A DNA stretch of 63,893 nucleotides, counting the filler, from Octopus bimaculoides (lineage: Eukaryota): assembly GCF_001194135.2 (NCBI RefSeq). It is 6 parts of 5 records of this genome, joined end to end, with 100 filler letters (N's around TTAATTAATTAA, not from the genome) between each part and the next. Parts side by side here need not be neighbours in the genome. Positions count along the whole stretch, not along the records: positions 1 to 31,576 come from NC_068981.1; positions 31,677 to 36,298 come from NC_068981.1; positions 36,399 to 58,142 come from NC_068983.1; 3 more parts are not named here. One strand, given 5' to 3'. Position 1 is the first letter of the stretch; each line of letters opens with the position of its first letter. Under the pieces are notes generated by a model. That model was given only the letters and a program-made list of their open reading frames with translations. It had not been told where the DNA came from and did not search any database. Shown piece by piece: positions 1-63,893 of the stretch. The position numbers were made by a program, and so were the translations under genes.

Positions 1-44
<44 letters not shown>

Positions 45-196
45 GCTGAGCCTAAAAGATTACTTGGAGACACATGGCATGTTATTTAAATACGCCAGCT
101 TATTACATTTGTAAAGCATGATACTATTTGTAAGTCTTTTTGTAAATTATGTAAATTGTGTATATTTGTGTATATCAAATGATACATACATATATA

Positions 197-415
197 TTCT
201 TTTATTCATTTCAATCATTTGACCGCGGCCATACTAGAGCACCGCCCCAAGACCTATTCTTTGTAAGCCTAGTACTTATTTTATTGGTCTCTTTTGCCGA
301 ACTGCAAATTTAAGGGGACGTAAACGCACCAACATCGGTTGTCAAGTGATGGTGGGGGAACATACAAACACACTAACATACACACGCATTCGCTCACACA
401 CACACACACCACACA

Positions 416-464
<49 letters not shown>

Positions 465-506
465 GACGGGAATCTTTCAGTTTCCGTCTACCAAATCCAC
501 TCACAA
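197..506 (-). mobile_element. tRNA-derived SINE family B, 3' part with internal (CA)n
   Basis: Shares gcggccat..gagcacc, aagcctagtacttatt, ggacgtaaac..accaacatcggttgtcaag and tttcagtttccgtctaccaaatccactcacaa with the other family B copies. Confidence 0.85.
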
Positions 507-749
507 TATATATATACGTGCATCTATATATACATGCGTGTGTGTGTGTGTGTGTAACTATTGTGTATGCGTGTCTGTTTGCGTGCAGATGCAATTTTCA
601 TCAACATCTTTCAAGGCACGTCTCAAACGTTGATTCCATTCAAATGGTACCAATAATTTATTTCCTGTGCTATATAGAGTCTAGCTTGTTAGATTGTTAT
701 GCGAAAAAATAACCGATATTTTTTTCGAAAAATTGGTGTAAGCTTTTGC

Positions 750-1135
750 AATGATACATTTCTAAATCTCTCAGAGAGACTTAAGCAGTAGTGACACGAT
801 AAAGTAGTTGTATACTGTCAACTTAACGTGACAGTCCCAATAAGGGAATCATACTACTGCTATTTAGCCCTAGGAAGATGCACTGCTTCCTGTCGGCCTT
901 GATACATTTCCTGTGTCCTTATGTTTACGAGGGGGAGACAAGCACCTCCACCCAGCCAAGCCTGCATTCAGGGACATGTTTCTGAGTTTTTGCTCGTCAT
1001 CAGCCTGGAGTAGCATGACCCGCTGGCTGAAGATGCCTGTCTAGCTCTCGTAAACATATAATAATTCTAGTGAAACACATTCACTGATTACAAAATTAGA
1101 AATGATACATTTCTAAATCTCTCAGAGATTTAAGC
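750..1135 (-). mobile_element. Retrozyme-like non-autonomous unit (351-bp monomer plus partial terminal direct repeat) carrying a hammerhead ribozyme
   Basis: Exact 28-bp direct repeat aatgatacatttctaaatctctcagaga at 750-777 and 1101-1128, extending to ttaagc with a small indel. No ORF. HHR core on the minus strand at 967-1009. Homologous to 31916-32342 and 15502-15623. Confidence 0.75.
967..1009 (-). ncRNA. Minimal type I hammerhead ribozyme motif
   Basis: Minus strand reads tccagg-CTGATGA-c-gag-caaaaa-ctc-a-GAAA-catg-TC-cctgaa. Stem I cagg/cctg, stem II gag/ctc, palindromic stem III ACAUGU, GUC cleavage triplet. C.A mismatch at the base of stem II. Confidence 0.8.
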
Positions 1136-1811
1136 TGGTTTAATCTGAAACTTGGAAATTTTGATCATATATGCATCTATGAGCAGGTCTTTGCAGCCAG
1201 TTCCATTGACTATTTTCGTGCGTCTATGCATTTCAAAGATGACTTTTGTCCATAAATTCATCCATTTTTAGCGCCCACTATTCCCAGAAGGTTTCATGAG
1301 GTAGATTTCTCAGTCACTCCCTCAATAGGGTCCTATCAGAAGGGACTATCATTAAAATTTCCGGAAGGGTTTCCAAGTATGACAAACTGAGAATATAAAT
1401 AACATCCTACCATCTCCTTCTTGTTCGACCCCTACGTTGCCTGGTGTTCGGCTTGGCGTGAAGTATGTCTCGCAAGCCTCTGCTGCGAGATTTTCATCAC
1501 GTGTCCTTAGGACTGGTACTATGACCTCTAAACGCAATGAAGTAGCGGCTCGACTTAGACAGATTCCTTCAATTTTTGCTTAACGAATCAACGACACAAA
1601 ATTAGCAGCCTTCACCAATGTATCACACTGACTGGCGCATGTGCACGTGCACACACAAACGCACGCACGCACACATACACACACACACACACACACCATC
1701 ATCATTATGCACGTACTCCATGCTTGCTTGAGTCGGATGGAATTTGCTGAGGTGGCTTTTCTACGGCCGACAGAGTGCCACACCTATACAAAATAGAAAT
1801 ACATACTACAG

Positions 1812-1968
1812 ACTTCCATCAGTTTCTATCTACCAAATTCACCTATAAGGTTTTGGTCAGCCCAGTGCCATAGCAGAAGACACTTGCCTAAAATGCCACG
1901 CAGTGGAGCCGAGCTTAGACTCATGTAGTTTTGAAGTAAGCTTCTTACCACTTACCCACGCCTGCGCC
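1812..1968 (-). mobile_element. SINE family B, 5' half (tRNA-like head and CORE-like body)
   Basis: Matches the 5' half of the 30497-30894 copy (agaagacacttgcc..tgccacgcagtgg..cttaccac..cacgcctgcgcc). Confidence 0.8.
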
Positions 1969-2043
1969 ACATATATTCATAATGTCAAGCTTATTATAAT
2001 CTTCGAATGGACTCCGATTTAGTCAGACTTGTCAACTAATTTT

Positions 2044-2241
2044 ATGAACAATTTCATGCAGACACATCAACTTTTCTCATGAACTAAGTTTTATACAGAC
2101 GCATTAATTATTTCCGTGAACCATGTCTTAAGCAGACACATTAATTATTCTGTTGAACAATGTTGCAGAGAGACACAAACCATTCTCATGAACAATGTCT
2201 CATACAGGATACATTAATTATTCTCATGAGCAATACCTCAT
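2044..2241. repeat. Degenerate minisatellite, ~37-41 bp unit, about 5 copies
   Basis: Repeated atgaacaatgtc..cagacacattaattattctc motif. Confidence 0.75.
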
Positions 2242-2739
2242 TAAGATATTTTTAATTTAGCTCATATCCTACATCTCATGTTATTATTCCCACTCATAAA
2301 CGTTCTTCGCTAACATGATCAATGTTTTAGGCAAGTAAAGTATAGTTTTGTAAGAATTTTCTTGTATTGCTACGAACTGCTTCTTTTCTGCTTTCGATTT
2401 TTGTTCAAGTTTTATGCCTCACATTTTGCTATGATACATTGCAATTGAATTATTTCACTGTGTGTAAATATATTTTGTCATCACCCTCTCTAAATACAGG
2501 TCATCTTGTATCATCAGCCACACTATGATTATTGATATATGTGTGTGTGTTTGAATGCGTGTGTGTGTATATATGTGTGCGTGACAAACAAAAATTAAAT
2601 GCTTTGAGAACCTTACCCTGGAATAAAGAAAATGAATATTCGTTTTTTTTTTACCTGTACATTTACTGAGTCCTATTTGTCTATATTCCCGTGTTTTAAT
2701 TTGTGATCTATACAGAGTTATGTGTTGTGTTAAGAACAC

Positions 2740-3680
2740 TCTGGTTGCCCAATGTAGTTCCCTAAAAATACAGAGTTTAACTGTTTTCAGATGTATTTAT
2801 CCGCTTCAGCTTTATTTCTTCGTTTTGTCTTAGTTCTAAGGTATTGAATTTCTATTATCGATGAAGGATGGTGGGTAATTCCTATCAGGGAATGTATTCT
2901 TTAATTCTTGAAGTCTTATGTTACGGGCGTTTTCATCAGGTAAAATTGGGCAGAACCTTTTGAATGGGTTATAAGGGACAAGTACTGAGGTGTGCATCAG
3001 ATGGCATGAATTGAAAGCAAGATAATTGTTTGAAGTCTAGATTCATAGTAAATGTTCATCTTTGTTTGGTTGTTGACATACTTTATTAGAATAGCTACAA
3101 ATAGGAGTTAATCTTGGCTATATTCCAAAGCGAATTGCATATTTTTGTTAATTCCATTAAGGAGTTGTTTGAATTCTTTTACTTTCTGTACGTTTTCCTC
3201 AATCGTCGAAGTACACAGACAGTTTTTTTTTTATATATTTAAACAAAGAGTTCGAATATTTTTGCAAGGATTTTTCGTACATCGTAATCTCTAGATAGCT
3301 CAACACGATTTGCATAGGAGGGGACTGTTTTCGTCCCCATCACAGTCACAGATTTCTATTGATAAATGTTGTCATTAGATGCAAAGCAGTTTTTCTCTAG
3401 AGGAAATTTTAGTCCTAGTATTATAAATTCATTTTCTATGTGTTGTCGATAAATTACCCAAACAGAACTCAATGGCCTCAATTTCAAAATAGTGAGGAAC
3501 ATACATTATGTCCTCATATATTACCCCTCGAAAGATGAAGAGCAGTAACAACACTAAGGAGACTTTAACCTAAATTCTGCTCTAGTTTCTTTATTATTCA
3601 TAAAAATTAGTTAAATCCATGCAAACTCCCACAGTTCTTAATAACTACGATAGAGCAATTACTTTAACATGTATTTGTAA
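2740..3680 (-). mobile_element. Penelope-like element reverse transcriptase relic (frameshifted, with stops)
   Basis: Manual minus-strand translation gives PHYFEIEAIEFC, FIILGLKF, VMGTKTVP (cf. TAMGTKxAP) and KEFKQLLNGINKNMQFALEYSQ, followed by LFVAILIK..NIYY (cf. LPFLDILI..TDIYYK). These are in the order expected for PLE RT. Confidence 0.8.
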
Positions 3681-4250
3681 ATTCAAAAAAATTTTTAAGT
3701 GATTTATCTCCTGATGGTGGATGGAGGAGAAGGAAAATGGAAATATTTCATTTGATTTCAACATCAAATAATTATTATTAATAAAATAATTATTAATAAA
3801 ATAATTATTAATATTACATTAACTAAAGATGCTATAATAATTAAAAATATTACAGTGATTAATAATATTATTACAATTGACAATATAACAATTAATAATA
3901 ATACAATAATCATTAATAATTATTACATCACTGTATCATTTAGATCATCATTTCTAACTAACGATACCATAAATTTGCAGTTTTAATGTAATACATATTT
4001 GTATACACGTTGCCTGCCACAGGATATCGATATAATTTGCTTCAATTTGCCAAAAGGGTTTTATTAATTTTCTCAAACCCGAAAGCTGAAATATTTTGTG
4101 TGGTGGTATATAGGTACATAACACATGTAATTACACTACAATGACGTGATAGGATTTATCTCATAGTAATGCAAAATGCTCAGATTGCTTCGCTCCGAAG
4201 GCTTTGAGGGGATGTTATTCATTATTTGACTATGTCTCTTCATTGTATAA

Positions 4251-4502
4251 TGTTTTCTTCATGAACTCACGGAAAATGAACTATCGGAAGATGATATCTT
4301 AGAGTCAGAGAGTGAATATTTAGATGCTTTTGATAAAAATTATGTAGCAAATACCAGTGGAAGTAATACCAGTGAATCTAGGTCTACTGACGAAGATGAA
4401 CAATTAGTTACTCGAGGTCGTAAGAGACAACACAGTTCTCCTGCACCAACTGCACCAAGTTCTCTGGCACCAACTGAATCGACATCTAATACTTATACCT
4501 GA
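4251..4502 (+). pseudogene. ATG-less acidic open frame resembling a piggyBac-type transposase N-terminus
   Basis: Frame reads LHELTENELSEDDILESESEYLDAFDKNYVANTSGSNTSESRSTDEDEQLVTRGRKRQHSSPAP. An acidic D/E/S tract followed by a basic RGRKR patch is typical of the disordered piggyBac N-terminus. No catalytic domain seen. Confidence 0.35.
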
Positions 4503-4782
4503 TATATGTCGGTGTTTTACCAAATATATTTCCAGGTAGATGCCATGATACGAGTTAACTCGCATCATTGGACAAATAAAAGGCTCTTTGGTGTTTCCAC
4601 AACACACTTACAATATTAGTTCCAGACGCCAGTTCATTTTAAGCGTGTTACAATAAAATAGACCCCTACGAGTATGCTCGTACCTGGTAAAATTTTATTG
4701 ATTGCCAACTACGAAATAACTCGTAGTTGGCAGTCAACGTGTTAATTAATGCTTTTTTCTCTGTTTTCCATGCCTTTTGCCA

Positions 4783-5163
4783 TTTTACTCGTCTCAATCA
4801 TTAAACTGCGGCCATGCTAGAGTACCACCTTGGGAGATTTTAGTCGAACGAGCCGGCCCGAGTATACTTTAAGCCTGATACTTATTGCGTCTGTCTTTAT
4901 TGCCGAACCGCAATGTTGCAGGGGACGTAAACACAGCAACACCGGTTGTCAAGCGGTGGGGCGGGGTGGACAAACAGGCACATAGAAACACACACACACA
5001 CAATGGGCTTCTTTCAGTTTCCGTTTGACAAATCCACTCACAAAGCTTTTGTCGGTTCAGGGTTATAATAAAAAGTACTTTCACAAGGTGACACGCTGTG
5101 GGACCGAACTCAGAACTATGTAGTTTGGAAGCAAACTTCTTATCACATAGCCACGCACGCACC
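4783..5163 (-). mobile_element. SINE family B, near full length
   Basis: Colinear with 30497-30894 from tail to tRNA-like head, with internal (CA)n. Confidence 0.85.
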
Positions 5164-5793
5164 TGTTGGTATTAACTACCCTAACAACAACAACAACAAC
5201 AACATCACTACCTTCACTTAATTTCCTACCTTAGAGAATGCAACATATACGAAATACATGGCGAAATACGACGCAAGGAAAGCAAATCTTTATCCTATTA
5301 ATTGCTTGGTCCCTCTACTTTATTAATTGTCATCACTCGTGCAACCACGTGTCACCACTAATCTGAGTTCTTTGTAAAATAAAAGGTGAGTTTGATTCGC
5401 TAATTTCCAGTTTAATTCTAGGTATTAACGTTCTTCTACCTGTCAAAGACCCACTTATTAACAATCCTTCAATTTAACCACGATGTAATTTAACATTTTC
5501 TGCTCTAGTTCCTTTACAAAGGCCTCGCTAAATTGATGTGTTACGTAACGGCATTACAACCAATCCTATTTTAAGATTTAATCTATGCTATGGCATTTCT
5601 GGTGGAGTAAATGCGTTTAGTAATTCTAATGTTGCATTCATTATTTGGTTGCTTGTGGCAAACTGTTTTATCTAAGCTAAAATACGTCTGGATATTTCCC
5701 GGTTGTAGTTCGAAAACCTTTTATTTTGTAGCTGTTAGCTTTCCTTGAGATTGTCGCGGGAGAGGCATTTGTTGACCGGTCTGTGGTGATGAC

Positions 5794-6006
5794 GGCGGCG
5801 AGCTGGCAGAATCGTTAGCACACCGGGCGAAATGCTTAGCAGTATTTCGTCTACCGCTACGTTCTGAGTTCAAATTCCACCGAGTTCGAATTTGCCTTTC
5901 ATCGTTTCGGGGTCGATAAAATAAGTACCAGTTGTGTGCTTGGGTCGATCTCATTGACTGGCCTCTGCCCCCTAAATTTCAGGTTTTGGGCCTATAATAG
6001 AAAGGA
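5794..6006 (+). mobile_element. tRNA-derived SINE family A (central domain resembling Meta/MESC)
   Basis: ggcggcgagctggcagaatcgttagc head, gagttcaaattcc B-box-like motif, ttgcctttcatc.tttcggggtcgataaaataagtaccagtt central block. The domain name is from recall, not a search. Confidence 0.85.
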
Positions 6007-6049
6007 AAAGGTCTGTGGTGATAACTGGTTGAGTTGATGAATGAAAATG

Positions 6050-6565
6050 TGTTGCTTGGGCTGCATGAAGAAGTAACTAACATCCGCGAATATTTAACAG
6101 AGTTTAATTCACAAATAACAACAGCAATAATTACATACGTGCTGGGAGAGACATACTATTTGGCGTTTACAGATACAGCAACATGTGGCTGGTCCAGCAT
6201 ACATGGAAACGATTGTGCTACATTCCTGCTAACGGAGATTCCTGTGTCTATCTCCATTTGTTTTTACTCTCTTCCTGGGTCGTCAGGCCATGGAAAGAAT
6301 GGAGACAACTTGCAGCTGCCCCAATATTCTGCACAGCAAGAGGTGAGACGTGCGAATGAGTTGGCCTCGCTCAACGCTCTGCAAAGAGTGTAAGCGCCAA
6401 AAGCGGTTTTTTATAGGCTACAAAAAAGGAGATTCTGGAAGATTCAATTACGCAAATAGTTTGACGCTGATTGGTTGCTTAACAGACCGATCACCTGAAA
6501 CTACTGTATTTCGGTCGTGATGCATGATCGGTTATGCAGCGGTCCGGTTTCGAATCACTGCTACA
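6050..6565 (-). mobile_element. Solo LTR-like element with CCAAT and TATA motifs
   Basis: Termini TGTAGC...GCAACA on the minus strand. Contains accaatcagcgtcaa followed by cctataaaaaa. Colinear with 18346-18795 (+). TSD not convincing (aaatg/agatt). Confidence 0.55.
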
Positions 6566-7554
6566 AGATTATAACCTGAATGTTTAAATTTTAAAACTCA
6601 AATAGTTGACGTATAACATTAATATATTTACCTAATATCGACCGAAGGTGGTTGTTGTTAGTAAACATCAATACTAAATATGGTAATATTTAGTCAAGCA
6701 CCTCTGACAACAACTTGTGCTGAGTGTGCTTTTTCTAAAGAAAAGGTTAGCTCTTCTTGCCTCAAATTATCACCAGAACACTCGAGAGCTTTCCGGAGAA
6801 AGCTTATAAAAAGTACCTGAGATTCAACTCTTTGGGTGGCAACATTTGGTTTCTTGATAAGACAATTTTCATCCCTCAGCTTCTCAAATGAAAGCTATTC
6901 ACGCTAACACTAACAGGCGTGTTCCCCTTTTTTGCCTGAGGTTTACAATTTATCGATTATAAACATAGTAAAATGAAATATAAAGTGTTATCAATAAAAC
7001 ATGATTAAAAATAATTTCCTTTTTTTCCTTTTATTTATAATTCAACACTATTATAATATGCACTTCAACAATTTGAAAAAAGACAGCGGGAGTTCTTACA
7101 TGCGAGTAGTACACACGATTGCTTCCCTTAGTTGCTTCACGAAAAATAGATTTTATCACATAAATTTAATACATGAAGACAGAGATACTTTGTCATGATG
7201 TAAGGCTAATAGCTGCCTAATTCCTGTTATAATCTGCATGGTTGAATGCAGATTTGCCAAGTTCTTTCATAGTTTTTGTGGTTTCATATTTTGAGTTTAG
7301 CAATAATGTTTGAAATGCTGCCAGGAATGAGATCGTTCAAGGTATCTATCGATAATAGAGATATCGATACCAGTGATGCCTTGAAGACAGTCACTGATAG
7401 CATGGATAGTAGAAGATATTATGAATTTTTCATCTCAGAAATGTTACATCTTGATCTTTTAAGAAACGGGATTGCCAAGAGGTAGGAAATATATTACAAG
7501 AGCTTATATCGATTAACGATATAAGTTCTATATCTTACCTACACTTTAACTACT

Positions 7555-7912
7555 GGCGTTCCGTCAGTTACGACGACGAAGGTTCCAGTTCATCCGAAAA
7601 ACGGTCACAGCTTGCTCATGAATTTAATGTGCAAGTGGCTGAGCACTCCACAGACACGTGTACCCTTAACTTAGTTCTCAGAGAGATTCAGCATGACACA
7701 GAACGTGACAAGGCTGGCCCTTTGAATTACAGGTACAGCTCATTTTTGCCAACTGAGTGGACTGGAGCAACATGAAATAAAGTGTCTTGCTCAAGGACAC
7801 AACGCACCGCCGGGAATCGAACTCACGAATTCGATTCCCAGCAGCGCGTTTCTTAACAGATCAAAATATAGAAATTTCTTACGAAATTCACTAACCGCTA
7901 AACCACGCGCCT
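7555..7912 (-). mobile_element. tRNA-derived SINE family C, head interrupted by a small foldback
   Basis: Body gtgtccttgagcaagacactttatttc (minus strand). Tail shared with 17090-17474 and 35241-35497. Palindrome gggaatcgaa/ttcgattccc at 7812-7839. Confidence 0.8.
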
Positions 7913-7929
7913 TGTGTAGCTTAAACAAG

Positions 7930-8336
7930 TTCTTTTATTCTTTTATTGATTTCTGTCATTTTGATTGCGGCCATGCTGTAGCACCACCTTTAATCAAACA
8001 AATCGACTCTCAGGACTTATTCCTTGTAAGACTAAGTACTTATTCTATCGCTCTCTTTTTTCGAACCGCTAGGTTACCGGGTCGTAAAAACACCAACATC
8101 GGTTGTCAAGCGATATTGGTGGGGGACAAACACAGACACACAAACACACAAACACACACACACACATATATATACGATGGGCCTCTTTCAGTTTCCATCT
8201 ACCAAATCCACTCACAAGGCGTTGGTCGGCCCGAGGCCATAATAGAAGACAATTGCCCAGGTGCCACACGGTGGGACTGAACCTGGAACCATGTGAATGG
8301 GAATCAAGCTTTTTACCACACATCCATTCCTGCACC
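7930..8336 (-). mobile_element. SINE family B, full length
   Basis: Complete colinear match to the other family B copies; internal (CA)n(TA)n. Confidence 0.9.
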
Positions 8337-8483
8337 TATGTACCTACTATCTGCGGTAATTTAAATAAGTTCTATAATATCTGACCACGTATCAGTAATT
8401 TATCAGAATATCTTTCAATACAGCACTTCGAGCTGATGCTTCAAAGATGAGAAATGGTAATATCTGTTATCTCATTAATCATC

Positions 8484-8680
8484 TTTTTTATTTTTTAATT
8501 GTTTCTGTCATTGAATTGCGGCCATTTCGTGGGGGGAGTACCACCTTGGAGGGTTTAGTCAAACAAAACGAACCCTGGTATTTATGTCTTTTAAAATATG
8601 GAACTTATTTTATCAGTTGTTTTGCCGAACCCCTCTATTTCCGGAAAATAAAACAAACTAACAGCGGTTTTCAGGTGGTA
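8484..8680 (-). mobile_element. SINE family B, diverged 3' fragment
   Basis: gtttctgtcattgaattgcggccat..agtaccacc..tttagtc..tttgccgaacc. Confidence 0.65.
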
Positions 8681-8849
8681 GAGGTAAGAAACAAATACAA
8701 ATACATACACTTATATACATATATATATATATAGATATATGTAGATATATATAGATATATAAACAACGTGTTTCCATACAATTTCCAATGCTGGCATCCT
8801 AACATCACAACTACATCATCCTGGAGCATCAATATAAAGCAACTACATT

Positions 8850-10800
8850 CCAGAAGTTCTTCTTTTTCTCTTCTTCTCAACTGTATCTATCACCACAGCG
8901 ATTATCATTCATTCTTCATTATTCAGGTTATTAGAATTTAACTGAACAACATGGAAGTTTTTGTCCGTTTATGCCTCAAAATCATTCTAGATTCTATTAA
9001 TATTATTCTTTGACAATTTGTTCTATTTTCGATTAAAACTTCATTTATTGAATGAAGTGTGAAGGGAAAATCCTTCTTCTTCTCTGTTCTGTTCTCTATA
9101 AAAAATATCTTCAATCGTTTGTTCTGTAAAAGAATTCCATATTTGAATTGCATTTTGAGGATTACAAAAGCATAAAAAACTGCAAACATTTCTCTAAGGT
9201 GTGATGACATTCTTAATGTTGAAGCCTGCTTTAAAATGTTTTCAAACTCATTGTCGTTTTGCAATAATCTGAGCCGTAAGCAATCATAAAGATGCATCTT
9301 TAAAAGTTGGCATAATTTCTCAATTATTCATATTTTCTTGATCCTGGAACATGAAGCAAAAATAGACGGAAATGAAATTTTTTAGCATCTTTCAAACTCA
9401 TCGGATTTTTTAAGACAACAACAACAATAATAATAATAATAATATGATTGCTTTATCCGACTGTCCATTTCTTTTGTCACATTCATTGAACACATCACAT
9501 AAAAGAATTTTAATTTTCGTGAGCTTGAACCAAACGTCTTTTGTATTTCTCCGAAGATATTTGGAAATCTTTCCATGCATGTTCCAATTTCCAAAGAGAA
9601 GCAAAATTATTAATACTACATGACTCATGCATCATGGATTTTTTCACAAGACCCTGCAATGGAATATCTTTATTGGGAATTTCTGCAGATATTAATGTCC
9701 ATGTTCTCTACATTTTAAATTTTATTTCTTCCGGAACACTAATCACCAGGTCACAGTAAGACAGGTCTTTTTTTATGAAATTCAACAACAGGAGCTTCTG
9801 TCAAGCCAATTATATGTTTCTTCTTGATATCCTTTAAGGCAAATATTATAAATCCTTGCAAATATATTCTAGTGATTTTCTATTATTTCATTCTGCCACA
9901 AGTCATTGATGTCTCTTGGACATCTCAGGTTATTTATGTCGATTAAAAAAAGACCTAGTTTCCCATATTTTGCTGCTATTTGCATAGAATCTTAGAGAAC
10001 ACTGGTGACCGCTCTATAAACTTTCTTGAAATGAAAAAAGAAAGATGGTAATATAATTGAAACTATTGATTATAAATCATTTTTTATTGCATCGAGGTGG
10101 TCCATTAACTCACTATACTCTTTCTCATGACTCTGGGATTAATTATTCCTAATTAACTACAAATGACATTTTTCAATTCGATGCATTCTCTCAGTCTTAT
10201 TTTCTCTGCTTCTCTTTTGCTCATTCTTGTGATTATTCCCTCTGATTTTGTCGTAACAATTGCTCTACCTTCTTGTACTCCCTCTCTAATTAACTCAGGT
10301 CATGTATCACTGTCTATAAATCAGCATCCACTAAGTACGACTGCAAAAAGATTTCTTCTCGTATGGATATTATTGAGTCGTTATTTAAATGTCAGCCCTA
10401 AATTAGAAATTATAGCATATTCATCCGGGTATGAATATGTGTGCTGTGAGATGAATGTTGCTGGATTTCGTTGTGTCATCCAAATTCACCGCGAGAAGAT
10501 CGAAATAGATAACACATTAAACACAGATGGAAGGAAAACGGGAATTCGTTTCGAAGTACATAATTGCAATTTCTTGCATAAATTCCAATATTCCTATTTT
10601 CAAGAGGTGCTCTCTTTTTGCCAATAAATATGGCAGATGTTTCACTATTGATTTTACTATGAGTTGTTAGAAAATTGTACCACCTTATTTTTGCATCTTG
10701 TCTATAATAAAGTTACTCTTTAAGAAGTGGAACATTGTCTCAGATTGTACGGGCCTATACTTTTTATTCCATCTAAATACTTTTGGATGAAACTGGACAT
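8850..10800 (-). mobile_element. Helitron Rep/helicase relic (multiple frameshifts)
   Basis: Minus-strand motifs in canonical order: LQSYLVDA (cf. FQQYxVDAY), IILPSF, DSMQIAAKYGKLGLF (cf. DAMAIVxKYGKPDLF), VVEFHKKR (cf. IEFQKRG), LISAEIPNKD..LVKKSMMHESC (cf. ISAEIPD..MIHGPC), LLQNDNEFENILKQASTLRMSSHLREMFA. Confidence 0.85.
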
Positions 10801-10919
10801 ATAAATTATAGGTTATAATTACACCCACTTAAATTTGGATGTTCTGTTAAAACACATACATCTATGTATGTATACGTATATGTATATATACATATACTTA
10901 TATATCCACATCTTGGCAG

Positions 10920-11052
10920 GAGGCACAAAGAAGAACGGCAACGCTCAACTCGGTCCCTCACCAGAAGCAACACTGAAAAATTCCCCGGATGCAGTAAAGG
11001 CAGTGCACCAGCATGGCCTCAGCCTCTAGCTGAAACTCATAAAAGATAAAAG
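10920..11052 (+). mobile_element. Retroposon 3' end sharing the family B terminal module
   Basis: aaggcagtgcaccagcatggcc.cagcc..gctgaaac..taaaagataaaag. A similar tail-only piece lies at 23527-23580. Confidence 0.5.
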
Positions 11053-11642
11053 ATTATATANNNNNNNNNNNNNNNNNNNNNNNNNNNNNNNNNNNNNNNN
11101 NNNNNNNNNNNNNNNNNNNNNNNNNNNNNNNNNNNNNNNNNNNNNNNNNNNNNNNNNNNNNNNNNNNNNNNNNNNNNNNNNNNNNNNNNNNNNNNNNNNN
11201 NNNNNNNNNNNNNNNNNNNNNNNNNNNNNNNNNNNNNNNNNNNNNNNNNNNNNNNNNNNNNNNNNNNNNNNNNNNNNNNNNNNNNNNNNNNNNNNNNNNN
11301 NNNNNNNNNNNNNNNNNNNNNNNNNNNNNNNNNNNNNNNNNNNNNNNNNNNNNNNNNNNNNNNNNNNNNNNNNNNNNNNNNNNNNNNNNNNNNNNNNNNN
11401 NNNNNNNNNNNNNNNNNNNNNNNNNNNNNNNNNNNNNNNNNNNNNNNNNNNNNNNNNNNNNNNNNNNNNNNNNNNNNNNNNNNNNNNNNNNNNNNNNNNN
11501 NNNNNNNNNNNNNNNNNNNNNNNNNNNNNNNNNNNNNNNNNNNNNNNNNNNNNNNNNNNNNNNNNNNNNNNNNNNNNNNNNNNNNNNNNNNNNNNNNNNN
11601 NNNNNNNNNNNNNNNNNNNNATATATATATATATATATATAT

Positions 11643-11790
11643 AAACACACACGAGTAAGCACATACAGGCAAACAAGGTGGAAAAAATAGTACTCGAACG
11701 CGAAAGATAGAGAATAATGCTTTTATTAAAGCTACAAAAACCATCACAAACTGTTACTCAGAGCTTCAACTGTTCGTCAGACAGTTGTGT
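11643..11790 (-). mobile_element. PLE-type terminal fragment with a damaged hammerhead
   Basis: Minus strand 11749-11786 reads aactgt-CTGACGA-acagtt-GAAG-ctctgag-TA-acagtt. Perfect 6-bp stem I, stem III CUC/GAG, GUA site. Stem II is lost and GAAA has become GAAG. Confidence 0.5.
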
Positions 11791-11879
11791 AATACGTGTA
11801 TATATATCTATATCTATATCTATCTATCTATATATATATTTATATCAAGCGAGATTGGACTAAAGCGACCATTTTCCAG

Positions 11880-13300
11880 CATGCTTGAAGTGCCGGTACC
11901 TTCAAAAACTATCAAAAAAAAAATCTAGCTAAAATACACACGTTGCTGAAAATTTAATTATTTTTACTCCAGACCGGAAGAACATTTACTGCTTGATTAT
12001 TCCTATAATATACACGTAGGCTGTCGTGAGGGGATTTATGAATTGACCTTCCTTGGATCTATACGTGCAAATATTTGAATGGAGACGGGTGAACTTGTTT
12101 TGGACAGGATGTAAAGTTATTTGGACTTATATTTCCCCTATCTATGTATTTTGTTGACGAAGGAAAAAAGCAAATTTTTGCTTTAATCCAGAAATTCACA
12201 ATTAACGTGATGTCTATTTCTTGAGAACACACTCTTCGTGGTAAGGCGATTTGACGTCTATCTGTAGCATATTAGGAATCCACTTTGGTGGTCATTCCTC
12301 TTAATTTGTATGTAATATAACTTTTAATCTTCGGATTTTTTAAATATGCTAAGCCACTGGTTTTAATTGATTAATATCAATTTCTACCCTCATTATTTGA
12401 TTTTTTAATTATACATACGNNNNNNNNNNNNNNNNNNNNNNNNNNNNNNNNNNNNNNNNNNNNNNNNNNNNNNNNNNNNNNNNNNNNNNNNNNNNNNNNN
12501 NNNNNGATTATTTTGAAGAACTTACATCTAATGTTGCAATAATTCATTAGCATCTGTTGTCTATAACTGAGCAACTACGGGGTTTGACTTCCATGGCGAA
12601 AAGTAGAAATCTTCTGGTGAGTTTGTCTTTGAACGTTTGAACAATAAAATCCCTGTCCTTCAGATGTACAACTCTTGTTTTTGATCCAAATGAAACAACG
12701 AAAAAGGCACAATTGTGGATGCAAATAATTTTACAAGAAAATGTTGATTTTTATTATTTTCATAAAAAAAAGGGCTCAATTCTTTACGATATGGCTATAC
12801 TTAAAGGAGCATAACAACAAAACATTTCCATTCCGGCAGTAATTCAGGGGTTAAGTTATAAATCTAAAGACCTTTTCAATGATTCCTAATGTCATAAGGT
12901 TCCTCAATCATGGGATTCCAGTTTTCTTGTTGTTTTCTTTTTTCTCTCTTGAAGTCTTTCTCTAATCTGTAATAAATATTCAATGCATTTTTTCTTCATA
13001 TTTTCTCTGCTTCTCTCATGCTCTTTCTGGGAACCTTGCCCTACCATTTGTTCTCCCTTCTTGTTCTGTCTCTTGTTAACTCAGGTCATGTATCTATATT
13101 ATATAAGATTGCATCGCATAAGAGACTTAATCTTCATTATTTAGCAGGCGATAGTTATTTGTATGACATCTCATAAGTTAAAATGATAGAGGATTAGAAA
13201 TATAAATTTGGTTTCAATTGAATAACTATATTCTTCGTCATCTTTTTCTTAGCACTACTACAACCATTGCCATATCTATTAACCACCATCTCTAACAACA
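11880..13300 (-). mobile_element. Helitron N-terminal region relic, probably the same element as 8850-10800
   Basis: Minus-strand YCRNGNVLL (cf. CCxxGKVxL), KIICIHNCAFFVVSFGSK (cf. IRxYNSAFAFTSxG) and VVAQL. The 12980-13100 segment is homologous to 10190-10320. Confidence 0.55.
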
Positions 13301-13536
13301 TACTACGACAAATTTCAATAATTCACATATGTGAGTGATTACATGTCCATGCATTGTTCCTTATTCCTTCGGCTGGCATCGCCTCCATCCACTAAACACT
13401 CCCCTCCCCCTCTCTCTCTCTCTCTTTGCTTGCCACTTCCCTCAGCATATCTCTTTTTCCTTCGACTGAATGGGGTTTCTATGGACACTACAGATATACG
13501 TTGGTACCAACATATCAATATTATGGATATATTTCC

Positions 13537-13750
13537 AAGGCAGCGAGATAGCAGAATCATGAGCACGCCAAGCAAAATGCTTAGCAGCATTTCGACAGTC
13601 GTTTCATTCTGAGTTCAAGTTCCGCCAAGATTGGCTTTGTGTGTCATCCTTTCGGGGTTTATAAAACAAATACCAGTTAATCACTGGGGTCGATGTAATC
13701 GACTGACCTGCTCTCCCAAAATTGCTGGCCTTGTGCCAAAATCTGAAGCC
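13537..13750 (+). mobile_element. SINE family A, diverged
   Basis: ggcagcgag..gcagaatc, aaatgcttagc, ttctgagttcaagttccgcc, catcctttcggggt, ctggggtcgatgtaatcgact. Confidence 0.8.
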
Positions 13751-13789
13751 GCTATTACGAATATGCCAACAAATCTATTATTCGAGTTT

Positions 13790-13980
13790 ATTTGTTCTCC
13801 AAAGAGTCAATATCGGGACGTCTGTTATCAGCTGCAATTGGTAACCAAATTCCTCACCAGCCACTGTCTTGGAAAAGGAATACCGATGCACGAAGAAAAA
13901 CATGATGCTTATGACTGGAAAGCCTTTGAACTTAGACCCGGTCGATTAATGCTGACCTGAGGCGAAATAACAATAACTTC
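13790..13980 (+). repeat. Dispersed retroposon 3'-end repeat with (aac)n-like tail
   Basis: Ends gtcgattaatgctgacctgaggcgaaataacaataac; a related inverted fragment lies near 21736-21810. Confidence 0.35.
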
Positions 13981-14750
13981 TGCTCCATTGATCCAATGTC
14001 TTCGTACTTTCTTTATATATCAAAAGAATCTCATTATGGTATAAATTCTTTGTTTATTAATAACTGTCACGGCTTCATTTTTTTTATTTGTTGTAAGTCT
14101 TAAATGCGAAACGTATTCCTCTCACCAGATTAACTATTTATAGTTTTAATTAATTAGCACTGTTATGTCAACTCATTTCAGTCTCCCTGGTCAGTGTTTG
14201 GTTTACTCAAACATTGTTCAATAATGTTTACCTCTCCACACTATAAATGTAGTTTCGATGACTTAAAATTATCCTGCTCACTACATCATTCATGTTAGCA
14301 TTTATCCCATTATTCTTTTTTAAAGCATTTAGTTTTTCCCTTGCAGTGGAATGCAAAAATAATCCGTCTGTGAAATTCATGATTCCCTCCAAATTCTAAA
14401 TTGGCCGAAATATTAGAAGAAAAACAGGGTATAAATATGTGAAAAAAACTATTGATTTATCATTTGTTCACATGGCTTGCACATTTTAAAAGCAGAACTG
14501 CATTAAATCAAAAGGAAAGCTCATCACATAAAGAAATATGGAATAAAAGATGTCTGCTAGAAATGCATAAAACTTAATGAAACCATAAATCTAAGCTGTT
14601 ATAGGCAGTCTTTGGGGAATTTGGGAAACATTCTTGTAACTCCGTATCTGTATTTTATTCAGACTAAAAGTAGAATGATATCAATATGAAGTTAATGGAT
14701 TTAGTGAGACATTTCATCTCTCCTATCGCATTCTGCTTGCTTAGATTTTC

Positions 14751-14762
14751 TCTCTTTCTCTT

Positions 14763-14817
<55 letters not shown>

Positions 14818-14820
14818 TTC
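14751..14820. repeat. (CT)n microsatellite
   Basis: Direct observation. Confidence 0.95.
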
Positions 14821-15018
14821 TATCCGTGATCTGATCTTCCGTCACTGCACTAACTCAATGGCATAGCATTTAATTCCAACAGGGTAAGATACAGAGACAT
14901 TTGTGGGATACTCTCAGACAACATGGCTTCAACATGGCCTCAACATAGCTTCAATAAGATAAATCTGGAAAATATATTGTTATATTTCGGAAGAGTCATA
15001 TGCGTGCATGCATACATG

Positions 15019-15058
<40 letters not shown>

Positions 15059-15501
15059 TACATACATACCAACACGTATGCATATATGTATGAATACGTA
15101 CATGCATGTATGCATATGTGTATGTATGTATGAAGTGGTTGTATAAAGTGGTTTCACGAGCAAAATGGTAGCAATAAATATGTTGTTTAGAACGAATATC
15201 TGTATTATAATGTAGTAGATAAATAAAACTACATTTCTATGGCATTAAGTTTCAAACTAAACAGAACGTTCTTCAAATACATGTAATTCAAGTAAAAGTT
15301 GACGGTTTTATGTAATGTCTTCCTTATCTACAGAAGCTTGTCGTGAAATACCGTCTGTCTTTGTGCAAAGTCAAAATAATAGCAAAGAGTGGTATCGGTC
15401 CCACACCAGAATACACACGCCTGAATACACATACGCTCAAAGATTAACAACAGACTTTTATATTTAATAGGGACACATTCTTTTATGAAATTAACTTCTG
15501 G

Positions 15502-15623
15502 AGTAAAGATTGTTTGCCAACATAACATGGCAGTCCTGGTTTAGGACGAATGTTACTGTAATTTAGCCCAGGAGACATCGTCTCCACTGGATATACGACA
15601 CGATCTGTGTCCTTATATTTTCG
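15502..15623 (-). mobile_element. Fragment of the retrozyme-like family
   Basis: agtaaagattgtttgccaacataacatggcagtcctggtttaggacgaatgttactg matches 31966-32088 closely. Confidence 0.75.
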
Positions 15624-16600
15624 TGTCGTATATAAATATTATAATGTTAGGGAATGTCAAAACCCGAACTTGCAAGAATATTCAATTTAATAATATCAAA
15701 TTGAATTATATAATGAAAAATATATTAACAGTTAGAGAAGAACCAACAAGAAGAAGGTCAGACATCATCAAGAAAAGCGTACTCTTCAATATACTAATTT
15801 AAAAACCTAAAAAATCCAAAAGAAAATTTATAATCCATAAATTCTATAAAAACTTAATTCAGTTTAGTAAATTTATAAAAGCGAAATTGAATAATAGACT
15901 ACGCGCGTTTCGTGGCAACATAATAGTGGAAAGGATCTGGTCAATTTACAATAAATCGGTAAAGATAAGTTCCCCTTTATACATATGTATATATAAAATT
16001 TCTTTTATAAAGAAATATCTTATATAAACAGACATATGTCGGGAATGTTATTACTGAGTTTTGTTTGTGTTTTCGGAAAGGAACTAAATACTTTCGATTC
16101 ACAAGACAAAGAAAGAGAGATAAAGAGAGAGTGATAGAGAGAGAGTGAGAGACTTAATGATATAACACAGATCTAACTGTATAGCTGTGTCGTTTGATAG
16201 TGTACAATGTTGAAATTCAATAAACTGGCGATGATAATATGCAGCGGATATTAGTCTCGATGTTTTAGTTTGTTGTAAAGAACTTGTGGAATTTTGTGGT
16301 CACATGTCAGGAATAATATTATACAAATATTTTATTAAATTAGAAGAAAGAGAAACACAGTCAAAGATATTGATTGATTATAGAAAAAGAGATGGTGCTA
16401 TCGATAAGGACACAGTTTGTGACTGTGATACATGCTGATTGAAAATGTCGTTGTATATTAACAGAAGAAAGAGGAACTAAGAGAGAACGAAATCAATGCA
16501 CAGGTGGTGAAGTTAGATATTGACAAATACGAGGAAGGTTAAAAATATGTTACACTACATGTTAACTATTAATTATAGTTATACTTCACTGGACCTGTAC

Positions 16601-16700
16601 AGGTGGCGTGGTTGGGTGGTAAGAAGTTTGCTTCACAACCACATAGCTCCGGGTTCAGTCCCACCTTGTAGGTGGATTTGGTGGACAGAAACTAGTCATA
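16601..16700 (+). mobile_element. SINE family B 5' fragment (internally deleted), host of a nested family A insertion
   Basis: ggcgtggttgggtggtaagaagtttgctt..accacat..ccgggttcagtcccac joined to ggatttggtggacagaaact. Confidence 0.75.
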
Positions 16701-16709
16701 TATATGTGT

Positions 16710-16942
16710 AAGGCGGCGAGCTGGCAGAAACGTTAGCACACCGGGCAAAATGCTTAGTGGTATTTCGTCTGCCGCTACGTTCTGAGTTCAAATTCCGCCG
16801 AGGTCGACTTTGCCTTTCATCCTTTCGGGGTCGATTAAATAAGTACCAGTTACGCACTGGAGTCGATGTAATCGACTTAATCCGTTTGTCTGTCCTTGGT
16901 TGTCCCCTCTGTGTGTAGCCCCTTGTGAACAATAAAGAAATA
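16710..16942 (+). mobile_element. SINE family A with target-site duplication
   Basis: Well-preserved copy. agaaactagtca(ca)tatatatgtgt is duplicated at 16687-16709 and from 16943. Confidence 0.9.
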
Positions 16943-17089
16943 AGAAACTAGTCACATATATATGTGTGTGTGACTGTTAAATGTCATTGGCACTAGTATT
17001 TGAGCTGATTTGCTAACTGCTAGGGGCTGTATATGACTGCTGATGTTGCGTACTGGCTGGTGTTTCTAGCGTCAGAGGTTAGCAATTGT

Positions 17090-17474
17090 CTCCGCCACTC
17101 TGTCGGTTGCGACAACGAGGGTTCCAGTTGATCCAATCAACGGAACAGCCTGCTTGTGAAATTAACGTGCAAGTGACTAAGCACTCCGCAGACACGTGTA
17201 CCCTCAAAGTAGTTCTCGGGGAGATTCAACGTGACACAGAGTGTGACAAGGCTGGACCTTTGAAATACAGGTACAACAGAAACAGGAAGAAAAAGTGAGA
17301 GAAAACTGTGGTGAAAGAGTACAGCAGGGTTTGCCATCATCCCTTGCCGGAGTCTCGTGGAGCTTTTAGGTGTTTTCGCTCAATAAACACTCACAACGCC
17401 CGGTCTGGGAATCGAAACTGTGATCCCATGACCGCGATTCCACTGCTCTAACCACTGGGCCATTGTGCCTCCTC
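17090..17474 (-). mobile_element. tRNA-derived SINE, family C tail with a different head and body; 9-bp TSD
   Basis: Minus-strand head ggaggcacaatggcccagtggttagagc..gtttcgattccc (A and B boxes). TSD agcaattgt at 17081-17089 and 17475-17483. Confidence 0.85.
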
Positions 17475-18028
17475 AGCAATTGTACCTAGAAAGAAATGAC
17501 GAATTTTGCTGAAATTTTTATGAACAAACTTTTTACTCGTTGAGACAGTTTGATTGTTATCAAAATAGTATTACAATATATGTTGAGAGAGTTTGATTGT
17601 TGTTGTAATTGTATTTGAAATGCTGTGTTTCATTGTGTTTCTGTGGATATTTCATTATTATGATATCGGCTAGGTTCTGTTGCTGCTTGTGTCTGTTTGC
17701 CATCCGTCTGATGTCTAAGCTATATCCCAAAGCTCTCTGGGTTGTGTTGCATGTGTGTGTGATTTTGAACAGATTGAGAGGCTGAGAAAGGAATGCACCA
17801 AAAGTTGATATGGTTATTGCAGCCGATTCCGTATGAAGTCGTGATTGGTCAGAGTTTGTTGATCATGTGAGTGATATTCTTTCTAGGCGAAGTCATGATT
17901 GGTCAGACTCACTGGTTATGTGGACAACATTCCAATGAATCATGACATTTGGGTGATTACTGAATATTCTCACTACATATATGTGTGTGTATGCATTTGC
18001 ATATGTGTGTGCGCGCACGCGCGCGTTT

Positions 18029-18240
18029 TTGTGTCTGTGTTTGTCCCCCCCCCACACACACACAGCTTGATAACCAGTATTGGCGTGTTTACGTCCCCAT
18101 AACTCAGTGGTTTGGCAAAAGAGACTGACAGAATAAGTACTAGGTTTAAAAATGTACTGGGGTCGATTCATTCAACTAAAAAGTTCTTCAAGGCAGTGCC
18201 CCAGCATGACCACAGTCTAATGGCAGACGCAAGTAAGAGA
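18029..18240 (+). mobile_element. SINE family B, 3' part
   Basis: gtgtctgtgtttgtcccc..cttgataacc..gtgtttacgtcccc..agaataagtactagg..ctggggtcgatt..cagcatgacc.cagtc. Confidence 0.8.
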
Positions 18241-18345
18241 TTAAATGTACCTGCGCAATCTCAGAGTTAGTCTTCATTGTATGTGCGAGTATGGGTGAAG
18301 GCCAATGCCGTAGTGGTTAAGGTGTAACGCTCGCATTCATAAGAT

Positions 18346-18795
18346 TATAGCTAATTCTAAACCGAATTGCTAGGGAGCCAAGTAGTCATCGCAGCCAAGT
18401 CACAGTAGTTTCACGTGATGGACCGCTTAACCACCCAATCAGCGTCAAGTCATCACGTTCTAGAAATTTCTTATTGAGCCGTATATAAAGCTGATTTTAA
18501 CGGTAACCTCAGAATGCTGAGACCGTCACTCGATGTCTCCAATCTGATTGCATCATTGGCAGATAGAAAGCATGAGTTTTATCATCATGAATATAGTGCG
18601 ATTATTTTCCATTTGTCATGGACCAGCCAACTAACCTGTTGTAGCTCTGAGTAGCACGTCTCGCCTGGTGTATAATCGTTGCTGTTAGTTTTTTGTCAAA
18701 AGACCAACACAGAAAACACAATGTGCAGTAAATAAAGCTTCAGTTCAGTGTTCGAAAGTATTGCTAATTACTTCTACACGCAGCCCTAGAAATGT
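18346..18795 (+). mobile_element. Second copy of the solo LTR-like family
   Basis: acagtagtttcacgtgat, cccaatcagcgtcaa, tatataaag, gaccagcca, aataaa and ttacttct.cacgcagccc are colinear with 6050-6565 (-). Abuts a SINE head fragment at 18295-18345. Confidence 0.55.
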
Positions 18796-19289
18796 AATAA
18801 TTTGGAGAAATTTTGGTCAAATTATTTCAGATTTTGTAGCTTGTTATTATTTTTGTTGTTATTTAGTGCTAATAAAGCCGACGAATAATCAGAGCCATTC
18901 TAGACATGACCATCCAACCCTTTACCCACACATTATATATTAAATGCTTGTTCTCAATTAATAAGAGAAAAAAGGTAATTTGAGGGATTTAGCTATTATT
19001 TCTAATCACATAATGGCAAGCTCATTGGGTTGTTTCTATGATTAGGTAGAGTTTATTATTCTGAAAATATTAAGAAACCCGCTAATCTAATTTGCCTGTT
19101 GATTCTTGTATAGAAAACCTTCGTGCTTTATTATATCTACGTTCAAGGTTAGAACGTCTTTGTTCTGAGAAGTGCAGGCAGGCTTCGGTCTGTTATGAAC
19201 CCCAAGACCCATGACATATCTCAGTCATTTATACATGGTATATAATTAATAGCAGTTATGTTACAACATTTCACCCTGTATGAGACGCC

Positions 19290-19460
19290 AGTCTGTCGCA
19301 AGGTTGACCCACCAGCGATTGTTGCAACTTATTTTCAGGTAAGAAGTCTACAGCAACGTGAAATTAAGTGTTCTTTTCAAGAATACAGCACACAGCTCTG
19401 TCCAAGAATCGAAACCACGAATATAAGTTGATGAATACAACATCCTATTCCCTACATCAC
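19290..19460 (-). mobile_element. Diverged SINE family C-like head and body fragment
   Basis: gcaacgtgaaattaagtgttcttttcaagaatacagc..gaatcgaaaccacga resembles 7765-7830. Confidence 0.5.
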
Positions 19461-20279
19461 GTGCTTACACACATACAGGTGGGTATTTAAATGTTAGTAA
19501 AGTATGTGCTACGTTAATTCTTACCAAGCCAAGGAATTGTGAAATAACTCAATATTTAACTTTTGGTTTATCTGTAAATAAATCTATTTTGCTCTGTCTT
19601 GTTCGCATTATTGGTCAAAAGAACATAGCAGGAAATCAAAGTACAGTTCAGTACAGTTAGGAAATATCTAATTTTAAAGATTCTCTTTGCTATTAATTGC
19701 TGGTAGGTACACCGTATTTCGTTGTGCAACCATAATATACTTCCAAGTTTATTAAAGGTGTTTTAAGTGGATACTGTGTCCTACCGTGTTAGCAATGAGA
19801 TTCAATCACTTGTTAAAGTTATCTCTGCAGATCTTCTATAGAAATTAGAACCAGCTGGTCTTACAGAGATATTAGTTGTTGTATCACTGATGTTATTAGA
19901 ACGAAGGGGGTTACTTATTTAACTATAGAATTCCTTAAAAGCATTATCCCCTTTAACCAAGAAGTAATGTAAATTTGTGTTGAGAGGAAAATGGCAGTAA
20001 GAGAAATTGTCAGGTAAACATCAATAATGGAAAATTTTAAAGGGAAGACGTTTCTCTTTGGCATCCATTTTCTCCTTAATTTCTAATGAAACAATGAGGT
20101 AGCTTTTAACAGTAACTCAACCTGTTGGAAGTAATAGATTTGAGGGAAATTTAGTTGCTATTTCTGGTTATTCGATGACCACTTAAAGGCTCTGCCTTTA
20201 ACTCAGGAAGATCGTATTTTAGTATGGACTTGTAAAGAGAATATACGAGTGAAACAGAAAGAAAAGGCTCAGCCGGTAA

Positions 20280-20640
20280 TAGTTATGTTAGAAGAGTATC
20301 AATTATAAACTGCAACAACATTTCTTCACTTTCTATCTTGTCATCTTCTTTCCCCAGAACAGCACTTTATACAACTCCTGTCTCCTTCAATCCAGCCCCA
20401 CAACTTCACATATTTTTTTAACACCTTCATCCTACCTTTAAGCGTGACTACAATTCACGTAATGGTTCATAGTTTCTTCATACCTTACTACATCCAGTCG
20501 AGATAATTTGCCTGCTTCCTTAGGAGATAACTCAAGTCTGCAGCCTGTCAGTTCAATTGTTGAGGTTAAAACTGCCTGAATCTCACCGTTTGTGGAATTG
20601 CATAACACTACAAATCTCCTGTTTCTCTCCTACATCAGGT
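20280..20640 (-). mobile_element. Degenerate RTE-clade LINE C-terminal fragment
   Basis: Minus-strand ctcgactggatgt (LRWMC-like) and gtgttaaaaaaatatgtgaagttgtgggg (VKKC..VEG-like); heavily decayed. Confidence 0.35.
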
Positions 20641-20789
20641 ATTACTATAAATTATTCTGTGAAACACAGCTAGATCAACTAGTATTAACCAACTGTGCCA
20701 GTATTTGAAGTTGCTCTTTCTTGCTAAGGACAACATCAAATCATATTTCAGAAATACTTTGTCTGCATTCTTGAACTATATAAACCATC

Positions 20790-21030
20790 ATTGTCATCGT
20801 CATCATCATTTCAAGTCCACATTCCATTCTGGTACAGATTGGACGGTCTGACAGGATCTTTCGTACCCAAAGACTACATTGTACTCTAGTGTCTGTTTTG
20901 GTTTGGTTTCTAATGCCAGATACTTTGCCTAATGCCAACCACTTTATAGCGAGTGTGTAGTGAGTATTTCGGGTTACCAGCAGCACTAGTGAGGTTGCCA
21001 TGCAACTTGCAAGATTATGAATCCTTAGGG
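20790..21030 (-). mobile_element. Retroposon 3' end with (GAT)n tail
   Basis: catcatcat tract then ttggacggtctgacag..tgcctaatgccaaccacttta; homologous to 24620-24825. Confidence 0.6.
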
Positions 21031-21059
21031 GTCAACTTGATGCTAGGACATGAGGAGTG

Positions 21060-21470
21060 AATAGGGGTAAAGTATGAGAGCAGAAGTAGTTTCTTGCTGT
21101 TGAGGAGCTACATGGCTACTGGCATTTTAGAAGAGAGGGTAGAAGTGATGGGATGGAGCTGAAAAGCAATAAGAATAGTGGTGATGAGGGACCAGGGTGG
21201 ACATTCAAGGTTTGAGGTGGGTAGGAATATGTGGAGCAGAGTTGCCAAGAATGAGACGGGATGTAGGGGATGTCTGGTAGTGGAGAATAAGTAGAATAGT
21301 AACAACGATGCATCAGACAGGAGAAGGATGAAAGAGAGATGATTCCCATGTTGGGTTGGTTGCAGGAGTGGATAGGAAACTGAGGAGAAGCAGACGCCAT
21401 GAATGTGGAGAGTGAGAAGCATGGTAGTGGAGGGAAGAGGCAGAGTTTGGTGGCTCAGATACGTTTTATT
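21060..21470 (-). mobile_element. L2/CR1-type LINE endonuclease relic
   Basis: LLQPTQHGNHLSFILL resembles the APE motif PTHxxGNxLDLIL; C-rich coding-like composition. Confidence 0.4.
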
Positions 21471-23280
21471 ATTAATACGAATTAACATTGAATGCTTACA
21501 TAATTTTAATAGATTCGTATAATTTTATTTAATGTTTTAGAAAATATTTCCTGTTCTATCTAATTATATATATTATGTCATACGTAGTCTTATTCAATAT
21601 CTTAACTGATTTAATCTCTCATATATTTGATGTCTTATCTAATTTCATTGAATAGTTTAATTTTCAGTGAGTGACTCGCTAAAGTATATTTAATGTCCCC
21701 TGGAATTTTATTCAATGTATTACATAACTGCACATGATGTTGTTTAACCCAAGATACACAGATCAAGCAGACCGATGAAGAATAGCTTTCCAACAGTGAC
21801 CGTCATGTGTTTTTGTGTATCATTGACTTCATTTTCAATATATCCTTCTTTATTTAAGATAGTTTGCTGTGATTTGTAGAAAGTTTCGTTGGTATTTCTA
21901 GCAAGTGAAGCTCCTGTTTGGAGGCTGTTTTGTTGGCTCGTTCCTTACATAATTATATTTAAAGCTATTTTTAATTATATTCATTGACTTATCTAATTTT
22001 ACTGCTTTACTTCATTTTAAATTTCTTTCGTTTCATAAAGCTTGTCTTCAAAACTTCTTTGCGTGTTTGTTTGCCAATGATAAGACATTCAGTTGCTGGT
22101 GAGCTAAAGAGGAGCTTTTTCTGGCATGATCATTCGATCTCCTAAAAGTAGCAACCTAAAATTAAAACATGGTCTGGTTTTCACATTTTTTATTATGGTA
22201 TTTTAACATTAAAAAAAAAATATTTTGTAATGTTCATAAAGTTCAAATAGCACTTTCATACATTCGTAGTAATCATCAGATTTCAAAATGTATTTAACTG
22301 ACGGTTGAGTTTTTGACATCTGTAGTAAAGTGACTGACTTCTTCGTTTTAATACTTCTTAGAAGGCACCAACAAGCTGAATTTTTCGAATATGATTCTGA
22401 CCAATTCACATACAGCTCAAACGTAACGGTTTGTCAGGCGTACTGATATTACTAGCATAGATCCCGCCTTTATTTTAACCAATTAGCTTGCGGTTTACAT
22501 GTAATAGTTTTAGGAGTGAGCAAACTCATTTGGTTTCGATTGTTTTTATTTTTTATGTAATATGTTTATATTCATATTTTAGAGATATTTTTTAACCCAC
22601 GTCATTAACTGGTTGTTATATTTTTGTTGTTATTTCCGTTCAGAACAGGTTTGAACATTTTAATAAACCATTTTTCTTTTATATTTCTTCCAACCTCACT
22701 TGTGTCTTGTAGTTTATGGAAAAGAAAAAATTAGAAACAGTTCCTGACCACATGTTTCTATATATTCGCTCAGCGGAACTTGGCAAACATTGGTGTTGCG
22801 CATTTGTTGTCTGTAGACTTGTGAGTGTTCCAATAATGCATTCCCTGTCTCGCCAATATATAGGATCTCACAATTTGGGTACTAAATGCAGTAGATAAAA
22901 TTTATGCATTTACAGTTCATATCTGCATTTGTGAAAACCTGTCCATTTTTTGTTCTAATGGATCTACCAGTATGCACGTATTGACACGTTCCTCATCTGT
23001 TAACATTACACTTGGATACTGTCAATGTTTTATCCTATTTGTTCGTGTTGAATCTTGCCTTTGTTAATAGTTTCTTTAGATTATGTGGTTGCCTTTTGCT
23101 TAAGGTAAGTGTTTTATTAGTTATGTTTTTTTTAATTTTTCACTCTATCTATAGAGACAGTTAACAATGAAAATAACACACTGCTAACACAAAGGAATCC
23201 ATTGTATTGACTTATAAGTCTTTAATATACTCGGTCGTCTGTTGTGGTTGCAAAACGAAATATGGTGTCTCTGTTAGTAA

Positions 23281-23321
<41 letters not shown>

Positions 23322-23733
23322 TTAAACAAAACAGCACCATAGCTCTATTACAGTTGTTCATATTACACATCAATGAGTATTAATGACAAAAATCAAGACA
23401 ATAACGGAGATGAGGGTGAGAGACATTATTTTAGCTCTCACAAAAACAACAATATTATACAAAACCCAAAAAGCAAGAGGAGAAAACTGTAATTGGAGAT
23501 TTTATAGAAAAATAAACATGATTCTCACGGTGGTGCACCAGCATGACCGCAACCACTTGGCTGAAACACATAAATAAATAAATAAATGATGTTTGCAGTT
23601 TGTCATAGACTTAGAGCAATATTTTATTAATATATTTTGAAGAATGACGACTGTCGTATGAAGGCTTGGCAGGTGGTGCTTACAGCAAGCCATGTATTCA
23701 ACGAATGATACAGCAACTCAACACCTGGCTTAA

Positions 23734-23957
23734 CCCTTTCGTTATTGTATTTATTTTGAGATGCTCACTGTTTCTTTCAATTACTTTTAAATATAACAAG
23801 GAATTTAGTAAAATAACTTAGTTATCATTCAGCTAGTGTTAGGAACATAAATTGTGACTAAGGTTTCGTGGAAGATTTTAATTCAAAACTTATGAAAACA
23901 AGACATTTGTACTCAGAGACAGAGGTGATTTCAGCCAGGTTGGTATCAAAAGCGCTA
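23734..23957 (-). mobile_element. piggyBac-like MITE family D (TTAA target)
   Basis: ttaa-ccctttcgtta at the left end; reverse complement of 24235-24456; degenerate right end aaaagcgctaa. Confidence 0.8.
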
Positions 23958-24029
23958 AGAGGACTTACCTATCACTTGATACAACCATTATCAAAAGAAC
24001 ATAAAACCACAACATCGACTCTCCCTTAA

Positions 24030-24230
24030 CCCTTTATCATTTAAACCAACCATATCAGACTCGAATATTCCACCTTTTTATGCTGAAATTGACCAGATCC
24101 AACCTCTCACACTTACCCTACAATGATATTATAAAAACTAACAATCATACCATTGAAATCTAAAATCTATGAGATAATCCATGATTGATTTAAAACATGT
24201 GAGTAAATAAGTAATCTGAATGCTAAAGGA
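24030..24230. mobile_element. piggyBac-like MITE of a second family, sharing a TTAA with the next MITE
   Basis: ttaa(24026-29)-ccctttatcatt ... aatgctaaagga-ttaa(24231-34); imperfect TIR. Confidence 0.7.
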
Positions 24231-24234
24231 TTAA

Positions 24235-24456
24235 CCCTTTCAATACCAACCCGGCTGAAACCAGCTTTGGTTCTGTAGTACAAATGTCTTGTTTTCATAA
24301 GTTTTGAATTAAAATCTTCCACCAAATCTTAGTCACAATTTATGTTCCTAACACTAGCTGAATGATAACTAAGTTATTTCACTAAATTCTTTGTTATATT
24401 TAAAATTAATTGAAAGAAACACAGAGCATCCCAACAGAAATGTGGTAACAAAAGGG
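24235..24456 (+). mobile_element. piggyBac-like MITE family D, complete with TTAA duplication
   Basis: ttaa-ccctttcaatacc ... ggtaacaaaaggg-ttaa. Confidence 0.85.
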
Positions 24457-24619
24457 TTAACAAATGATTAATTTAACCCTTTGGAGCAGTGAAGGTATGA
24501 AAATTGACGAGGTCGTGAAAGACAATGAAAGGATTCTGATGAACTTGGCAGACTGATTGATTGACTAGACAATTAATCAAAGTAATTGAGTAGTTTATTA
24601 TTGAAATGGTTAATTAGAT

Positions 24620-24825
24620 CATCATCATCACCAGCATCATCATCTTTTGACATCCATTTTCTATGCTAGCATGGGTTGGAGAGTTTGACAGAGCTTGCAA
24701 GCCAGAAGGCTGCCCTAGTTCTAGTTGCCTGCTTTGGCATGCTTTCTATGGGTGGATGCCCCTTCCTATCACCAACTACTTTACAAAGTAAACTGGGTTC
24801 CTTTTTATGTGGCACCAGCATAGAA
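24620..24825 (-). mobile_element. Retroposon 3' end with (GAT)n tail
   Basis: catcatcat..ccattttctatgctagcatgggttgga..ggatgccccttcctatcaccaactac; homologous to 20790-21030. Confidence 0.6.
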
Positions 24826-25599
24826 AGAAGTGAAATAGAACCAGTGTGTGTTTATTATTGGCATAATGACCCTCTCAAAATACAACACAATCTGTTATAA
24901 CACATGAATTCCCTTCAAGAATCTTGCAAATCCAGTACAACAATTCACTTTTAGAAAGGGTGCAAGATTTAAAAAAACGAATAGGTCACCAGTTATGTAG
25001 TAATGTTACAGCTAGAGAAATACCTAAGATATCAGAATGACATGGTGTCGTTCATTTATTATTGAAATAACTTTTAGAGTTATAGTAATAACCAATTCAC
25101 ATACAAAATACATCTACAAATGATTTGCAAAATAAAATGACATGTTTCATAATGCTTATTCTAAAAATTCCCGGATTTGGTGTGATTTACAAAACATGCG
25201 AGTTAACTGTTAGAAATAATATTTTTCCCTTATTATTCGCTGAATAGAATTGCTTCAGTTAAAAACAATGTTTATGCTATCAGTTTGTGATAAATCAATA
25301 CATAATATCTACAGCAGGTGAGAATCAACGTAAATGGAATCCCACACCATGCCATTAGATATCCGGCTCATTTTGTTCAAACTGTTTTATAAAGCTGTTG
25401 TTTTATATTTATAAGAGAGACATCAAGATTTATGTATCACTTATCCTAATCATAGTTTACCACACGTCCAGCAGGGTCTCTAATATATAAAAGTGATCAT
25501 AGAAACAAAGAATAGATGCTGCAGTATACAAGTAATAAAGGCTAATTACAATACACTATATTTGAAGGTTTTTGTTGGGTTTTCTTTTTACCCACAAAG

Positions 25600-26040
25600 T
25601 TAAACACATTCCGACCGTGACCACTTTGTTCAGACAGTTTGGAATCGTTTGCTTTTGTTGAGCCACAAAGTCAGCTCTAAATGGGTGGAAGTATGATCAA
25701 AGACAGTCTGCCAATTGTGGATGTACTGCAGAAAGTCACTAAACTATGATATTCATCTTGAGAAGCATCTCATATAAATGTACAGTGCTAAAAAAGCAGA
25801 GAAATGTAATGGTAGCAGATCTGGCAATTCTATCCAGCATTTGTGGTAGAATTGCCAAAGCTGGGATTTCTGCATACTTGCACATCATCAGTAGCAAGCA
25901 TCCACTATCAACTGCAGGCTTAGACAAATTTCACTTCTACCAATATAGAAAAACAGTGATATACAAATCATTGGTGTCACAGGTAGCTGGTAGACTGAGT
26001 AAAAATTTGATATTAGTGACAAATCCAGTACTACTATTGT
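25600..26040 (-). pseudogene. Possible hAT-family transposase relic
   Basis: IKFLLSLPATCDTNDLYITVF..NLSKPAVDSGCLLLMMCKY..ITFLCFFSTVHL loosely follows the hAT pattern FL..LP..TTxxDIF..LSKxxG..TDGA..M..HC..H; in-frame stops. Confidence 0.3.
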
Positions 26041-26084
26041 CACTAATAATGAATTCTGTTCTATATTTAAGAGATGAGGAATAA

Positions 26085-26297
26085 TGTACCTTATTCACAT
26101 TTTACAGATATTTGTCCTCGTCTTGTTTCAGCTGATATACCCTCCAGCCTTCATCAAGTGTCTTGGGGAAATTTCCAGCCTGGGTTCTTATTCCTAAGGT
26201 ATTTTTTGATGTTATTATTATTCAGGTCACTGCCTGGAATCAAACTCGGAATCTTGAGGTTAGCAGCCCGCGCTTTTAACCACAATGCCATATTCCC
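26085..26297 (-). mobile_element. tRNA-headed SINE with hammerhead-derived 3' half (cleavage site deleted)
   Basis: Minus strand: gggaata-TGGCATTGTGG (A box)..ct-gct-aa loop..GAGTTTGATTCC (B box)..(aat)n..caagacac-TTGATGA-a-ggctg-gagggtatat-cagct-GAAAC-aagacgaggac. 18 nt are lost between two aaac motifs relative to the plus copy. Confidence 0.8.
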
Positions 26298-26427
26298 GTG
26301 TGCTTATGGCGTAGGGGTTATACTGTCTTGCTTTCTATGTCCAAGTAGTCTGCTCTCTCTAATTAAATAAAAATTAATAAAATGTTTTCATTTCATAAAA
26401 TTCAAATCAATATATATTAACCACTGA

Positions 26428-26572
26428 TAATCACATCGAAAAGGTTCGAAATATCCCTAAGACACCTGATGAAAGCTGGAGGGTATATCAGCCGAAACGT
26501 TGTGTTAACAACAAACAAGATGAGGACAAATATCCGTCAAATGTAAATAATGTAAATAATGTGAATAATGAA
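26428..26572 (+). mobile_element. 5'-truncated copy of the same HHR-SINE with (tgtaaataa)n tail
   Basis: acatcgaaaa fused to ggttcgaaat (internal deletion), then HHR, aacaacaaacaagatgaggacaaatatc and about three 9-mer tail repeats. Confidence 0.8.
26461..26506 (+). ncRNA. Type I hammerhead ribozyme motif
   Basis: gacac-CTGATGA-a-agctg-gagggtatat-cagcc-GAAA-cg-TT-gtgtt. Stem I gacac/gtgtt, stem II gctg/cagc, palindromic AACGUU stem III, GUU site. A.C mismatch at the stem II base. Confidence 0.8.
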
Positions 26573-27529
26573 TTCTATTTATAACCATTTGATCTTTTCA
26601 AGATAGCTTATGTCAGACTCATATTCTCTGAGATGTCCTTTCTTTTCTTTTTAAAGAGAGTAAGAAATGATTTTGAGGAAGGTTAGTCTGCTTTATCTAG
26701 CCGGTTGAATTATCAGGTTTAGGGTTACTCAACGACCCTTAGAATTAGTTGCAGCTGTAATAGAGAAGGATAGATTTGTTTGATGTATGAGAGCAACACC
26801 TAGGAAGGAAATATTTGATTATTTCTTTACATTGTTAATTTGGAAACCCAAATCCCCAATCATCCCCAGAATTCCCACATCCAAAGATATTCACAAATTC
26901 GTAATTGAATTGCTACGAGTAAAAATACTGTTAAACAGTTGAGAGTCTACCTAGAACTCTTCTTACAACATTTGTATTCAGTTTACATTGAAATATAGAA
27001 TAATTGAATCATTTTACTGAGATGTTTCATAAAGTATTCACAGAACTCCCAATAGCAGTTGTAAGAAAAGAATGTCATCTGAATCACTAATGACAAAGAA
27101 ATTGTTATTGCTTGGTAGACCTGGATAATTCTTATTAACCCAAGGCATAGTTAAAAAAAACAAACCCAGTTTAAATGACATATTTGATTAGCAATTATGA
27201 TAAAAACCATACCATCTTTAATAGACACCAATCTGTTCTAAGACTTACACATAGCAGAGAATATATTGAAGCCGATGATCTGGTTGCTACATAGAACAGC
27301 CTCAGAGACTGCATTAAATATATTTCTTGTTACTCTCTGTCAGGACTTCCATCAGTCAAAGGTGGGTGGAATATAAAAAAAAATGAATAGAATGTTTAAA
27401 CCATGTTTTTTAAAGGAAATTCTTTATGCGTATCAAAATATTTTACTGTATATTACTATTTACAATTGTCCAATCGTAGAGAATATTCTGCTAGATGAGG
27501 GCGGGGAGGTAATAAAGTAACCAGTTAGA

Positions 27530-27740
27530 GATTTTAGTAGAAGAAGAAGAAGAAAAAGAATAATAATAAAAGGAAGAAGGAGAAAAAGAAGGCGAATATT
27601 AATAATAATAATAATAAGAAGAAGAAGAAGAACAACAACAACAAGACGAAGAAGGCAAAGGCAACGAAGAAGAAGAAGAAGAAGAAGAAGAAGAAGAAGA
27701 AGAAGAAGAAGAAGAAGAAGAAGAGCAACAACAACAACAG
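27530..27740. repeat. (AAG)n/(AAT)n/(AAC)n compound microsatellite
   Basis: Direct observation. Confidence 0.95.
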
Positions 27741-28554
27741 GAGTGTTGCAGCTCAAGAATAATAAAAAATATCCTTTGGTTAAAAAGCCAACTTTTTTCC
27801 ATTTCTTCCAATATTCCAGTTTATTCTCTCATCAATGTCTTGGAACATATATTTTATTATTCTATTTTGTATTTCATTTATACTTCTTTCTTTCTTTTTT
27901 TTTCTTCTTCTTCGGTGTAATATTTTTCACTCCACTGCTTTGTGAATTTCTATCATATACTGCCCTAGAGCATTTTCTCAAAGTCTCTATAGCTACATGA
28001 TAGAAATGAATAAATTTTCCGAAAGTGCCAAGAATGTAATTAATGCGACAGATTACCAAAAAAAGGTTTATACTCATGGTTCCTTGTGGTTCCTTATCCA
28101 ATTGATTTTTAAAATATCGATTTGTAGAGAAGTAAAGTCATAGACGTTTTTTTTCCCCAGAATTTTTCCAATATTTTTGTAACAATTCTGTCTTTCCGTA
28201 TTTTATGCAGCCATTGAATATTTCTATCTCGTACATTTGTTGAGGAAATGTGGTGTAAACAGTTGATATTTACAGCACAAAATATGAATATGATGTCTTG
28301 CTTTCTATGACCAAGTAGTCTGCTCTCTCTAATTAAATGAAAATTAATAAAATGTTTCCATTTCATAAAACTCAAATCAATATATATTAACCACTATATT
28401 GATCAATATATCAATCAATTTCCACAAGCATATCAATCAACTGATCAATCATTCAGATATTGCGGTATGAAACATCAGAATAAAAAAATATAATTATGAC
28501 GGAGATATTCAATTCTGACTGACTTGTTTAATGCAGGCAGTCAGCCATATCAGC

Positions 28555-28740
28555 CTTAACAAAAACCCTGCCATGTTTCTGTCGAAATACACTGACTACG
28601 TTTCAATTAATTTAGAAAATTATGAAGAATTTAATAAAATAACTTTGTAAGTATTAAGCTGGTATTTGGCACATAAATTAACTTGGCGGAGCTATTTGAT
28701 AACACAAAACGCTCTTAAATTCACTTCAGATTGAAATTTA
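28555..28740 (-). mobile_element. Diverged family D-like MITE fragment
   Basis: tttcaattaattt..gaagaatttaataaaataacttt..attaagct..acataaatt resembles 23770-23860. Confidence 0.5.
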
Positions 28741-28844
28741 TTTTAGAAAGTGTCAAAAGCTCCAATGGACGATTACATTGTAGTCTGTCTCTGATGCAGT
28801 TCCACTGCACTCAAGCATGACATACATGCATACATACATACATG

Positions 28845-28879
<35 letters not shown>

Positions 28880-29390
28880 NNNNNNNNNNNNNNNNNNNNN
28901 NNNNNNNNNNNNNNNNNNNNNNNNNNNNNNNNNNNNNNNNNNNNNNNNNNNNNNNNNNNNNNNNNNNNNNNNNNNNNNNNNNNNNNNNNNNNNNNNNNNN
29001 NNNNNNNNNNNNNNNNNNNNNNNNNNNNNNNNNNNNNNNNNNNNNNNNNNNNNNNNNNNNNNNNNNNNNNNNNNNNNNNNNNNNNNNNNNNNNNNNNNNN
29101 NNNNNNNNNNNNNNNNNNNNNNNNNNNNNNNNNNNNNNNNNNNNNNNNNNNNNNNNNNNNNNNNNNNNNNNNNNNNNNNNNNNNNNNNNNNNNNNNNNNN
29201 NNNNNNNNNNNNNNNNNNNNNNNNNNNNNNNNNNNNNNNNNNNNNNNNNNNNNNNNNNNNNNNNNNNNNNNNNNNNNNNNNNNNNNNNNNNNNNNNNNNN
29301 NNNNNNNNNNNNNNNNNNNNNNNNNNNNNNNNNNNNNNNNNNNNNNNNNNNNNNNNNNNNNNNNNNNNNNNNNNNNNNNNNNNNNNNNNC

Positions 29391-29584
29391 ACCACCTTTA
29401 GTCAAACAAATCAACCCCATGACTTATTCTTTGTAAGCCTAGTCCTTATTCTATCAGTCTCCCTTGGCAAACCGCTAAGTAATAAGGACGTAAACACACC
29501 AGCATCGGTTGTCAAGCGATGTTAAGGGTACAAACACAGACACACAAACATATACATACATACACACATACATACACACACACT

Positions 29585-29624
<40 letters not shown>

Positions 29625-29771
29625 CGATGGGCTTCTTTCAGTTTCTATCTACCAAATTCACTTACAAGGCTTTGGTCAGCCCGAGGCTATAGTAGAAGAC
29701 ACTTGCCCAAGGTGCCATGCAGTGGGATTGAACCCAGAACCAGGTGGTTGGTAAGCAAGCTACTTACCACA
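29391..29771 (-). mobile_element. SINE family B, truncated by a gap and at the head
   Basis: Colinear with 30497-30894. Confidence 0.9.
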
Positions 29772-30496
29772 AGTAATATATATAACTTTTTGATTTAATT
29801 CAATTCTAATTCCTTTCTTTATTTTATTGTTTTACTTTTAATAAGCAACTTATTTGGTAATATGTTTTACAGTATTGATCTCGTTTCATAGATATTGATC
29901 TAAGCCTATCCATTTCCTTGTGCATTGTTCAAGGTTTTTGTTTATGAGATATGCTGTTCCACTAGTCTTTATTAAGCTTGTTTTTGGTGTGATGTCACGT
30001 TTGTAATGTGATGTAGATTGAGAAACAAAGTATCTAAGTAGCCTATGTTGTCTAAATACCAATTTACAACATTATGTTAATACCCTTTACTTTGATATTG
30101 TCAGTTTTAGTAATAAGTTGGTGGGTTCCCAAGCAGCATGTATACTTTTGACACTGCTAACACCACCAGATTGACAGATACTACCCAAGTGTCAAAACCA
30201 TAGTGATATTCATTTGGCAGCTGATGATAGGTATACACATTTGCTATGCTCCGGTTGGGAATATTTGATATCTTAGTCTCGTTATTCTGAGTTCTACTTC
30301 GTTCTTGTAAAGCAGAAAGCGTTTGTGGATTCATAATTTGTGAGGATCATATTGGTTGGTTTTTCTTCATAGGTAATCCAGTTAAGCATAGATAATGATT
30401 AAATATTGGTGGATCTGTGGTATACAAATATGTATATATGTAAATTTGTAGGTAAATATATATGTATAAACATACACACACACACACACACACACA

Positions 30497-30894
30497 TGTT
30501 CTTTTACTTTTTTACTTGTTTCAGTCATTTGACTGCGGCCATGCTGGAGCACCGCCTTTTGTCGAGCAAGTTGACCCCAGAGCTTAGTCTTTGTAAGCCT
30601 AGTACTTATTCTATCATTCTCTTTTGCCAAACTGCTAGGTTACGGGGACGTAAACACACCAGCATCAGTTGTCAAGCGATGTTGGGGGACAAACACATAC
30701 ATACATATACATATACATATATATACATATACGACGGGCTTCTTCCAGTTTCCATCTACCAAATCCATTCACAAGGCTTTGGTCGGCCTTAGGCTATAGA
30801 AGAAGACACTTGCCCAAGGAGCCATGCAGTGGGACTAAACCAGGGACCATGTGGTTGGTAAGCAAGCTACTTACCACACAGCCACTCCTGTGCC
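30497..30894 (-). mobile_element. SINE family B, full length, best-preserved copy
   Basis: Minus strand: ggcacaggagtggctgtgtggtaagtagc head, ccttgggcaagtgtcttc CORE-like block, internal microsatellite, tail gactgaaacaagtaaaa. Confidence 0.92.
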
Positions 30895-31095
30895 TCTGTC
30901 CATATATAGAATATGAGGGATTTAGTTCACTGGTGATCTAAACGAATAAGTACGTTGTGTAAGTACTATAATTGGTCATCCATTAGGTTCCAAGTTCACA
31001 GCTGAGGCTGGATCTAAGGATACATAGTAGGCTTCCAAGTAAGCAGGTATATACTTGTTGCCCTTATTCCTCTAATACATACATACGTATATATA

Positions 31096-31576
31096 TCAGA
31101 GATATCTGCACTTAAATGCATACAAAACGATGAAACAATAATAATTAAACAAGCAGACAAAGTGGGTGCAATCGTTATCATGGATGTGGAATACTACAAG
31201 GATTCAGTTGAGGAACAACTAAAGGATACAACCTTCTATTGTGAAATACCCTCGAATATAGACCACCACATCATGAAGAAGATCAACCACCTAGTTTCTA
31301 AACACTACAAGTCACTCAGTGACAACGAAAGAAACTACATCACCAACTTCGAACCAAAACCCAGTAACTTTTACGGCTTACCCAAAATACATAAGTCAGA
31401 AGATATTCAACAGGCAGTAAAAGAACAAGGAAGTGAATACATAAAAGTGCTACATCCAAAAGATTTAAAACTTAGACCAATTATAGCTGGCCCAGTATGC
31501 CCTACTCACCGTCTAAGCAATTTCATCAACATTCTTTTAAAGCCACTATGTACGTACATACCCAGCTTCATTCGGG
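31096..31576 (+). mobile_element. Penelope-like element ORF fragment (N-terminal to RT core), open up to the gap
   Basis: SEISALKCIQNDETIIIKQADKVGAIVIMD..FYGLPKIHK..LRPIIAGPVCPTHRLSNFINILLKPL. The IIKxADKG, FYGLPKIHK and LRPI motifs are diagnostic of PLE RTs. No stops in 160 codons. Confidence 0.92.
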
Positions 31577-31620
31577 NNNNNNNNNNNNNNNNNNNNNNNN
31601 NNNNNNNNNNNNNNNNNNNN

Positions 31621-31632
31621 TTAATTAATTAA
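31621..31632. other. Assembly gap spacer TTAATTAATTAA between N runs (also 36343-36354, 58187-58198, 60493-60504, 62594-62605)
   Basis: Identical 12-mer embedded in N runs five times; scaffolding artefact. Confidence 0.9.
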
Positions 31633-31691
31633 NNNNNNNNNNNNNNNNNNNNNNNNNNNNNNNNNNNNNNNNNNNNATATATACATATATA

Positions 31692-31862
31692 TACGTTTGC
31701 CATGATAGATCGCTGACCACTACACACATTTTTTTCTCTCCTTGCTTCTTTCTATGTTCCTTTCTGTTGAAGAGCATAGGCTCGAAACGTTAAAGATATT
31801 TTACTTCTCGAGCGTTATACTAATACATCCATTTGTTGTCTACACCACCTGTCTTCGTCTGT
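31692..31862 (+). mobile_element. PLE terminal (pseudo-LTR/UTR) segment with hammerhead motif
   Basis: 31760-31795 reads cttt-CTGtTGA-a-gagc-atag-gctc-GAAA-cg-TT-aaag (A6 to U lesion). Lies directly across a gap from the PLE ORF, on the same strand. Confidence 0.7.
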
Positions 31863-31915
31863 ATATATATATATGTGTATCTATATATATATTTGTATGT
31901 ATGTATGTATAAACA

Positions 31916-32342
31916 TTATTACTTCTAAATCTCTCAATGAGAGACATACAGTAACAGTACTTTAAAGTAAAGATTATTTGCCAACATAATGTGGCAGTCC
32001 TGGTTAGGACGAATGTTACTGTTATTCAACCCCAGCAAACATCGTCTCCAGCTGGCTATCAACATGCTATCTACGTCCTTATATTTTCGAACAAGGGAGT
32101 TTAATGTCCTCACTCAGCTCCAAAGCAATATCTGTGTGCCAATTGTCTGACGTTAATTTCTCTTCATCGGCATAGAATAACTGCTCGGCTACAGATGGCG
32201 ACACTAGATTCTTGTTCAAAACATGTATTTTCCAAAGTGACTGACACACAGTTACTGATGTCATAAATAGAAAATTTATTATTTCTAAATCTCTGAACGA
32301 GAAACATTCAGTAAGAGTACTATAGAGTAAAGATTATTTGCC
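31916..32342 (-). mobile_element. Retrozyme-like unit, second subfamily (360-bp monomer plus 67-bp terminal direct repeat)
   Basis: Direct repeats 31916-31982 and 32276-32342 (8 mismatches in 67 by eye). Colinear with 750-1135. Decayed HHR at 32131-32176 (tctatg-CCGATGA-a-gag..agac-aattg..cacaga). Confidence 0.7.
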
Positions 32343-32946
32343 GAAACAAGTAAAAAAAATAAAAGAATAGAAGGTTATATATATATTAGTAAACGAGAGA
32401 CAAACGTCTTACCAAACGTTCCTTAAATGTGTTGCAGAGACTAGGTTACTCTATACAACTAATCTAGTCTGCTCGAGATCAGAGAGACCTTGAGAGTATC
32501 TTTAAACGAGTGTTTATCAACCAAAACATTTTCAATGACTCAAATATTCAACCACTAGACATATCAAGGAATGAGTTTCGTATCTCAAACTATCTTTTAG
32601 AACAATGCAATTAAAACTTTCAAAGTCAGTTCAAATGCTAGGCGTTCCAGTCCCCGGTGCTATCTCATGGCAAATCCACATGTAGTAGTCATGTAATAGA
32701 ATGAGTTGACAACACTTATATGGTGCAAAATAGAAAATAAAGTAAAACGTATGAAGTATAATGGCAAATGACTCTGTAACTGCTAACGCACCAGAAATTA
32801 TTTTATAAATCACGCGATAGGAATTTTTTCGCATCTCTAATCAAAGTAACTAGGGCTAAGAGGTTTATGTTACATTTACATCTTTAACATTTTTTCAGGA
32901 TACGAAAAAAATACAAACATCTGTTTAAGTGTGTGTGTGTATACAT

Positions 32947-32986
<40 letters not shown>

Positions 32987-33474
32987 NNNNNNNNNNNNNN
33001 NNNNNNNNNNNNNNNNNNNNNNNNNNNNNNNNNNNNNNNNNNNNNNNNNNNNNNNNNNNNNNNNNNNNNNNNNNNNNNNNNNNNNNNNNNNNNNNNNNNN
33101 NNNNNNNNNNNNNNNNNNNNNNNNNNNNNNNNNNNNNNNNNNNNNNNNNNNNNNNNNNNNNNNNNNNNNNNNNNNNNNNNNNNNNNNNNNNNNNNNNNNN
33201 NNNNNNNNNNNNNNNNNNNNNNNNNNNNNNNNNNNNNNNNNNNNNNNNNNNNNNNNNNNNNNNNNNNNNNNNNNNNNNNNNNNNNNNNNNNNNNNNNNNN
33301 NNNNNNNNNNNNNNNNNNNNNNNNNNNNNNNNNNNNNNNNNNNNNNNNNNNNNNNNNNNNNNNNNNNNNNNNNNNNNNNNNNNNNNNNNNNNNNNNNNNN
33401 NNNNNNNNNNNNNNNNNNNNNNNNNNNNNNNNNNNNNNNNNNNNNNNNNNNNNNNNNNNNNNNNNNNNNNNNNN

Positions 33475-33523
<49 letters not shown>

Positions 33524-35240
33524 TCACATCTACCTACACATTCATGTGCAAATATACATATGCCCATACTGCTGCCGTCGTCATTTCTATTTGGAAAATG
33601 TGCTGTCGTTGTTTTATTTGCTTGTCTGTCTGTTTGCTTCCTTCTATTTTGTTGTTTTTTAATGCAAAATGCGGAGTAGTATATGTATATTTCACGTGTG
33701 GAAGCAAAATACGAATATAGTTAGCTGACGCGCTATGATATCATTTCTTCAATGACATTAAATCCAGCATACTCACACACAAACGTTAGCAGCTGCGAGC
33801 AAAGCAAAGCAAGCGAGTAAGGTTGGAAAACATGGAATGGTATTATATAAAAGTTCAGATGCACGATATATGGTACTATTATAAACGTTAAGAATTTATT
33901 AGAAGAGAAAGGAGAGCATAGGAGCGGTGGGGGCGTAGGCTTTCCTGATTTTTATAAATATCATTTAGTATTATCTTTTATTTATCTCATCTAGTTTTTT
34001 TTTTTTCTTGGAGAAATAGTTCTATGTATTTACAAAAATGATAAACCTGTAATGTTTTTTTGCGTGTGAATCGGTTTGTGGTTGTTGCCACTGTTGTTAA
34101 TTCTGCTGCTGAAGTCGTTGTTAATATATATATATNNNNNNNNNNNNNNNNNNNNNNNNNNNNNNNNNNNNNNNNNNNNNNNNNNNNNNNNNNNNNNNNN
34201 NNNNNNNNNNNNNNNNNNNNNNNNNNNNNNNNNNNNNNNNNNNNNNNNNNNNNNNNNNNNNNNNNNNNNNNNNNNNNNNNNNNNNNNNNNNNNNNNNNNN
34301 NNNNNNNNNNNNNNNNNNNNNNNNNNNNNNNNNNNNNNNNNNNNNNNNNNNNNNNNNNNNNNNNNNNNNNNNATATATTTTTCTTTTTTGTTGCTGTTTG
34401 ATGTTGATTCTGCTCCGTTTTTTTTTAGATACTAACTTATGAGTTGGGATTTCAAAAATGCAACAAGTTACACATGTGTGGGTGTAAATGTATACGCATT
34501 TACTCACATGCACACACACACACACACACACATGCACACACGCGCGCACACATATCCTCTCGCTCTTTCTCTCTCTCTCGTCTCACCCGGCCTCTCTCAT
34601 ACACACCACATAAACACTCATATAGGCATGTTGTGAAGTGTCCGTATGCATGTCGGTATATATATATGTATTATGTGTGTGTGTGTGTGAATATATATAT
34701 GTATATTCACAATCACACACACTCATACACACGGACATACACACCCTCATACACACATGCAAACACATTCATACACACATGAAAATATACGCTCATGCAC
34801 ACAGACTCATCAACACATACACTCACATTTATGCACACACATACACACACACGTGCATCCTGTTGCCTGAAGTTGACAGACACAGACATGCTTACGTGGG
34901 TAGTTGTATGTGTGTGGGCATGTGTGTGAGCGTGTGGCGAGGGGGTGTAAAAATATAAAAATCATATGGTGGTGCTGGCTTGAGTTCTCTTTTCAAAATC
35001 TGAGATCCCGGTTTCGCATTCTTTGCATAACACATTGATAAAGCGTTTTCTTTAAAAGCCTGGAGCTGACGCAATTCTCTTCAATAATAATGAAAAAGAC
35101 GAGAGTATATGAAAACCGAGGTATAACTGTGATTAAAATTACCATCCTTGTTACACACTGTGTCATGTTGATTCTGATAGAGGATTAGGTCAAGTGTTCA
35201 GCGGTCTGTAGAATATTCTACCTGTAATACTATCGAAACT

Positions 35241-35497
35241 GGCACCCCGTCGGTTGTGACGACAAGTGTTCCACTTCATCCGATCAACGGAACAACCTGC
35301 TCGCGAAATTAACAAACAAGCGGCAGAGCACTCCACAAATGCGCGTACCCTTAACGTAGTTTTCTGCGAGATGCAGCGTGAGACAGAATGTGACAAGGCC
35401 GGCGCATTGAATTACAGGTACAATTCCGCCGGGAATAGAACCCACGATCTTACGATCGTGAGCCGATTACTCTAATCACTAAGCCACGCGCTTTCAC
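35241..35497 (-). mobile_element. SINE family C with the tRNA head fused directly to the tail
   Basis: Head gtgaaagcgcgtggcttagtg..gggttctattcccggcgga joined to ttgtacctgtaattcaa tail. Confidence 0.8.
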
Positions 35498-35530
35498 ACT
35501 ATCATTCCATAAGCAAATAATTTGGTTGAG

Positions 35531-35786
35531 CAGTGGTTCTCAACCATTTTACGCCTATGGACAACTTTGATTCCATGTCATTCTACCGGCCTCCCATAGT
35601 AATACGATGATAAAATAAAACTCTATTATATTTAAATAGTATTATGAATGGTGTAAACAAAGTGTTGAACTATTTTGTTTATTGTAAACTATTTTGTGTG
35701 TTTTGTGTATTATAAAAGTATTATGAACTTTATTGCACAAATTTTAACAATAAAATCTTATATGGACCGCCTATTGAGAACCAGTG
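35531..35786. mobile_element. hAT/Charlie-like MITE
   Basis: TIRs cagtggttctcaa / ttgagaaccagtg (1 mismatch); no intact 8-bp TSD. Confidence 0.6.
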
Positions 35787-36878
35787 TTGTTTTTAATGCA
35801 AAATGTGGAGTAGCATATGTATTTTTCACTGTTCTACGGTAAAAGACAAAGTTGCTTTGAAGATGGGTTTCATTCCTATATAGGGTGTCTCAGTTTACCG
35901 ATGAAGGATTTTAAAATGTGTTATGTTCATATAAGCTGTGTATGTCAGGCGGGATGTGTTATGGTCGGGGTATGAATGAACTTTGTAGAGCAAAGTTATC
36001 TGAGAGGGAGAGTGGCATAATGTCTGGGTAGGAATGACTATGATTTACAGTAATACGCAAAATTGGTGTGTGTGTATATAGTTGGCTAAGAGTCCAGAAT
36101 ATGAATGAACAGAGGTGTATACTGACATTCGTGAACGCACAACCAAACGCGCAACATATACGCAATCACCCACTCCCACGTATATAACACACACACTCAT
36201 ACTCACAAGCGCGCGCGCGCGCTTAATCAATAACTTAATCCGACGTTATTCATTCCTTTGAGCAATAAAAGAATATATCCAACTATCTACCTAACCCCNN
36301 NNNNNNNNNNNNNNNNNNNNNNNNNNNNNNNNNNNNNNNNNNTTAATTAATTAANNNNNNNNNNNNNNNNNNNNNNNNNNNNNNNNNNNNNNNNNNNNTG
36401 TGTGTGTGTGTGTGTTTGTGTGTGTGTGTATGTATGCGCGCGCGTGCGCGTGTGTTTGTGTGCGTGTGTGTGTGTGTGTGTGTGTACGTAAATGTCGAAC
36501 GATGAAAATGTGTGCTCAACGCCGCATTAGAGGATATATCCGTATTTATGAATTGAACCTACCATCAGTTTCATGTTAAAAAAGTAGGAAAATATCTTAG
36601 TATCATAACAATGTTTTCAATCCAATCACAGAGAGAAAGGTGTTTGCCTCGATTTCTAGTTTAGTTCGCGGAGATTCTCGGGAATTCATGTGAATAAAGC
36701 AATTAATGAATCAATCAAGGAAAGTTACTCTTCAAGGGCAGCCTTTGGATGTTTGTCTCCCTTTGTACGACTTCTGGGCAAATTGTCAATGTTTGCATTG
36801 ACTTTTTAAATTTTGTTTTGAGCATGGTTTTCTCATACATGTGTGCTGAGATAGTTCGTTATTGGGTGCATATACATA

Positions 36879-37776
36879 CTAGGTCTGGTCAATAAGTATC
36901 AGGACTGTTACCATAGTGACAATGCTAAAGAACGCAGAGTAAAGCCGCTTGCCACAGATTGGCCTTGAACTCTGCTGTGATAGCTCACTAAGTTTTAACA
37001 TTCTAGCTCCCTTCCGCTTCTTACAGCAGTGCTTGGAACAAATAAGTGTAGCGTGTGATCGTCAGTTTGTCCATGACAGCGAAAGTACTCTTGGTGATAC
37101 CTGCTTAGGGGACTGTGCAAAGTTGCAGAAGACATATGGAGAGAAGTGCATGAGCCACACACAAGTGTACGAGTGGTTCAGACGTTTCCAAGATGGCCGA
37201 GAAATGTCGATAGTTAAAACGTTCTGGGAGATTCGCAACCAGCAGAACTAAGGGAAACATCGCAGATGTACATGTAGCTGTGAGAGGAAATCGTGCAGCT
37301 GAGTGGGGATAGCCGTGAGTTATCGGAGGATGTGCAGATTAGCTACGGTTCAGTTCAGTCCATTATCACTGAATGTTTCGATTTGAGACGTGTGTTTGCC
37401 AAGTTTGTGCCCAAACGTCTTTCAGCTGACCAAAAAGACATTCGGGTTTCAGTTGTACAAGGTGTCCTTGATTGTGTTGGGAACGATGAAAATATTTTGA
37501 AAACTTTGCATAACCCTCTGAGCAGGTATTTCCAAGCCTGTGGTAAAATTTGATGCAGATTATCTCCTCAACTTTCTGTCATGGCCAACGTGACCATAAC
37601 ACGTTACACACCTTCCTTCCAAGCACTGATGTAAGCAGTGGATGTCAGATAGAACGTTAAAACTTAGCGAACAGGTACAACAGAGTTCAAGGTCAATGTA
37701 TGCGAAGCGTATTTACTCTGTGTGGTGTAGTCCCATTACTATGGTGACAATCCGGATACTTATTAATGAGGCCACG
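36879..37776 (+). mobile_element. Internally deleted mariner transposon with both TIRs and TA target duplication
   Basis: About 40-bp imperfect TIRs (aataagtatc[a/c]gga[c/t]tgt[t/c]accatagt) flanked by TA. Transposase remnants KLQKTYGEKCMSHTQVYEWFRRFQDGRE and ELSEDVQISYGSVQSIITECFDLRRVFAKFVPKRLSADQK (WVPxxL-like motif). DDD catalytic domain missing. Confidence 0.9.
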
Positions 37777-37808
37777 TATACATACATACATATGCACACA
37801 CGCACACA

Positions 37809-37859
<51 letters not shown>

Positions 37860-38091
37860 ACATATATGCATAATATATATATGTATATATGTATAAATAT
37901 ACATATATATGTATATATATATATACATATACATATATATNNNNNNNNNNNNNNNNNNNNNNNNNNNNNNNNNNNNNNNNNNNNNNNNNNNNNNNNNNNN
38001 NNNNNNNNNNNNNNNNNNNNNNNNNNNNNNNNNNNNNNNNNNNNNNNNNNNNNNNNNNNNNNNNNNNNNNNNNNNTATATATATATATATA

Positions 38092-38133
<42 letters not shown>

Positions 38134-39010
38134 GAGAGAGAGAAAGAGAGAGAGATAGAGAAAGAGAGAAAGAGAGCGAGAGAGAGTTGTTAGTGAGGGG
38201 TTATCAAGTCGTACAAAAATACAATATAAGCTCTCTGTTAGTAAAATAGACTAACATAATTCTTTAGATTAGTAAAAAATCTCCGCATTGTTTAGTAGCA
38301 GGGACTGAGTTTATAATTTATCTCATTATTTCGTGAATACACAGTAGTGCTCCGGTTATATTGGTTTTACGCAGAGGGATATAGAAGACACAGCATAAAT
38401 AATGGTGAATTTATATTACTTTAACGTAGCAAATTTGACTTCCAGTTGTTTCCAGTAGTCATTGCAGATACATTATGGATAGGTTTCCTCAATCGGCCCA
38501 TTGATCGGTTGAGAAAAAGTTGAACGACCTAGAAAATCGTATTATACAACGCATACTTTCCCACATTATTTTAATACTGCTGTTACAGTTAAATGTTGGC
38601 TTATGTATTGTTTCCGAATAGATGAAATGTAAATTTAACCTCGGCAAGATTTGAAGTATAACTGTAGTGAGCCGGAGCAATTGCTGTGAAATATTTTGTG
38701 CAATGAAGAAATATTTCTGTCAATTAGTCGCATAAAATGAAGGAGTTCACACTGTGCCAGTGGTTTCATGTAAGTTGCACATCAACAGTTAAACGTTAAG
38801 CACAAAGTAACCATGCACCTAAACTCACATTTAAGGACATCTGTCTGTGTGCGTAAAATTCGGTGAATGCGACACAATAAATAAATCTCAGTGGCACTAG
38901 TAATAAACCATGATTTAATGTATTCATATAAAGCCAGTATGTCAGCAAGAGAATATATTCTACATCAATTGTGTGAAAAGTTCGCTGATTTTGTTTTACG
39001 AATAAATTAT

Positions 39011-39218
39011 TCATTTCCTTGTTTCAGTCGTTTGACTGCAGCCATGCTGGAGCACCACCTTTAGTCGAACAAATCTACCCCAGGACTTATTATTTGTAAG
39101 CATTGTGTTTATTCTATCGTCCCTTTAGCCGAACTGCTAAGTCACGGTGACGTAAGCACAACGACATCTGTTGTCAAGCGATTGTATGGTGGTGGGGTTT
39201 GACAAACACAAATACAGA
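39011..39218 (-). mobile_element. SINE family B, 3' part
   Basis: gtttcagtcgtttgactgcagccatgctggagcaccacctttagtcgaacaaatc.. Confidence 0.85.
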
Positions 39219-40120
39219 AATGCATATATATATGTAGTGATTGGACACAATAATGGAAACACCTAGCATCATAACATCATAATTTTGAAATACCTATAAA
39301 ACTGTCAAAAGTTGCTTTATTTTTATGGGGTTTTTTTTATATTAAATATTATATTAGTGTTGCTTAATATGTTTTGCTAAAATTGCTGTTACTTTTCAGA
39401 TCTCATCAGAGGGAGGGAGGGAGAGGGAGAGGGAGGGAGAGAGAGGAAGAGATGGGGAGAACTTGCGAGCATATTAGAGATTCAATCCTGAATTGATCTG
39501 GTTTTATTAGAGACGTACGTTCATCTAAGGAGGGAGTGATTTTCTAGATGTTAGAAACTATTATGTTTTACCGTCTCCTCCAAGGTGACTGACGATTACA
39601 TTATTTAACGGCATCAGTAATGTTTGTCTATACTGTATCATATTGTGGTGTCTTACAGCACATATACCTGGTGATGTTATACTATTTCTTAAATGGCAGC
39701 TATTTACGGAAAATATTTATTGCCTGTGTTTGGTAAATATTTATGCTTTGCATCTTGTATTTACATATTTTAACAGTCTTCTGTTTGTAGGTTTGAGAAT
39801 AAACACAATTACCCGAAACACTCTTTGATTTTATCTCTTAGTTTTTCCTTTTGAGTTCCAATAGAAGATAGGTTTCCTCCATATTTGCTGATAGAAAATT
39901 GCGTGGGGGTGTTTAGGTTTGTTTCCTTTTATTATTAGAATTGTCCGTTGGTTTTTGCAGCGCGATAAGTTATTTTGTTCTGCTCTGTTTCTCCTATCAT
40001 AATTTACGAATGCTGAATTACCTTTTTGGGTGGAATGTGGATGTATGGTGGCATATATGTAAGGACAGTCTAGATAAATGTAAGCATAGTCAGGTTTCCC
40101 TTCTACTAAAATGGAAAATT

Positions 40121-40142
40121 AGTAGTAGTAGTAGTAGTAGTG

Positions 40143-40193
<51 letters not shown>

Positions 40194-40223
40194 ACAGCAG
40201 CAGCAGCAGTAGTAGTAGTTGTT

Positions 40224-40270
<47 letters not shown>

Positions 40271-40300
40271 CGTACTAGTAGCAACAGTAGCATCAGCAGG
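40121..40300. repeat. (TAG)n/(CAG)n compound microsatellite
   Basis: Direct observation. Confidence 0.95.
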
Positions 40301-42087
40301 TTTTCATAATCATGACTTCACTTGCTGAGAAAGATTTTCAGATTCCCTGCTATGGAGTTGAATCCTTTAAAAAGGTATAAAACCTTTCAATGTGCCTTAT
40401 CTTGAACTACTTTACTAAAATTCGTTGTTATTGCAAATGGTATGCTGACAATAATTGTTTTATTTATCTATAGAGCTCCTAAATGAACGAACCATCTATG
40501 AGCATATCAGTTCATTAAAATTGCGTTCAGCTTAACTTAAGCACATATTTGCTATTTTAAAGAATTTTGTCAATCACGCAATCGGGTAAAAGTTAAAATA
40601 TTTTCTTTTTTTTTTTCTCAGGAAAATGCATAGATATTTATGTGTCTACTTAAAATTGTGTACCTCAAAAGTGAAATCTGTCTATTTATGCAAATTTAAA
40701 TGATACTTTATAATTGTATTCATGCTGTCTTTCATGCCAATATGGAAGGGGCAGAGAGACGCAACTGATCACTATTAATCATAGGCCGATGAGAGAGATA
40801 TTAGGAGTTTGCATACTCTGCAAGAGATGTCAGACAGATCCCAATCGCATACCAAGCTGCTACACTGAAAGGCACATTGGATGAAGTAACGTACGATATT
40901 CTGCTGAAATAAAAGGTTGACGGATTCTCACAGCTGGAGCTCTGATAAACTATCGGATTCCTAAAGTATTGCTGTCCTTTAGGGCCATTAGATAAATAAC
41001 AATAGCGACTAATGTTGGTCAATAATATACACTTTATATATATATGTATATATATATATATATATATATNNNNNNNNNNNNNNNNNNNNNNNNNNNNNNN
41101 NNNNTATATGAGTATAAGTATGCATGTGTGTTTGTATGTACGAGTGTATGTACGCACGCATGTATCTGTTGTGTGTGAGAGAAACAGAGAGAGAGACAGA
41201 CAGAAAGAAAGAAAAAGATTTCCCTACGCAAACGATGTATATAGAATATTCTTTTGGGATTAATATTTTTTATATATGGTTATTTGTTTATTCTTTATTC
41301 TAATTCATTTTGTTTGCGCTCAATTTTCTTTTCCTTTATTGATTTTCGTTCTTATTTTTTTTGTATTTTTCTTAATTTTTCTTCCTTTTCTACTACTTCT
41401 GTCTCATTACCTGACTATCTTTCTCTACTATTCTCTCTTTCCCACCTTGTAATTCTGCAATTCATTTTAAAATTTACTCTTAACTAATGCTACTTCGTCA
41501 AGAACAGGAAATTTACGCTTCATATAAGAAAACCTTTAAAATGTGAAGATGATGAGAGAAGACTTCTTTGGTAAATCAGACCAGATGGAGTCACGTAAAA
41601 GCACTGAGAGTAATGCTAATGGTAGTCCAAAAATTCAAGGAAGGCAACTCTTAAAAGTAACGCTTCCAAGATAATGGAACAATATCGACTTCTTAATGGA
41701 AGAAGCAAAAAGAAAATAACGTATAATGAAAAGAAAATATAGAAAACAAAATAATAAATATGTTATAACAATTTCCTTGAAATTGAAAATGACTTGGAAT
41801 CGTTATGGTTTCAAGCTTCATGTTCTATATTAGAGTGAGGGATGATAGAACGTTGAGTGAAGAAATGGTAGTCAAAACAAAAATATAATATGGAAAACTA
41901 AGAGAGAAATTCATGTGATTGTATGTTGTGTATACGTGTATTTACATTTGTGTGTGTCACAGTGAATGACTCAACACGAGAAGGTTGATAAGGATATAAA
42001 GCAGAAACACACGAAAATTTCTGATGACAAGATACATACGTGTGTGTATGTGTGTGTGTGTGTGCTTGTGTGTGTTTGTGTTTGTGT

Positions 42088-42124
<37 letters not shown>

Positions 42125-42187
42125 GTGTATTTCATATATATATGTATGTGTGTGTGTGTTATAAACGTATATATGTACACACACACT

Positions 42188-42218
<31 letters not shown>

Positions 42219-42296
42219 GAATGAATATGTTCTCGCGCATGACCACATATTTATGTCACATGCACATTAGTGCCTATGTTCATATACATGTATATT

Positions 42297-42327
<31 letters not shown>

Positions 42328-42716
42328 TAAATGAGTATATGCATATATACGTACAGGTATGTGCATACCGACACCCACCTGTATGTATAGGTGAATATCT
42401 GGGTACAGGACATTGCAAACAAAACGTAGACGAGAAAACACATNNNNNNNNNNNNNNNNNNNNNNNNNNNNNNNNNNNNNNNNNNNNNNNNNNNNNNNNN
42501 NNNNNNNNNNNNNNNNNNNNNNNNNNNNNNNNNNNNNNNNNNNNNNNNNNNNNNNNNNNNNNNNNNNNNNNNNNNNNNNNNNNNNNNNNNNNNNNNNNNN
42601 NNNNNNNNNNNNNNNNNNNNNNNNNNNNNNNNNNNNNNNNNNNNNNNNNNNNNNNNNNNNNNNNNNNNNNNNNNNNNNNNNNNNNNNNNNNNNGAGAGGA
42701 AGTACGGGGGGGGGAA

Positions 42717-42800
42717 GAGATACGTAGTAGTAACAGTGGAAGAACGAGAGGGGTAAATCGAGATACGTAGTAGTAAAGGGGAAGAACGAGAGGGGGAAAA
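42717..42800. repeat. 43-bp tandem repeat, 2 copies, next to a gap
   Basis: gagatacgtagtagtaa..ggaagaacgagagggg repeated. Confidence 0.75.
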
Positions 42801-42989
42801 TGATAGTGGAAGAGAAAGAGAAAGAGATAGAGTAGCGTCGGAAAATATGAAGTTACGAAAACTACTTACAAATTGGAGACGCTGCGTTCAGTCATGTAAA
42901 AACAAATAGTAAAGATATATGTATATATATGCATACATGTATGTATGTTTGCATGTACGTATCTATCTATCTGTGTAACTATCTATCTA

Positions 42990-43030
<41 letters not shown>

Positions 43031-43072
43031 TGTGTGTGTGCATATATTGTGTGTGTGCATATGTTGCAGATT

Positions 43073-43103
<31 letters not shown>

Positions 43104-43134
43104 TGTTGTAGCAAGTAAGATTTAGAGTGGAAGT

Positions 43135-43261
<127 letters not shown>

Positions 43262-43570
43262 AAGGTGATTTACTTTAGGTTACAACTGCCTCGAGTCTTT
43301 TAAACAGCATTAATGTCAAAAGTGAGACTCCGTAACGCTATTGACATAAAGAAGTCAATATTCTTCGTTTCTTCTATCGTATTTAAATACAACTTACATC
43401 TAACGAAATGCTAGTCTTTATGGTTATTTCCACAGCCATTATTGTTAATTTGGCCACAGTTGATTTATTTATTTATTAATGTCGCTTGCTTTTGTTTTTT
43501 GTTTACTTTTCAATTTTATTGGTGTTTTGAACGAGTTTAATTTCTCCTCCTCTCTCTCCCTGTCTCTGTC

Positions 43571-43654
<84 letters not shown>

Positions 43655-43761
43655 AATTTTTTGTGACTGTCTACTGTGAGCAGTTGTTGATCTAGATCTG
43701 CAAATCATCCTTAGCGTTTTCTTAACGGACTAATGATGACGACACTGGTTTTAATGAATTC

Positions 43762-46700
43762 GAATGATTTTCCGAACACCATAAGCGTCTAAAGGCACAC
43801 GGATACACACACAAATACACACGCACACACACATTCACATGCGTACACACACATGTAGATATTTCTGTTTGTGTGCGTGCGAGTATGTATGTGTGAATGT
43901 ATATATATATGTGTATGTATATGCATGCATACATAGGTTGGTATATGTGTTTATGTGTATATGTGTATACAGTTACATAGATAAAGATATAGATATATAT
44001 ACACATATATATAAATCATATGCATTATATTGTATGATATTATATTATACTATATCATATTATATTACATATAAATGTGTGTGTATATATATATATATAT
44101 ATACGATAAGTTCGATAGTTAGAGAGAGAGAGACAGAATGATACACCGATACATTGATAGATATATAAAGCCAAAGTTATGGCCAGATAAAAAGACTCGT
44201 GGATCACAAGTATATGATAATACAAGTATGTGCACATACATAAATATATACATACTTGCATTAATGCATACGGATACACTCATGATTGTGTGTGTCTATC
44301 TGTCTGTGTTATATGCGTATAGAGTTTCTATATTTATGGTTACGACCATCAAAATACGCTTGATTGTATATATGTATGTTCAACTTTTGCACCTAAATGC
44401 AATATTAACGACTTCTGTCTATTTTCTGCGTTACTCATTCACAGATGAAAATAGCTTCTCACTCTTACGCTTGTGTACCCAGTCCGTTTGTGTCCTTTAT
44501 TCCATCTGTCACCATACCTCTTCCCATTTCTTAATACAATTTAGCTTGTGTGTGTACACACCAATATAGTTGTATATCTAATTTTCTCTGTAATCAGCGA
44601 GATTTGACTTCATCTCATTCTATTTTACATTCGTCATTAAACCACATTGTTCTTTTTTTCTGCATTAGCTTACATTATATTTATTTTTATTTTCCCCCCT
44701 TCTCTCTCTCTTTCTCACATCTTTTCTTTCTCCCCCCTCTCTCTCTCCCTATCGCACGCTTTGTTACTCTAATCACATCGTTATTTAACCACTTCTGATT
44801 AAGTATACATGTTACGTAAAAAGTGTATTTTCAATTAAAACACTCCTTTATCGTCGTGTGATAAATATCATGTAGAAATTATTTATTTTCTTATATATTT
44901 TCTTATGGCCATTTCATCTATTACTATCTAAATATTTGACGTTCTAATAATAGTGTTTAATTTTTAATCAATTACTGTAAATTACTAACGCATTAGTGTA
45001 TAAATTGCTGATCTCAAACTTTTCTGAGTATAACTTAAATAGTGATTGAAATTCTATTATTTGATATTTAATATTACACTCAAAATAGTAAATAGATAAT
45101 ATTGTATTTGAAATTATCACCAAGCATTGACCTCTTTGCTTGATAAGCACGGATCTAAATATTCGGCAAAATCATTAAGGGGAAATCATTGTTATAGATA
45201 AGTAGATCCAGTAAGTATCACATACAAACGCAGACACGCAAACACATACATCTCAAGATTATATGATTATAATCTCATATGATAATTAATGAAATACTGC
45301 AGTATGTTTTCCATGCAAGCTTCTTCAACATTATCGTCTGTTGGATGCTTTCGAATCATTTTCCCACTGAATCATTTTTATTTGGTGGTCATTGGTTGCA
45401 AAACACGAGATTTGCATCTGCACGTCTCCATTAGTTCAGAATTTTCTACTAATGTGTGCTTTGTCCCTCCTTTCTTATTTGCGGTATTTTCAAGGAAATG
45501 AATATGGTATTTATAATATCGGCAATTTTCGATTAACTGTGAAACGCTGGTTTTAATTTCATAAATAATATTTCTAAACTTTAGGATTAAGAGTAATTGA
45601 ATTTTTTAATTTCATTTCCTAAACCTATTATTGACGATGTCAGTGCTTTGGAATACACTCTCAACCTTGAAACTAACATTTATGACACTGTTCAGAATAG
45701 AATACGTTTCACAAACTATTTATTAGCTATGTGAAGAGAGTCATGATTGTCAACGGATCGCCGTATTTTGTTTATGTTTAAATGAGAACAAGTAAAATGC
45801 ATTCGACTTACGGGGTTATCTTTATATGTTTACCAAAAGCAGTACGTTAAGAAATAAGATAAAAACGTTCACTTAAACAAGGCAAGTAATGCGTATACCA
45901 TTATAAACATAATTGAAATAGGATTCTCAGAGACGTACACTTAATCGCTTTTTGCTTAAAATATATTTCTTAAGAAGCTACATGCTGTTCTTTTGTAGAA
46001 GTTAGTTTCTAATGTTTGAGTGAGACTGTGTTTTACATTTAATTTGTTTGGTTGTCAGCTTTCAGCTGTATTTCTGGGATTATGGTAGCATGTCCTTGTC
46101 ACTAACCTCATTAGATGTATATTGTTCTCTCAAATAATCTTCCATTTATTCACACACACACATACGCACGCACACACGCACACACACACACAAACACACA
46201 CACACACACACAGACACAAACACACACACATACACACAAAACAACATTTCCATTAACGCAAGCTAAATACCTGATTAGATATATATTTCTATCTACTAAA
46301 CAAAATATCATTTAGCGGGAAATGGACAAACATAAATGAAGTTTTCGATCACTTTTTATGATGATTCCATTGCGCTCACCTAAACGCAAATCCTTATTTT
46401 ATTTTCATCCTTTTGTAGATATGTCTGGTACATATCAAATGTAGCTCCGTGCCTTCAGCCGAATGATTTTACTGAAGTATATAGTTTGTTATTATTCCTG
46501 TTAACTTAGTTTCTCTTTAGGCTTGCGGAATATTGTTCAGGATGAGATTTTTTTCGTCTCATTGGAATGCTACATTGATTTATCATCTGTTTTTCCAATT
46601 ACTTATTCAAAAAAAAAGTCTGCATCGTTTTCCAATGAATACTTGCTTCATATTATTTGCTTCTAAGAACACAGATTGCTTTTCATATTCCTTCCTTGTC

Positions 46701-47767
46701 TTTGTCTTTTATTGATTTCTGTCATTGGTATTTGGCTATACTGCTGCTCTATTTTGAATTACATCTAAGTAAGTTATAAAGCCTTTATTAGCTCAGATAA
46801 ATCCTTTTTAATTAAGAGTGTCGTTTCTTAATCTAGTGGTTATAGGTTCAATATCAGCGCATGCTATATGGTGAGTTTCTCCTACATTAACCTCAACACT
46901 ACAAAATCCACTTGAATGCAATTCAACAATTGGAGATTGTGCGCAAACTGTGCAGAAACTCTTTATTTGGATTATCGATGCCACTCTATGTAAAAGTTAC
47001 TATTACAAGTTTTAAAACAACAACTTGTCTCTTTTGTTGATTTTAGTAGCTTTCACTTTGTTGCATGCATTTATACAACGTGTGCAGTCGATTATAATTC
47101 TACCATTATCCCAACAATCACAGATATTCCAGTAAATTGGCGTTGGCACTGATGTTCATCTCCATCCATTCGTCGCTTACATCATAGTTTTTTTTTATGC
47201 AGTCTTCGTTAGCGTAGTGCAGCAATTCAAGACATGCACAATAAAGAAAAGAGAAGGGAGGAAAATTGGATGTCGTGTTTAGTGCATAACATTGTTGACT
47301 TACAAATTACAGAGAATAAGAGAAGTTAAGTCTTATGAGTTGGAAAATCAAATGTGAAAGTGGTACAAGGCAGTCCATCTTTGCAGTAGCAGTTTAAAGG
47401 AAGAACGATATGATATTGTCACAGAATTTCTTGAGAGAGTGAAAATGGTATTGCCTTTATCCAAGCATGGTAGGTAGCCTTTGTTTGCATATAGTCTAGG
47501 CTATCTGAACTCAAAGCAGCAACACCGTCCTTGACGTAGAAGCAGTCCACCATAGTGGTCTTCATATGTAATTTGTTCTTGCTGGGGGTATGTGTGTATG
47601 TACATTCATATATGTACATACACACATATATACTCGCACGCACACAAACAGAAAACTATGCATATGTGTGTGTGTGTGTGTGTGTCTGTGTGCATGTGGG
47701 TGTGTGTGGTGTATCTGTGTGTGTATACGTGTGCCTTTAGACGCTTATGTTGTTCGGAAAATCATTC
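43762..47767. repeat. Long-range inverted repeat pair (arms about 43762-43920 and 47600-47767)
   Basis: gaatgattttccgaacaccataagcgtctaaaggca versus tgcctttagacgcttatgttgttcggaaaatcattc (1 mismatch in 36), plus shared tactcgcacgcacacaaacagaaa. Confidence 0.75.
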
Positions 47768-49270
47768 TCGCAGTGGTGTGATACAGCCAGTCTTTGTGAT
47801 GCAGTTGTCCCTATGCTGAAGATATGCTTGTTTATATAAAGTTATTTTCGAATTTCCAAGCAAGGAGCAATTCTTTAATCAGATTTTGCTTCAGATTTTA
47901 AAGATTAGTATGAATAACGTTTAGGTTTGAGAGAAAAGGAAAAACGAAGAACGTGCGTATTTGTGCGCACGAGTTACTTTGTGAATGAACAAGTGTATCC
48001 TTGCGCATGCGCGTTTATTTTTAAAAACTTCAGTCATAATTAATTCCACAGGGAATTAAAACTATGGTCTTTAAAACAAACGGCTGTAATGCTATAGAGA
48101 TAACATGATATAAGAGCTTTATTTTCAAATGTATATTAATGTCCGCTACTAGGTTTCTAAAGATAAAATATTTAGTTATCACCATTATTAACGATAAACT
48201 TGCAGCTACTGTGTGGTATCAATACATATGTCAGCTTTTCACTCGTGTATATGTACGTGTTTGCGTACACGTATGTATGACTGCAAGTATATCGGTATGC
48301 ATTTTAATGAAAGCATGTGTATGGATGTTCTTGTTTGTGTGAAAGTATGCTTGTGTTATGATGCTCGGTCATCATTATTTCCACTGTAAATTGCAAACCG
48401 TGATATTTTATAGCCGTTTTATTTATTCAGGCCAAAACTGCTCTTTACCTAAAATGAACATTAATCATTGTTGCCAGTATTCACTTAAAACGGTTAAATC
48501 TCCACAACGGCAATTTTCATGAGTGTGGGTGTCACTAATCAGGAATTCGACATTAAATTATCCCCGATTAAACGATAAGATGCAGTCTTAAAAAGTAGCA
48601 TCGTTTATTTGTAACAAACCATTAGAGATACAGTTACAAAGTTTATTGACCCTCTACTTGTCTAAAATGTAATAAACATAAATATTCATTCATCACCTCA
48701 GATCTAATTTCAAAGAAATGAAAATGATGTATGTATATAATATAATATAATATAATATAATATAATANNNNNNNNNNNNNNNNNNNNNNNNNNNNNNNNN
48801 NNNNNNNNNNNNNNNNNNNNNNNNNNNNNNNNNNNNNNNNNNNNNNNNNNNNNNNNNNNNNNNNNNNNNNNNNNNNNNNNNNNNNNNNNNNNNNNNNNNN
48901 NNNNNNNNNNNNNNNNNNNNNNNNNNNNNNNNNNNNNNNNNNNNNNNNNNNNNNNNNNNNNNNNNNNNNNNNNNNNNNNNNNNNNNNNNNNNNNNNNNNN
49001 NNNNNNNNNNNNNNNNNNNNNNNNNNNNNNNNNNNNNNNNNNNNNNNNNNNNNNNNNNNNNNNNNNNNNNNNNNNNNNNNNNNNNNNNNNNNNNNNNNNN
49101 NNNNNNNNNNNNNNNNNNNNNNNNNNNNNNNNNNNNNNNNNNNNNNNNNNNNNNNNNNNNNNNNNNNNNNNNNNNNNNNNNNNNNNNNNNNNNNNNNNNN
49201 NNNNNNNNNNNNNNNNNNNNNNNNNNNNNNNNNNNNNNNNNNNNNNNNNNNNNNNNNNNNNNNNNNNNNN

Positions 49271-49303
<33 letters not shown>

Positions 49304-50249
49304 AGAGAATTATATATATATATGTTTCAAATTTTGGTATAAAGGCAGCAATTGTTCAATTGTTCAGATATTTGAGAAAGCTTTGAAACACTAACATCGC
49401 TGTTAGTGATTGCTTTAAAATATTTGATTTCCTCGAAACTTTTCTGGGCGTGTGTAGGAAGGAGAGTGAGTATTTTCACTTTGGTGACACATATAAGCTG
49501 TGATTAAATTAGAAGTGAAGTAGAGATCCGTGCAACTATATCTAGCATTCAAACCATTAATAGCAATGCTAAAATTGAGAGGTAAATGTAAAGCAAAACA
49601 AAATACAAAAGTTTAGTGTTAACTACTTTCAGTAACAAATTCTTTCTGTCTATCAATGACATAAAGATGGGTGGCAGCGACAATAATACCAACCGCAACA
49701 ACAACAGCGGCAGAAATAACATCAACAACGTCTACTACAATAACGACAAATATGGGAAGTTCAGCAACAGAAGTATCGTAGCAGAGCGAAATATTAACGA
49801 CCACTGGAATACAGACAGTGAATTAAAATTATTAACAGCATCAACAATAGCGAATGCGAACAAATCTTATCTGCAACAAAAGACGATATTGAATGAATGA
49901 AAGCATTATCAACAGTAACAAAACGACGCCAAAGAAAGAAAAACCTTAACAGCAACCAAGGAAGAACAATTGAAATTAGGAAAGTAGCAGTAGTTGCAAA
50001 GGTATCCTCAGTGCGTTAACCAGAGCGTGCACCGCTGGCACTACCACACAATAAATTTTGAGAAAACGATGTCCGCCATCTACAGCTGACAGCGATTCTA
50101 TGTGCATGTGTGTCACTCACGCAGTTAATGTAAGAAATCTCGTTCATTTTCAGATATTACCAAACTCTCAGCGATGACAATTGTTTCTTCACAAGGGAAA
50201 CTTCAGATGTAAAGTTAGAGTTAGAGCTATGATTCTATTACCGGTCATG

Positions 50250-51720
50250 CTGAGGATACAATGTGAAAGCATTTGCATTTCGCAGTTTAAATGTGGGCAA
50301 ATCATAGAGCCAGATGAAGACAAAATTGAGACAACTGTGAAATAATCTATATCAAATCGATAAACGTCCAATTCGGTTCCCTTGGTGAGCTTTTTAATAA
50401 TCCTGAAAGCATTCATCTGAACCATTTTCACAAGACGTGATGAAATGTGAGTTGTGGTGGGAAGCAGAAACATCAACTATTACGCATACCTTAACACCAG
50501 ACACGAGAAAACCTATGCCTTCTTTTTCCCAAAGTACTACGAGCTACTGCAGCCGTTTGGGCATAATTTTACAGCACAGCTAACACCAGGTTTCCAACAA
50601 TTGCTTCACTCCAGCAAAAGACGAACACAGGCATGCTAAATCTTATCTTGGATCGCACACCTTCCCATTCAGTCCGTTATGATTCAGAGATTGTATTACA
50701 TAGCGAATATGCACCGGCGAGTGATCATTTTCAGTGCAAGAGAGAATAGCCACGCCACGAATTTCCGGTCATGTCTTAAGACTGGATAACTCAAAGACAT
50801 AGCTGGAAACATCATAACCTCTGACATACTCATTTTACTGCTCACAATTTCCGTTATTAACGCAATAACGCAAGAAAATGAAACAAACTACAAAAGCAGC
50901 AACAATAACCAAACTCAGAGCAATGCAGGAAGGAAGGCAAAACCAAGAAAATTTTCAAACACTAAACCACAGCTAAAATGCCGGAAAAAGAACTCTAAAT
51001 GCAACAATACAAACAGCTAGACACACAGTAACCTACACATAGTAACAATTTCATTGTTTTAAATAGAAGAAACAGTGAAATGGAGGAATATATTTTGCAT
51101 GGCATGCAGAAATACAAAGACAAAATATAGGGAGTGCCTATCACTGGAAGATACAACACTGAAGACGTCTTACAACGTCTGGTTTAAGGACGCAATCACT
51201 TTGAATGTATACAAAGGCCATAGAAACCCTTCCTTCTGATCGAGCTGGTTGACGAACAATAGTGTGAATGGAGTGAAAGCTTTTGAGGAGGCCAGGCTGA
51301 AACATGCAAGACTCAAGAGAGATATAAAGAAGAATTTTGCGATCAAGAAGGTAATCTCAGTGATTATTTGTGTGCCAAGTTTGTGATAGACCATGCCTTT
51401 CTTTCGCTGGGCTCATATCTCTTTTGCGGACCCATGAAAACCGAACCTCCACCAACTACTCTACCTATATATGTATGCAGACCTTTCAATGCTGTGTATG
51501 CCATAATCTTTGCAAATCTTACGAAGGCCTCAAAGAGCATTTTAAGATTCACAATGATCAGAACTTAACTGCGGCTCATAATGGTCCAGATCAGACATAC
51601 AATCTTTGTGGGCGTCTTTTCAGTATATCATCTGGTTTAAAAAACCACATCGGACGCGATGAAGGATCTCAGGTGTAAGTAGAAGCGGTGGTCAGACTCT
51701 GCATAAGGAGTAGACAACAA
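50250..51720 (+). mobile_element. Internally deleted RTE-clade LINE (endonuclease remnant plus C-terminus with C2H2 zinc fingers)
   Basis: EYAPASDH (APE SDH-like motif) near 50705-50730. IETLPSDRAG*RTIV/NGVKAFEEARLKHARLKR from 51220 (RTE C-terminal pattern). Then FQCCVCHNLCKSYEGLKEHFKIH and a degenerate second finger. The 5' part is less certain than the 3' part. Confidence 0.7.
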
Positions 51721-52458
51721 CCATATATAAATATAGAAATATATATTCGTGTTATATATGTCCTTAAATATCTATGTGTGTGTTTATTCAACATAAAATG
51801 AGGATGTATCTCCGAATTATTTGCGGGCAAAGAAGCATTTGTGCATGAGCAGAGAAGTATTTAAGTGTTTTTGTGTCACAAGAAAAGTATGGACATCAAA
51901 CACCAACACTTCCGAATAATCATGTTAAATATACTCTGCATTTTCATTTTACTTTCAGTTTGTAATGGCTGCTGCTTCCACAGACAATCCTGGTCGATGA
52001 GAGTGTAGTTGACTTTTGTAAGACACGACTTCCCACACTTAGTCTCACTGACAGAGCTACAGTTTCTAGAGTAGCATTTACCAATGTGTGGCGTCACCTG
52101 TAGAATGATATCAGTGGTTCACAGCCTTCTGCCAGTCATTCTAAGCAGTCGACGTTACAAACAGCGATGAAGAAATTTCAGGAAAAGTCTGACATCGAAG
52201 AGAATTATCAGGGTCATTTCACATATATTTCGGTTCTTGGACTACGGATATTATCCAGAAATACTAGGTTGGGCAAAATTAAGGAATGACGTTCACAAAT
52301 TGAGACTTTTGTCACGCGGACTTGTACGAAATTGCGCAGAACTACAAAAGATTTTTCATAAACTTTTTCACTAGCCCAGCAATGCATACATGTGGATATT
52401 TTTTCAAAGCACTCTCACTATAATTGTTATCGTCTTCTATTTCGTCATCAACATCATT

Positions 52459-52675
52459 AGGTGGCGAACTGTCAGAATTGTTAGTATGCCGGATAAACAT
52501 TTTTGACGGCATTTGGTCCATCTTTACGTTCTGAGTTCAAATTCCACCGATATCGACTTTGCGTTTAAGCCATTTAGATTCGATGAAATATAATACCAGT
52601 TGAGTACTGGGGTCAATGTAATCAACTAGCCAACTTTCCAAATTTTCAGGCCTTCTGTCTCTAGTAGGAAGTATT
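52459..52675 (+). mobile_element. SINE family A, diverged, followed by (ATT)n-like tract
   Basis: aggtggcgaactgtcagaattgttag..ttctgagttcaaattccaccga..taccagttgagtactggggtcaatgtaatc. Confidence 0.8.
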
Positions 52676-55600
52676 AATGTTATCATTATTGGTGTTGTTA
52701 TTCTTATAATCATCATCAACATAATTAATATCGTTGTTTTTGTTATTATTTTCATTATTATTGTAATTAATATTATCATTACCTCATTAAATGTAATTAT
52801 TCTGAAATTTGCATGACATCTATTTTAAATAGATATGCTTTGTTTGAATTTATTCGATAATATACATTAAATTTCTCACTCTTATTCACCAATATTTCAT
52901 TCCATTAACCTTCCATGTTTAATAAGAAGAATAGTAAAATCTGCCAGAAGACTTATATTGCTAATACCTTTATAAACGCTATCGTGAAAGAAGCTGCTTC
53001 TCACCCCTTTCTTTAGTTTGATTATATTTCTATTAATGCCAAGTCGCCAATAAAAGCTGAAATTTTCTATACTAGAATTCTTTTTTTGTAATATAACTAG
53101 TTCTAAATGAGATTCAGTTATATCACTAGTAACGTTAATTTCTATTGTAAACTTCATATTCCATAAATTACCATAAAATATCTTCAACAGTCATTGATAA
53201 GAAGCTCACATATAGCGTTTCTAGAAAACATTTAAGTCTAAATATTTCGATGTAACTTACTCTTAATATGTAGCATAGAAAGTAATCTTCCAACATTATA
53301 TAGATTGCATAACTGATTAATGTGTAAATAACATGCAAGGTTAACTCTCTTCGTAAACAGATCTACAATGGAAAGGCACCTCTAGCCGCAATTCTTCTCG
53401 GTTACTTTATATCGAGTAAACGGAAATATATTCTATCATAGTTTACTCGTATACGTAAATATTCTCGTATTGTTAACGTAAAGCAGAACCGAGTTCATGT
53501 GATTTTGTGACAAATGCAAATGTAACCTAATCTGTGTGGGCTATGAATCCCTCCGGCGCTCGCTGTGACCAAGAATTCGATTTACTAAGTCACCAATCTA
53601 GATCTGCCTTTCTAAATATAATATTTTTATAAACCAAGATATAAAACATACGATTTAATGGGGTGAGTAATCGCATGCACTGACATTGTGTACAAGTTTG
53701 ATTCCTTCAAGCCACGATGTACGTAAGAGGGGGAAAATGTATATGTTTGTTTTTTCAAGGCCACTAGTAAGAAATGTAAGCAACTCCCAAAAATACATGA
53801 AATGAAATCGTTGATTGAATAAAGAAACTTTATATTATCATACGCACTGACATGACACATAGGCAATCAAGTCGTGCAAACCTACATATAAGTTTGTTTC
53901 TGAACATTTTGGGAAAAGAAACACGATTGACACCATATTGGTAAGTATTATTTGCCGACAAAACAGTAAGTTATATGCTATTGGGCATATGGTGGTGTCT
54001 TCAGATTTTAATTACTAAAAATAACTTGTTTCTCTGTCCGATAACCGTAGCCAGCAAAACCTACTTTGCGTTGAACAATAACGTCAGACATTGCAGAGTA
54101 TGCAATGAATTGTTTTGTACTCATACCATGAAATGTTTTGAGTATTCGTGAGAAACTAGGCGTATGTATTTTCAAAGCTTACTTGAAGCTACTGTATACA
54201 TCAGGCTTCCGTTCAATAGAAAAGTTTGCTTGCTACACATGTCTTGTGATTTGGTTCTGAAATATATCATCATCACATGTTTTAGAGTTTGCAGTAGGTC
54301 TATGCGTGCAAGGAAATCTTTATCACTGTTGGGTATAGATGACTCGATGATCTTGCTAAGTTATGTGTCACCGTTGGAGCCATTAGGAAGGTAGTTTGCG
54401 TTTTATTCATGGTTATGTATCCAGTCTTATTTGCATTTCCATGCAAAACAACTTTACCTTGAACAGCCTCAAGTAGTATGAAGTTGTAAAGGCATGCTCA
54501 TTACTTGATCACTGTCTGCGAGATACAAGCTTTCCTATTCCTTAAACACTTTTGTTTGATGGTGAGGTCATTAAATAGGAGGTAGACCGTAACAATCTCA
54601 TGGAGGAAAGGGTGAATGGTCCTACCTTGCGTAATCATAATGTTACTGCAAAGTAGATTAACTGGAGATTCAGCACCTTGTAGGGGCTTTCGTACTGCAT
54701 GGTAGAGATGTTAGCTTATCTCCAATACTAAATTTCGATCAGTAAAATATGGCATTTCTGTTGACCCTTATACAGACACACACACACATACACACACACA
54801 TACATACATACATACATNNNNNNNNNNNNNNNNNNNNNNNNNNNNNNNNNNNNNNNNNNNNNNNNNNNNNNNNNNNNNNNNNNNNNNNNNNNNNNNNNNN
54901 NNNNNNNNNNNNNNNNNNNNNNNNNNNNNNNNNNNNNNNNNNNNNNNNNNNNNNNNNNNNNNNNNNNNNNNNNNNNNNNNNNNNNNNNNNNNNNNNNNNN
55001 NNNNNNNNNNNNNNNNNNNNNNNNNNNNNNNNNNNNNNNNNNNNNNNNNNNNNNNNNNNNNNNNNNNNNNNNNNNNNNNNNNNNNNNNNNNNNNNNNNNN
55101 NNNNNNNNNNNNNNNNNNNNNNNNNNNNNNNNNNNNNNNNNNNNNNNNNNNNNNNNNNNNNNNNNNNNNNNNNNNNNNNNNNNNNNNNNNNNNNNNNNNN
55201 NNNNNNNNNNNNNNNNNNNNNNNNNNNNNNNNNNNNNNNNNNNNNNNNNNNNNNNNNNNNNNNNNNNNNNNNNNNNNNNNNNNNNNNNNNNNNNNNNNNN
55301 NNNNNNNNNNNNNNNNNNNNNNNNNNNNNNNNNNNNNNNNNNNNNNNNNNNNNNNNNNNNNNNNNNNNNNNNNNNNNNNNNNNNNNNNNNNNNNNNNNNN
55401 NNNNNNNNNNNNNNNNNNNNNNNNNNNNNNNNNNNNNNNNNNNNNNNNNNNNNNNNNNNNNNNNNNNNNNNNNNNNNNNNNNNNNNNNNNNNNNNNNNNN
55501 NNNNNNNNNNNNNNNNNNNNNNNNNNNNNNNNNNNNNNNNNNNNNNNNNNNNNNNNNNNNNNNNNNNNNNNNNNNNNNNNNNNNNNNNNNNNNNNNNNNN

Positions 55601-55804
55601 NNNNNNNNNNNNNNNNNNNNNNNNNNNNNNNNNNNNNNNNNNNNNNNNNNNNNNNNNNNNNNNNNNNNNNNNNNNNNNNNNNNNNNNNNNNNNNNNNNNN
55701 NNNNNNNNNNNNNNNNNNNNNNNNNNNNNNNNNNNNNNNNNNNNNNNNNNNNNNNCCTTTTCAAATTAAATAATCAATCAATTCTAATAAACGAATTATA
55801 AAAT

Positions 55805-55945
55805 TAACAGAAAGCAAGGGAACGTGCACAAGGATTGTATTAGCCTGACGCTCGGTGGAAACAGAGAGAGAGTTTAACGTTTCGAGCATAACTCTTCGTC
55901 GAATTGGAGAAAGGGAAAAGTCCAAAAAAGAAAAAAAAATACAAT
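55805..55945 (-). mobile_element. PLE-type terminal fragment with a decayed hammerhead
   Basis: Minus strand 55871-55906 reads caat-TCGACGA-a-gagt-tat-gctc-GAAA-cg-TT-aaact. Same layout as 31760-31795; C3/U4 altered and stem I poor. Confidence 0.5.
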
Positions 55946-56149
55946 CGTCAACAGCACGTGTGTAGTTACATTGCAAAGTATTTCGTTAGAAAATCTCAAT
56001 AAGAAAATAGTAAACTATACTGAGAAGTAATGTTTATCTCCACAGCAATATGGCTTTTAATTGCAGGCAGAGTTATCGGGGCAATCTGCACCCGGTATAT
56101 ACTTCAAGCTGGTGATCGAACCCCTAGCATCTTTTAGCAGATGATGGGA

Positions 56150-56198
56150 TCACCAGTCGGAACGGTTTCGAGCTATTTGTGCCCATCTTCAGTGGTGA
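56150..56198 (-). ncRNA. Type I hammerhead-like motif
   Basis: tcacca-CTGAAGA-t-gggc-acaaata-gctc-GAAA-ccgttccgac-tggtga. Perfect 6-bp stem I, 4-bp stem II, intact core. The stem III/cleavage region is irregular. Confidence 0.6.
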
Positions 56199-56220
56199 AC
56201 ACCAGAACGTTAGAGATGTG

Positions 56221-56255
<35 letters not shown>

Positions 56256-56262
56256 GTATGTG

Positions 56263-56296
<34 letters not shown>

Positions 56297-56919
56297 AGGG
56301 CATGTGTATATGTATGTATATAAAGAGAGGGAAGGAGAGAGAGAGAAATGCTTTCTTTCTTGTTTGAAACAGGCAATCGAATGTATATGAAAATCTCATC
56401 TCAGGTACTTATTTACATATTTATAATGAAATGTTTTCATATCCATTGTTTGGCCGTGAATAAAGCGTAACAGAACAGATGGAGTAGAGGTGCTATATGG
56501 CGTCGACGCCCCACCGGGTAATCAGACACCTAATGCATTCAGTCAGTTGCAAATCTCTCCTCCTCTTCTCTGCAATAGGTAGACGGAAAAACTGACTGTA
56601 TATTGTAATTCCTATTTTGCGACTGGTAGTGGGTTTATACAGCAGATATAATAGCAGATTTTTTTCAATATATATAAAAATAATAACAGGGTTACATATA
56701 AATATCTGTTTGATAAATAAAACAATATCTCATTAGTTCAGAGAAATAGAAGCAAAAAAAAAAACTGTTTCTATGTATTTTCATCAATTTTTAAAATGTT
56801 TACAGTAAAAAAATGTAGGCTTCTAAAATGTATGTATGAGGCATAATCATAGATACAGGCATACTTATACATATGTATGCGCGTGTGTGTGTGTTTATGT
56901 ATGTGTGTGTTTGTGCATG

Positions 56920-56950
<31 letters not shown>

Positions 56951-58092
56951 NNNNNNNNNNNNNNNNNNNNNNNNNNNNNNNNNNNNNNNNNNNNNNNNNN
57001 NNNNNNNNNNNNNNNNNNNNNNNNNNNNNNNNNNNNNNNNNNNNNNNNNNNNNNNNNNNNNNNNNNNNNNNNNNNNNNNNNNNNNNNNNNNNNNNNNNNN
57101 NNNNNNNNNNNNNNNNNNNNNNNNNNNNNNNNNNNNNNNNNNNNNNNNNNNNNNNNNNNNNNNNNNNNNNNNNNNNNNNNNNNNNNNNNNNNNNNNNNNN
57201 NNNNNNNNNNNNNNNNNNNNNNNNNNNNNNNNNNNNNNNNNNNNNNNNNNNNNNNNNNNNNNNNNNNNNNNNNNNNNNNNNNNNNNNNNNNNNNNNNNNN
57301 NNNNNNNNNNNNNNNNNNNNNNNNNNNNNNNNNNNNNNNNNNNNNNNNNNNNNNNNNNNNNNNNNNNNNNNNNNNNNNNNNNNNNNNNNNNNNNNNNNNN
57401 NNNNNNNNNNNNNNNNNNNNNNNNNNNNNNNNNNNNNNNNNNNNNNNNNNNNNNNNNNNNNNNNNNNNNNNNNNNNNNNNNNNNNNNNNNNNNNNNNNNN
57501 NNNNNNNNNNNNNNNNNNNNNNNNNNNNNNNNNNNNNNNNNNNNNNNNNNNNNNNNNNNNNNNNNNNNNNNNNNNNNNNNNNNNNNNNNNNNNNNNNNNN
57601 NNNNNNNNNNNNNNNNNNNNNNNNNNNNNNNNNNNNNNNNNNNNNNNNNTATATATATATACAGATATGTGTATATATGTATGCCCATAAATATATATGT
57701 GTATTATGTATATATGTATATTGTTTTTCAGGAGGAAAACAAACATTTGAAAATTGAACGTATATAGTTCATTGAATAACATATGATTGTATTCAGTCGT
57801 TATACGTTACTTTTTTCATATATTTTATTTAAAAGATGAAAATAACAACAACAAAAAAATAGAGGAATAAAAGAATCGCTGAAGTTTCTTGAATCAATAA
57901 AATATGGCAATATTTGTGTTTTTGTTTTGCAGCCTGGCATAAATGGAATTAAATGAAACGTATTGTTGTAGCATGAATATAAAATTGCAAATATATACGA
58001 CTGTTTGAATTCTATGTGTTAGGTCTGTTGTGTGTTCTTCACATCTGAGACTCTGTTTTATATATTTGTTACATATTTACGAAGTGATAGTA

Positions 58093-58142
<50 letters not shown>

Positions 58143-59201
58143 NNNNNNNNNNNNNNNNNNNNNNNNNNNNNNNNNNNNNNNNNNNNTTAATTAATTAANN
58201 NNNNNNNNNNNNNNNNNNNNNNNNNNNNNNNNNNNNNNNNNNAGGCAGTCACACAGACAGACACACAAAAATACAGACAGACGGACAGACAGACAGACAG
58301 ACAAATAGATTGATAGAAAGAGAAAGAGAGACAGAAACAGTCTAACAAACAAATGCATACATACACACACATACATACATACACATACATACATATATAC
58401 ATACATACATACATACACATACACATACATACATACACATACATACAAACACATACAAACACATACATACATACATACATACATAGAGTCACACGTGACA
58501 CTCAGTCAAACGGACAGACAAAATAAAGAAATGCTAACCAATCTCTAGAAACCAACTTTTCGTTTGAACGCTTCTAATTGATTTGTTTTGTTTATATGAT
58601 TGATTTTATATTGATCACTAAATTAAACAAAAACCTATCGGACGAATCAATCAAAAGATATAGACATCAAAAGATACACATTCGTATCGATGAATGATGA
58701 ATTGATTAAAGAACTTTGACCCCTAAAATAAATTATAGATTGTTCTTAATAAGAGAAAGACGAAAACAGTTTAAGATTTTGGCGCAGGAACTCGAGTTTC
58801 GTACTCAAATAATCTGACAAAAGAATTTTAAAGATCTCTACGTAATCAAATTCCATTTATTTCCGAGACATTTTTATGTCTTGAAGAATTTCAAGAATTA
58901 CATTAAGTCATCGGTAGCTTTTCTTCTATATTCTTCGCTCCAAGTAATTGAGCTAAACTCTTCGTTTTCGAGAATTATCTGCAAAGGCACTCCACCCATA
59001 CAAACATACATACATACAAGCGTATATAATTATAAAATCAGGAGGTATGTCAGGTGATTACAGATTCGCTTATGTCTATGTGATATCCATATGACTACAG
59101 CTGTTTCGTAATCATGTAAGCGTAATATAAATCTCAACATTCCAAATTAATACATCTATTTTTCATCAATACACATGTCATTTATACGTATATCGATATA
59201 A

Positions 59202-59267
<66 letters not shown>

Positions 59268-59268
<1 letters not shown>

Positions 59269-59485
59269 TTTTTTTTTCAATCATTAGGCTGCGGCCGTGC
59301 TGGAGCATTGACTTGAAGAATTTCTAGTCGAATGTATCGACCCAGTACTAATAATTCTAAAGTCTGGTACTTATTCTGTCGGTCTATTTTGCCGAACCGC
59401 TTGAACCAAGGACGTAAACACACCAGTACCGGTTCTCAATCGGTGTGGCGGGACAAACACAGGCACAAAGACACACACACACACC
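59268..59485 (-). mobile_element. SINE family B, 3' part
   Basis: caatcattaggctgcggccgtgctggagca..gtacttattct..tttgccgaaccgct..ggacgtaaacacacc. Confidence 0.8.
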
Positions 59486-59527
59486 TTGAATAAAGGTTGT
59501 TTGAGGATGAGAACCACTGTCTGGCAC

Positions 59528-59564
<37 letters not shown>

Positions 59565-59566
<2 letters not shown>

Positions 59567-59779
59567 GGCCTAACAGAATCGTTAGCACGCCGGACAAAAT
59601 GCGCAGCGACATTTCTTCCGGTTTAACGTTCTGAGTTCAAACTTCACAGAGTTGACTTTGCTTCCCATCAATTCGGGGTCGATAGAATGAGTACCAGCTA
59701 AACTCGGGGGTGGGGGGCATGTAATCGACTTACCCCCTCCCTCAAAATTTCAGGCGTTGTGCCTATAGCAGAAAGGATT
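59565..59779 (+). mobile_element. SINE family A
   Basis: cagaatcgttagcacgccggacaaaatg..gttctgagttcaaa..ttcggggtcgatagaatgagtaccag. Confidence 0.8.
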
Positions 59780-60548
59780 GCTATTGTTATTGTTTTTTTT
59801 ATTATTTGTAGTCTTTGCGTAGTCGGTCGCAAGATTCCATAGATAAACAGTCACCTACTGAATTGATGGCAGCAAATTGACGAAATCTTTTGTGGAGGCG
59901 TCCGACAAAAGAGGATGTCCTCATGTATCTGTTCAAGTTCTTTGTATTCTGAAACGACAGGTAGACGTTGCAAAGTTGATTCCGTTTCGCCGATAAGACG
60001 GTGTCTATCAAACAACACTCAAAGGAAAACAACGAGAAAATATAGTCGAACGGCAGAGAATATCTTCTGTAAGATCACTACAGACGCTATGGTTTCTACC
60101 AATAGGGACGGGATAAAGAGACACTAGCTTGATTACCATGAATAAAAGTGAAAACAAAGTTCGCCAGAATTTGCAGAGAATGTCTCGGCTGTGTAATAGA
60201 AATAGACAGGACTGTGCAACTGTGACACCACGGTAGTTGTGTACAATTCTCAGCGGGTGGGCTATTTATTAACTAGACAATATATCGCTTACGGAAGTAA
60301 AACCATATATATTATTATTACGATAGGTGCCCTCAGGTAATGATACGCATGAATAAAAATAGTTGTGTGGCTGATATAAATGAATGTGTGTGTATATGAT
60401 ATGTATGTATTTATTTATATAGTTCTATCTGTAATGCATATATATATANNNNNNNNNNNNNNNNNNNNNNNNNNNNNNNNNNNNNNNNNNNNTTAATTAA
60501 TTAANNNNNNNNNNNNNNNNNNNNNNNNNNNNNNNNNNNNNNNNNNNN

Positions 60549-60583
<35 letters not shown>

Positions 60584-60879
60584 CAAGAATAAAATGAATT
60601 ACTATAGAGCATCACTACACGCGTTTCAATAGCGTGTTTATTCGAAATACGACTACAATTGCCTAACATAATAGGTGACATTATATAAATTCATATTGTT
60701 ACATTAACAGTCACTTCTTCGGGTGACATTCAGCCACATCTTTTCCAGTTATACCCTGCCAAATATTCTAGTAAAAGTATATTTTACACCCATGCTGAAG
60801 ACGTATCAGAGCTCATCAATTGTGTGATGTGCAAAACTTGTTAGCTGTTGCTGCCAAAGTCTGTCTCTCGATGCAAAGA

Positions 60880-61060
60880 AGACTGAGTGCATGACCATTG
60901 GGGAAGATGAAATCCACATGCTAATTTGTTCTAACAATGGCACACAACTCAAGGAGGACAGTGATTTCAAGTACTTAGGGTCCTATGTGGCTGATAGTAA
61001 GAAAGATTGCCTTACACACAAGAATCTAAACTTGAGTGTCTGTAACCGCTATTTTAGCAG
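60880..61060 (+). mobile_element. RTE-like LINE reverse transcriptase fragment
   Basis: IHMLICSNNGTQLKEDSDFKYLGSYVADSKKD..ACN-like (SVCN); FKYLGS is the conserved RT thumb motif of non-LTR elements. Confidence 0.8.
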
Positions 61061-61194
61061 TCAATCTATTTTGCCCGGGAAGGTTATCTTAGAAGAGTTG
61101 TACAATCTTTAGTGTGTACTAACTCTGCCGTCCCATTTCACTCATTTATATTACTTCAAAATCTAGGGTGATGGATAAACAATATTTATAGAGC

Positions 61195-61380
61195 GTCTGT
61201 ATTTAGTTACGTTCCGAGATCAAATTCCGCCAAGATCAGCTTTATTCATTCATTCAACCCTAATTATTTTATCGACTCTCAGATTGACAAAATAAAGTAC
61301 CCGTCGCGTACTGGAATAGATTTCATCCACTTTACCCATCACCCTAAAAAATCTATAGCAGTGTACCCAAGTTAAGAATT
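61195..61380 (+). mobile_element. SINE family A, old rearranged fragment
   Basis: acgttccgagatcaaattccgccaag..aaataaagtacc..tactgg. Confidence 0.5.
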
Positions 61381-61411
61381 ACATTACTTGTAATCAATAT
61401 ATCTAAAGACT

Positions 61412-61627
61412 CAAGCTGGCGAGCTCGCAGAATCGTTACCGCGCTGGACAAAATTGCTTAGCAGCATTTCGTCTGCCTTTATGTTCTGAGTTCAAATTCC
61501 GCCGAGGTCGACTTTGCCTTTCATCATTTTGAGGTCAATAAAATAAGTACCAGTTGAGTACTGGGGTCGATGTAATTGACTCATTTCCTCTTCCGATATT
61601 ACTTGCCTTGTGCCAAAATTTGAAACT
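61412..61627 (+). mobile_element. SINE family A with a perfect 16-bp TSD
   Basis: aatatatctaaagact at 61396-61411 and 61628-61643. Confidence 0.92.
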
Positions 61628-62500
61628 AATATATCTAAAGACTTTATGTCTTAACTCACTTTCACTCTCCCACATACACTCTTTGATTCTTATTTGTTAT
61701 CTTCCTCCAACACACACACGCGCGCGCAACAATAAGCATACGAGGATACAGACTGTATTGACTGATCAAATATACGAACAAACTGGGTCCACTTTCACTC
61801 GCTCAGTCACATACACCCATACTCTAACTCTCACTTGCTCTCACTCTCACTCTAACACATTATCATTCTCTCTGTCTTTCTCTCCCATACACACACACAC
61901 ACCCACAGCAATATACTAGCTATGAGAAAAACTGTTAGCAGAGCAAATAAAGAGGCTTGTAACAAGTAAGACATAACAAGTAGATGCTCTCTAGTATTGA
62001 CATGAATTGACGAAAGACAGGCTGTACTTATTGAAGATTTTATTCGTTTGTTACGTAGTTACACAACTGCGACGAGTTGGAAGAAAACTGAAGTTTGTAT
62101 ACGAGAGGACAGGGAGTCTGCATCGAAAATTGTTTTTTTGTCCACTCCTTGTAGTAGCATGCTACTGTGGAGAAGGAGAAGCGTGTGTGAGAGAGAGAGA
62201 GAGAGAGGGAGGAGAGAGAGAGGGAAAGAGAGACAGAGAGAGACAGGCAGATAGACAAGTGAGCCACAGCGAAATGACTTTGTAGCTGGCAGGAAATGAA
62301 ACTGAGGAGGCAGAAAGAAACTGTGAAGGAACTGGCTTCTTTTTTTCCTTTTTTTTTTACAGGTATCGCGAATATATACCTGTGTTAAAGTCAAACTAGG
62401 TCACGGAAATTCAAACTGAATGGGCTTATCTATATGCACCTTAGTGCAACCTTAAGATTATGTGGAATTTAAGAGCTGAAACAAATGGATTTTTAAGTGC

Positions 62501-62549
62501 ACGTGGTGAGCAGCTTGCTTACCAACCACATGGTTCCGGGTTCATTCCC
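62501..62549 (+). mobile_element. SINE family B head, cut by a gap
   Basis: gtggtgagcagcttgcttaccaaccacatggttccgggttca. Confidence 0.75.
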
Positions 62550-63015
62550 NNNNNNNNNNNNNNNNNNNNNNNNNNNNNNNNNNNNNNNNNNNNTTAATTA
62601 ATTAANNNNNNNNNNNNNNNNNNNNNNNNNNNNNNNNNNNNNNNNNNNNAATGACCGTCACTTCTGACCATTCCACCATTGATATCTACGGGAGTAAATA
62701 GTTCAAAATCATCATCGAGTCTGAATTAAAGATTTCTTCTAGAAAAGGTTCATAAAATGCAGAAATAATTCAGTTATACAGAAGTATACCTCGTAGCGAG
62801 TGAGTAATAATGAAAATGATGTCAGAAAATGGAAGTTTAGCTTCATTCTGAAACGAAAATAGTGTTTCCAGCCTAAGGTACTGGAAATAAACTTTGCAAA
62901 GTTTTTATTTGAAGCACCCTTCTCAAGGCAACCCAAGACACTTGTAGCTGTAAGGGATAAAGCCCCACGGGCAACAAAATGGAGAAAGTTAATTTATGTC
63001 TGTTGTTGGTATTAA

Positions 63016-63650
63016 CCCTTACGTTACCAACCCGGCTGAAATCGTCACTGGCTCTAAGTAAAAATGTCTTGTTTTTATAAGTTTTGAATTAAAATCTTCT
63101 ACGAAACCTTAGTCACAATTTATGTTCCTAACACTAGCTGAATGATAACGAAGTTATTTTACAAAATTCTTTGTTATATTTAAAACTAATTGAAAGAAAA
63201 ATAATCAGCTTCAAATGTCCATCTGCTCAAATGTAGAGGTGTTTTTAATCCTTTCAATACCAACCCGGCTGTAACCACCTCTGGCTCTGTAGAACAAATG
63301 CCTTGTTTTCATAAGTTCTGAATTAAAATCTTCCTCCAAACCTTAGTCACAATTTATGTTCCTAACATTAGCTTAATGATAACCAAGTTATTTTACTAAA
63401 TTCTTTGTTATATTTAAAACTAATTGAAAGAAACACAGAGCATCTCAACAGAAATAGGGTAACAAAAGGGTTAAGAAGAAAAATAATCAGCAGAAGACAT
63501 GAGAGAAGGAGACCTCAATGTGGTCACTCTATATGCTAGAAATAACAGCCTCAATTTTCTTCAATCCACAGCCTTCCAACTGCTTCTAATGTCCATCTGC
63601 CCAAATGTAGAGGTGTTTTTAACCCATTCGTTACCAACCCGGCTGAAAAC
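63016..63650 (+). mobile_element. Three tandem family D MITE copies within a 374-bp local duplication
   Basis: Copies at 63016-63197 (3' deleted), 63249-63470 (complete, TTAA on both sides) and 63623-63650 (5' end only). Flanks duplicated at 63208/63582 and 63196/63478. Confidence 0.85.
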
Positions 63651-63664
63651 ATATATATAAATAA

Positions 63665-63696
<32 letters not shown>

Positions 63697-63861
63697 ATAT
63701 ATATATATATATAATTAAATGAATGTATATATATAAATAAATAAATATATATATAAATATGTGTATATAAATATATATATAAATATGTGTATATATATAG
63801 TATTATATATATAAATAAATATATATATAAATATATGTGTATATAAATATATATATATATA
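63650..63861. repeat. (TA)-rich low-complexity tract
   Basis: Direct observation. Confidence 0.9.
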
Positions 63862-63893
63862 CTCTTTTACTTGTTTCAGTCTTTTGACTGTGG
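63862..63893 (-). mobile_element. SINE family B 3' terminus at the window edge
   Basis: ctcttttacttgtttcagtcttttgactgtgg. Confidence 0.7.

Follow-up and report, generated by a model that had tools for sequence, protein, structure and literature searches.

Worn hammerhead ribozyme copies of several families in an octopus genome, including a tRNA-headed family likely copied by Penelope-type enzymes

Hammerhead ribozymes in the ends of Penelope-like elements (PLEs) and in retrozymes are known across animals, including molluscs. A squid genome paper reported 235 hammerhead matches, and the supplement of Cervera and de la Pena (2014, PMC4209133) includes limpet and oyster examples. Their presence in an octopus was therefore expected. 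A PLE origin has been proposed for metazoan non-LTR retrozymes (PMC7229834; bioRxiv 10.64898/2026.07.22.740005), and mobilisation of retrozymes by PLEs has so far been argued from co-occurrence and sequence relationship. The published footprint of a PLE insertion comprises an inverted pLTR, a tail of ~31 bp (30-40 nt) on one end and a target-site duplication (TSD) of 8-10 bp, and pLTRs are sufficient for mobilisation in trans (PMC3846280, PMC8557442). The SINE partners in the literature surveyed are LINEs. Three SINEs of octopus were described by Ohshima and Okada (1994).

The window analysed here is a stretch of 63,893 nucleotides from Octopus bimaculoides (GCF_001194135.2), composed of six joined parts. 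Most of its hammerhead motifs are genuine but degraded, and they do not form a single system. We put at roughly 70% the probability that they are independently inserted, worn copies of at least three families together with broken PLEs, the non-coding ones likely having been copied by Neptune-type PLE enzymes elsewhere in the genome. The least ordinary element of the window is the abundant tRNA-headed family B (Table 1).

Table 1. Coordinates of hammerhead-bearing and PLE-related features along the window
Feature	Position	Strand	Details
Family A retrozyme-like unit	750-1132	-	351-nt period; 28-nt terminal direct repeat (750-777 = 1101-1128)
Family A type I hammerhead	967-1009	-	R2 E 0.005; predicted cut after 973; ACAUGU helix III
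Decayed PLE RT fragment	2854-3500	-	stops and frameshifts
Hammerhead-like candidate	11749-11786	-	no stem II; GAAG instead of GAAA; second-best descriptor score
Family A fragment without hammerhead	15502-15623	-	85% to 31966-32089
Hammerhead ~350 nt downstream of the 22635-23139 ORF	22242-22286	-	same strand as ORF; R2 E 0.006
Broken Neptune-type PLE ORF, 3' end	22635-23139	-	CxxC linker remnant and GIY-YIG; 57% to P0005, E 7e-45; stops
Hammerhead-like motif	25852-25897	-	helix III unpaired; R2 E 0.003
Left TSD, 13 bp	26045-26057		identical to 26564-26576
Family B arm 1	26058-26297	-	tRNA-like head ~26222-26297, followed by (TAA)n and linker; hammerhead 26126-26165 broken; tail on 3' part
Family B arm 2, first 21 nt	26300-26320	+	head-to-head with arm 1 over 2-nt spacer
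Host DNA patch in arm 2, 102 nt	26324-26425	+	96% to 28294-28395; replaces most of head; low depth
Family B arm 2, remainder	26426-26563	+	near-intact minimal hammerhead 26460-26507; no tail at end
Right TSD, 13 bp	26564-26576		matches left copy
Neptune-type PLE RT, N-terminal part	31096-31575	+	open; ended by gap; 66% to P0003, E 2e-63
Family C minimal hammerhead	31758-31797	+	R1 E 4.3e-5; short stump, preceded by U-rich sequence, between (TA)n tracts
Family A older copy	31908-32342	-	360-nt period; 75-nt repeat
Family C second, more worn copy	55871-55906	-	aligns with 31760 copy; two core changes; R1 only E 7.5
Hammerhead-like, fourth family	56150-56198	-	R1 E 0.005; core and stems I and II present; no NUH at junction

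Hammerhead motifs and PLE relics

All eight motif strings of the original prediction were in place in the window sequence, though their quality was uneven. Two covariance models (R1 and R2), trained solely on PLE hammerheads from other animals and independent of the window sites, recovered four of the eight at E<0.01 together with two further sites, giving six motifs at this threshold. Three more of the predicted sites (26126, 32131 and 55871) are broken members of the same families, and the site at 11749 was left unconfirmed, matching neither model at E<=10. The CUGANGA, GAAA and NUH elements stood in type I order in the copies at 967 and 26461 and in the majority sequences of families A and B, in which the core was restored by reads from other copies. 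They did not do so in the copies at 26126, 31760, 32131, 55871, 56150 and 11749. The site at 967-1009(-) had a perfect core, five of six stem I pairs and a 3-bp stem II with a C.A mismatch at its base. The sites at 26461-26506(+) and 31760-31795(+) were complete save G10.1 and A6, respectively. At 26126-26160(-), C3 was altered, and helix III, the cleavage site and the 3' side of stem I were deleted. The core at 32131-32176(-) was destroyed; the site is homologous to that at 967 and is the hammerhead remnant of the older family A copy. Most single copies in the window are predicted to be unable to cleave.

An unpaired base before stem II and a palindromic, loop-less helix III were present at 26461, 31760 and 55871 (AACGUU) and at 967 (ACAUGU), where stem II is flanked by an unpaired base on each side. 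Both features had been predicted, but neither is new (PMC4209133), and a third proposed palindrome, CAAUUG at 32131-32176(-), was out of register as helix III. The window-wide system first proposed was not supported; the sites are best read as independent worn copies of several families. The model matches and families A and B did bear out the broader claim that the genome carries several hammerhead-bearing non-coding families with motifs of the minimal PLE type.

The predicted PLE relics were confirmed at three places, 2854-3500(-), 22635-23139(-) and 31096-31575(+), but found no support as the mobiliser: two contain stops or frameshifts, and an assembly gap truncates the remaining fragment. 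An RT, a CX2-5CxxC linker and, at the C terminus, a GIY-YIG domain were found in full-length relatives and, in broken form, at 22635-23139; P0005 carries RVT_1 and GIY-YIG. By these domains and the linker, the relics are of Neptune/Nematis type. Relatives of the window RT bear the same minimal hammerhead downstream of the ORF. Of the 59 PLE loci examined, 24 had a sense hammerhead at most 1.2 kb downstream of their ORF match and none had an antisense one; 17 of these 24 hammerheads had the extra base before stem II. R1 and R2 were built from these motifs. The hammerhead at 22242-22286, with a U.U at the stem II base like relatives L003, L009 and L078, is likely the pLTR ribozyme of the PLE at 22635-23139. 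It was absent from the original list. The PLE relatives lie in long tandems. A possible link between the RT at 31096 and the hammerhead at 31758 is interrupted by an assembly gap and a (TA)n tract, and the closest RT relatives mostly have another hammerhead subtype. Elements of the families gave no blastn match to 116 PLE loci from other animals, no PLE relatives were found in viral contigs, and candidate ORFs at 29850-30430, 53900-54780, 8800-10000 and 50150-51700 matched neither Pfam nor PLEs.

A retrozyme-like family

Family A is a high-copy family with head-to-tail joints in DNA contigs. Its non-coding unit falls within the 150-450 nt of retrozyme units, holds one type I hammerhead and occurs in tandem copies, and by its sequence the family resembles non-LTR retrozymes. 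The hammerhead core was free of all 40 listed differences among its copies. At the stem I pairs 1004/972 and 1008/968 both sides varied among copies, with matching shares per position. Tandem transcripts would be cut by dimeric hammerheads into monomers, and these may be circularised by a host ligase, as has been demonstrated for mussel and axolotl retrozymes.

An active circular-RNA system, with abundant circles from several families, is rather unlikely. It would agree with the 17 RNA reads, from three runs, that join position 1100 back to 750, and with the good folding of the family A unit (z -5.4 for 750-1132). However, DNA contigs carry the same back-joint (1105 to 755, 1128 to 781), so tandem copies account for the joints seen in RNA. 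Furthermore, the cores are broken in most window copies, and the head-to-head arms of family B place hammerheads on opposite strands. Family A RNA reads were equally frequent on both strands and their ends did not accumulate at the cut site, which in fragmented RNA-seq is no test of cleavage.

The tRNA-headed family and its mobilisation

The family B locus comprises two head-to-head arms within one perfect TSD (13/13 identical; no further instance of the 13-mer exists in the window), and just one of the arms bears a tail. An inverted copy, a tail on one end and a short TSD, the footprint of EN+ PLEs, were found together at this one locus, and no convincing TSD was found around the other hammerhead sites. 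The hammerhead at 26460-26507(+) matched R1 at E 3.6e-8, with a predicted cut after 26501, and the 3' part of the family matches this PLE model. In reads and contig depth, the family majority restored C3 at 26157 (~96%) and G10.1 at 26474 (~95%), and majority letters also restored the B box (26242) and the A box (26284/26286). In 13-14 DNA contigs, the majority letters at 26301 and 26304 made the inverted repeat complete, and the head-to-head junction recurred in other copies. Depth was continuous and very high from the hammerhead into the T-arm region, and contigs of other copies spanned head and linker. Family B is a high-copy family in which a tRNA-like head with A and B boxes is joined to the body, as had been predicted. 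In the window copy, no tRNA was called by default ARAGORN or Rfam; a relaxed ARAGORN call of the head was discounted, since three spurious genes were called alongside it. The loose ends of the family fell into two 3' classes ~27-34 nt apart. Its RNA reads were equal on both strands, 90% of them ran into unlike sequence, and they showed no accumulation of starts at the head or of ends at the cut sites, the latter being no test of cleavage in fragmented RNA-seq. Overall, the differences between RNA and DNA shares did not follow an A-to-I pattern, and we did not interpret them as editing. An exact 28-mer of the family was absent from metagenome contigs.

This insertion scar suggests that family B was likely copied by Penelope-type enzymes and not by the usual LINE helpers, and the footprint at 26045-26576 makes the predicted mobilisation by PLEs the best explanation. 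We lean towards reading family B as a genuine SINE that has a Neptune-type PLE, instead of a LINE, for its partner, combining a Pol III tRNA-derived head and a hammerhead-bearing pLTR, in thousands of copies or more, with head-to-head arms and the tail and TSD of a PLE. In this reading, an RNA of ~260 nt made by Pol III would be bound via its pLTR-like 3' part, the GIY-YIG domain would make a staggered cut at which the RT primes, and at the template end fold-back of the cDNA or a template switch would give the second arm. As a monomer, the ribozyme is expected to be almost inactive. Since a hammerhead cut would remove the last 55-90 nt, copies must derive from uncut or re-joined RNA. Several points weigh against the PLE explanation. 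Between the arms, 16 of 114 aligned bases (14%) are different, while the enclosed patch departs from its source (28294-28395) at four of 102. The blastn comparison with the 116 PLE loci gave no match, the RNA reads show neither a strand preference nor an accumulation of ends at the cut sites or the head, and the footprint is resolved at a single locus.

It is unlikely that all motifs are solo pLTRs of truncated autonomous PLEs and the tRNA-like head a chance neighbour or one-off fusion. Truncated PLEs commonly leave behind single minimal hammerheads or closely spaced pairs on opposite strands (PMC4209133), and such an origin suits the site at 22242 and probably family C and the site at 56150. 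It does not fit the very high, continuous depth from hammerhead to T-arm, the contigs of other copies that span head to linker, the recurrence of the head-to-head junction, or the fixed 351-nt period of family A in DNA and its RNA joints. It is also quite unlikely that family B is a SINE of the usual LINE-mobilised kind which acquired the end of a PLE, with fold-back and TSD produced by two insertions or repair. SINE tails are normally LINE-derived (PMC5786205), and both the 14% divergence of the arms and the host patch within one of them would suit this origin. However, a single TSD encloses both arms, both begin at the first base of the head, separated by a 2-nt spacer also present in other copies, and the two end classes lie one tail-length apart.

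Descriptor searches against shuffled sequence gave a divided result. The strict descriptor gave no perfect-core match in the window and two one-mismatch matches, where 12 shuffles averaged 0.9, and hence no enrichment, whereas a relaxed one, adjusted after the sites were known, gave seven matches at score >=4 (five of the eight predicted sites among them) against a shuffle mean of 1.8, a level reached in three of 710 shuffles. Rfam returned no hammerhead at E<=5 in the window, only microsatellite-driven miRNA matches, and isolated motifs mostly folded no better than shuffled sequence. A covariation score on the training alignment was set aside as circular, the motifs having been picked for pairing. 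That the motifs are chance matches within AT-rich repeat DNA, as the strict descriptor, Rfam and folding results might suggest, is very improbable, since independent models reach E ~4e-8 and family majorities mend defects exactly at conserved positions. For families A and B it is refuted by the read data, whereas the sites at 11749 and 25852 may still be such matches.

If our reading is true, family B represents a SINE and helper combination that is new, and its copies form a very large natural data set on how PLEs integrate, a mechanism still unsolved. With a short, abundant passenger of fixed length and clean junctions, events of PLE priming, fold-back and tail formation could be counted directly, and PLE RT and endonuclease could be assayed in vitro on a minimal substrate.

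Comparison with described systems

The octopus motifs share with the minimal type I hammerheads of metazoan PLE pLTRs, as far as the available text of PMC4209133 describes them, the unpaired base between 9 and 10.1, the G10.1-C11.1 pair and the palindromic 15.2-16.2. They are likewise preceded by U-rich sequence, belong to many families per genome, occur mostly as single copies and form opposite-strand pairs, 100-700 bp apart. Octopus was not among the supplement matches searched, and that text describes no tRNA-headed carrier. Like metazoan non-LTR retrozymes (PMC7229834; bioRxiv 10.64898/2026.07.22.740005), family A has a non-coding unit of 350-360 nt, one type I hammerhead and tandem copies, and axolotl HHR_Amex2 has a mismatch at the helix II base as well. 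Unlike them, it is present here as dispersed monomer-plus-overlap copies.

Our literature search found no SINE-like element with a PLE footprint, the closest being Schistosoma Sm-alpha. In the SINE-like Sm-alpha and Sj-alpha elements (PMC6765202, PMC8490949), a Pol III-type promoter is followed by a type I hammerhead, much as in family B. However, Sm-alpha is described in tandem repeats with a fast canonical ribozyme, whereas family B has a minimal PLE-type ribozyme, head-to-head arms and a PLE tail and TSD. Insertions of EN+ PLEs of the Neptune clade (PMC3846280, PMC8557442) resemble the family B locus in their inverted copy at the 5' end, one-end tail, short TSD and capture of host DNA, and these PLEs share the CX2-5CxxC linker with the relatives of the window relics. 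In contrast to them, family B lacks an ORF and carries a tRNA-like head at its start.

Hammerhead motifs and Penelope-like elements

All eight motif strings of the original prediction (first positions 967, 11749, 26126, 26461, 31760, 32131, 55871 and 56150) were found in the window, though most, taken copy by copy, are damaged, and they do not form the single window-wide hammerhead system proposed. A strict type I descriptor gave no perfect match in the window and two one-mismatch matches, against a mean of 0.9 in 12 shuffles. With a relaxed score, devised after the sites were already known, seven matches reached at least 4 (shuffle mean 1.8; 3 of 710 shuffles reached seven) and three reached at least 6, which occurred in 0 of 710 shuffles. 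Five of the eight sites were among the seven; sites 26126, 32131 and 55871 were missed altogether.

As an independent test, 116 DNA loci were collected that code for relatives of the RT in the window. Hammerheads were counted where the match extended to residue 600 and at least 300 nt followed downstream, which was the case for 59 loci. A sense hammerhead lay within 1.2 kb downstream in 24 of these 59 loci and an antisense one in none, some loci being from the same family or assembly. The same hammerhead motifs occur behind the ORFs of Penelope-like elements (PLEs) of other animals, with the extra base present in 17 of the 24.

Two covariance models, trained on 12 and 7 motifs from these loci, recovered several of the sites and two motifs missed by the original prediction (see table). 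Site 55871 was matched at 55876 with E 7.5, and 11749, 26126 and 32131 were absent from the window matches of both models. Judging by homology to other copies, sites 26126, 32131 and 55871 are members. Site 11749 has no stem II and is unconfirmed as a hammerhead; the PLE relative L027 likewise bears a hammerhead lacking stem II in its 3′ region (L027:1862-1893). Stem II is very short in the 3′ hammerheads of two other relatives, L002 and L030.

Tblastn with two query sets detected three PLE pieces in the window and no others. Two have stops or frameshifts and the third is a fragment stopping at a gap. Their full-length relatives possess RT, a CX2-5CxxC linker and, at the C terminus, GIY-YIG, the layout given for Neptune/Nematis in the available text of PMC8557442. 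Behind the 22635 relic, about 350 nt downstream of the ORF, lies the 22242-22286 hammerhead, whose stem II has U.U at its base, as in three relatives; this is the sole direct ORF-ribozyme link in the window. The closest named protein to the RT relic (88% over 55% of the query) was part of an O. bimaculoides gene model. In the O. bimaculoides model for exocyst component 1 (P0091), a PLE RT piece is 88% like 31132-31575 and is probably a mis-annotation or an exonisation. PLE ORFs of animal type also occur in contigs of bacterial genome entries (L078-L116), in some cases with a hammerhead on the 3′ side; these contigs are likely host contamination of those assemblies.

Coordinates of features in the window (covariance-model E-values are rough)
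Feature	Position	Strand	Remark
Covariance-model match	26460		E 3.6e-8
Covariance-model match	31758		E 4.3e-5
Covariance-model match	56150		E 0.005
Covariance-model match	967		E 0.005
Covariance-model match, previously missed	22242-22286	-	E 0.006
Covariance-model match, previously missed	25852-25897	-	E 0.003
Hammerhead-like motif	20598-20647	-	Matched by descriptor only
Short inverted repeat	56104-56153		Just 3′ of the 56150 motif, whose stem I it might compete with
PLE relic	2854-3500	-	
PLE relic	22635-23139	-	
PLE relic	31096-31575	+	
Family A copies	750-1132, 31908-32342		Sites 967, 32131
Family B arm 1	26297 to 26058	-	tRNA-like head, (TAA)n, linker, hammerhead, 3′ part, tail
Family B arm 2	from 26300	+	Opens with first 21 nt of head; tail missing
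SINE-like group 1	195-506, 4774-5164, 7925-8341, 29390-29771, 30494-30899, 39007-39236, 59272-59484		
SINE-like group 2	5794-5992, 13527-13747, 16700-16879, 52459-52705, 59571-59806, 61414-61624		
SINE-like group 3	7552-7737, 17096-17276, 35238-35423		
MITE-like repeat, ~230 nt	23729-23958, 24230-24463, 63011-63477, 28576-28679		Pairs direct and inverted
Mariner-type relic, short	36891-37764		Inverted ends; Mos1 HTH match
Short repeat end, two copies	43762-43932, 47588-47767		Inside (TA)n/(TG)n tracts

The window has a GC content of 33%, with plentiful gaps and microsatellites. Self-comparison and both covariance models indicated at least three further abundant SINE-like families without a hammerhead match. 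The short repeat end is possibly another PLE-type stump.

Family A, a retrozyme-like repeat

Evidence on families A and B came from public reads and contigs aligned to two short window stretches; both families have a defined anatomy, high abundance and intact majority cores. The two copies of family A (~350 nt) could be aligned end to end, and a fragment of the family lies at 15502. Each copy comprises one unit and a short overlap: one has a period of 351 and a repeat of 28 nt, the other a period of 360 and a repeat of 75 nt. In the predicted fold of the 351-nt unit (z -5.4) the hammerhead caps a long stem; the older copy folds with z -2.2. Summed contig depth, which is not a copy number, was 5e4 to 1e6 within the unit versus 60 in the right flank. 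The claim that the core is retained held at family level: none of the 40 listed differences fell in it (29 lesser ones lie beyond those listed). Both sides of stem I vary in DNA: positions 1004 and 972 were altered at 44% and 30% (G-C to A-U) and 1008 and 968 at 56% and 33%, the C.A of the window copy becoming U-A or C-G; these shares were counted position by position, not as linked pairs on one molecule.

RNA reads joining 1100 back to 750 numbered 6, 4 and 7 in three runs. Since family A DNA contigs contain the same kind of back-joint, tandem copies suffice to account for them. No pile-up of read ends was seen. By anatomy, family A is a non-LTR retrozyme; it may be cleaved as a dimer and possibly forms circles.

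Family B, a tRNA-headed repeat

A perfect 13-bp duplication (26045-26057 and 26564-26576), found nowhere else in the window, encloses both family B motifs. Arm 2 resumes at the (TAA)n region after a 102-nt replacement and ends before the tail. The replacement (26324-26425) was copied from nearby host DNA at 28294-28395 (96% identity), probably when the palindrome was repaired or when the template was switched as the element inserted. Between the arms there are 16 differences in 114 aligned bases and two deletions, a much greater divergence than that of the patch from its source. Read most simply, the fold-back insertion is old and the patch came afterwards. That reading does not account for the listed departures from the family majority lying mostly in arm 1.

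Summed contig depth was 1e6 to 5e6 versus 30-170 in the flanks and patch (sequencing run X1). The commonest letters among other copies supported core retention here too: C3 at 26157 made up 97% of depth in X1 and 96% of reads in run X21, and G10.1 at 26474 was restored at about 95%. Both boxes of the head were restored as well, the B box with 85% at 26242 and the A box with 89% at 26284 and 71% at 26286, in line with the predicted tRNA-headed hammerhead family, but the head of this copy was called by neither ARAGORN nor Rfam. The head may resemble tRNA-Thr. At 26301 and 26304, majority letters in 13-14 contigs of run X4 completed the inverted repeat at the centre, and contigs from other copies bridged the hammerhead to the T-arm and the linker to the head.

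Loose ends formed two classes, one at 26553-26562 and the other some 27-34 nt farther out. The end of the element is therefore not a product of the ribozyme, whose predicted cut (after 26501) falls 55-90 nt inside these 3′ termini. RNA reads were even between strands, 90% continued into unlike sequence, and no pile-up of starts or ends was seen among them. Family B RNA may arise by Pol III transcription, the second arm by fold-back or template switch, and mobilisation of the non-coding families would occur in trans through a Neptune-type RT/endonuclease.

Comparison with known elements

What the window contains is real, and its biology is mostly known: hammerheads of the PLE type, together with a retrozyme, in a host that is new for them. 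The extra nucleotide and palindromic stem III of the original prediction are both described for PLE hammerheads in the available text of PMC4209133, along with G10.1-C11.1, opposite-strand pairs and weak dimer cleavage, limpet and oyster being among the examples. Retrozymes and their PLE origin are treated in the accessible parts of PMC7229834 and bioRxiv 10.64898/2026.07.22.740005. The C.A mismatch at the stem II base of the family A hammerhead is similar to the U.U of the PLE relatives L003, L009 and L078 and of the 22242 motif, and resembles axolotl HHR_Amex2 as far as PMC7229834 describes it.

The portions available of a squid genome paper count 235 hammerhead matches, and those of an O. 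vulgaris repeat annotation give active Penelope families and do not mention ribozymes. No octopus hammerhead family or PLE-mobilised SINE was found in the full-text literature searched, including the accessible parts of PMC5786205, PMC4758252, PMC10886601 and PMC6155905. The search covered the literature alone, so family B may already be catalogued as a SINE. A variant such as this tRNA-headed repeat with its PLE footprint did not turn up in that literature. Sm-alpha is a Pol III SINE-like element with a hammerhead, according to excerpts of PMC6765202 and PMC8490949. For Penelope, those of PMC3846280 and PMC8557442 describe an inverted copy, a ~31-bp tail on one end, an 8-10-bp TSD, host-DNA capture and mobilisation in trans by way of the terminal repeats (pLTRs). 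The family B locus, the one locus at which the footprint was seen, is alike in its inverted arms, one-ended tail, TSD and captured host DNA.

What the first reader, a model, noticed from the sequence alone, without database searches (positions are those of the whole stretch)
26085..26572. tRNA-headed SINE whose 3' half is a hammerhead ribozyme
Seen: the minus copy (26085-26297) has a tRNA-like head (A box TGGCATTGTGG, CT-GCT-AA loop, B box GAGTTTGATTCC), an (AAT)n linker and an HHR whose cleavage site was removed by an aaac-microhomology deletion. The plus copy (26428-26572) lacks the head but keeps the full HHR (gacac-CTGATGA-a-[a/g]gctg-gagggtatat-cagcc-GAAA-cg-TT-gtgtt) and a (tgtaaataa)n tail. 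Together they reconstruct a roughly 240-nt Pol III-type element with a self-cleaving module. Established: most SINEs borrow a LINE 3' end; the closest precedent I recall is the Schistosoma Sm-alpha HHR repeat. Inference: this is a SINE that pairs a Pol III promoter with a PLE-derived ribozyme tail and is mobilised by PLEs rather than LINEs.
Basis: partly seen in the sequence, partly recalled or inferred. Interest (0 to 1): 0.9.

Follow-up and report, generated by a model that had tools for sequence, protein, structure and literature searches.

The report
Octopus ribozyme-tailed retroelement, inverted pair
Two inverted copies of a short octopus mobile element, each carrying a decayed Penelope-type hammerhead ribozyme, went in as a single insertion, and one copy has a tRNA-like head, so it may be a SINE copied by Penelope-like elements, although this locus alone cannot prove that.

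Summary
The minus copy (26080-26299) and the plus copy (26442-26568) share a roughly 125-nt 3' module. That module is a minimal hammerhead ribozyme (HHR) of the type found in Penelope-like elements (PLEs), followed by a (TGTRAATAA)n tail.

- **HHR is not chance.** My descriptor finds it once in the window and never in 1000 shuffles.
- **Head is not chance.** The A box/B box pair with 44-nt spacing occurs twice in the window, against 0.03 expected.
- **New finding: one insertion.** The pair is flanked by a direct repeat (13/13 exact, about 20/21 extended) and lies head-to-head with tails outward. A related PLE in locus L122 has the same layout.
- **Both ribozymes are decayed.** The plus copy has an A.C mismatch at 10.1-11.1. 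The minus copy has C3>U, 11.1 C>U and the 18-nt deletion.

PLE-type mobilisation is therefore well supported. The SINE claim is not established. Only one copy carries the head, no other octopus DNA with copies could be reached, and ARAGORN and Rfam see no tRNA. An A-rich stretch and a 7/8 8-mer repeat around the head allow a separate small SINE or a one-off chimera.

Verdict: partly supported. It is a new variant of a known kind, of moderate interest.

The parts
26045..26065 (.). Left target-site duplication, AATAATGAATTCTGTTCTATA
   Evidence: Direct repeat of 26564-26583. It is 13/13 exact, then about 7/8. A common substring of at least 13 nt occurred in only 3 of 2842 control window pairs, and I did not inspect those pairs, which were sampled every 10 nt and may be the locus itself.
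26066..26079 (.). 14 extra bases between the left duplication and the tail of the minus copy
   Evidence: These bases are not shared with the plus copy. They are compatible with the one-sided extension described for PLE insertions (PMC8557442). That link is an inference.
26080..26181 (-). Minus copy, shared 3' module: body, dead HHR (26162-26125) and tail
   Evidence: 85-88% complementary to the plus copy (pairs I13 and I24). It carries C3>U, 11.1 C>U, and the 18-nt AAAC-bounded deletion of the cleavage site.
26182..26224 (-). AAT-rich/A-rich linker
   Evidence: The sequence is TGAATAATAATAACATCAAAAAATACCTTAGGAATAAGAACCC. It has no significant match to the plus copy.
26225..26299 (-). tRNA-like head with A box (26290-26280), CTGCTAA loop (26266-26260) and B box (26246-26236)
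   Evidence: This is one of only two A/B-box pairs in the window, against 0.03 expected. It has a 20/25 match to tRNA-Ser(GCU) as I recalled it from memory. ARAGORN and Rfam find no tRNA.
26300..26441 (.). Filler between the two 5' ends; 26324-26425 is a 94% copy of 28294-28395
   Evidence: the repeat finder family D16, with boundaries read.
26442..26568 (+). Plus copy: body, complete min-HHR layout (26461-26506, cleavage predicted after U26501) and (TGTRAATAA)3 tail
   Evidence: Position 10.1 is A opposite C11.1. The inferred G10.1 ancestor folds into helices I and II (-13.6 kcal/mol), whereas the extant copy does not.
26564..26583 (.). Right target-site duplication, AATAATGAATTCTATTTATA, overlapping the last AATAA of the tail
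   Evidence: The 5-nt overlap with the tail fits priming by microhomology, which is an inference.
22608..23139 (-). 5'-truncated PLE fragment (linker plus GIY-YIG endonuclease, with stops and a frameshift)
   Evidence: 41% identity to the C-terminus of the L123 PLE protein, E=2e-29, aligned to its last residues. A (TA)n run at 23284-23330 lies just upstream.
22569..22590 (-). PLE 3'UTR stretch resembling the element's tail
   Evidence: It matches the minus-copy tail 20/22. It is the best non-self match in the window, scoring 34 against 24 for the next. The plus-copy tail matches only 17/22.
31018..31575 (+). N-terminal part of another PLE open reading frame, cut by the window edge
   Evidence: 85% identical to an Octopus vulgaris reverse-transcriptase-domain protein, P0001.

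Best explanation
One retrotransposition event placed two copies of a short non-coding element head-to-head into an AT-rich target, duplicating about 13-21 bp of it.

**Shared 3' module.** It is about 125 nt: a Penelope-type minimal hammerhead (helix III reduced to the palindrome ACGU, so it can form only between two RNAs), followed by about 60 nt that end in (UGURAAUAA)n. This copies the layout of a PLE 3'UTR. I infer that it is what the PLE reverse transcriptase and GIY-YIG endonuclease recognise in trans.

**Priming.** I infer that each of the two staggered DNA ends primed on the tail of a separate RNA. That would give tails pointing outward, 5' ends meeting in the middle, and a patched 144-nt filler.

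**Head.** The longer arm runs on into a tRNA-like head with A and B boxes. I favour the view that the head was part of the template RNA. That RNA would be a Pol III-transcribed, tRNA-headed, SINE-like transcript with a PLE-derived tail. Whether it is an established family or a single chimera is open.

**Current state.** Both ribozymes have since decayed.

**Shown:** the motifs, the inverted pair, the flanking duplication and the mutations.
**Inferred:** Pol III transcription, PLE enzymes as the engine, double priming, and head-tail linkage.
For: - The HHR descriptor gives 1 hit in the window and 0 in 1000 shuffles. The same descriptor finds HHRs just after PLE ORFs in L122. L123 has one 110 nt after its stop codon.
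- The PLE min-HHR traits listed in PMC4209133 are met. An extra nucleotide follows A9 in both copies, helix I is 5 bp, and 15.2-16.2 is palindromic.
- The flanking direct repeat is 13/13 exact. Only 3 of 2842 control pairs reach that length.
- Tails point outward and heads inward.
- In L122, a PLE whose N-terminal protein is 56% identical to the window's has the same inverted 5'-truncated arrangement (761-nt arms, 100% identical).
- PMC4209133 reports paired min-HHRs 100-700 bp apart on opposite strands.
- The distance from cleavage site to 3' end is about 62 nt here and about 60 nt in L123.
- The A/B-box pair at tRNA spacing is expected 0.03 times per window.
- The roughly 220-nt sense strand has no TTTT run.
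- The best non-self match of the minus tail lies in a PLE 3'UTR, starting 11 nt after the stop codon.
- O. vulgaris has 31 recently active PLE families and 893 unclassified SINE families (PMC13282606).
Against: - Only one copy has the head. No other copy of head or module occurs in the window or in L001, 52 kb in all.
- ARAGORN and Rfam find no tRNA and no hammerhead.
- The head unit ends in an A-rich run and is bracketed by ATAAGCAC/ATAAGAAC (7/8). This would fit an independent small SINE, although my rough estimate (not computed) puts the chance of such an 8-mer match at about 0.15.
- The copies show no significant similarity upstream of 26442. The plus copy therefore cannot be shown to be a truncated SINE rather than a stand-alone module.
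- The window's PLE 3'UTR has no HHR, and the plus tail matches it only 17/22.
- The two copies differ by about 13%, against 6% for the filler duplicate. They may not have come from identical templates.
Confidence: 0.5

Rival explanations
1. One-off chimeric retrocopy. The PLE reverse transcriptase was copying the 3' end of a PLE or of a PLE-derived RNA. It then switched template to the A-rich 3' end of an unrelated small tRNA-like SINE RNA and copied it to its 5' end. Head and ribozyme are joined only at this locus, and no such SINE family exists.
For: An A-rich stretch (ATCAAAAAATA) sits exactly between the head and the module. Only one head-bearing copy was seen. From my own knowledge, template-switch chimeras such as U6/L1 are established for LINE reverse transcriptases.
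Against: Composite SINEs often keep an A-rich linker, so the linker does not discriminate. There is no independent copy of the head unit in 52 kb.
Confidence: 0.2
2. Nested or adjacent independent insertions. The inverted pair consists of two 5'-truncated PLE 3' ends, or stand-alone HHR modules. A small tRNA-derived SINE with an A-rich tail later inserted next to the left arm with its own 8-bp duplication.
For: ATAAGCAC (26307-26300) and ATAAGAAC (26191-26184) bracket the head plus linker. PMC4209133 regards most dispersed min-HHRs as truncated PLEs. SINEs make up 11.6% of the O. vulgaris genome.
Against: By my rough estimate (not computed), a 7/8 8-mer match in AT-rich DNA is expected by chance about 15% of the time. 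Eight non-A bases separate the A-run from the putative duplication. The head lies in the same orientation as the arm and within 43 nt of it. Upstream of the module there is no PLE coding or 3'UTR sequence.
Confidence: 0.2
3. A foldback or MITE-type DNA transposon whose long terminal inverted repeats happen to contain a hammerhead-like motif.
For: There are inverted arms of about 100-120 nt, flanked by a direct repeat.
Against: From my own knowledge, a duplication of 13-21 bp is far longer than those of known DNA transposon superfamilies. The arm ends are simple-repeat tails of unequal length, which is typical of reverse-transcribed 3' ends. The motif meets several PLE-HHR traits that are not needed for an inverted repeat. 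No other copy occurs in the window.
Confidence: 0.04

Closest known systems
Minimal hammerhead ribozymes of Penelope-like elements (Cervera & de la Pena 2014, PMC4209133; Lunse et al. 2017)
   Same: CUGAUGA and GAAA cores, an unpaired nucleotide after A9, a 5-bp helix I, and helix III reduced to a palindrome (ACGU) so that only a dimer can form it. The motif also occurs as a pair on opposite strands a few hundred bp apart. It has the same layout as the HHRs found after PLE ORFs in L122 and L123.
   Different: Here the module is attached to a tRNA-like head rather than to PLE coding sequence. The G10.1-C11.1 pair is broken in both extant copies. No octopus PLE with this HHR was found.
SMalpha / Sjalpha SINE-like elements of Schistosoma (Ferbeyre 1998; Laha 2000; summarised in PMC6765202)
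   Same: A short non-coding retroelement that combines Pol III promoter boxes with a hammerhead ribozyme.
   Different: From memory, SMalpha carries a canonical type I HHR with loop-loop contacts. PMC6765202 reports that it occurs largely in tandem arrays and that cleavage separates the promoter from the rest. Here the HHR is the minimal dimer type, it sits near the 3' end, the copies are dispersed and inverted, and there is a simple-repeat tail. Sequence similarity was not tested.
Animal non-LTR retrozymes (PMC7229834; bioRxiv 10.64898/2026.07.22.740005)
   Same: Non-autonomous elements that carry an HHR and are thought to be mobilised by PLEs and derived from their pLTRs.
   Different: Retrozymes are head-to-tail tandem repeats of 170-400 nt with canonical type I HHRs, and they are expressed as circular RNA. 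No tandem unit is present here, and retrozymes have no Pol III head.
Classical tRNA-derived SINEs with a LINE-derived tail
   Same: A tripartite plan (tRNA-like head with A and B boxes, a body, a 3' tail with simple repeats), flanking duplications and 5' truncation.
   Different: The tail module resembles a PLE 3'UTR with a ribozyme rather than a LINE 3' end. The insertion is an inverted double copy.

Membership tests
PLE-type minimal hammerhead ribozyme | Conserved cores CUGANGA and GAAA | tested here: met
   The plus copy has CUGAUGA at 26466-72 and GAAA at 26494-97. The minus copy has UUGAUGA (C3>U).
PLE-type minimal hammerhead ribozyme | [quoted passage not shown] | tested here: met
   An A is present in both copies, at 26473 and 26150. 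The trait is listed in PMC4209133.
PLE-type minimal hammerhead ribozyme | G10.1-C11.1 base pair | tested here: not met
   The plus copy has A.C and the minus copy has G.U. A G-C pair is inferred only for the common ancestor.
PLE-type minimal hammerhead ribozyme | Palindromic 15.2-16.2 / minimal helix III, followed by a U-H cleavage site | tested here: met
   A-CG-U then U17 at 26497-26501 in the plus copy. This stretch is deleted in the minus copy.
PLE-type minimal hammerhead ribozyme | Short helix I (4-5 bp) and helix II of at least 4 bp | tested here: met
   GACAC pairs with GUGUU. (G/A)GCUG pairs with CAGC(C/U), giving 4-5 bp. The ancestor's minimum-energy fold contains both helices.
PLE-type minimal hammerhead ribozyme | Location in a PLE pLTR or 3'UTR | tested here: inconclusive
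   It is not attached to a PLE ORF here. PLE fragments lie 3.5 and 4.5 kb away. The tail resembles one PLE 3'UTR 20/22.
PLE-type minimal hammerhead ribozyme | Self-cleavage, as a dimer | not testable with these tools
   This needs in vitro transcription of monomeric and dimeric constructs.
Rfam hammerhead families (type I, II, III, HH9, HH10) | Match to a curated covariance model | tested here: not met
   No hit at E<=10 on a 91-nt search. My reading, from memory and not tested here, is that those models expect a helix III hairpin, which is absent in this type.
tRNA-derived SINE | Internal Pol III A and B boxes at tRNA spacing | tested here: met
   TGGCATTGTGG matches 10/11 and AGTTTGATTCC matches 9/11, with 44-nt spacing. 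This is one of two such sites in the window, against 0.03 expected.
tRNA-derived SINE | Recognisable tRNA homology or cloverleaf | tested here: inconclusive
   ARAGORN and the Rfam tRNA model find nothing. There is a 20/25 local match to tRNA-Ser(GCU) recalled from memory, with shuffle p about 0.004. By hand, 3/4 D-stem, 3/5 anticodon-stem and 3/5 T-stem pairs remain.
tRNA-derived SINE | Multicopy family in which head, body and tail are linked | tested here: inconclusive
   One head-bearing copy and one head-less copy are present. There are none elsewhere in the window or in L001. No further octopus DNA was reachable.
tRNA-derived SINE | 3' tail shared with an autonomous partner | tested here: inconclusive
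   The match is 20/22 to a PLE 3'UTR for one copy and 17/22 for the other. The layout equals the PLE 3'UTRs in L122 and L123.
PLE-style insertion | Inverted 5'-truncated copy head-to-head with a longer copy, tails outward, flanked by duplicated target | tested here: met
   The comparator is L122, and the description is in PMC8557442.
Non-LTR retrozyme | Head-to-tail tandem repeats of 170-400 nt with a canonical type I HHR | tested here: not met
   TRF finds only the 9-nt tail array and a 10-nt repeat in 25500-27300.

The most novel reading that the evidence does not exclude
This is a bona fide octopus SINE family. A Pol III tRNA-like head is fused to a PLE 3'UTR module, and PLE enzymes rather than LINEs mobilise it. 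It would be the first explicit SINE-PLE partnership. The dimer-only hammerhead would serve as the recognition and RNA-pairing element. Pairing of two RNAs through the palindromic helix III would explain why PLE-type insertions so often arrive as head-to-head double copies.
Probability: 0.3. Interest if true: 0.75.

Novelty: new variant of a known kind. Interest (0 to 1): 0.5.

Why it matters
PLE minimal hammerheads number in the thousands in many animal genomes, and their role is unknown. SINEs are assumed to depend on LINEs.

A tRNA-headed element with a PLE ribozyme tail, caught as a PLE-style double insertion with a clear target duplication, would do three things:
- It would show that PLE enzymes can serve Pol III-transcribed parasites.
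- It could account for some of the 893 unclassified SINE families of Octopus vulgaris.
- It would give a compact substrate (about 240 nt) for testing what the ribozyme does in PLE retrotransposition.

If the head is only a neighbour, the locus is an ordinary pair of PLE-derived remnants.

Tried and rejected
- **Rfam.** Gathering thresholds and E<=10 on 801-, 111- and 91-nt stretches gave only noise hits. ARAGORN found nothing.
- **More copies through proteins.** The antisense ORF that spans the minus copy found nothing among 5.8 billion clustered proteins. Among 1.84 billion representatives it gave only one marginal hit, E=5e-4 with no aligned stretch.
- **More octopus PLE 3' ends.** The window's endonuclease fragment found only three distant non-octopus hits.
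- **Exact look-ups.** Two window ORFs are not on record.
- **DNA pattern scans.** The metagenome scan returned bacterial or phage HHRs and termite-host min-HHRs, but no octopus copy. None of the termite-type HHRs has a tRNA-like head within 400 nt upstream. A specific 24-mer gave 0 hits in GTDB genomes and in IMG/VR.
- **Full-text search** for four sequence strings from the element found nothing relevant.
- **Paralogous empty site.** None is present in the window or in L001.
- **Extending homology upstream of 26442.** Three models were tried, and none was significant (p = 0.16-0.41).
- **L001.** The related PLE copy loses homology before its 3' end, and the 3' flank of a second PLE-like ORF shows no HHR.
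- **Rejected as artefact.** The long inverted repeats I1-I7 are runs of N.

Full report
**Source.** The window is octopus DNA. A truncated PLE open reading frame at 31018-31575 is 85% identical to an Octopus vulgaris protein, P0001. A 20.5-kb O. vulgaris locus, L001, shares several of the window's repeats.

**Observation.** Read on the minus strand, the left copy has these features:
- an A box at 26290-26280;
- a CTGCTAA loop at 26266-26260;
- a B box at 26246-26236, 44 nt downstream of the A box;
- an AAT-rich/A-rich linker at 26224-26182;
- a body that starts at 26181;
- the 5' two-thirds of a hammerhead at 26162-26125;
- a tail that runs to 26080.

The right copy starts at 26442. It carries the whole hammerhead layout at 26461-26506 and a 9-nt tail array, which TRF reports as 3.4 copies at 26540-26570. 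The 18-nt gap in the minus copy corresponds to plus 26499-26516 and is bounded by AAAC on both sides.

- The plus copy has A opposite C at the 10.1-11.1 pair.
- The minus copy also has C3>U and 11.1 C>U.
- Nothing upstream of 26442 is significantly similar between the copies.

**Is it more than chance?**
- I wrote a relaxed minimal-hammerhead descriptor. It requires CUGANGA, helix II of at least 4 bp, GAAA, a palindrome of 0-6 nt, U-H, and helix I of at least 4 bp. It hits only 26466(+) in the window and nothing in 1000 block shuffles. The same descriptor finds hammerheads just downstream of PLE ORFs in L122.
- An A box (at most 1 mismatch) with a B box (at most 2 mismatches) at 40-50 nt spacing occurs at two sites only. 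One is this site, and the other is a different SINE head at 17462(-). Shuffles give 0.03.
- Curated models do not see either part. Rfam and ARAGORN report no hammerhead and no tRNA, even on stretches of about 100 nt at E<=10.
- For the hammerhead I think this is expected. My understanding, from memory, is that the Rfam models need a helix III hairpin. Here helix III is only A-CG-U.

**What kind of hammerhead is it?** Cervera and de la Pena (PMC4209133) list the traits of PLE minimal hammerheads:
- a conserved G10.1-C11.1 pair;
- palindromic 15.2-16.2;
- a short helix I.

The octopus motif has the extra A in both copies, ACGU at helix III, and a 5-bp helix I. The G-C pair is broken differently in each copy (A.C and G.U). 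I therefore infer it for the ancestor. With G restored, the minimum-energy fold contains helices I and II (-13.6 kcal/mol). The extant plus copy folds otherwise.

Two PLEs related to the window's PLE provide a comparison. Their N-terminal proteins are 54-56% identical to the window's.

| Locus | Hammerhead sequence | Position after the ORF stop | Distance to the element's 3' end |
|---|---|---|---|
| L122 | AGCC-CUGAAGA-UCCGA-AAAA-UCGGA-GAAA-UGCA-UU-GGCU | about 240 nt | about 150 nt |
| L123 | CCGU-CUGAUGA-...-GAAA-GCGC-UA-ACGG | about 110 nt | about 60 nt |

In the octopus plus copy, the predicted cleavage site lies 62 nt before the flanking repeat.

Termite-gut metagenome contigs hold min-HHRs with the same helix II (CUGAUGA-U-GGCUG...CAGCC-GAAA-CAUG-UU). 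None has a tRNA-like head within 400 nt upstream.

**New finding: one insertion.**
- AATAATGAATTCT occurs at 26045-26057 and again at 26564-26576, in direct orientation. It extends to about 20/21 (26045-26065 and 26564-26583).
- In 2842 control pairs of 50-nt windows at the same spacing, only 3 reach a 13-nt common substring. I did not inspect those 3. Because sampling was every 10 nt, they may be the locus itself.
- Between the repeats the order is as follows: 14 extra bases; the minus copy with its tail outward; a 142-nt filler; the plus copy with its tail outward.
- The filler's core, 26324-26425, is a 94% copy of 28294-28395.
- This is what results if both DNA ends of a staggered break prime reverse transcription on RNA 3' tails.
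- It is also the structure described for PLEs, namely an inverted 5'-truncated copy next to the full copy and an extension at one end (PMC8557442).
- L122 shows it directly, with 761-nt arms that are 100% identical and lie head-to-head inside a (TA)n run.
- PMC4209133 also notes pairs of min-HHRs 100-700 bp apart on opposite strands.

**Partner.**
- The window holds a 5'-truncated PLE fragment on the minus strand at 23139-22608. It aligns to the last residues of the L123 PLE protein (41% identity, E=2e-29).
- Starting eleven bases after its stop codon, 22590-22569 matches the minus-copy tail 20/22.
- This is the best non-self match of that tail in the whole window, scoring 34 against 24 for the next.
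- The plus-copy tail matches only 17/22, and that 3'UTR has no hammerhead.
- I treat this as a lead, not as identification of the partner.

**Is it a SINE?** This is the weak point.
- Only one copy carries the head.
- No other copy of either part occurs in the window or in L001.
- Every route to more octopus DNA failed.
- The head unit ends in ATCAAAAAATA and is bracketed by ATAAGCAC and ATAAGAAC (7/8). By my rough estimate, which I did not compute, such an 8-mer match has about a 0.15 chance expectation.

Three readings remain open:
1. An established composite SINE, about 0.3-0.35.
2. A one-off template-switch chimera, about 0.2.
3. A small tRNA-SINE nested beside a pair of PLE remnants, about 0.2.

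In favour of a common template RNA:
- The head has the same orientation as the arm and lies 43 nt from the module.
- The roughly 220-nt sense strand has no TTTT run.
- O. vulgaris has 893 unclassified SINE families and 31 recently active PLE families (PMC13282606).

The head matches tRNA-Ser(GCU) 20/25 from the D loop to the anticodon loop.

**Comparison with what is known.**
- Pol III boxes combined with a hammerhead in a short retroelement are known from the schistosome SMalpha and Sjalpha elements (PMC6765202, PMC8490949).
- PLE-dependent non-autonomous hammerhead elements are known as retrozymes (PMC7229834; bioRxiv 10.64898/2026.07.22.740005).
- Dispersed min-HHRs are known in many animals.
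- Full-text searches that combined hammerhead with octopus, cephalopod or SINE-PLE partnership found no description of this element.
- The combination seen here is a tRNA-like head, a minimal dimer-type PLE hammerhead near the 3' end, a simple-repeat tail, and a dispersed double insertion. If the head belongs, this is a new variant of these known kinds.

**Verdict.** The PLE-type ribozyme and PLE-style mobilisation are well supported. SINE status is unproven. Both ribozymes are now inactive by sequence. I score interest at 0.5.

Noticed in passing
window 17395-17475 (-), with body repeats at 7607-7737 and 17145-17275: A second, better preserved tRNA-like SINE head (TGGCCCAGTGG ... GTTTCGATTCC, 44-nt spacing) with a different body. 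It is the only other A/B-box pair in the window.
   Followed up: partly
window about 195-510, 1767-1952, 4783-5151, 7930-8338, 18030-18245, 29395-29771, 30499-30895; L001 3992-4405: An abundant element of about 400 nt with an internal (CA)n/(TA)n run. It is present in at least seven copies in the window and in O. vulgaris L001 at 67-85% identity. It is probably one of the major octopus SINEs.
   Followed up: no
window 26324-26425 and 28294-28395: A 102-nt duplicate at 94% identity. One copy forms the core of the filler between the two element copies, and the other lies 1.97 kb downstream without any element sequence. It may be templated filler from a nearby site.
   Followed up: partly
window 26069-26080 versus 26116-26125: The 14 extra bases at the left end contain AAGAGATGAGGA. 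This is nearly the reverse complement of TCCTCGTCTT inside the minus copy, so the tail could be enclosed in a hairpin. The same 9-mer, AGATGAGGA, occurs in the plus copy. It could be a snap-back or template-jump trace, or it could be chance.
   Followed up: no
window 23730-23913 and 24277-24460; also 24337-24445 versus 28571-28679: A 184-nt inverted repeat, 92% complementary and 363 nt apart, with a weaker third copy. It looks MITE-like.
   Followed up: no
window about 11100-11620 and 28881-29390: Two assembly gaps (runs of N). The repeat finder reports them as 530-547-nt inverted repeats (I1-I7), and they appear as X-filled ORFs. This is an artefact.
   Followed up: yes
window 2839-3036 (-): A short stop-free stretch (…YLAFNSCHLMHTS…) that looks to me like a piece of a PLE or reverse-transcriptase thumb region. 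It was not tested.
   Followed up: no
L001 14336-14790: Three tandem copies of a unit of about 150 nt. The array begins inside the last codons of a GIY-YIG-containing ORF (13282-14367) in O. vulgaris. No hammerhead core is present in it.
   Followed up: no
L122 6502-7262 and 9496-10256: A young PLE in an unidentified eukaryote from an ENA metagenome. It is a full copy plus an inverted 5'-truncated copy, with arms 100% identical. Each arm has a min-HHR, and the whole lies inside a (TA)n microsatellite.
   Followed up: yes
L045, L067, L072, L052, L065, L074 (termite-gut metagenome contigs): Minimal hammerheads with the same extra nucleotide and the same GGCUG/CAGCC helix II as the octopus motif, and an ACAUGU palindrome. 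They are presumably from host insect DNA.
   Followed up: partly
window 2052-2234 and 27532-27768: A 37-nt tandem repeat of about five units, and a long (AAG)n/(AAC)n/(AAT)n microsatellite block.
   Followed up: no
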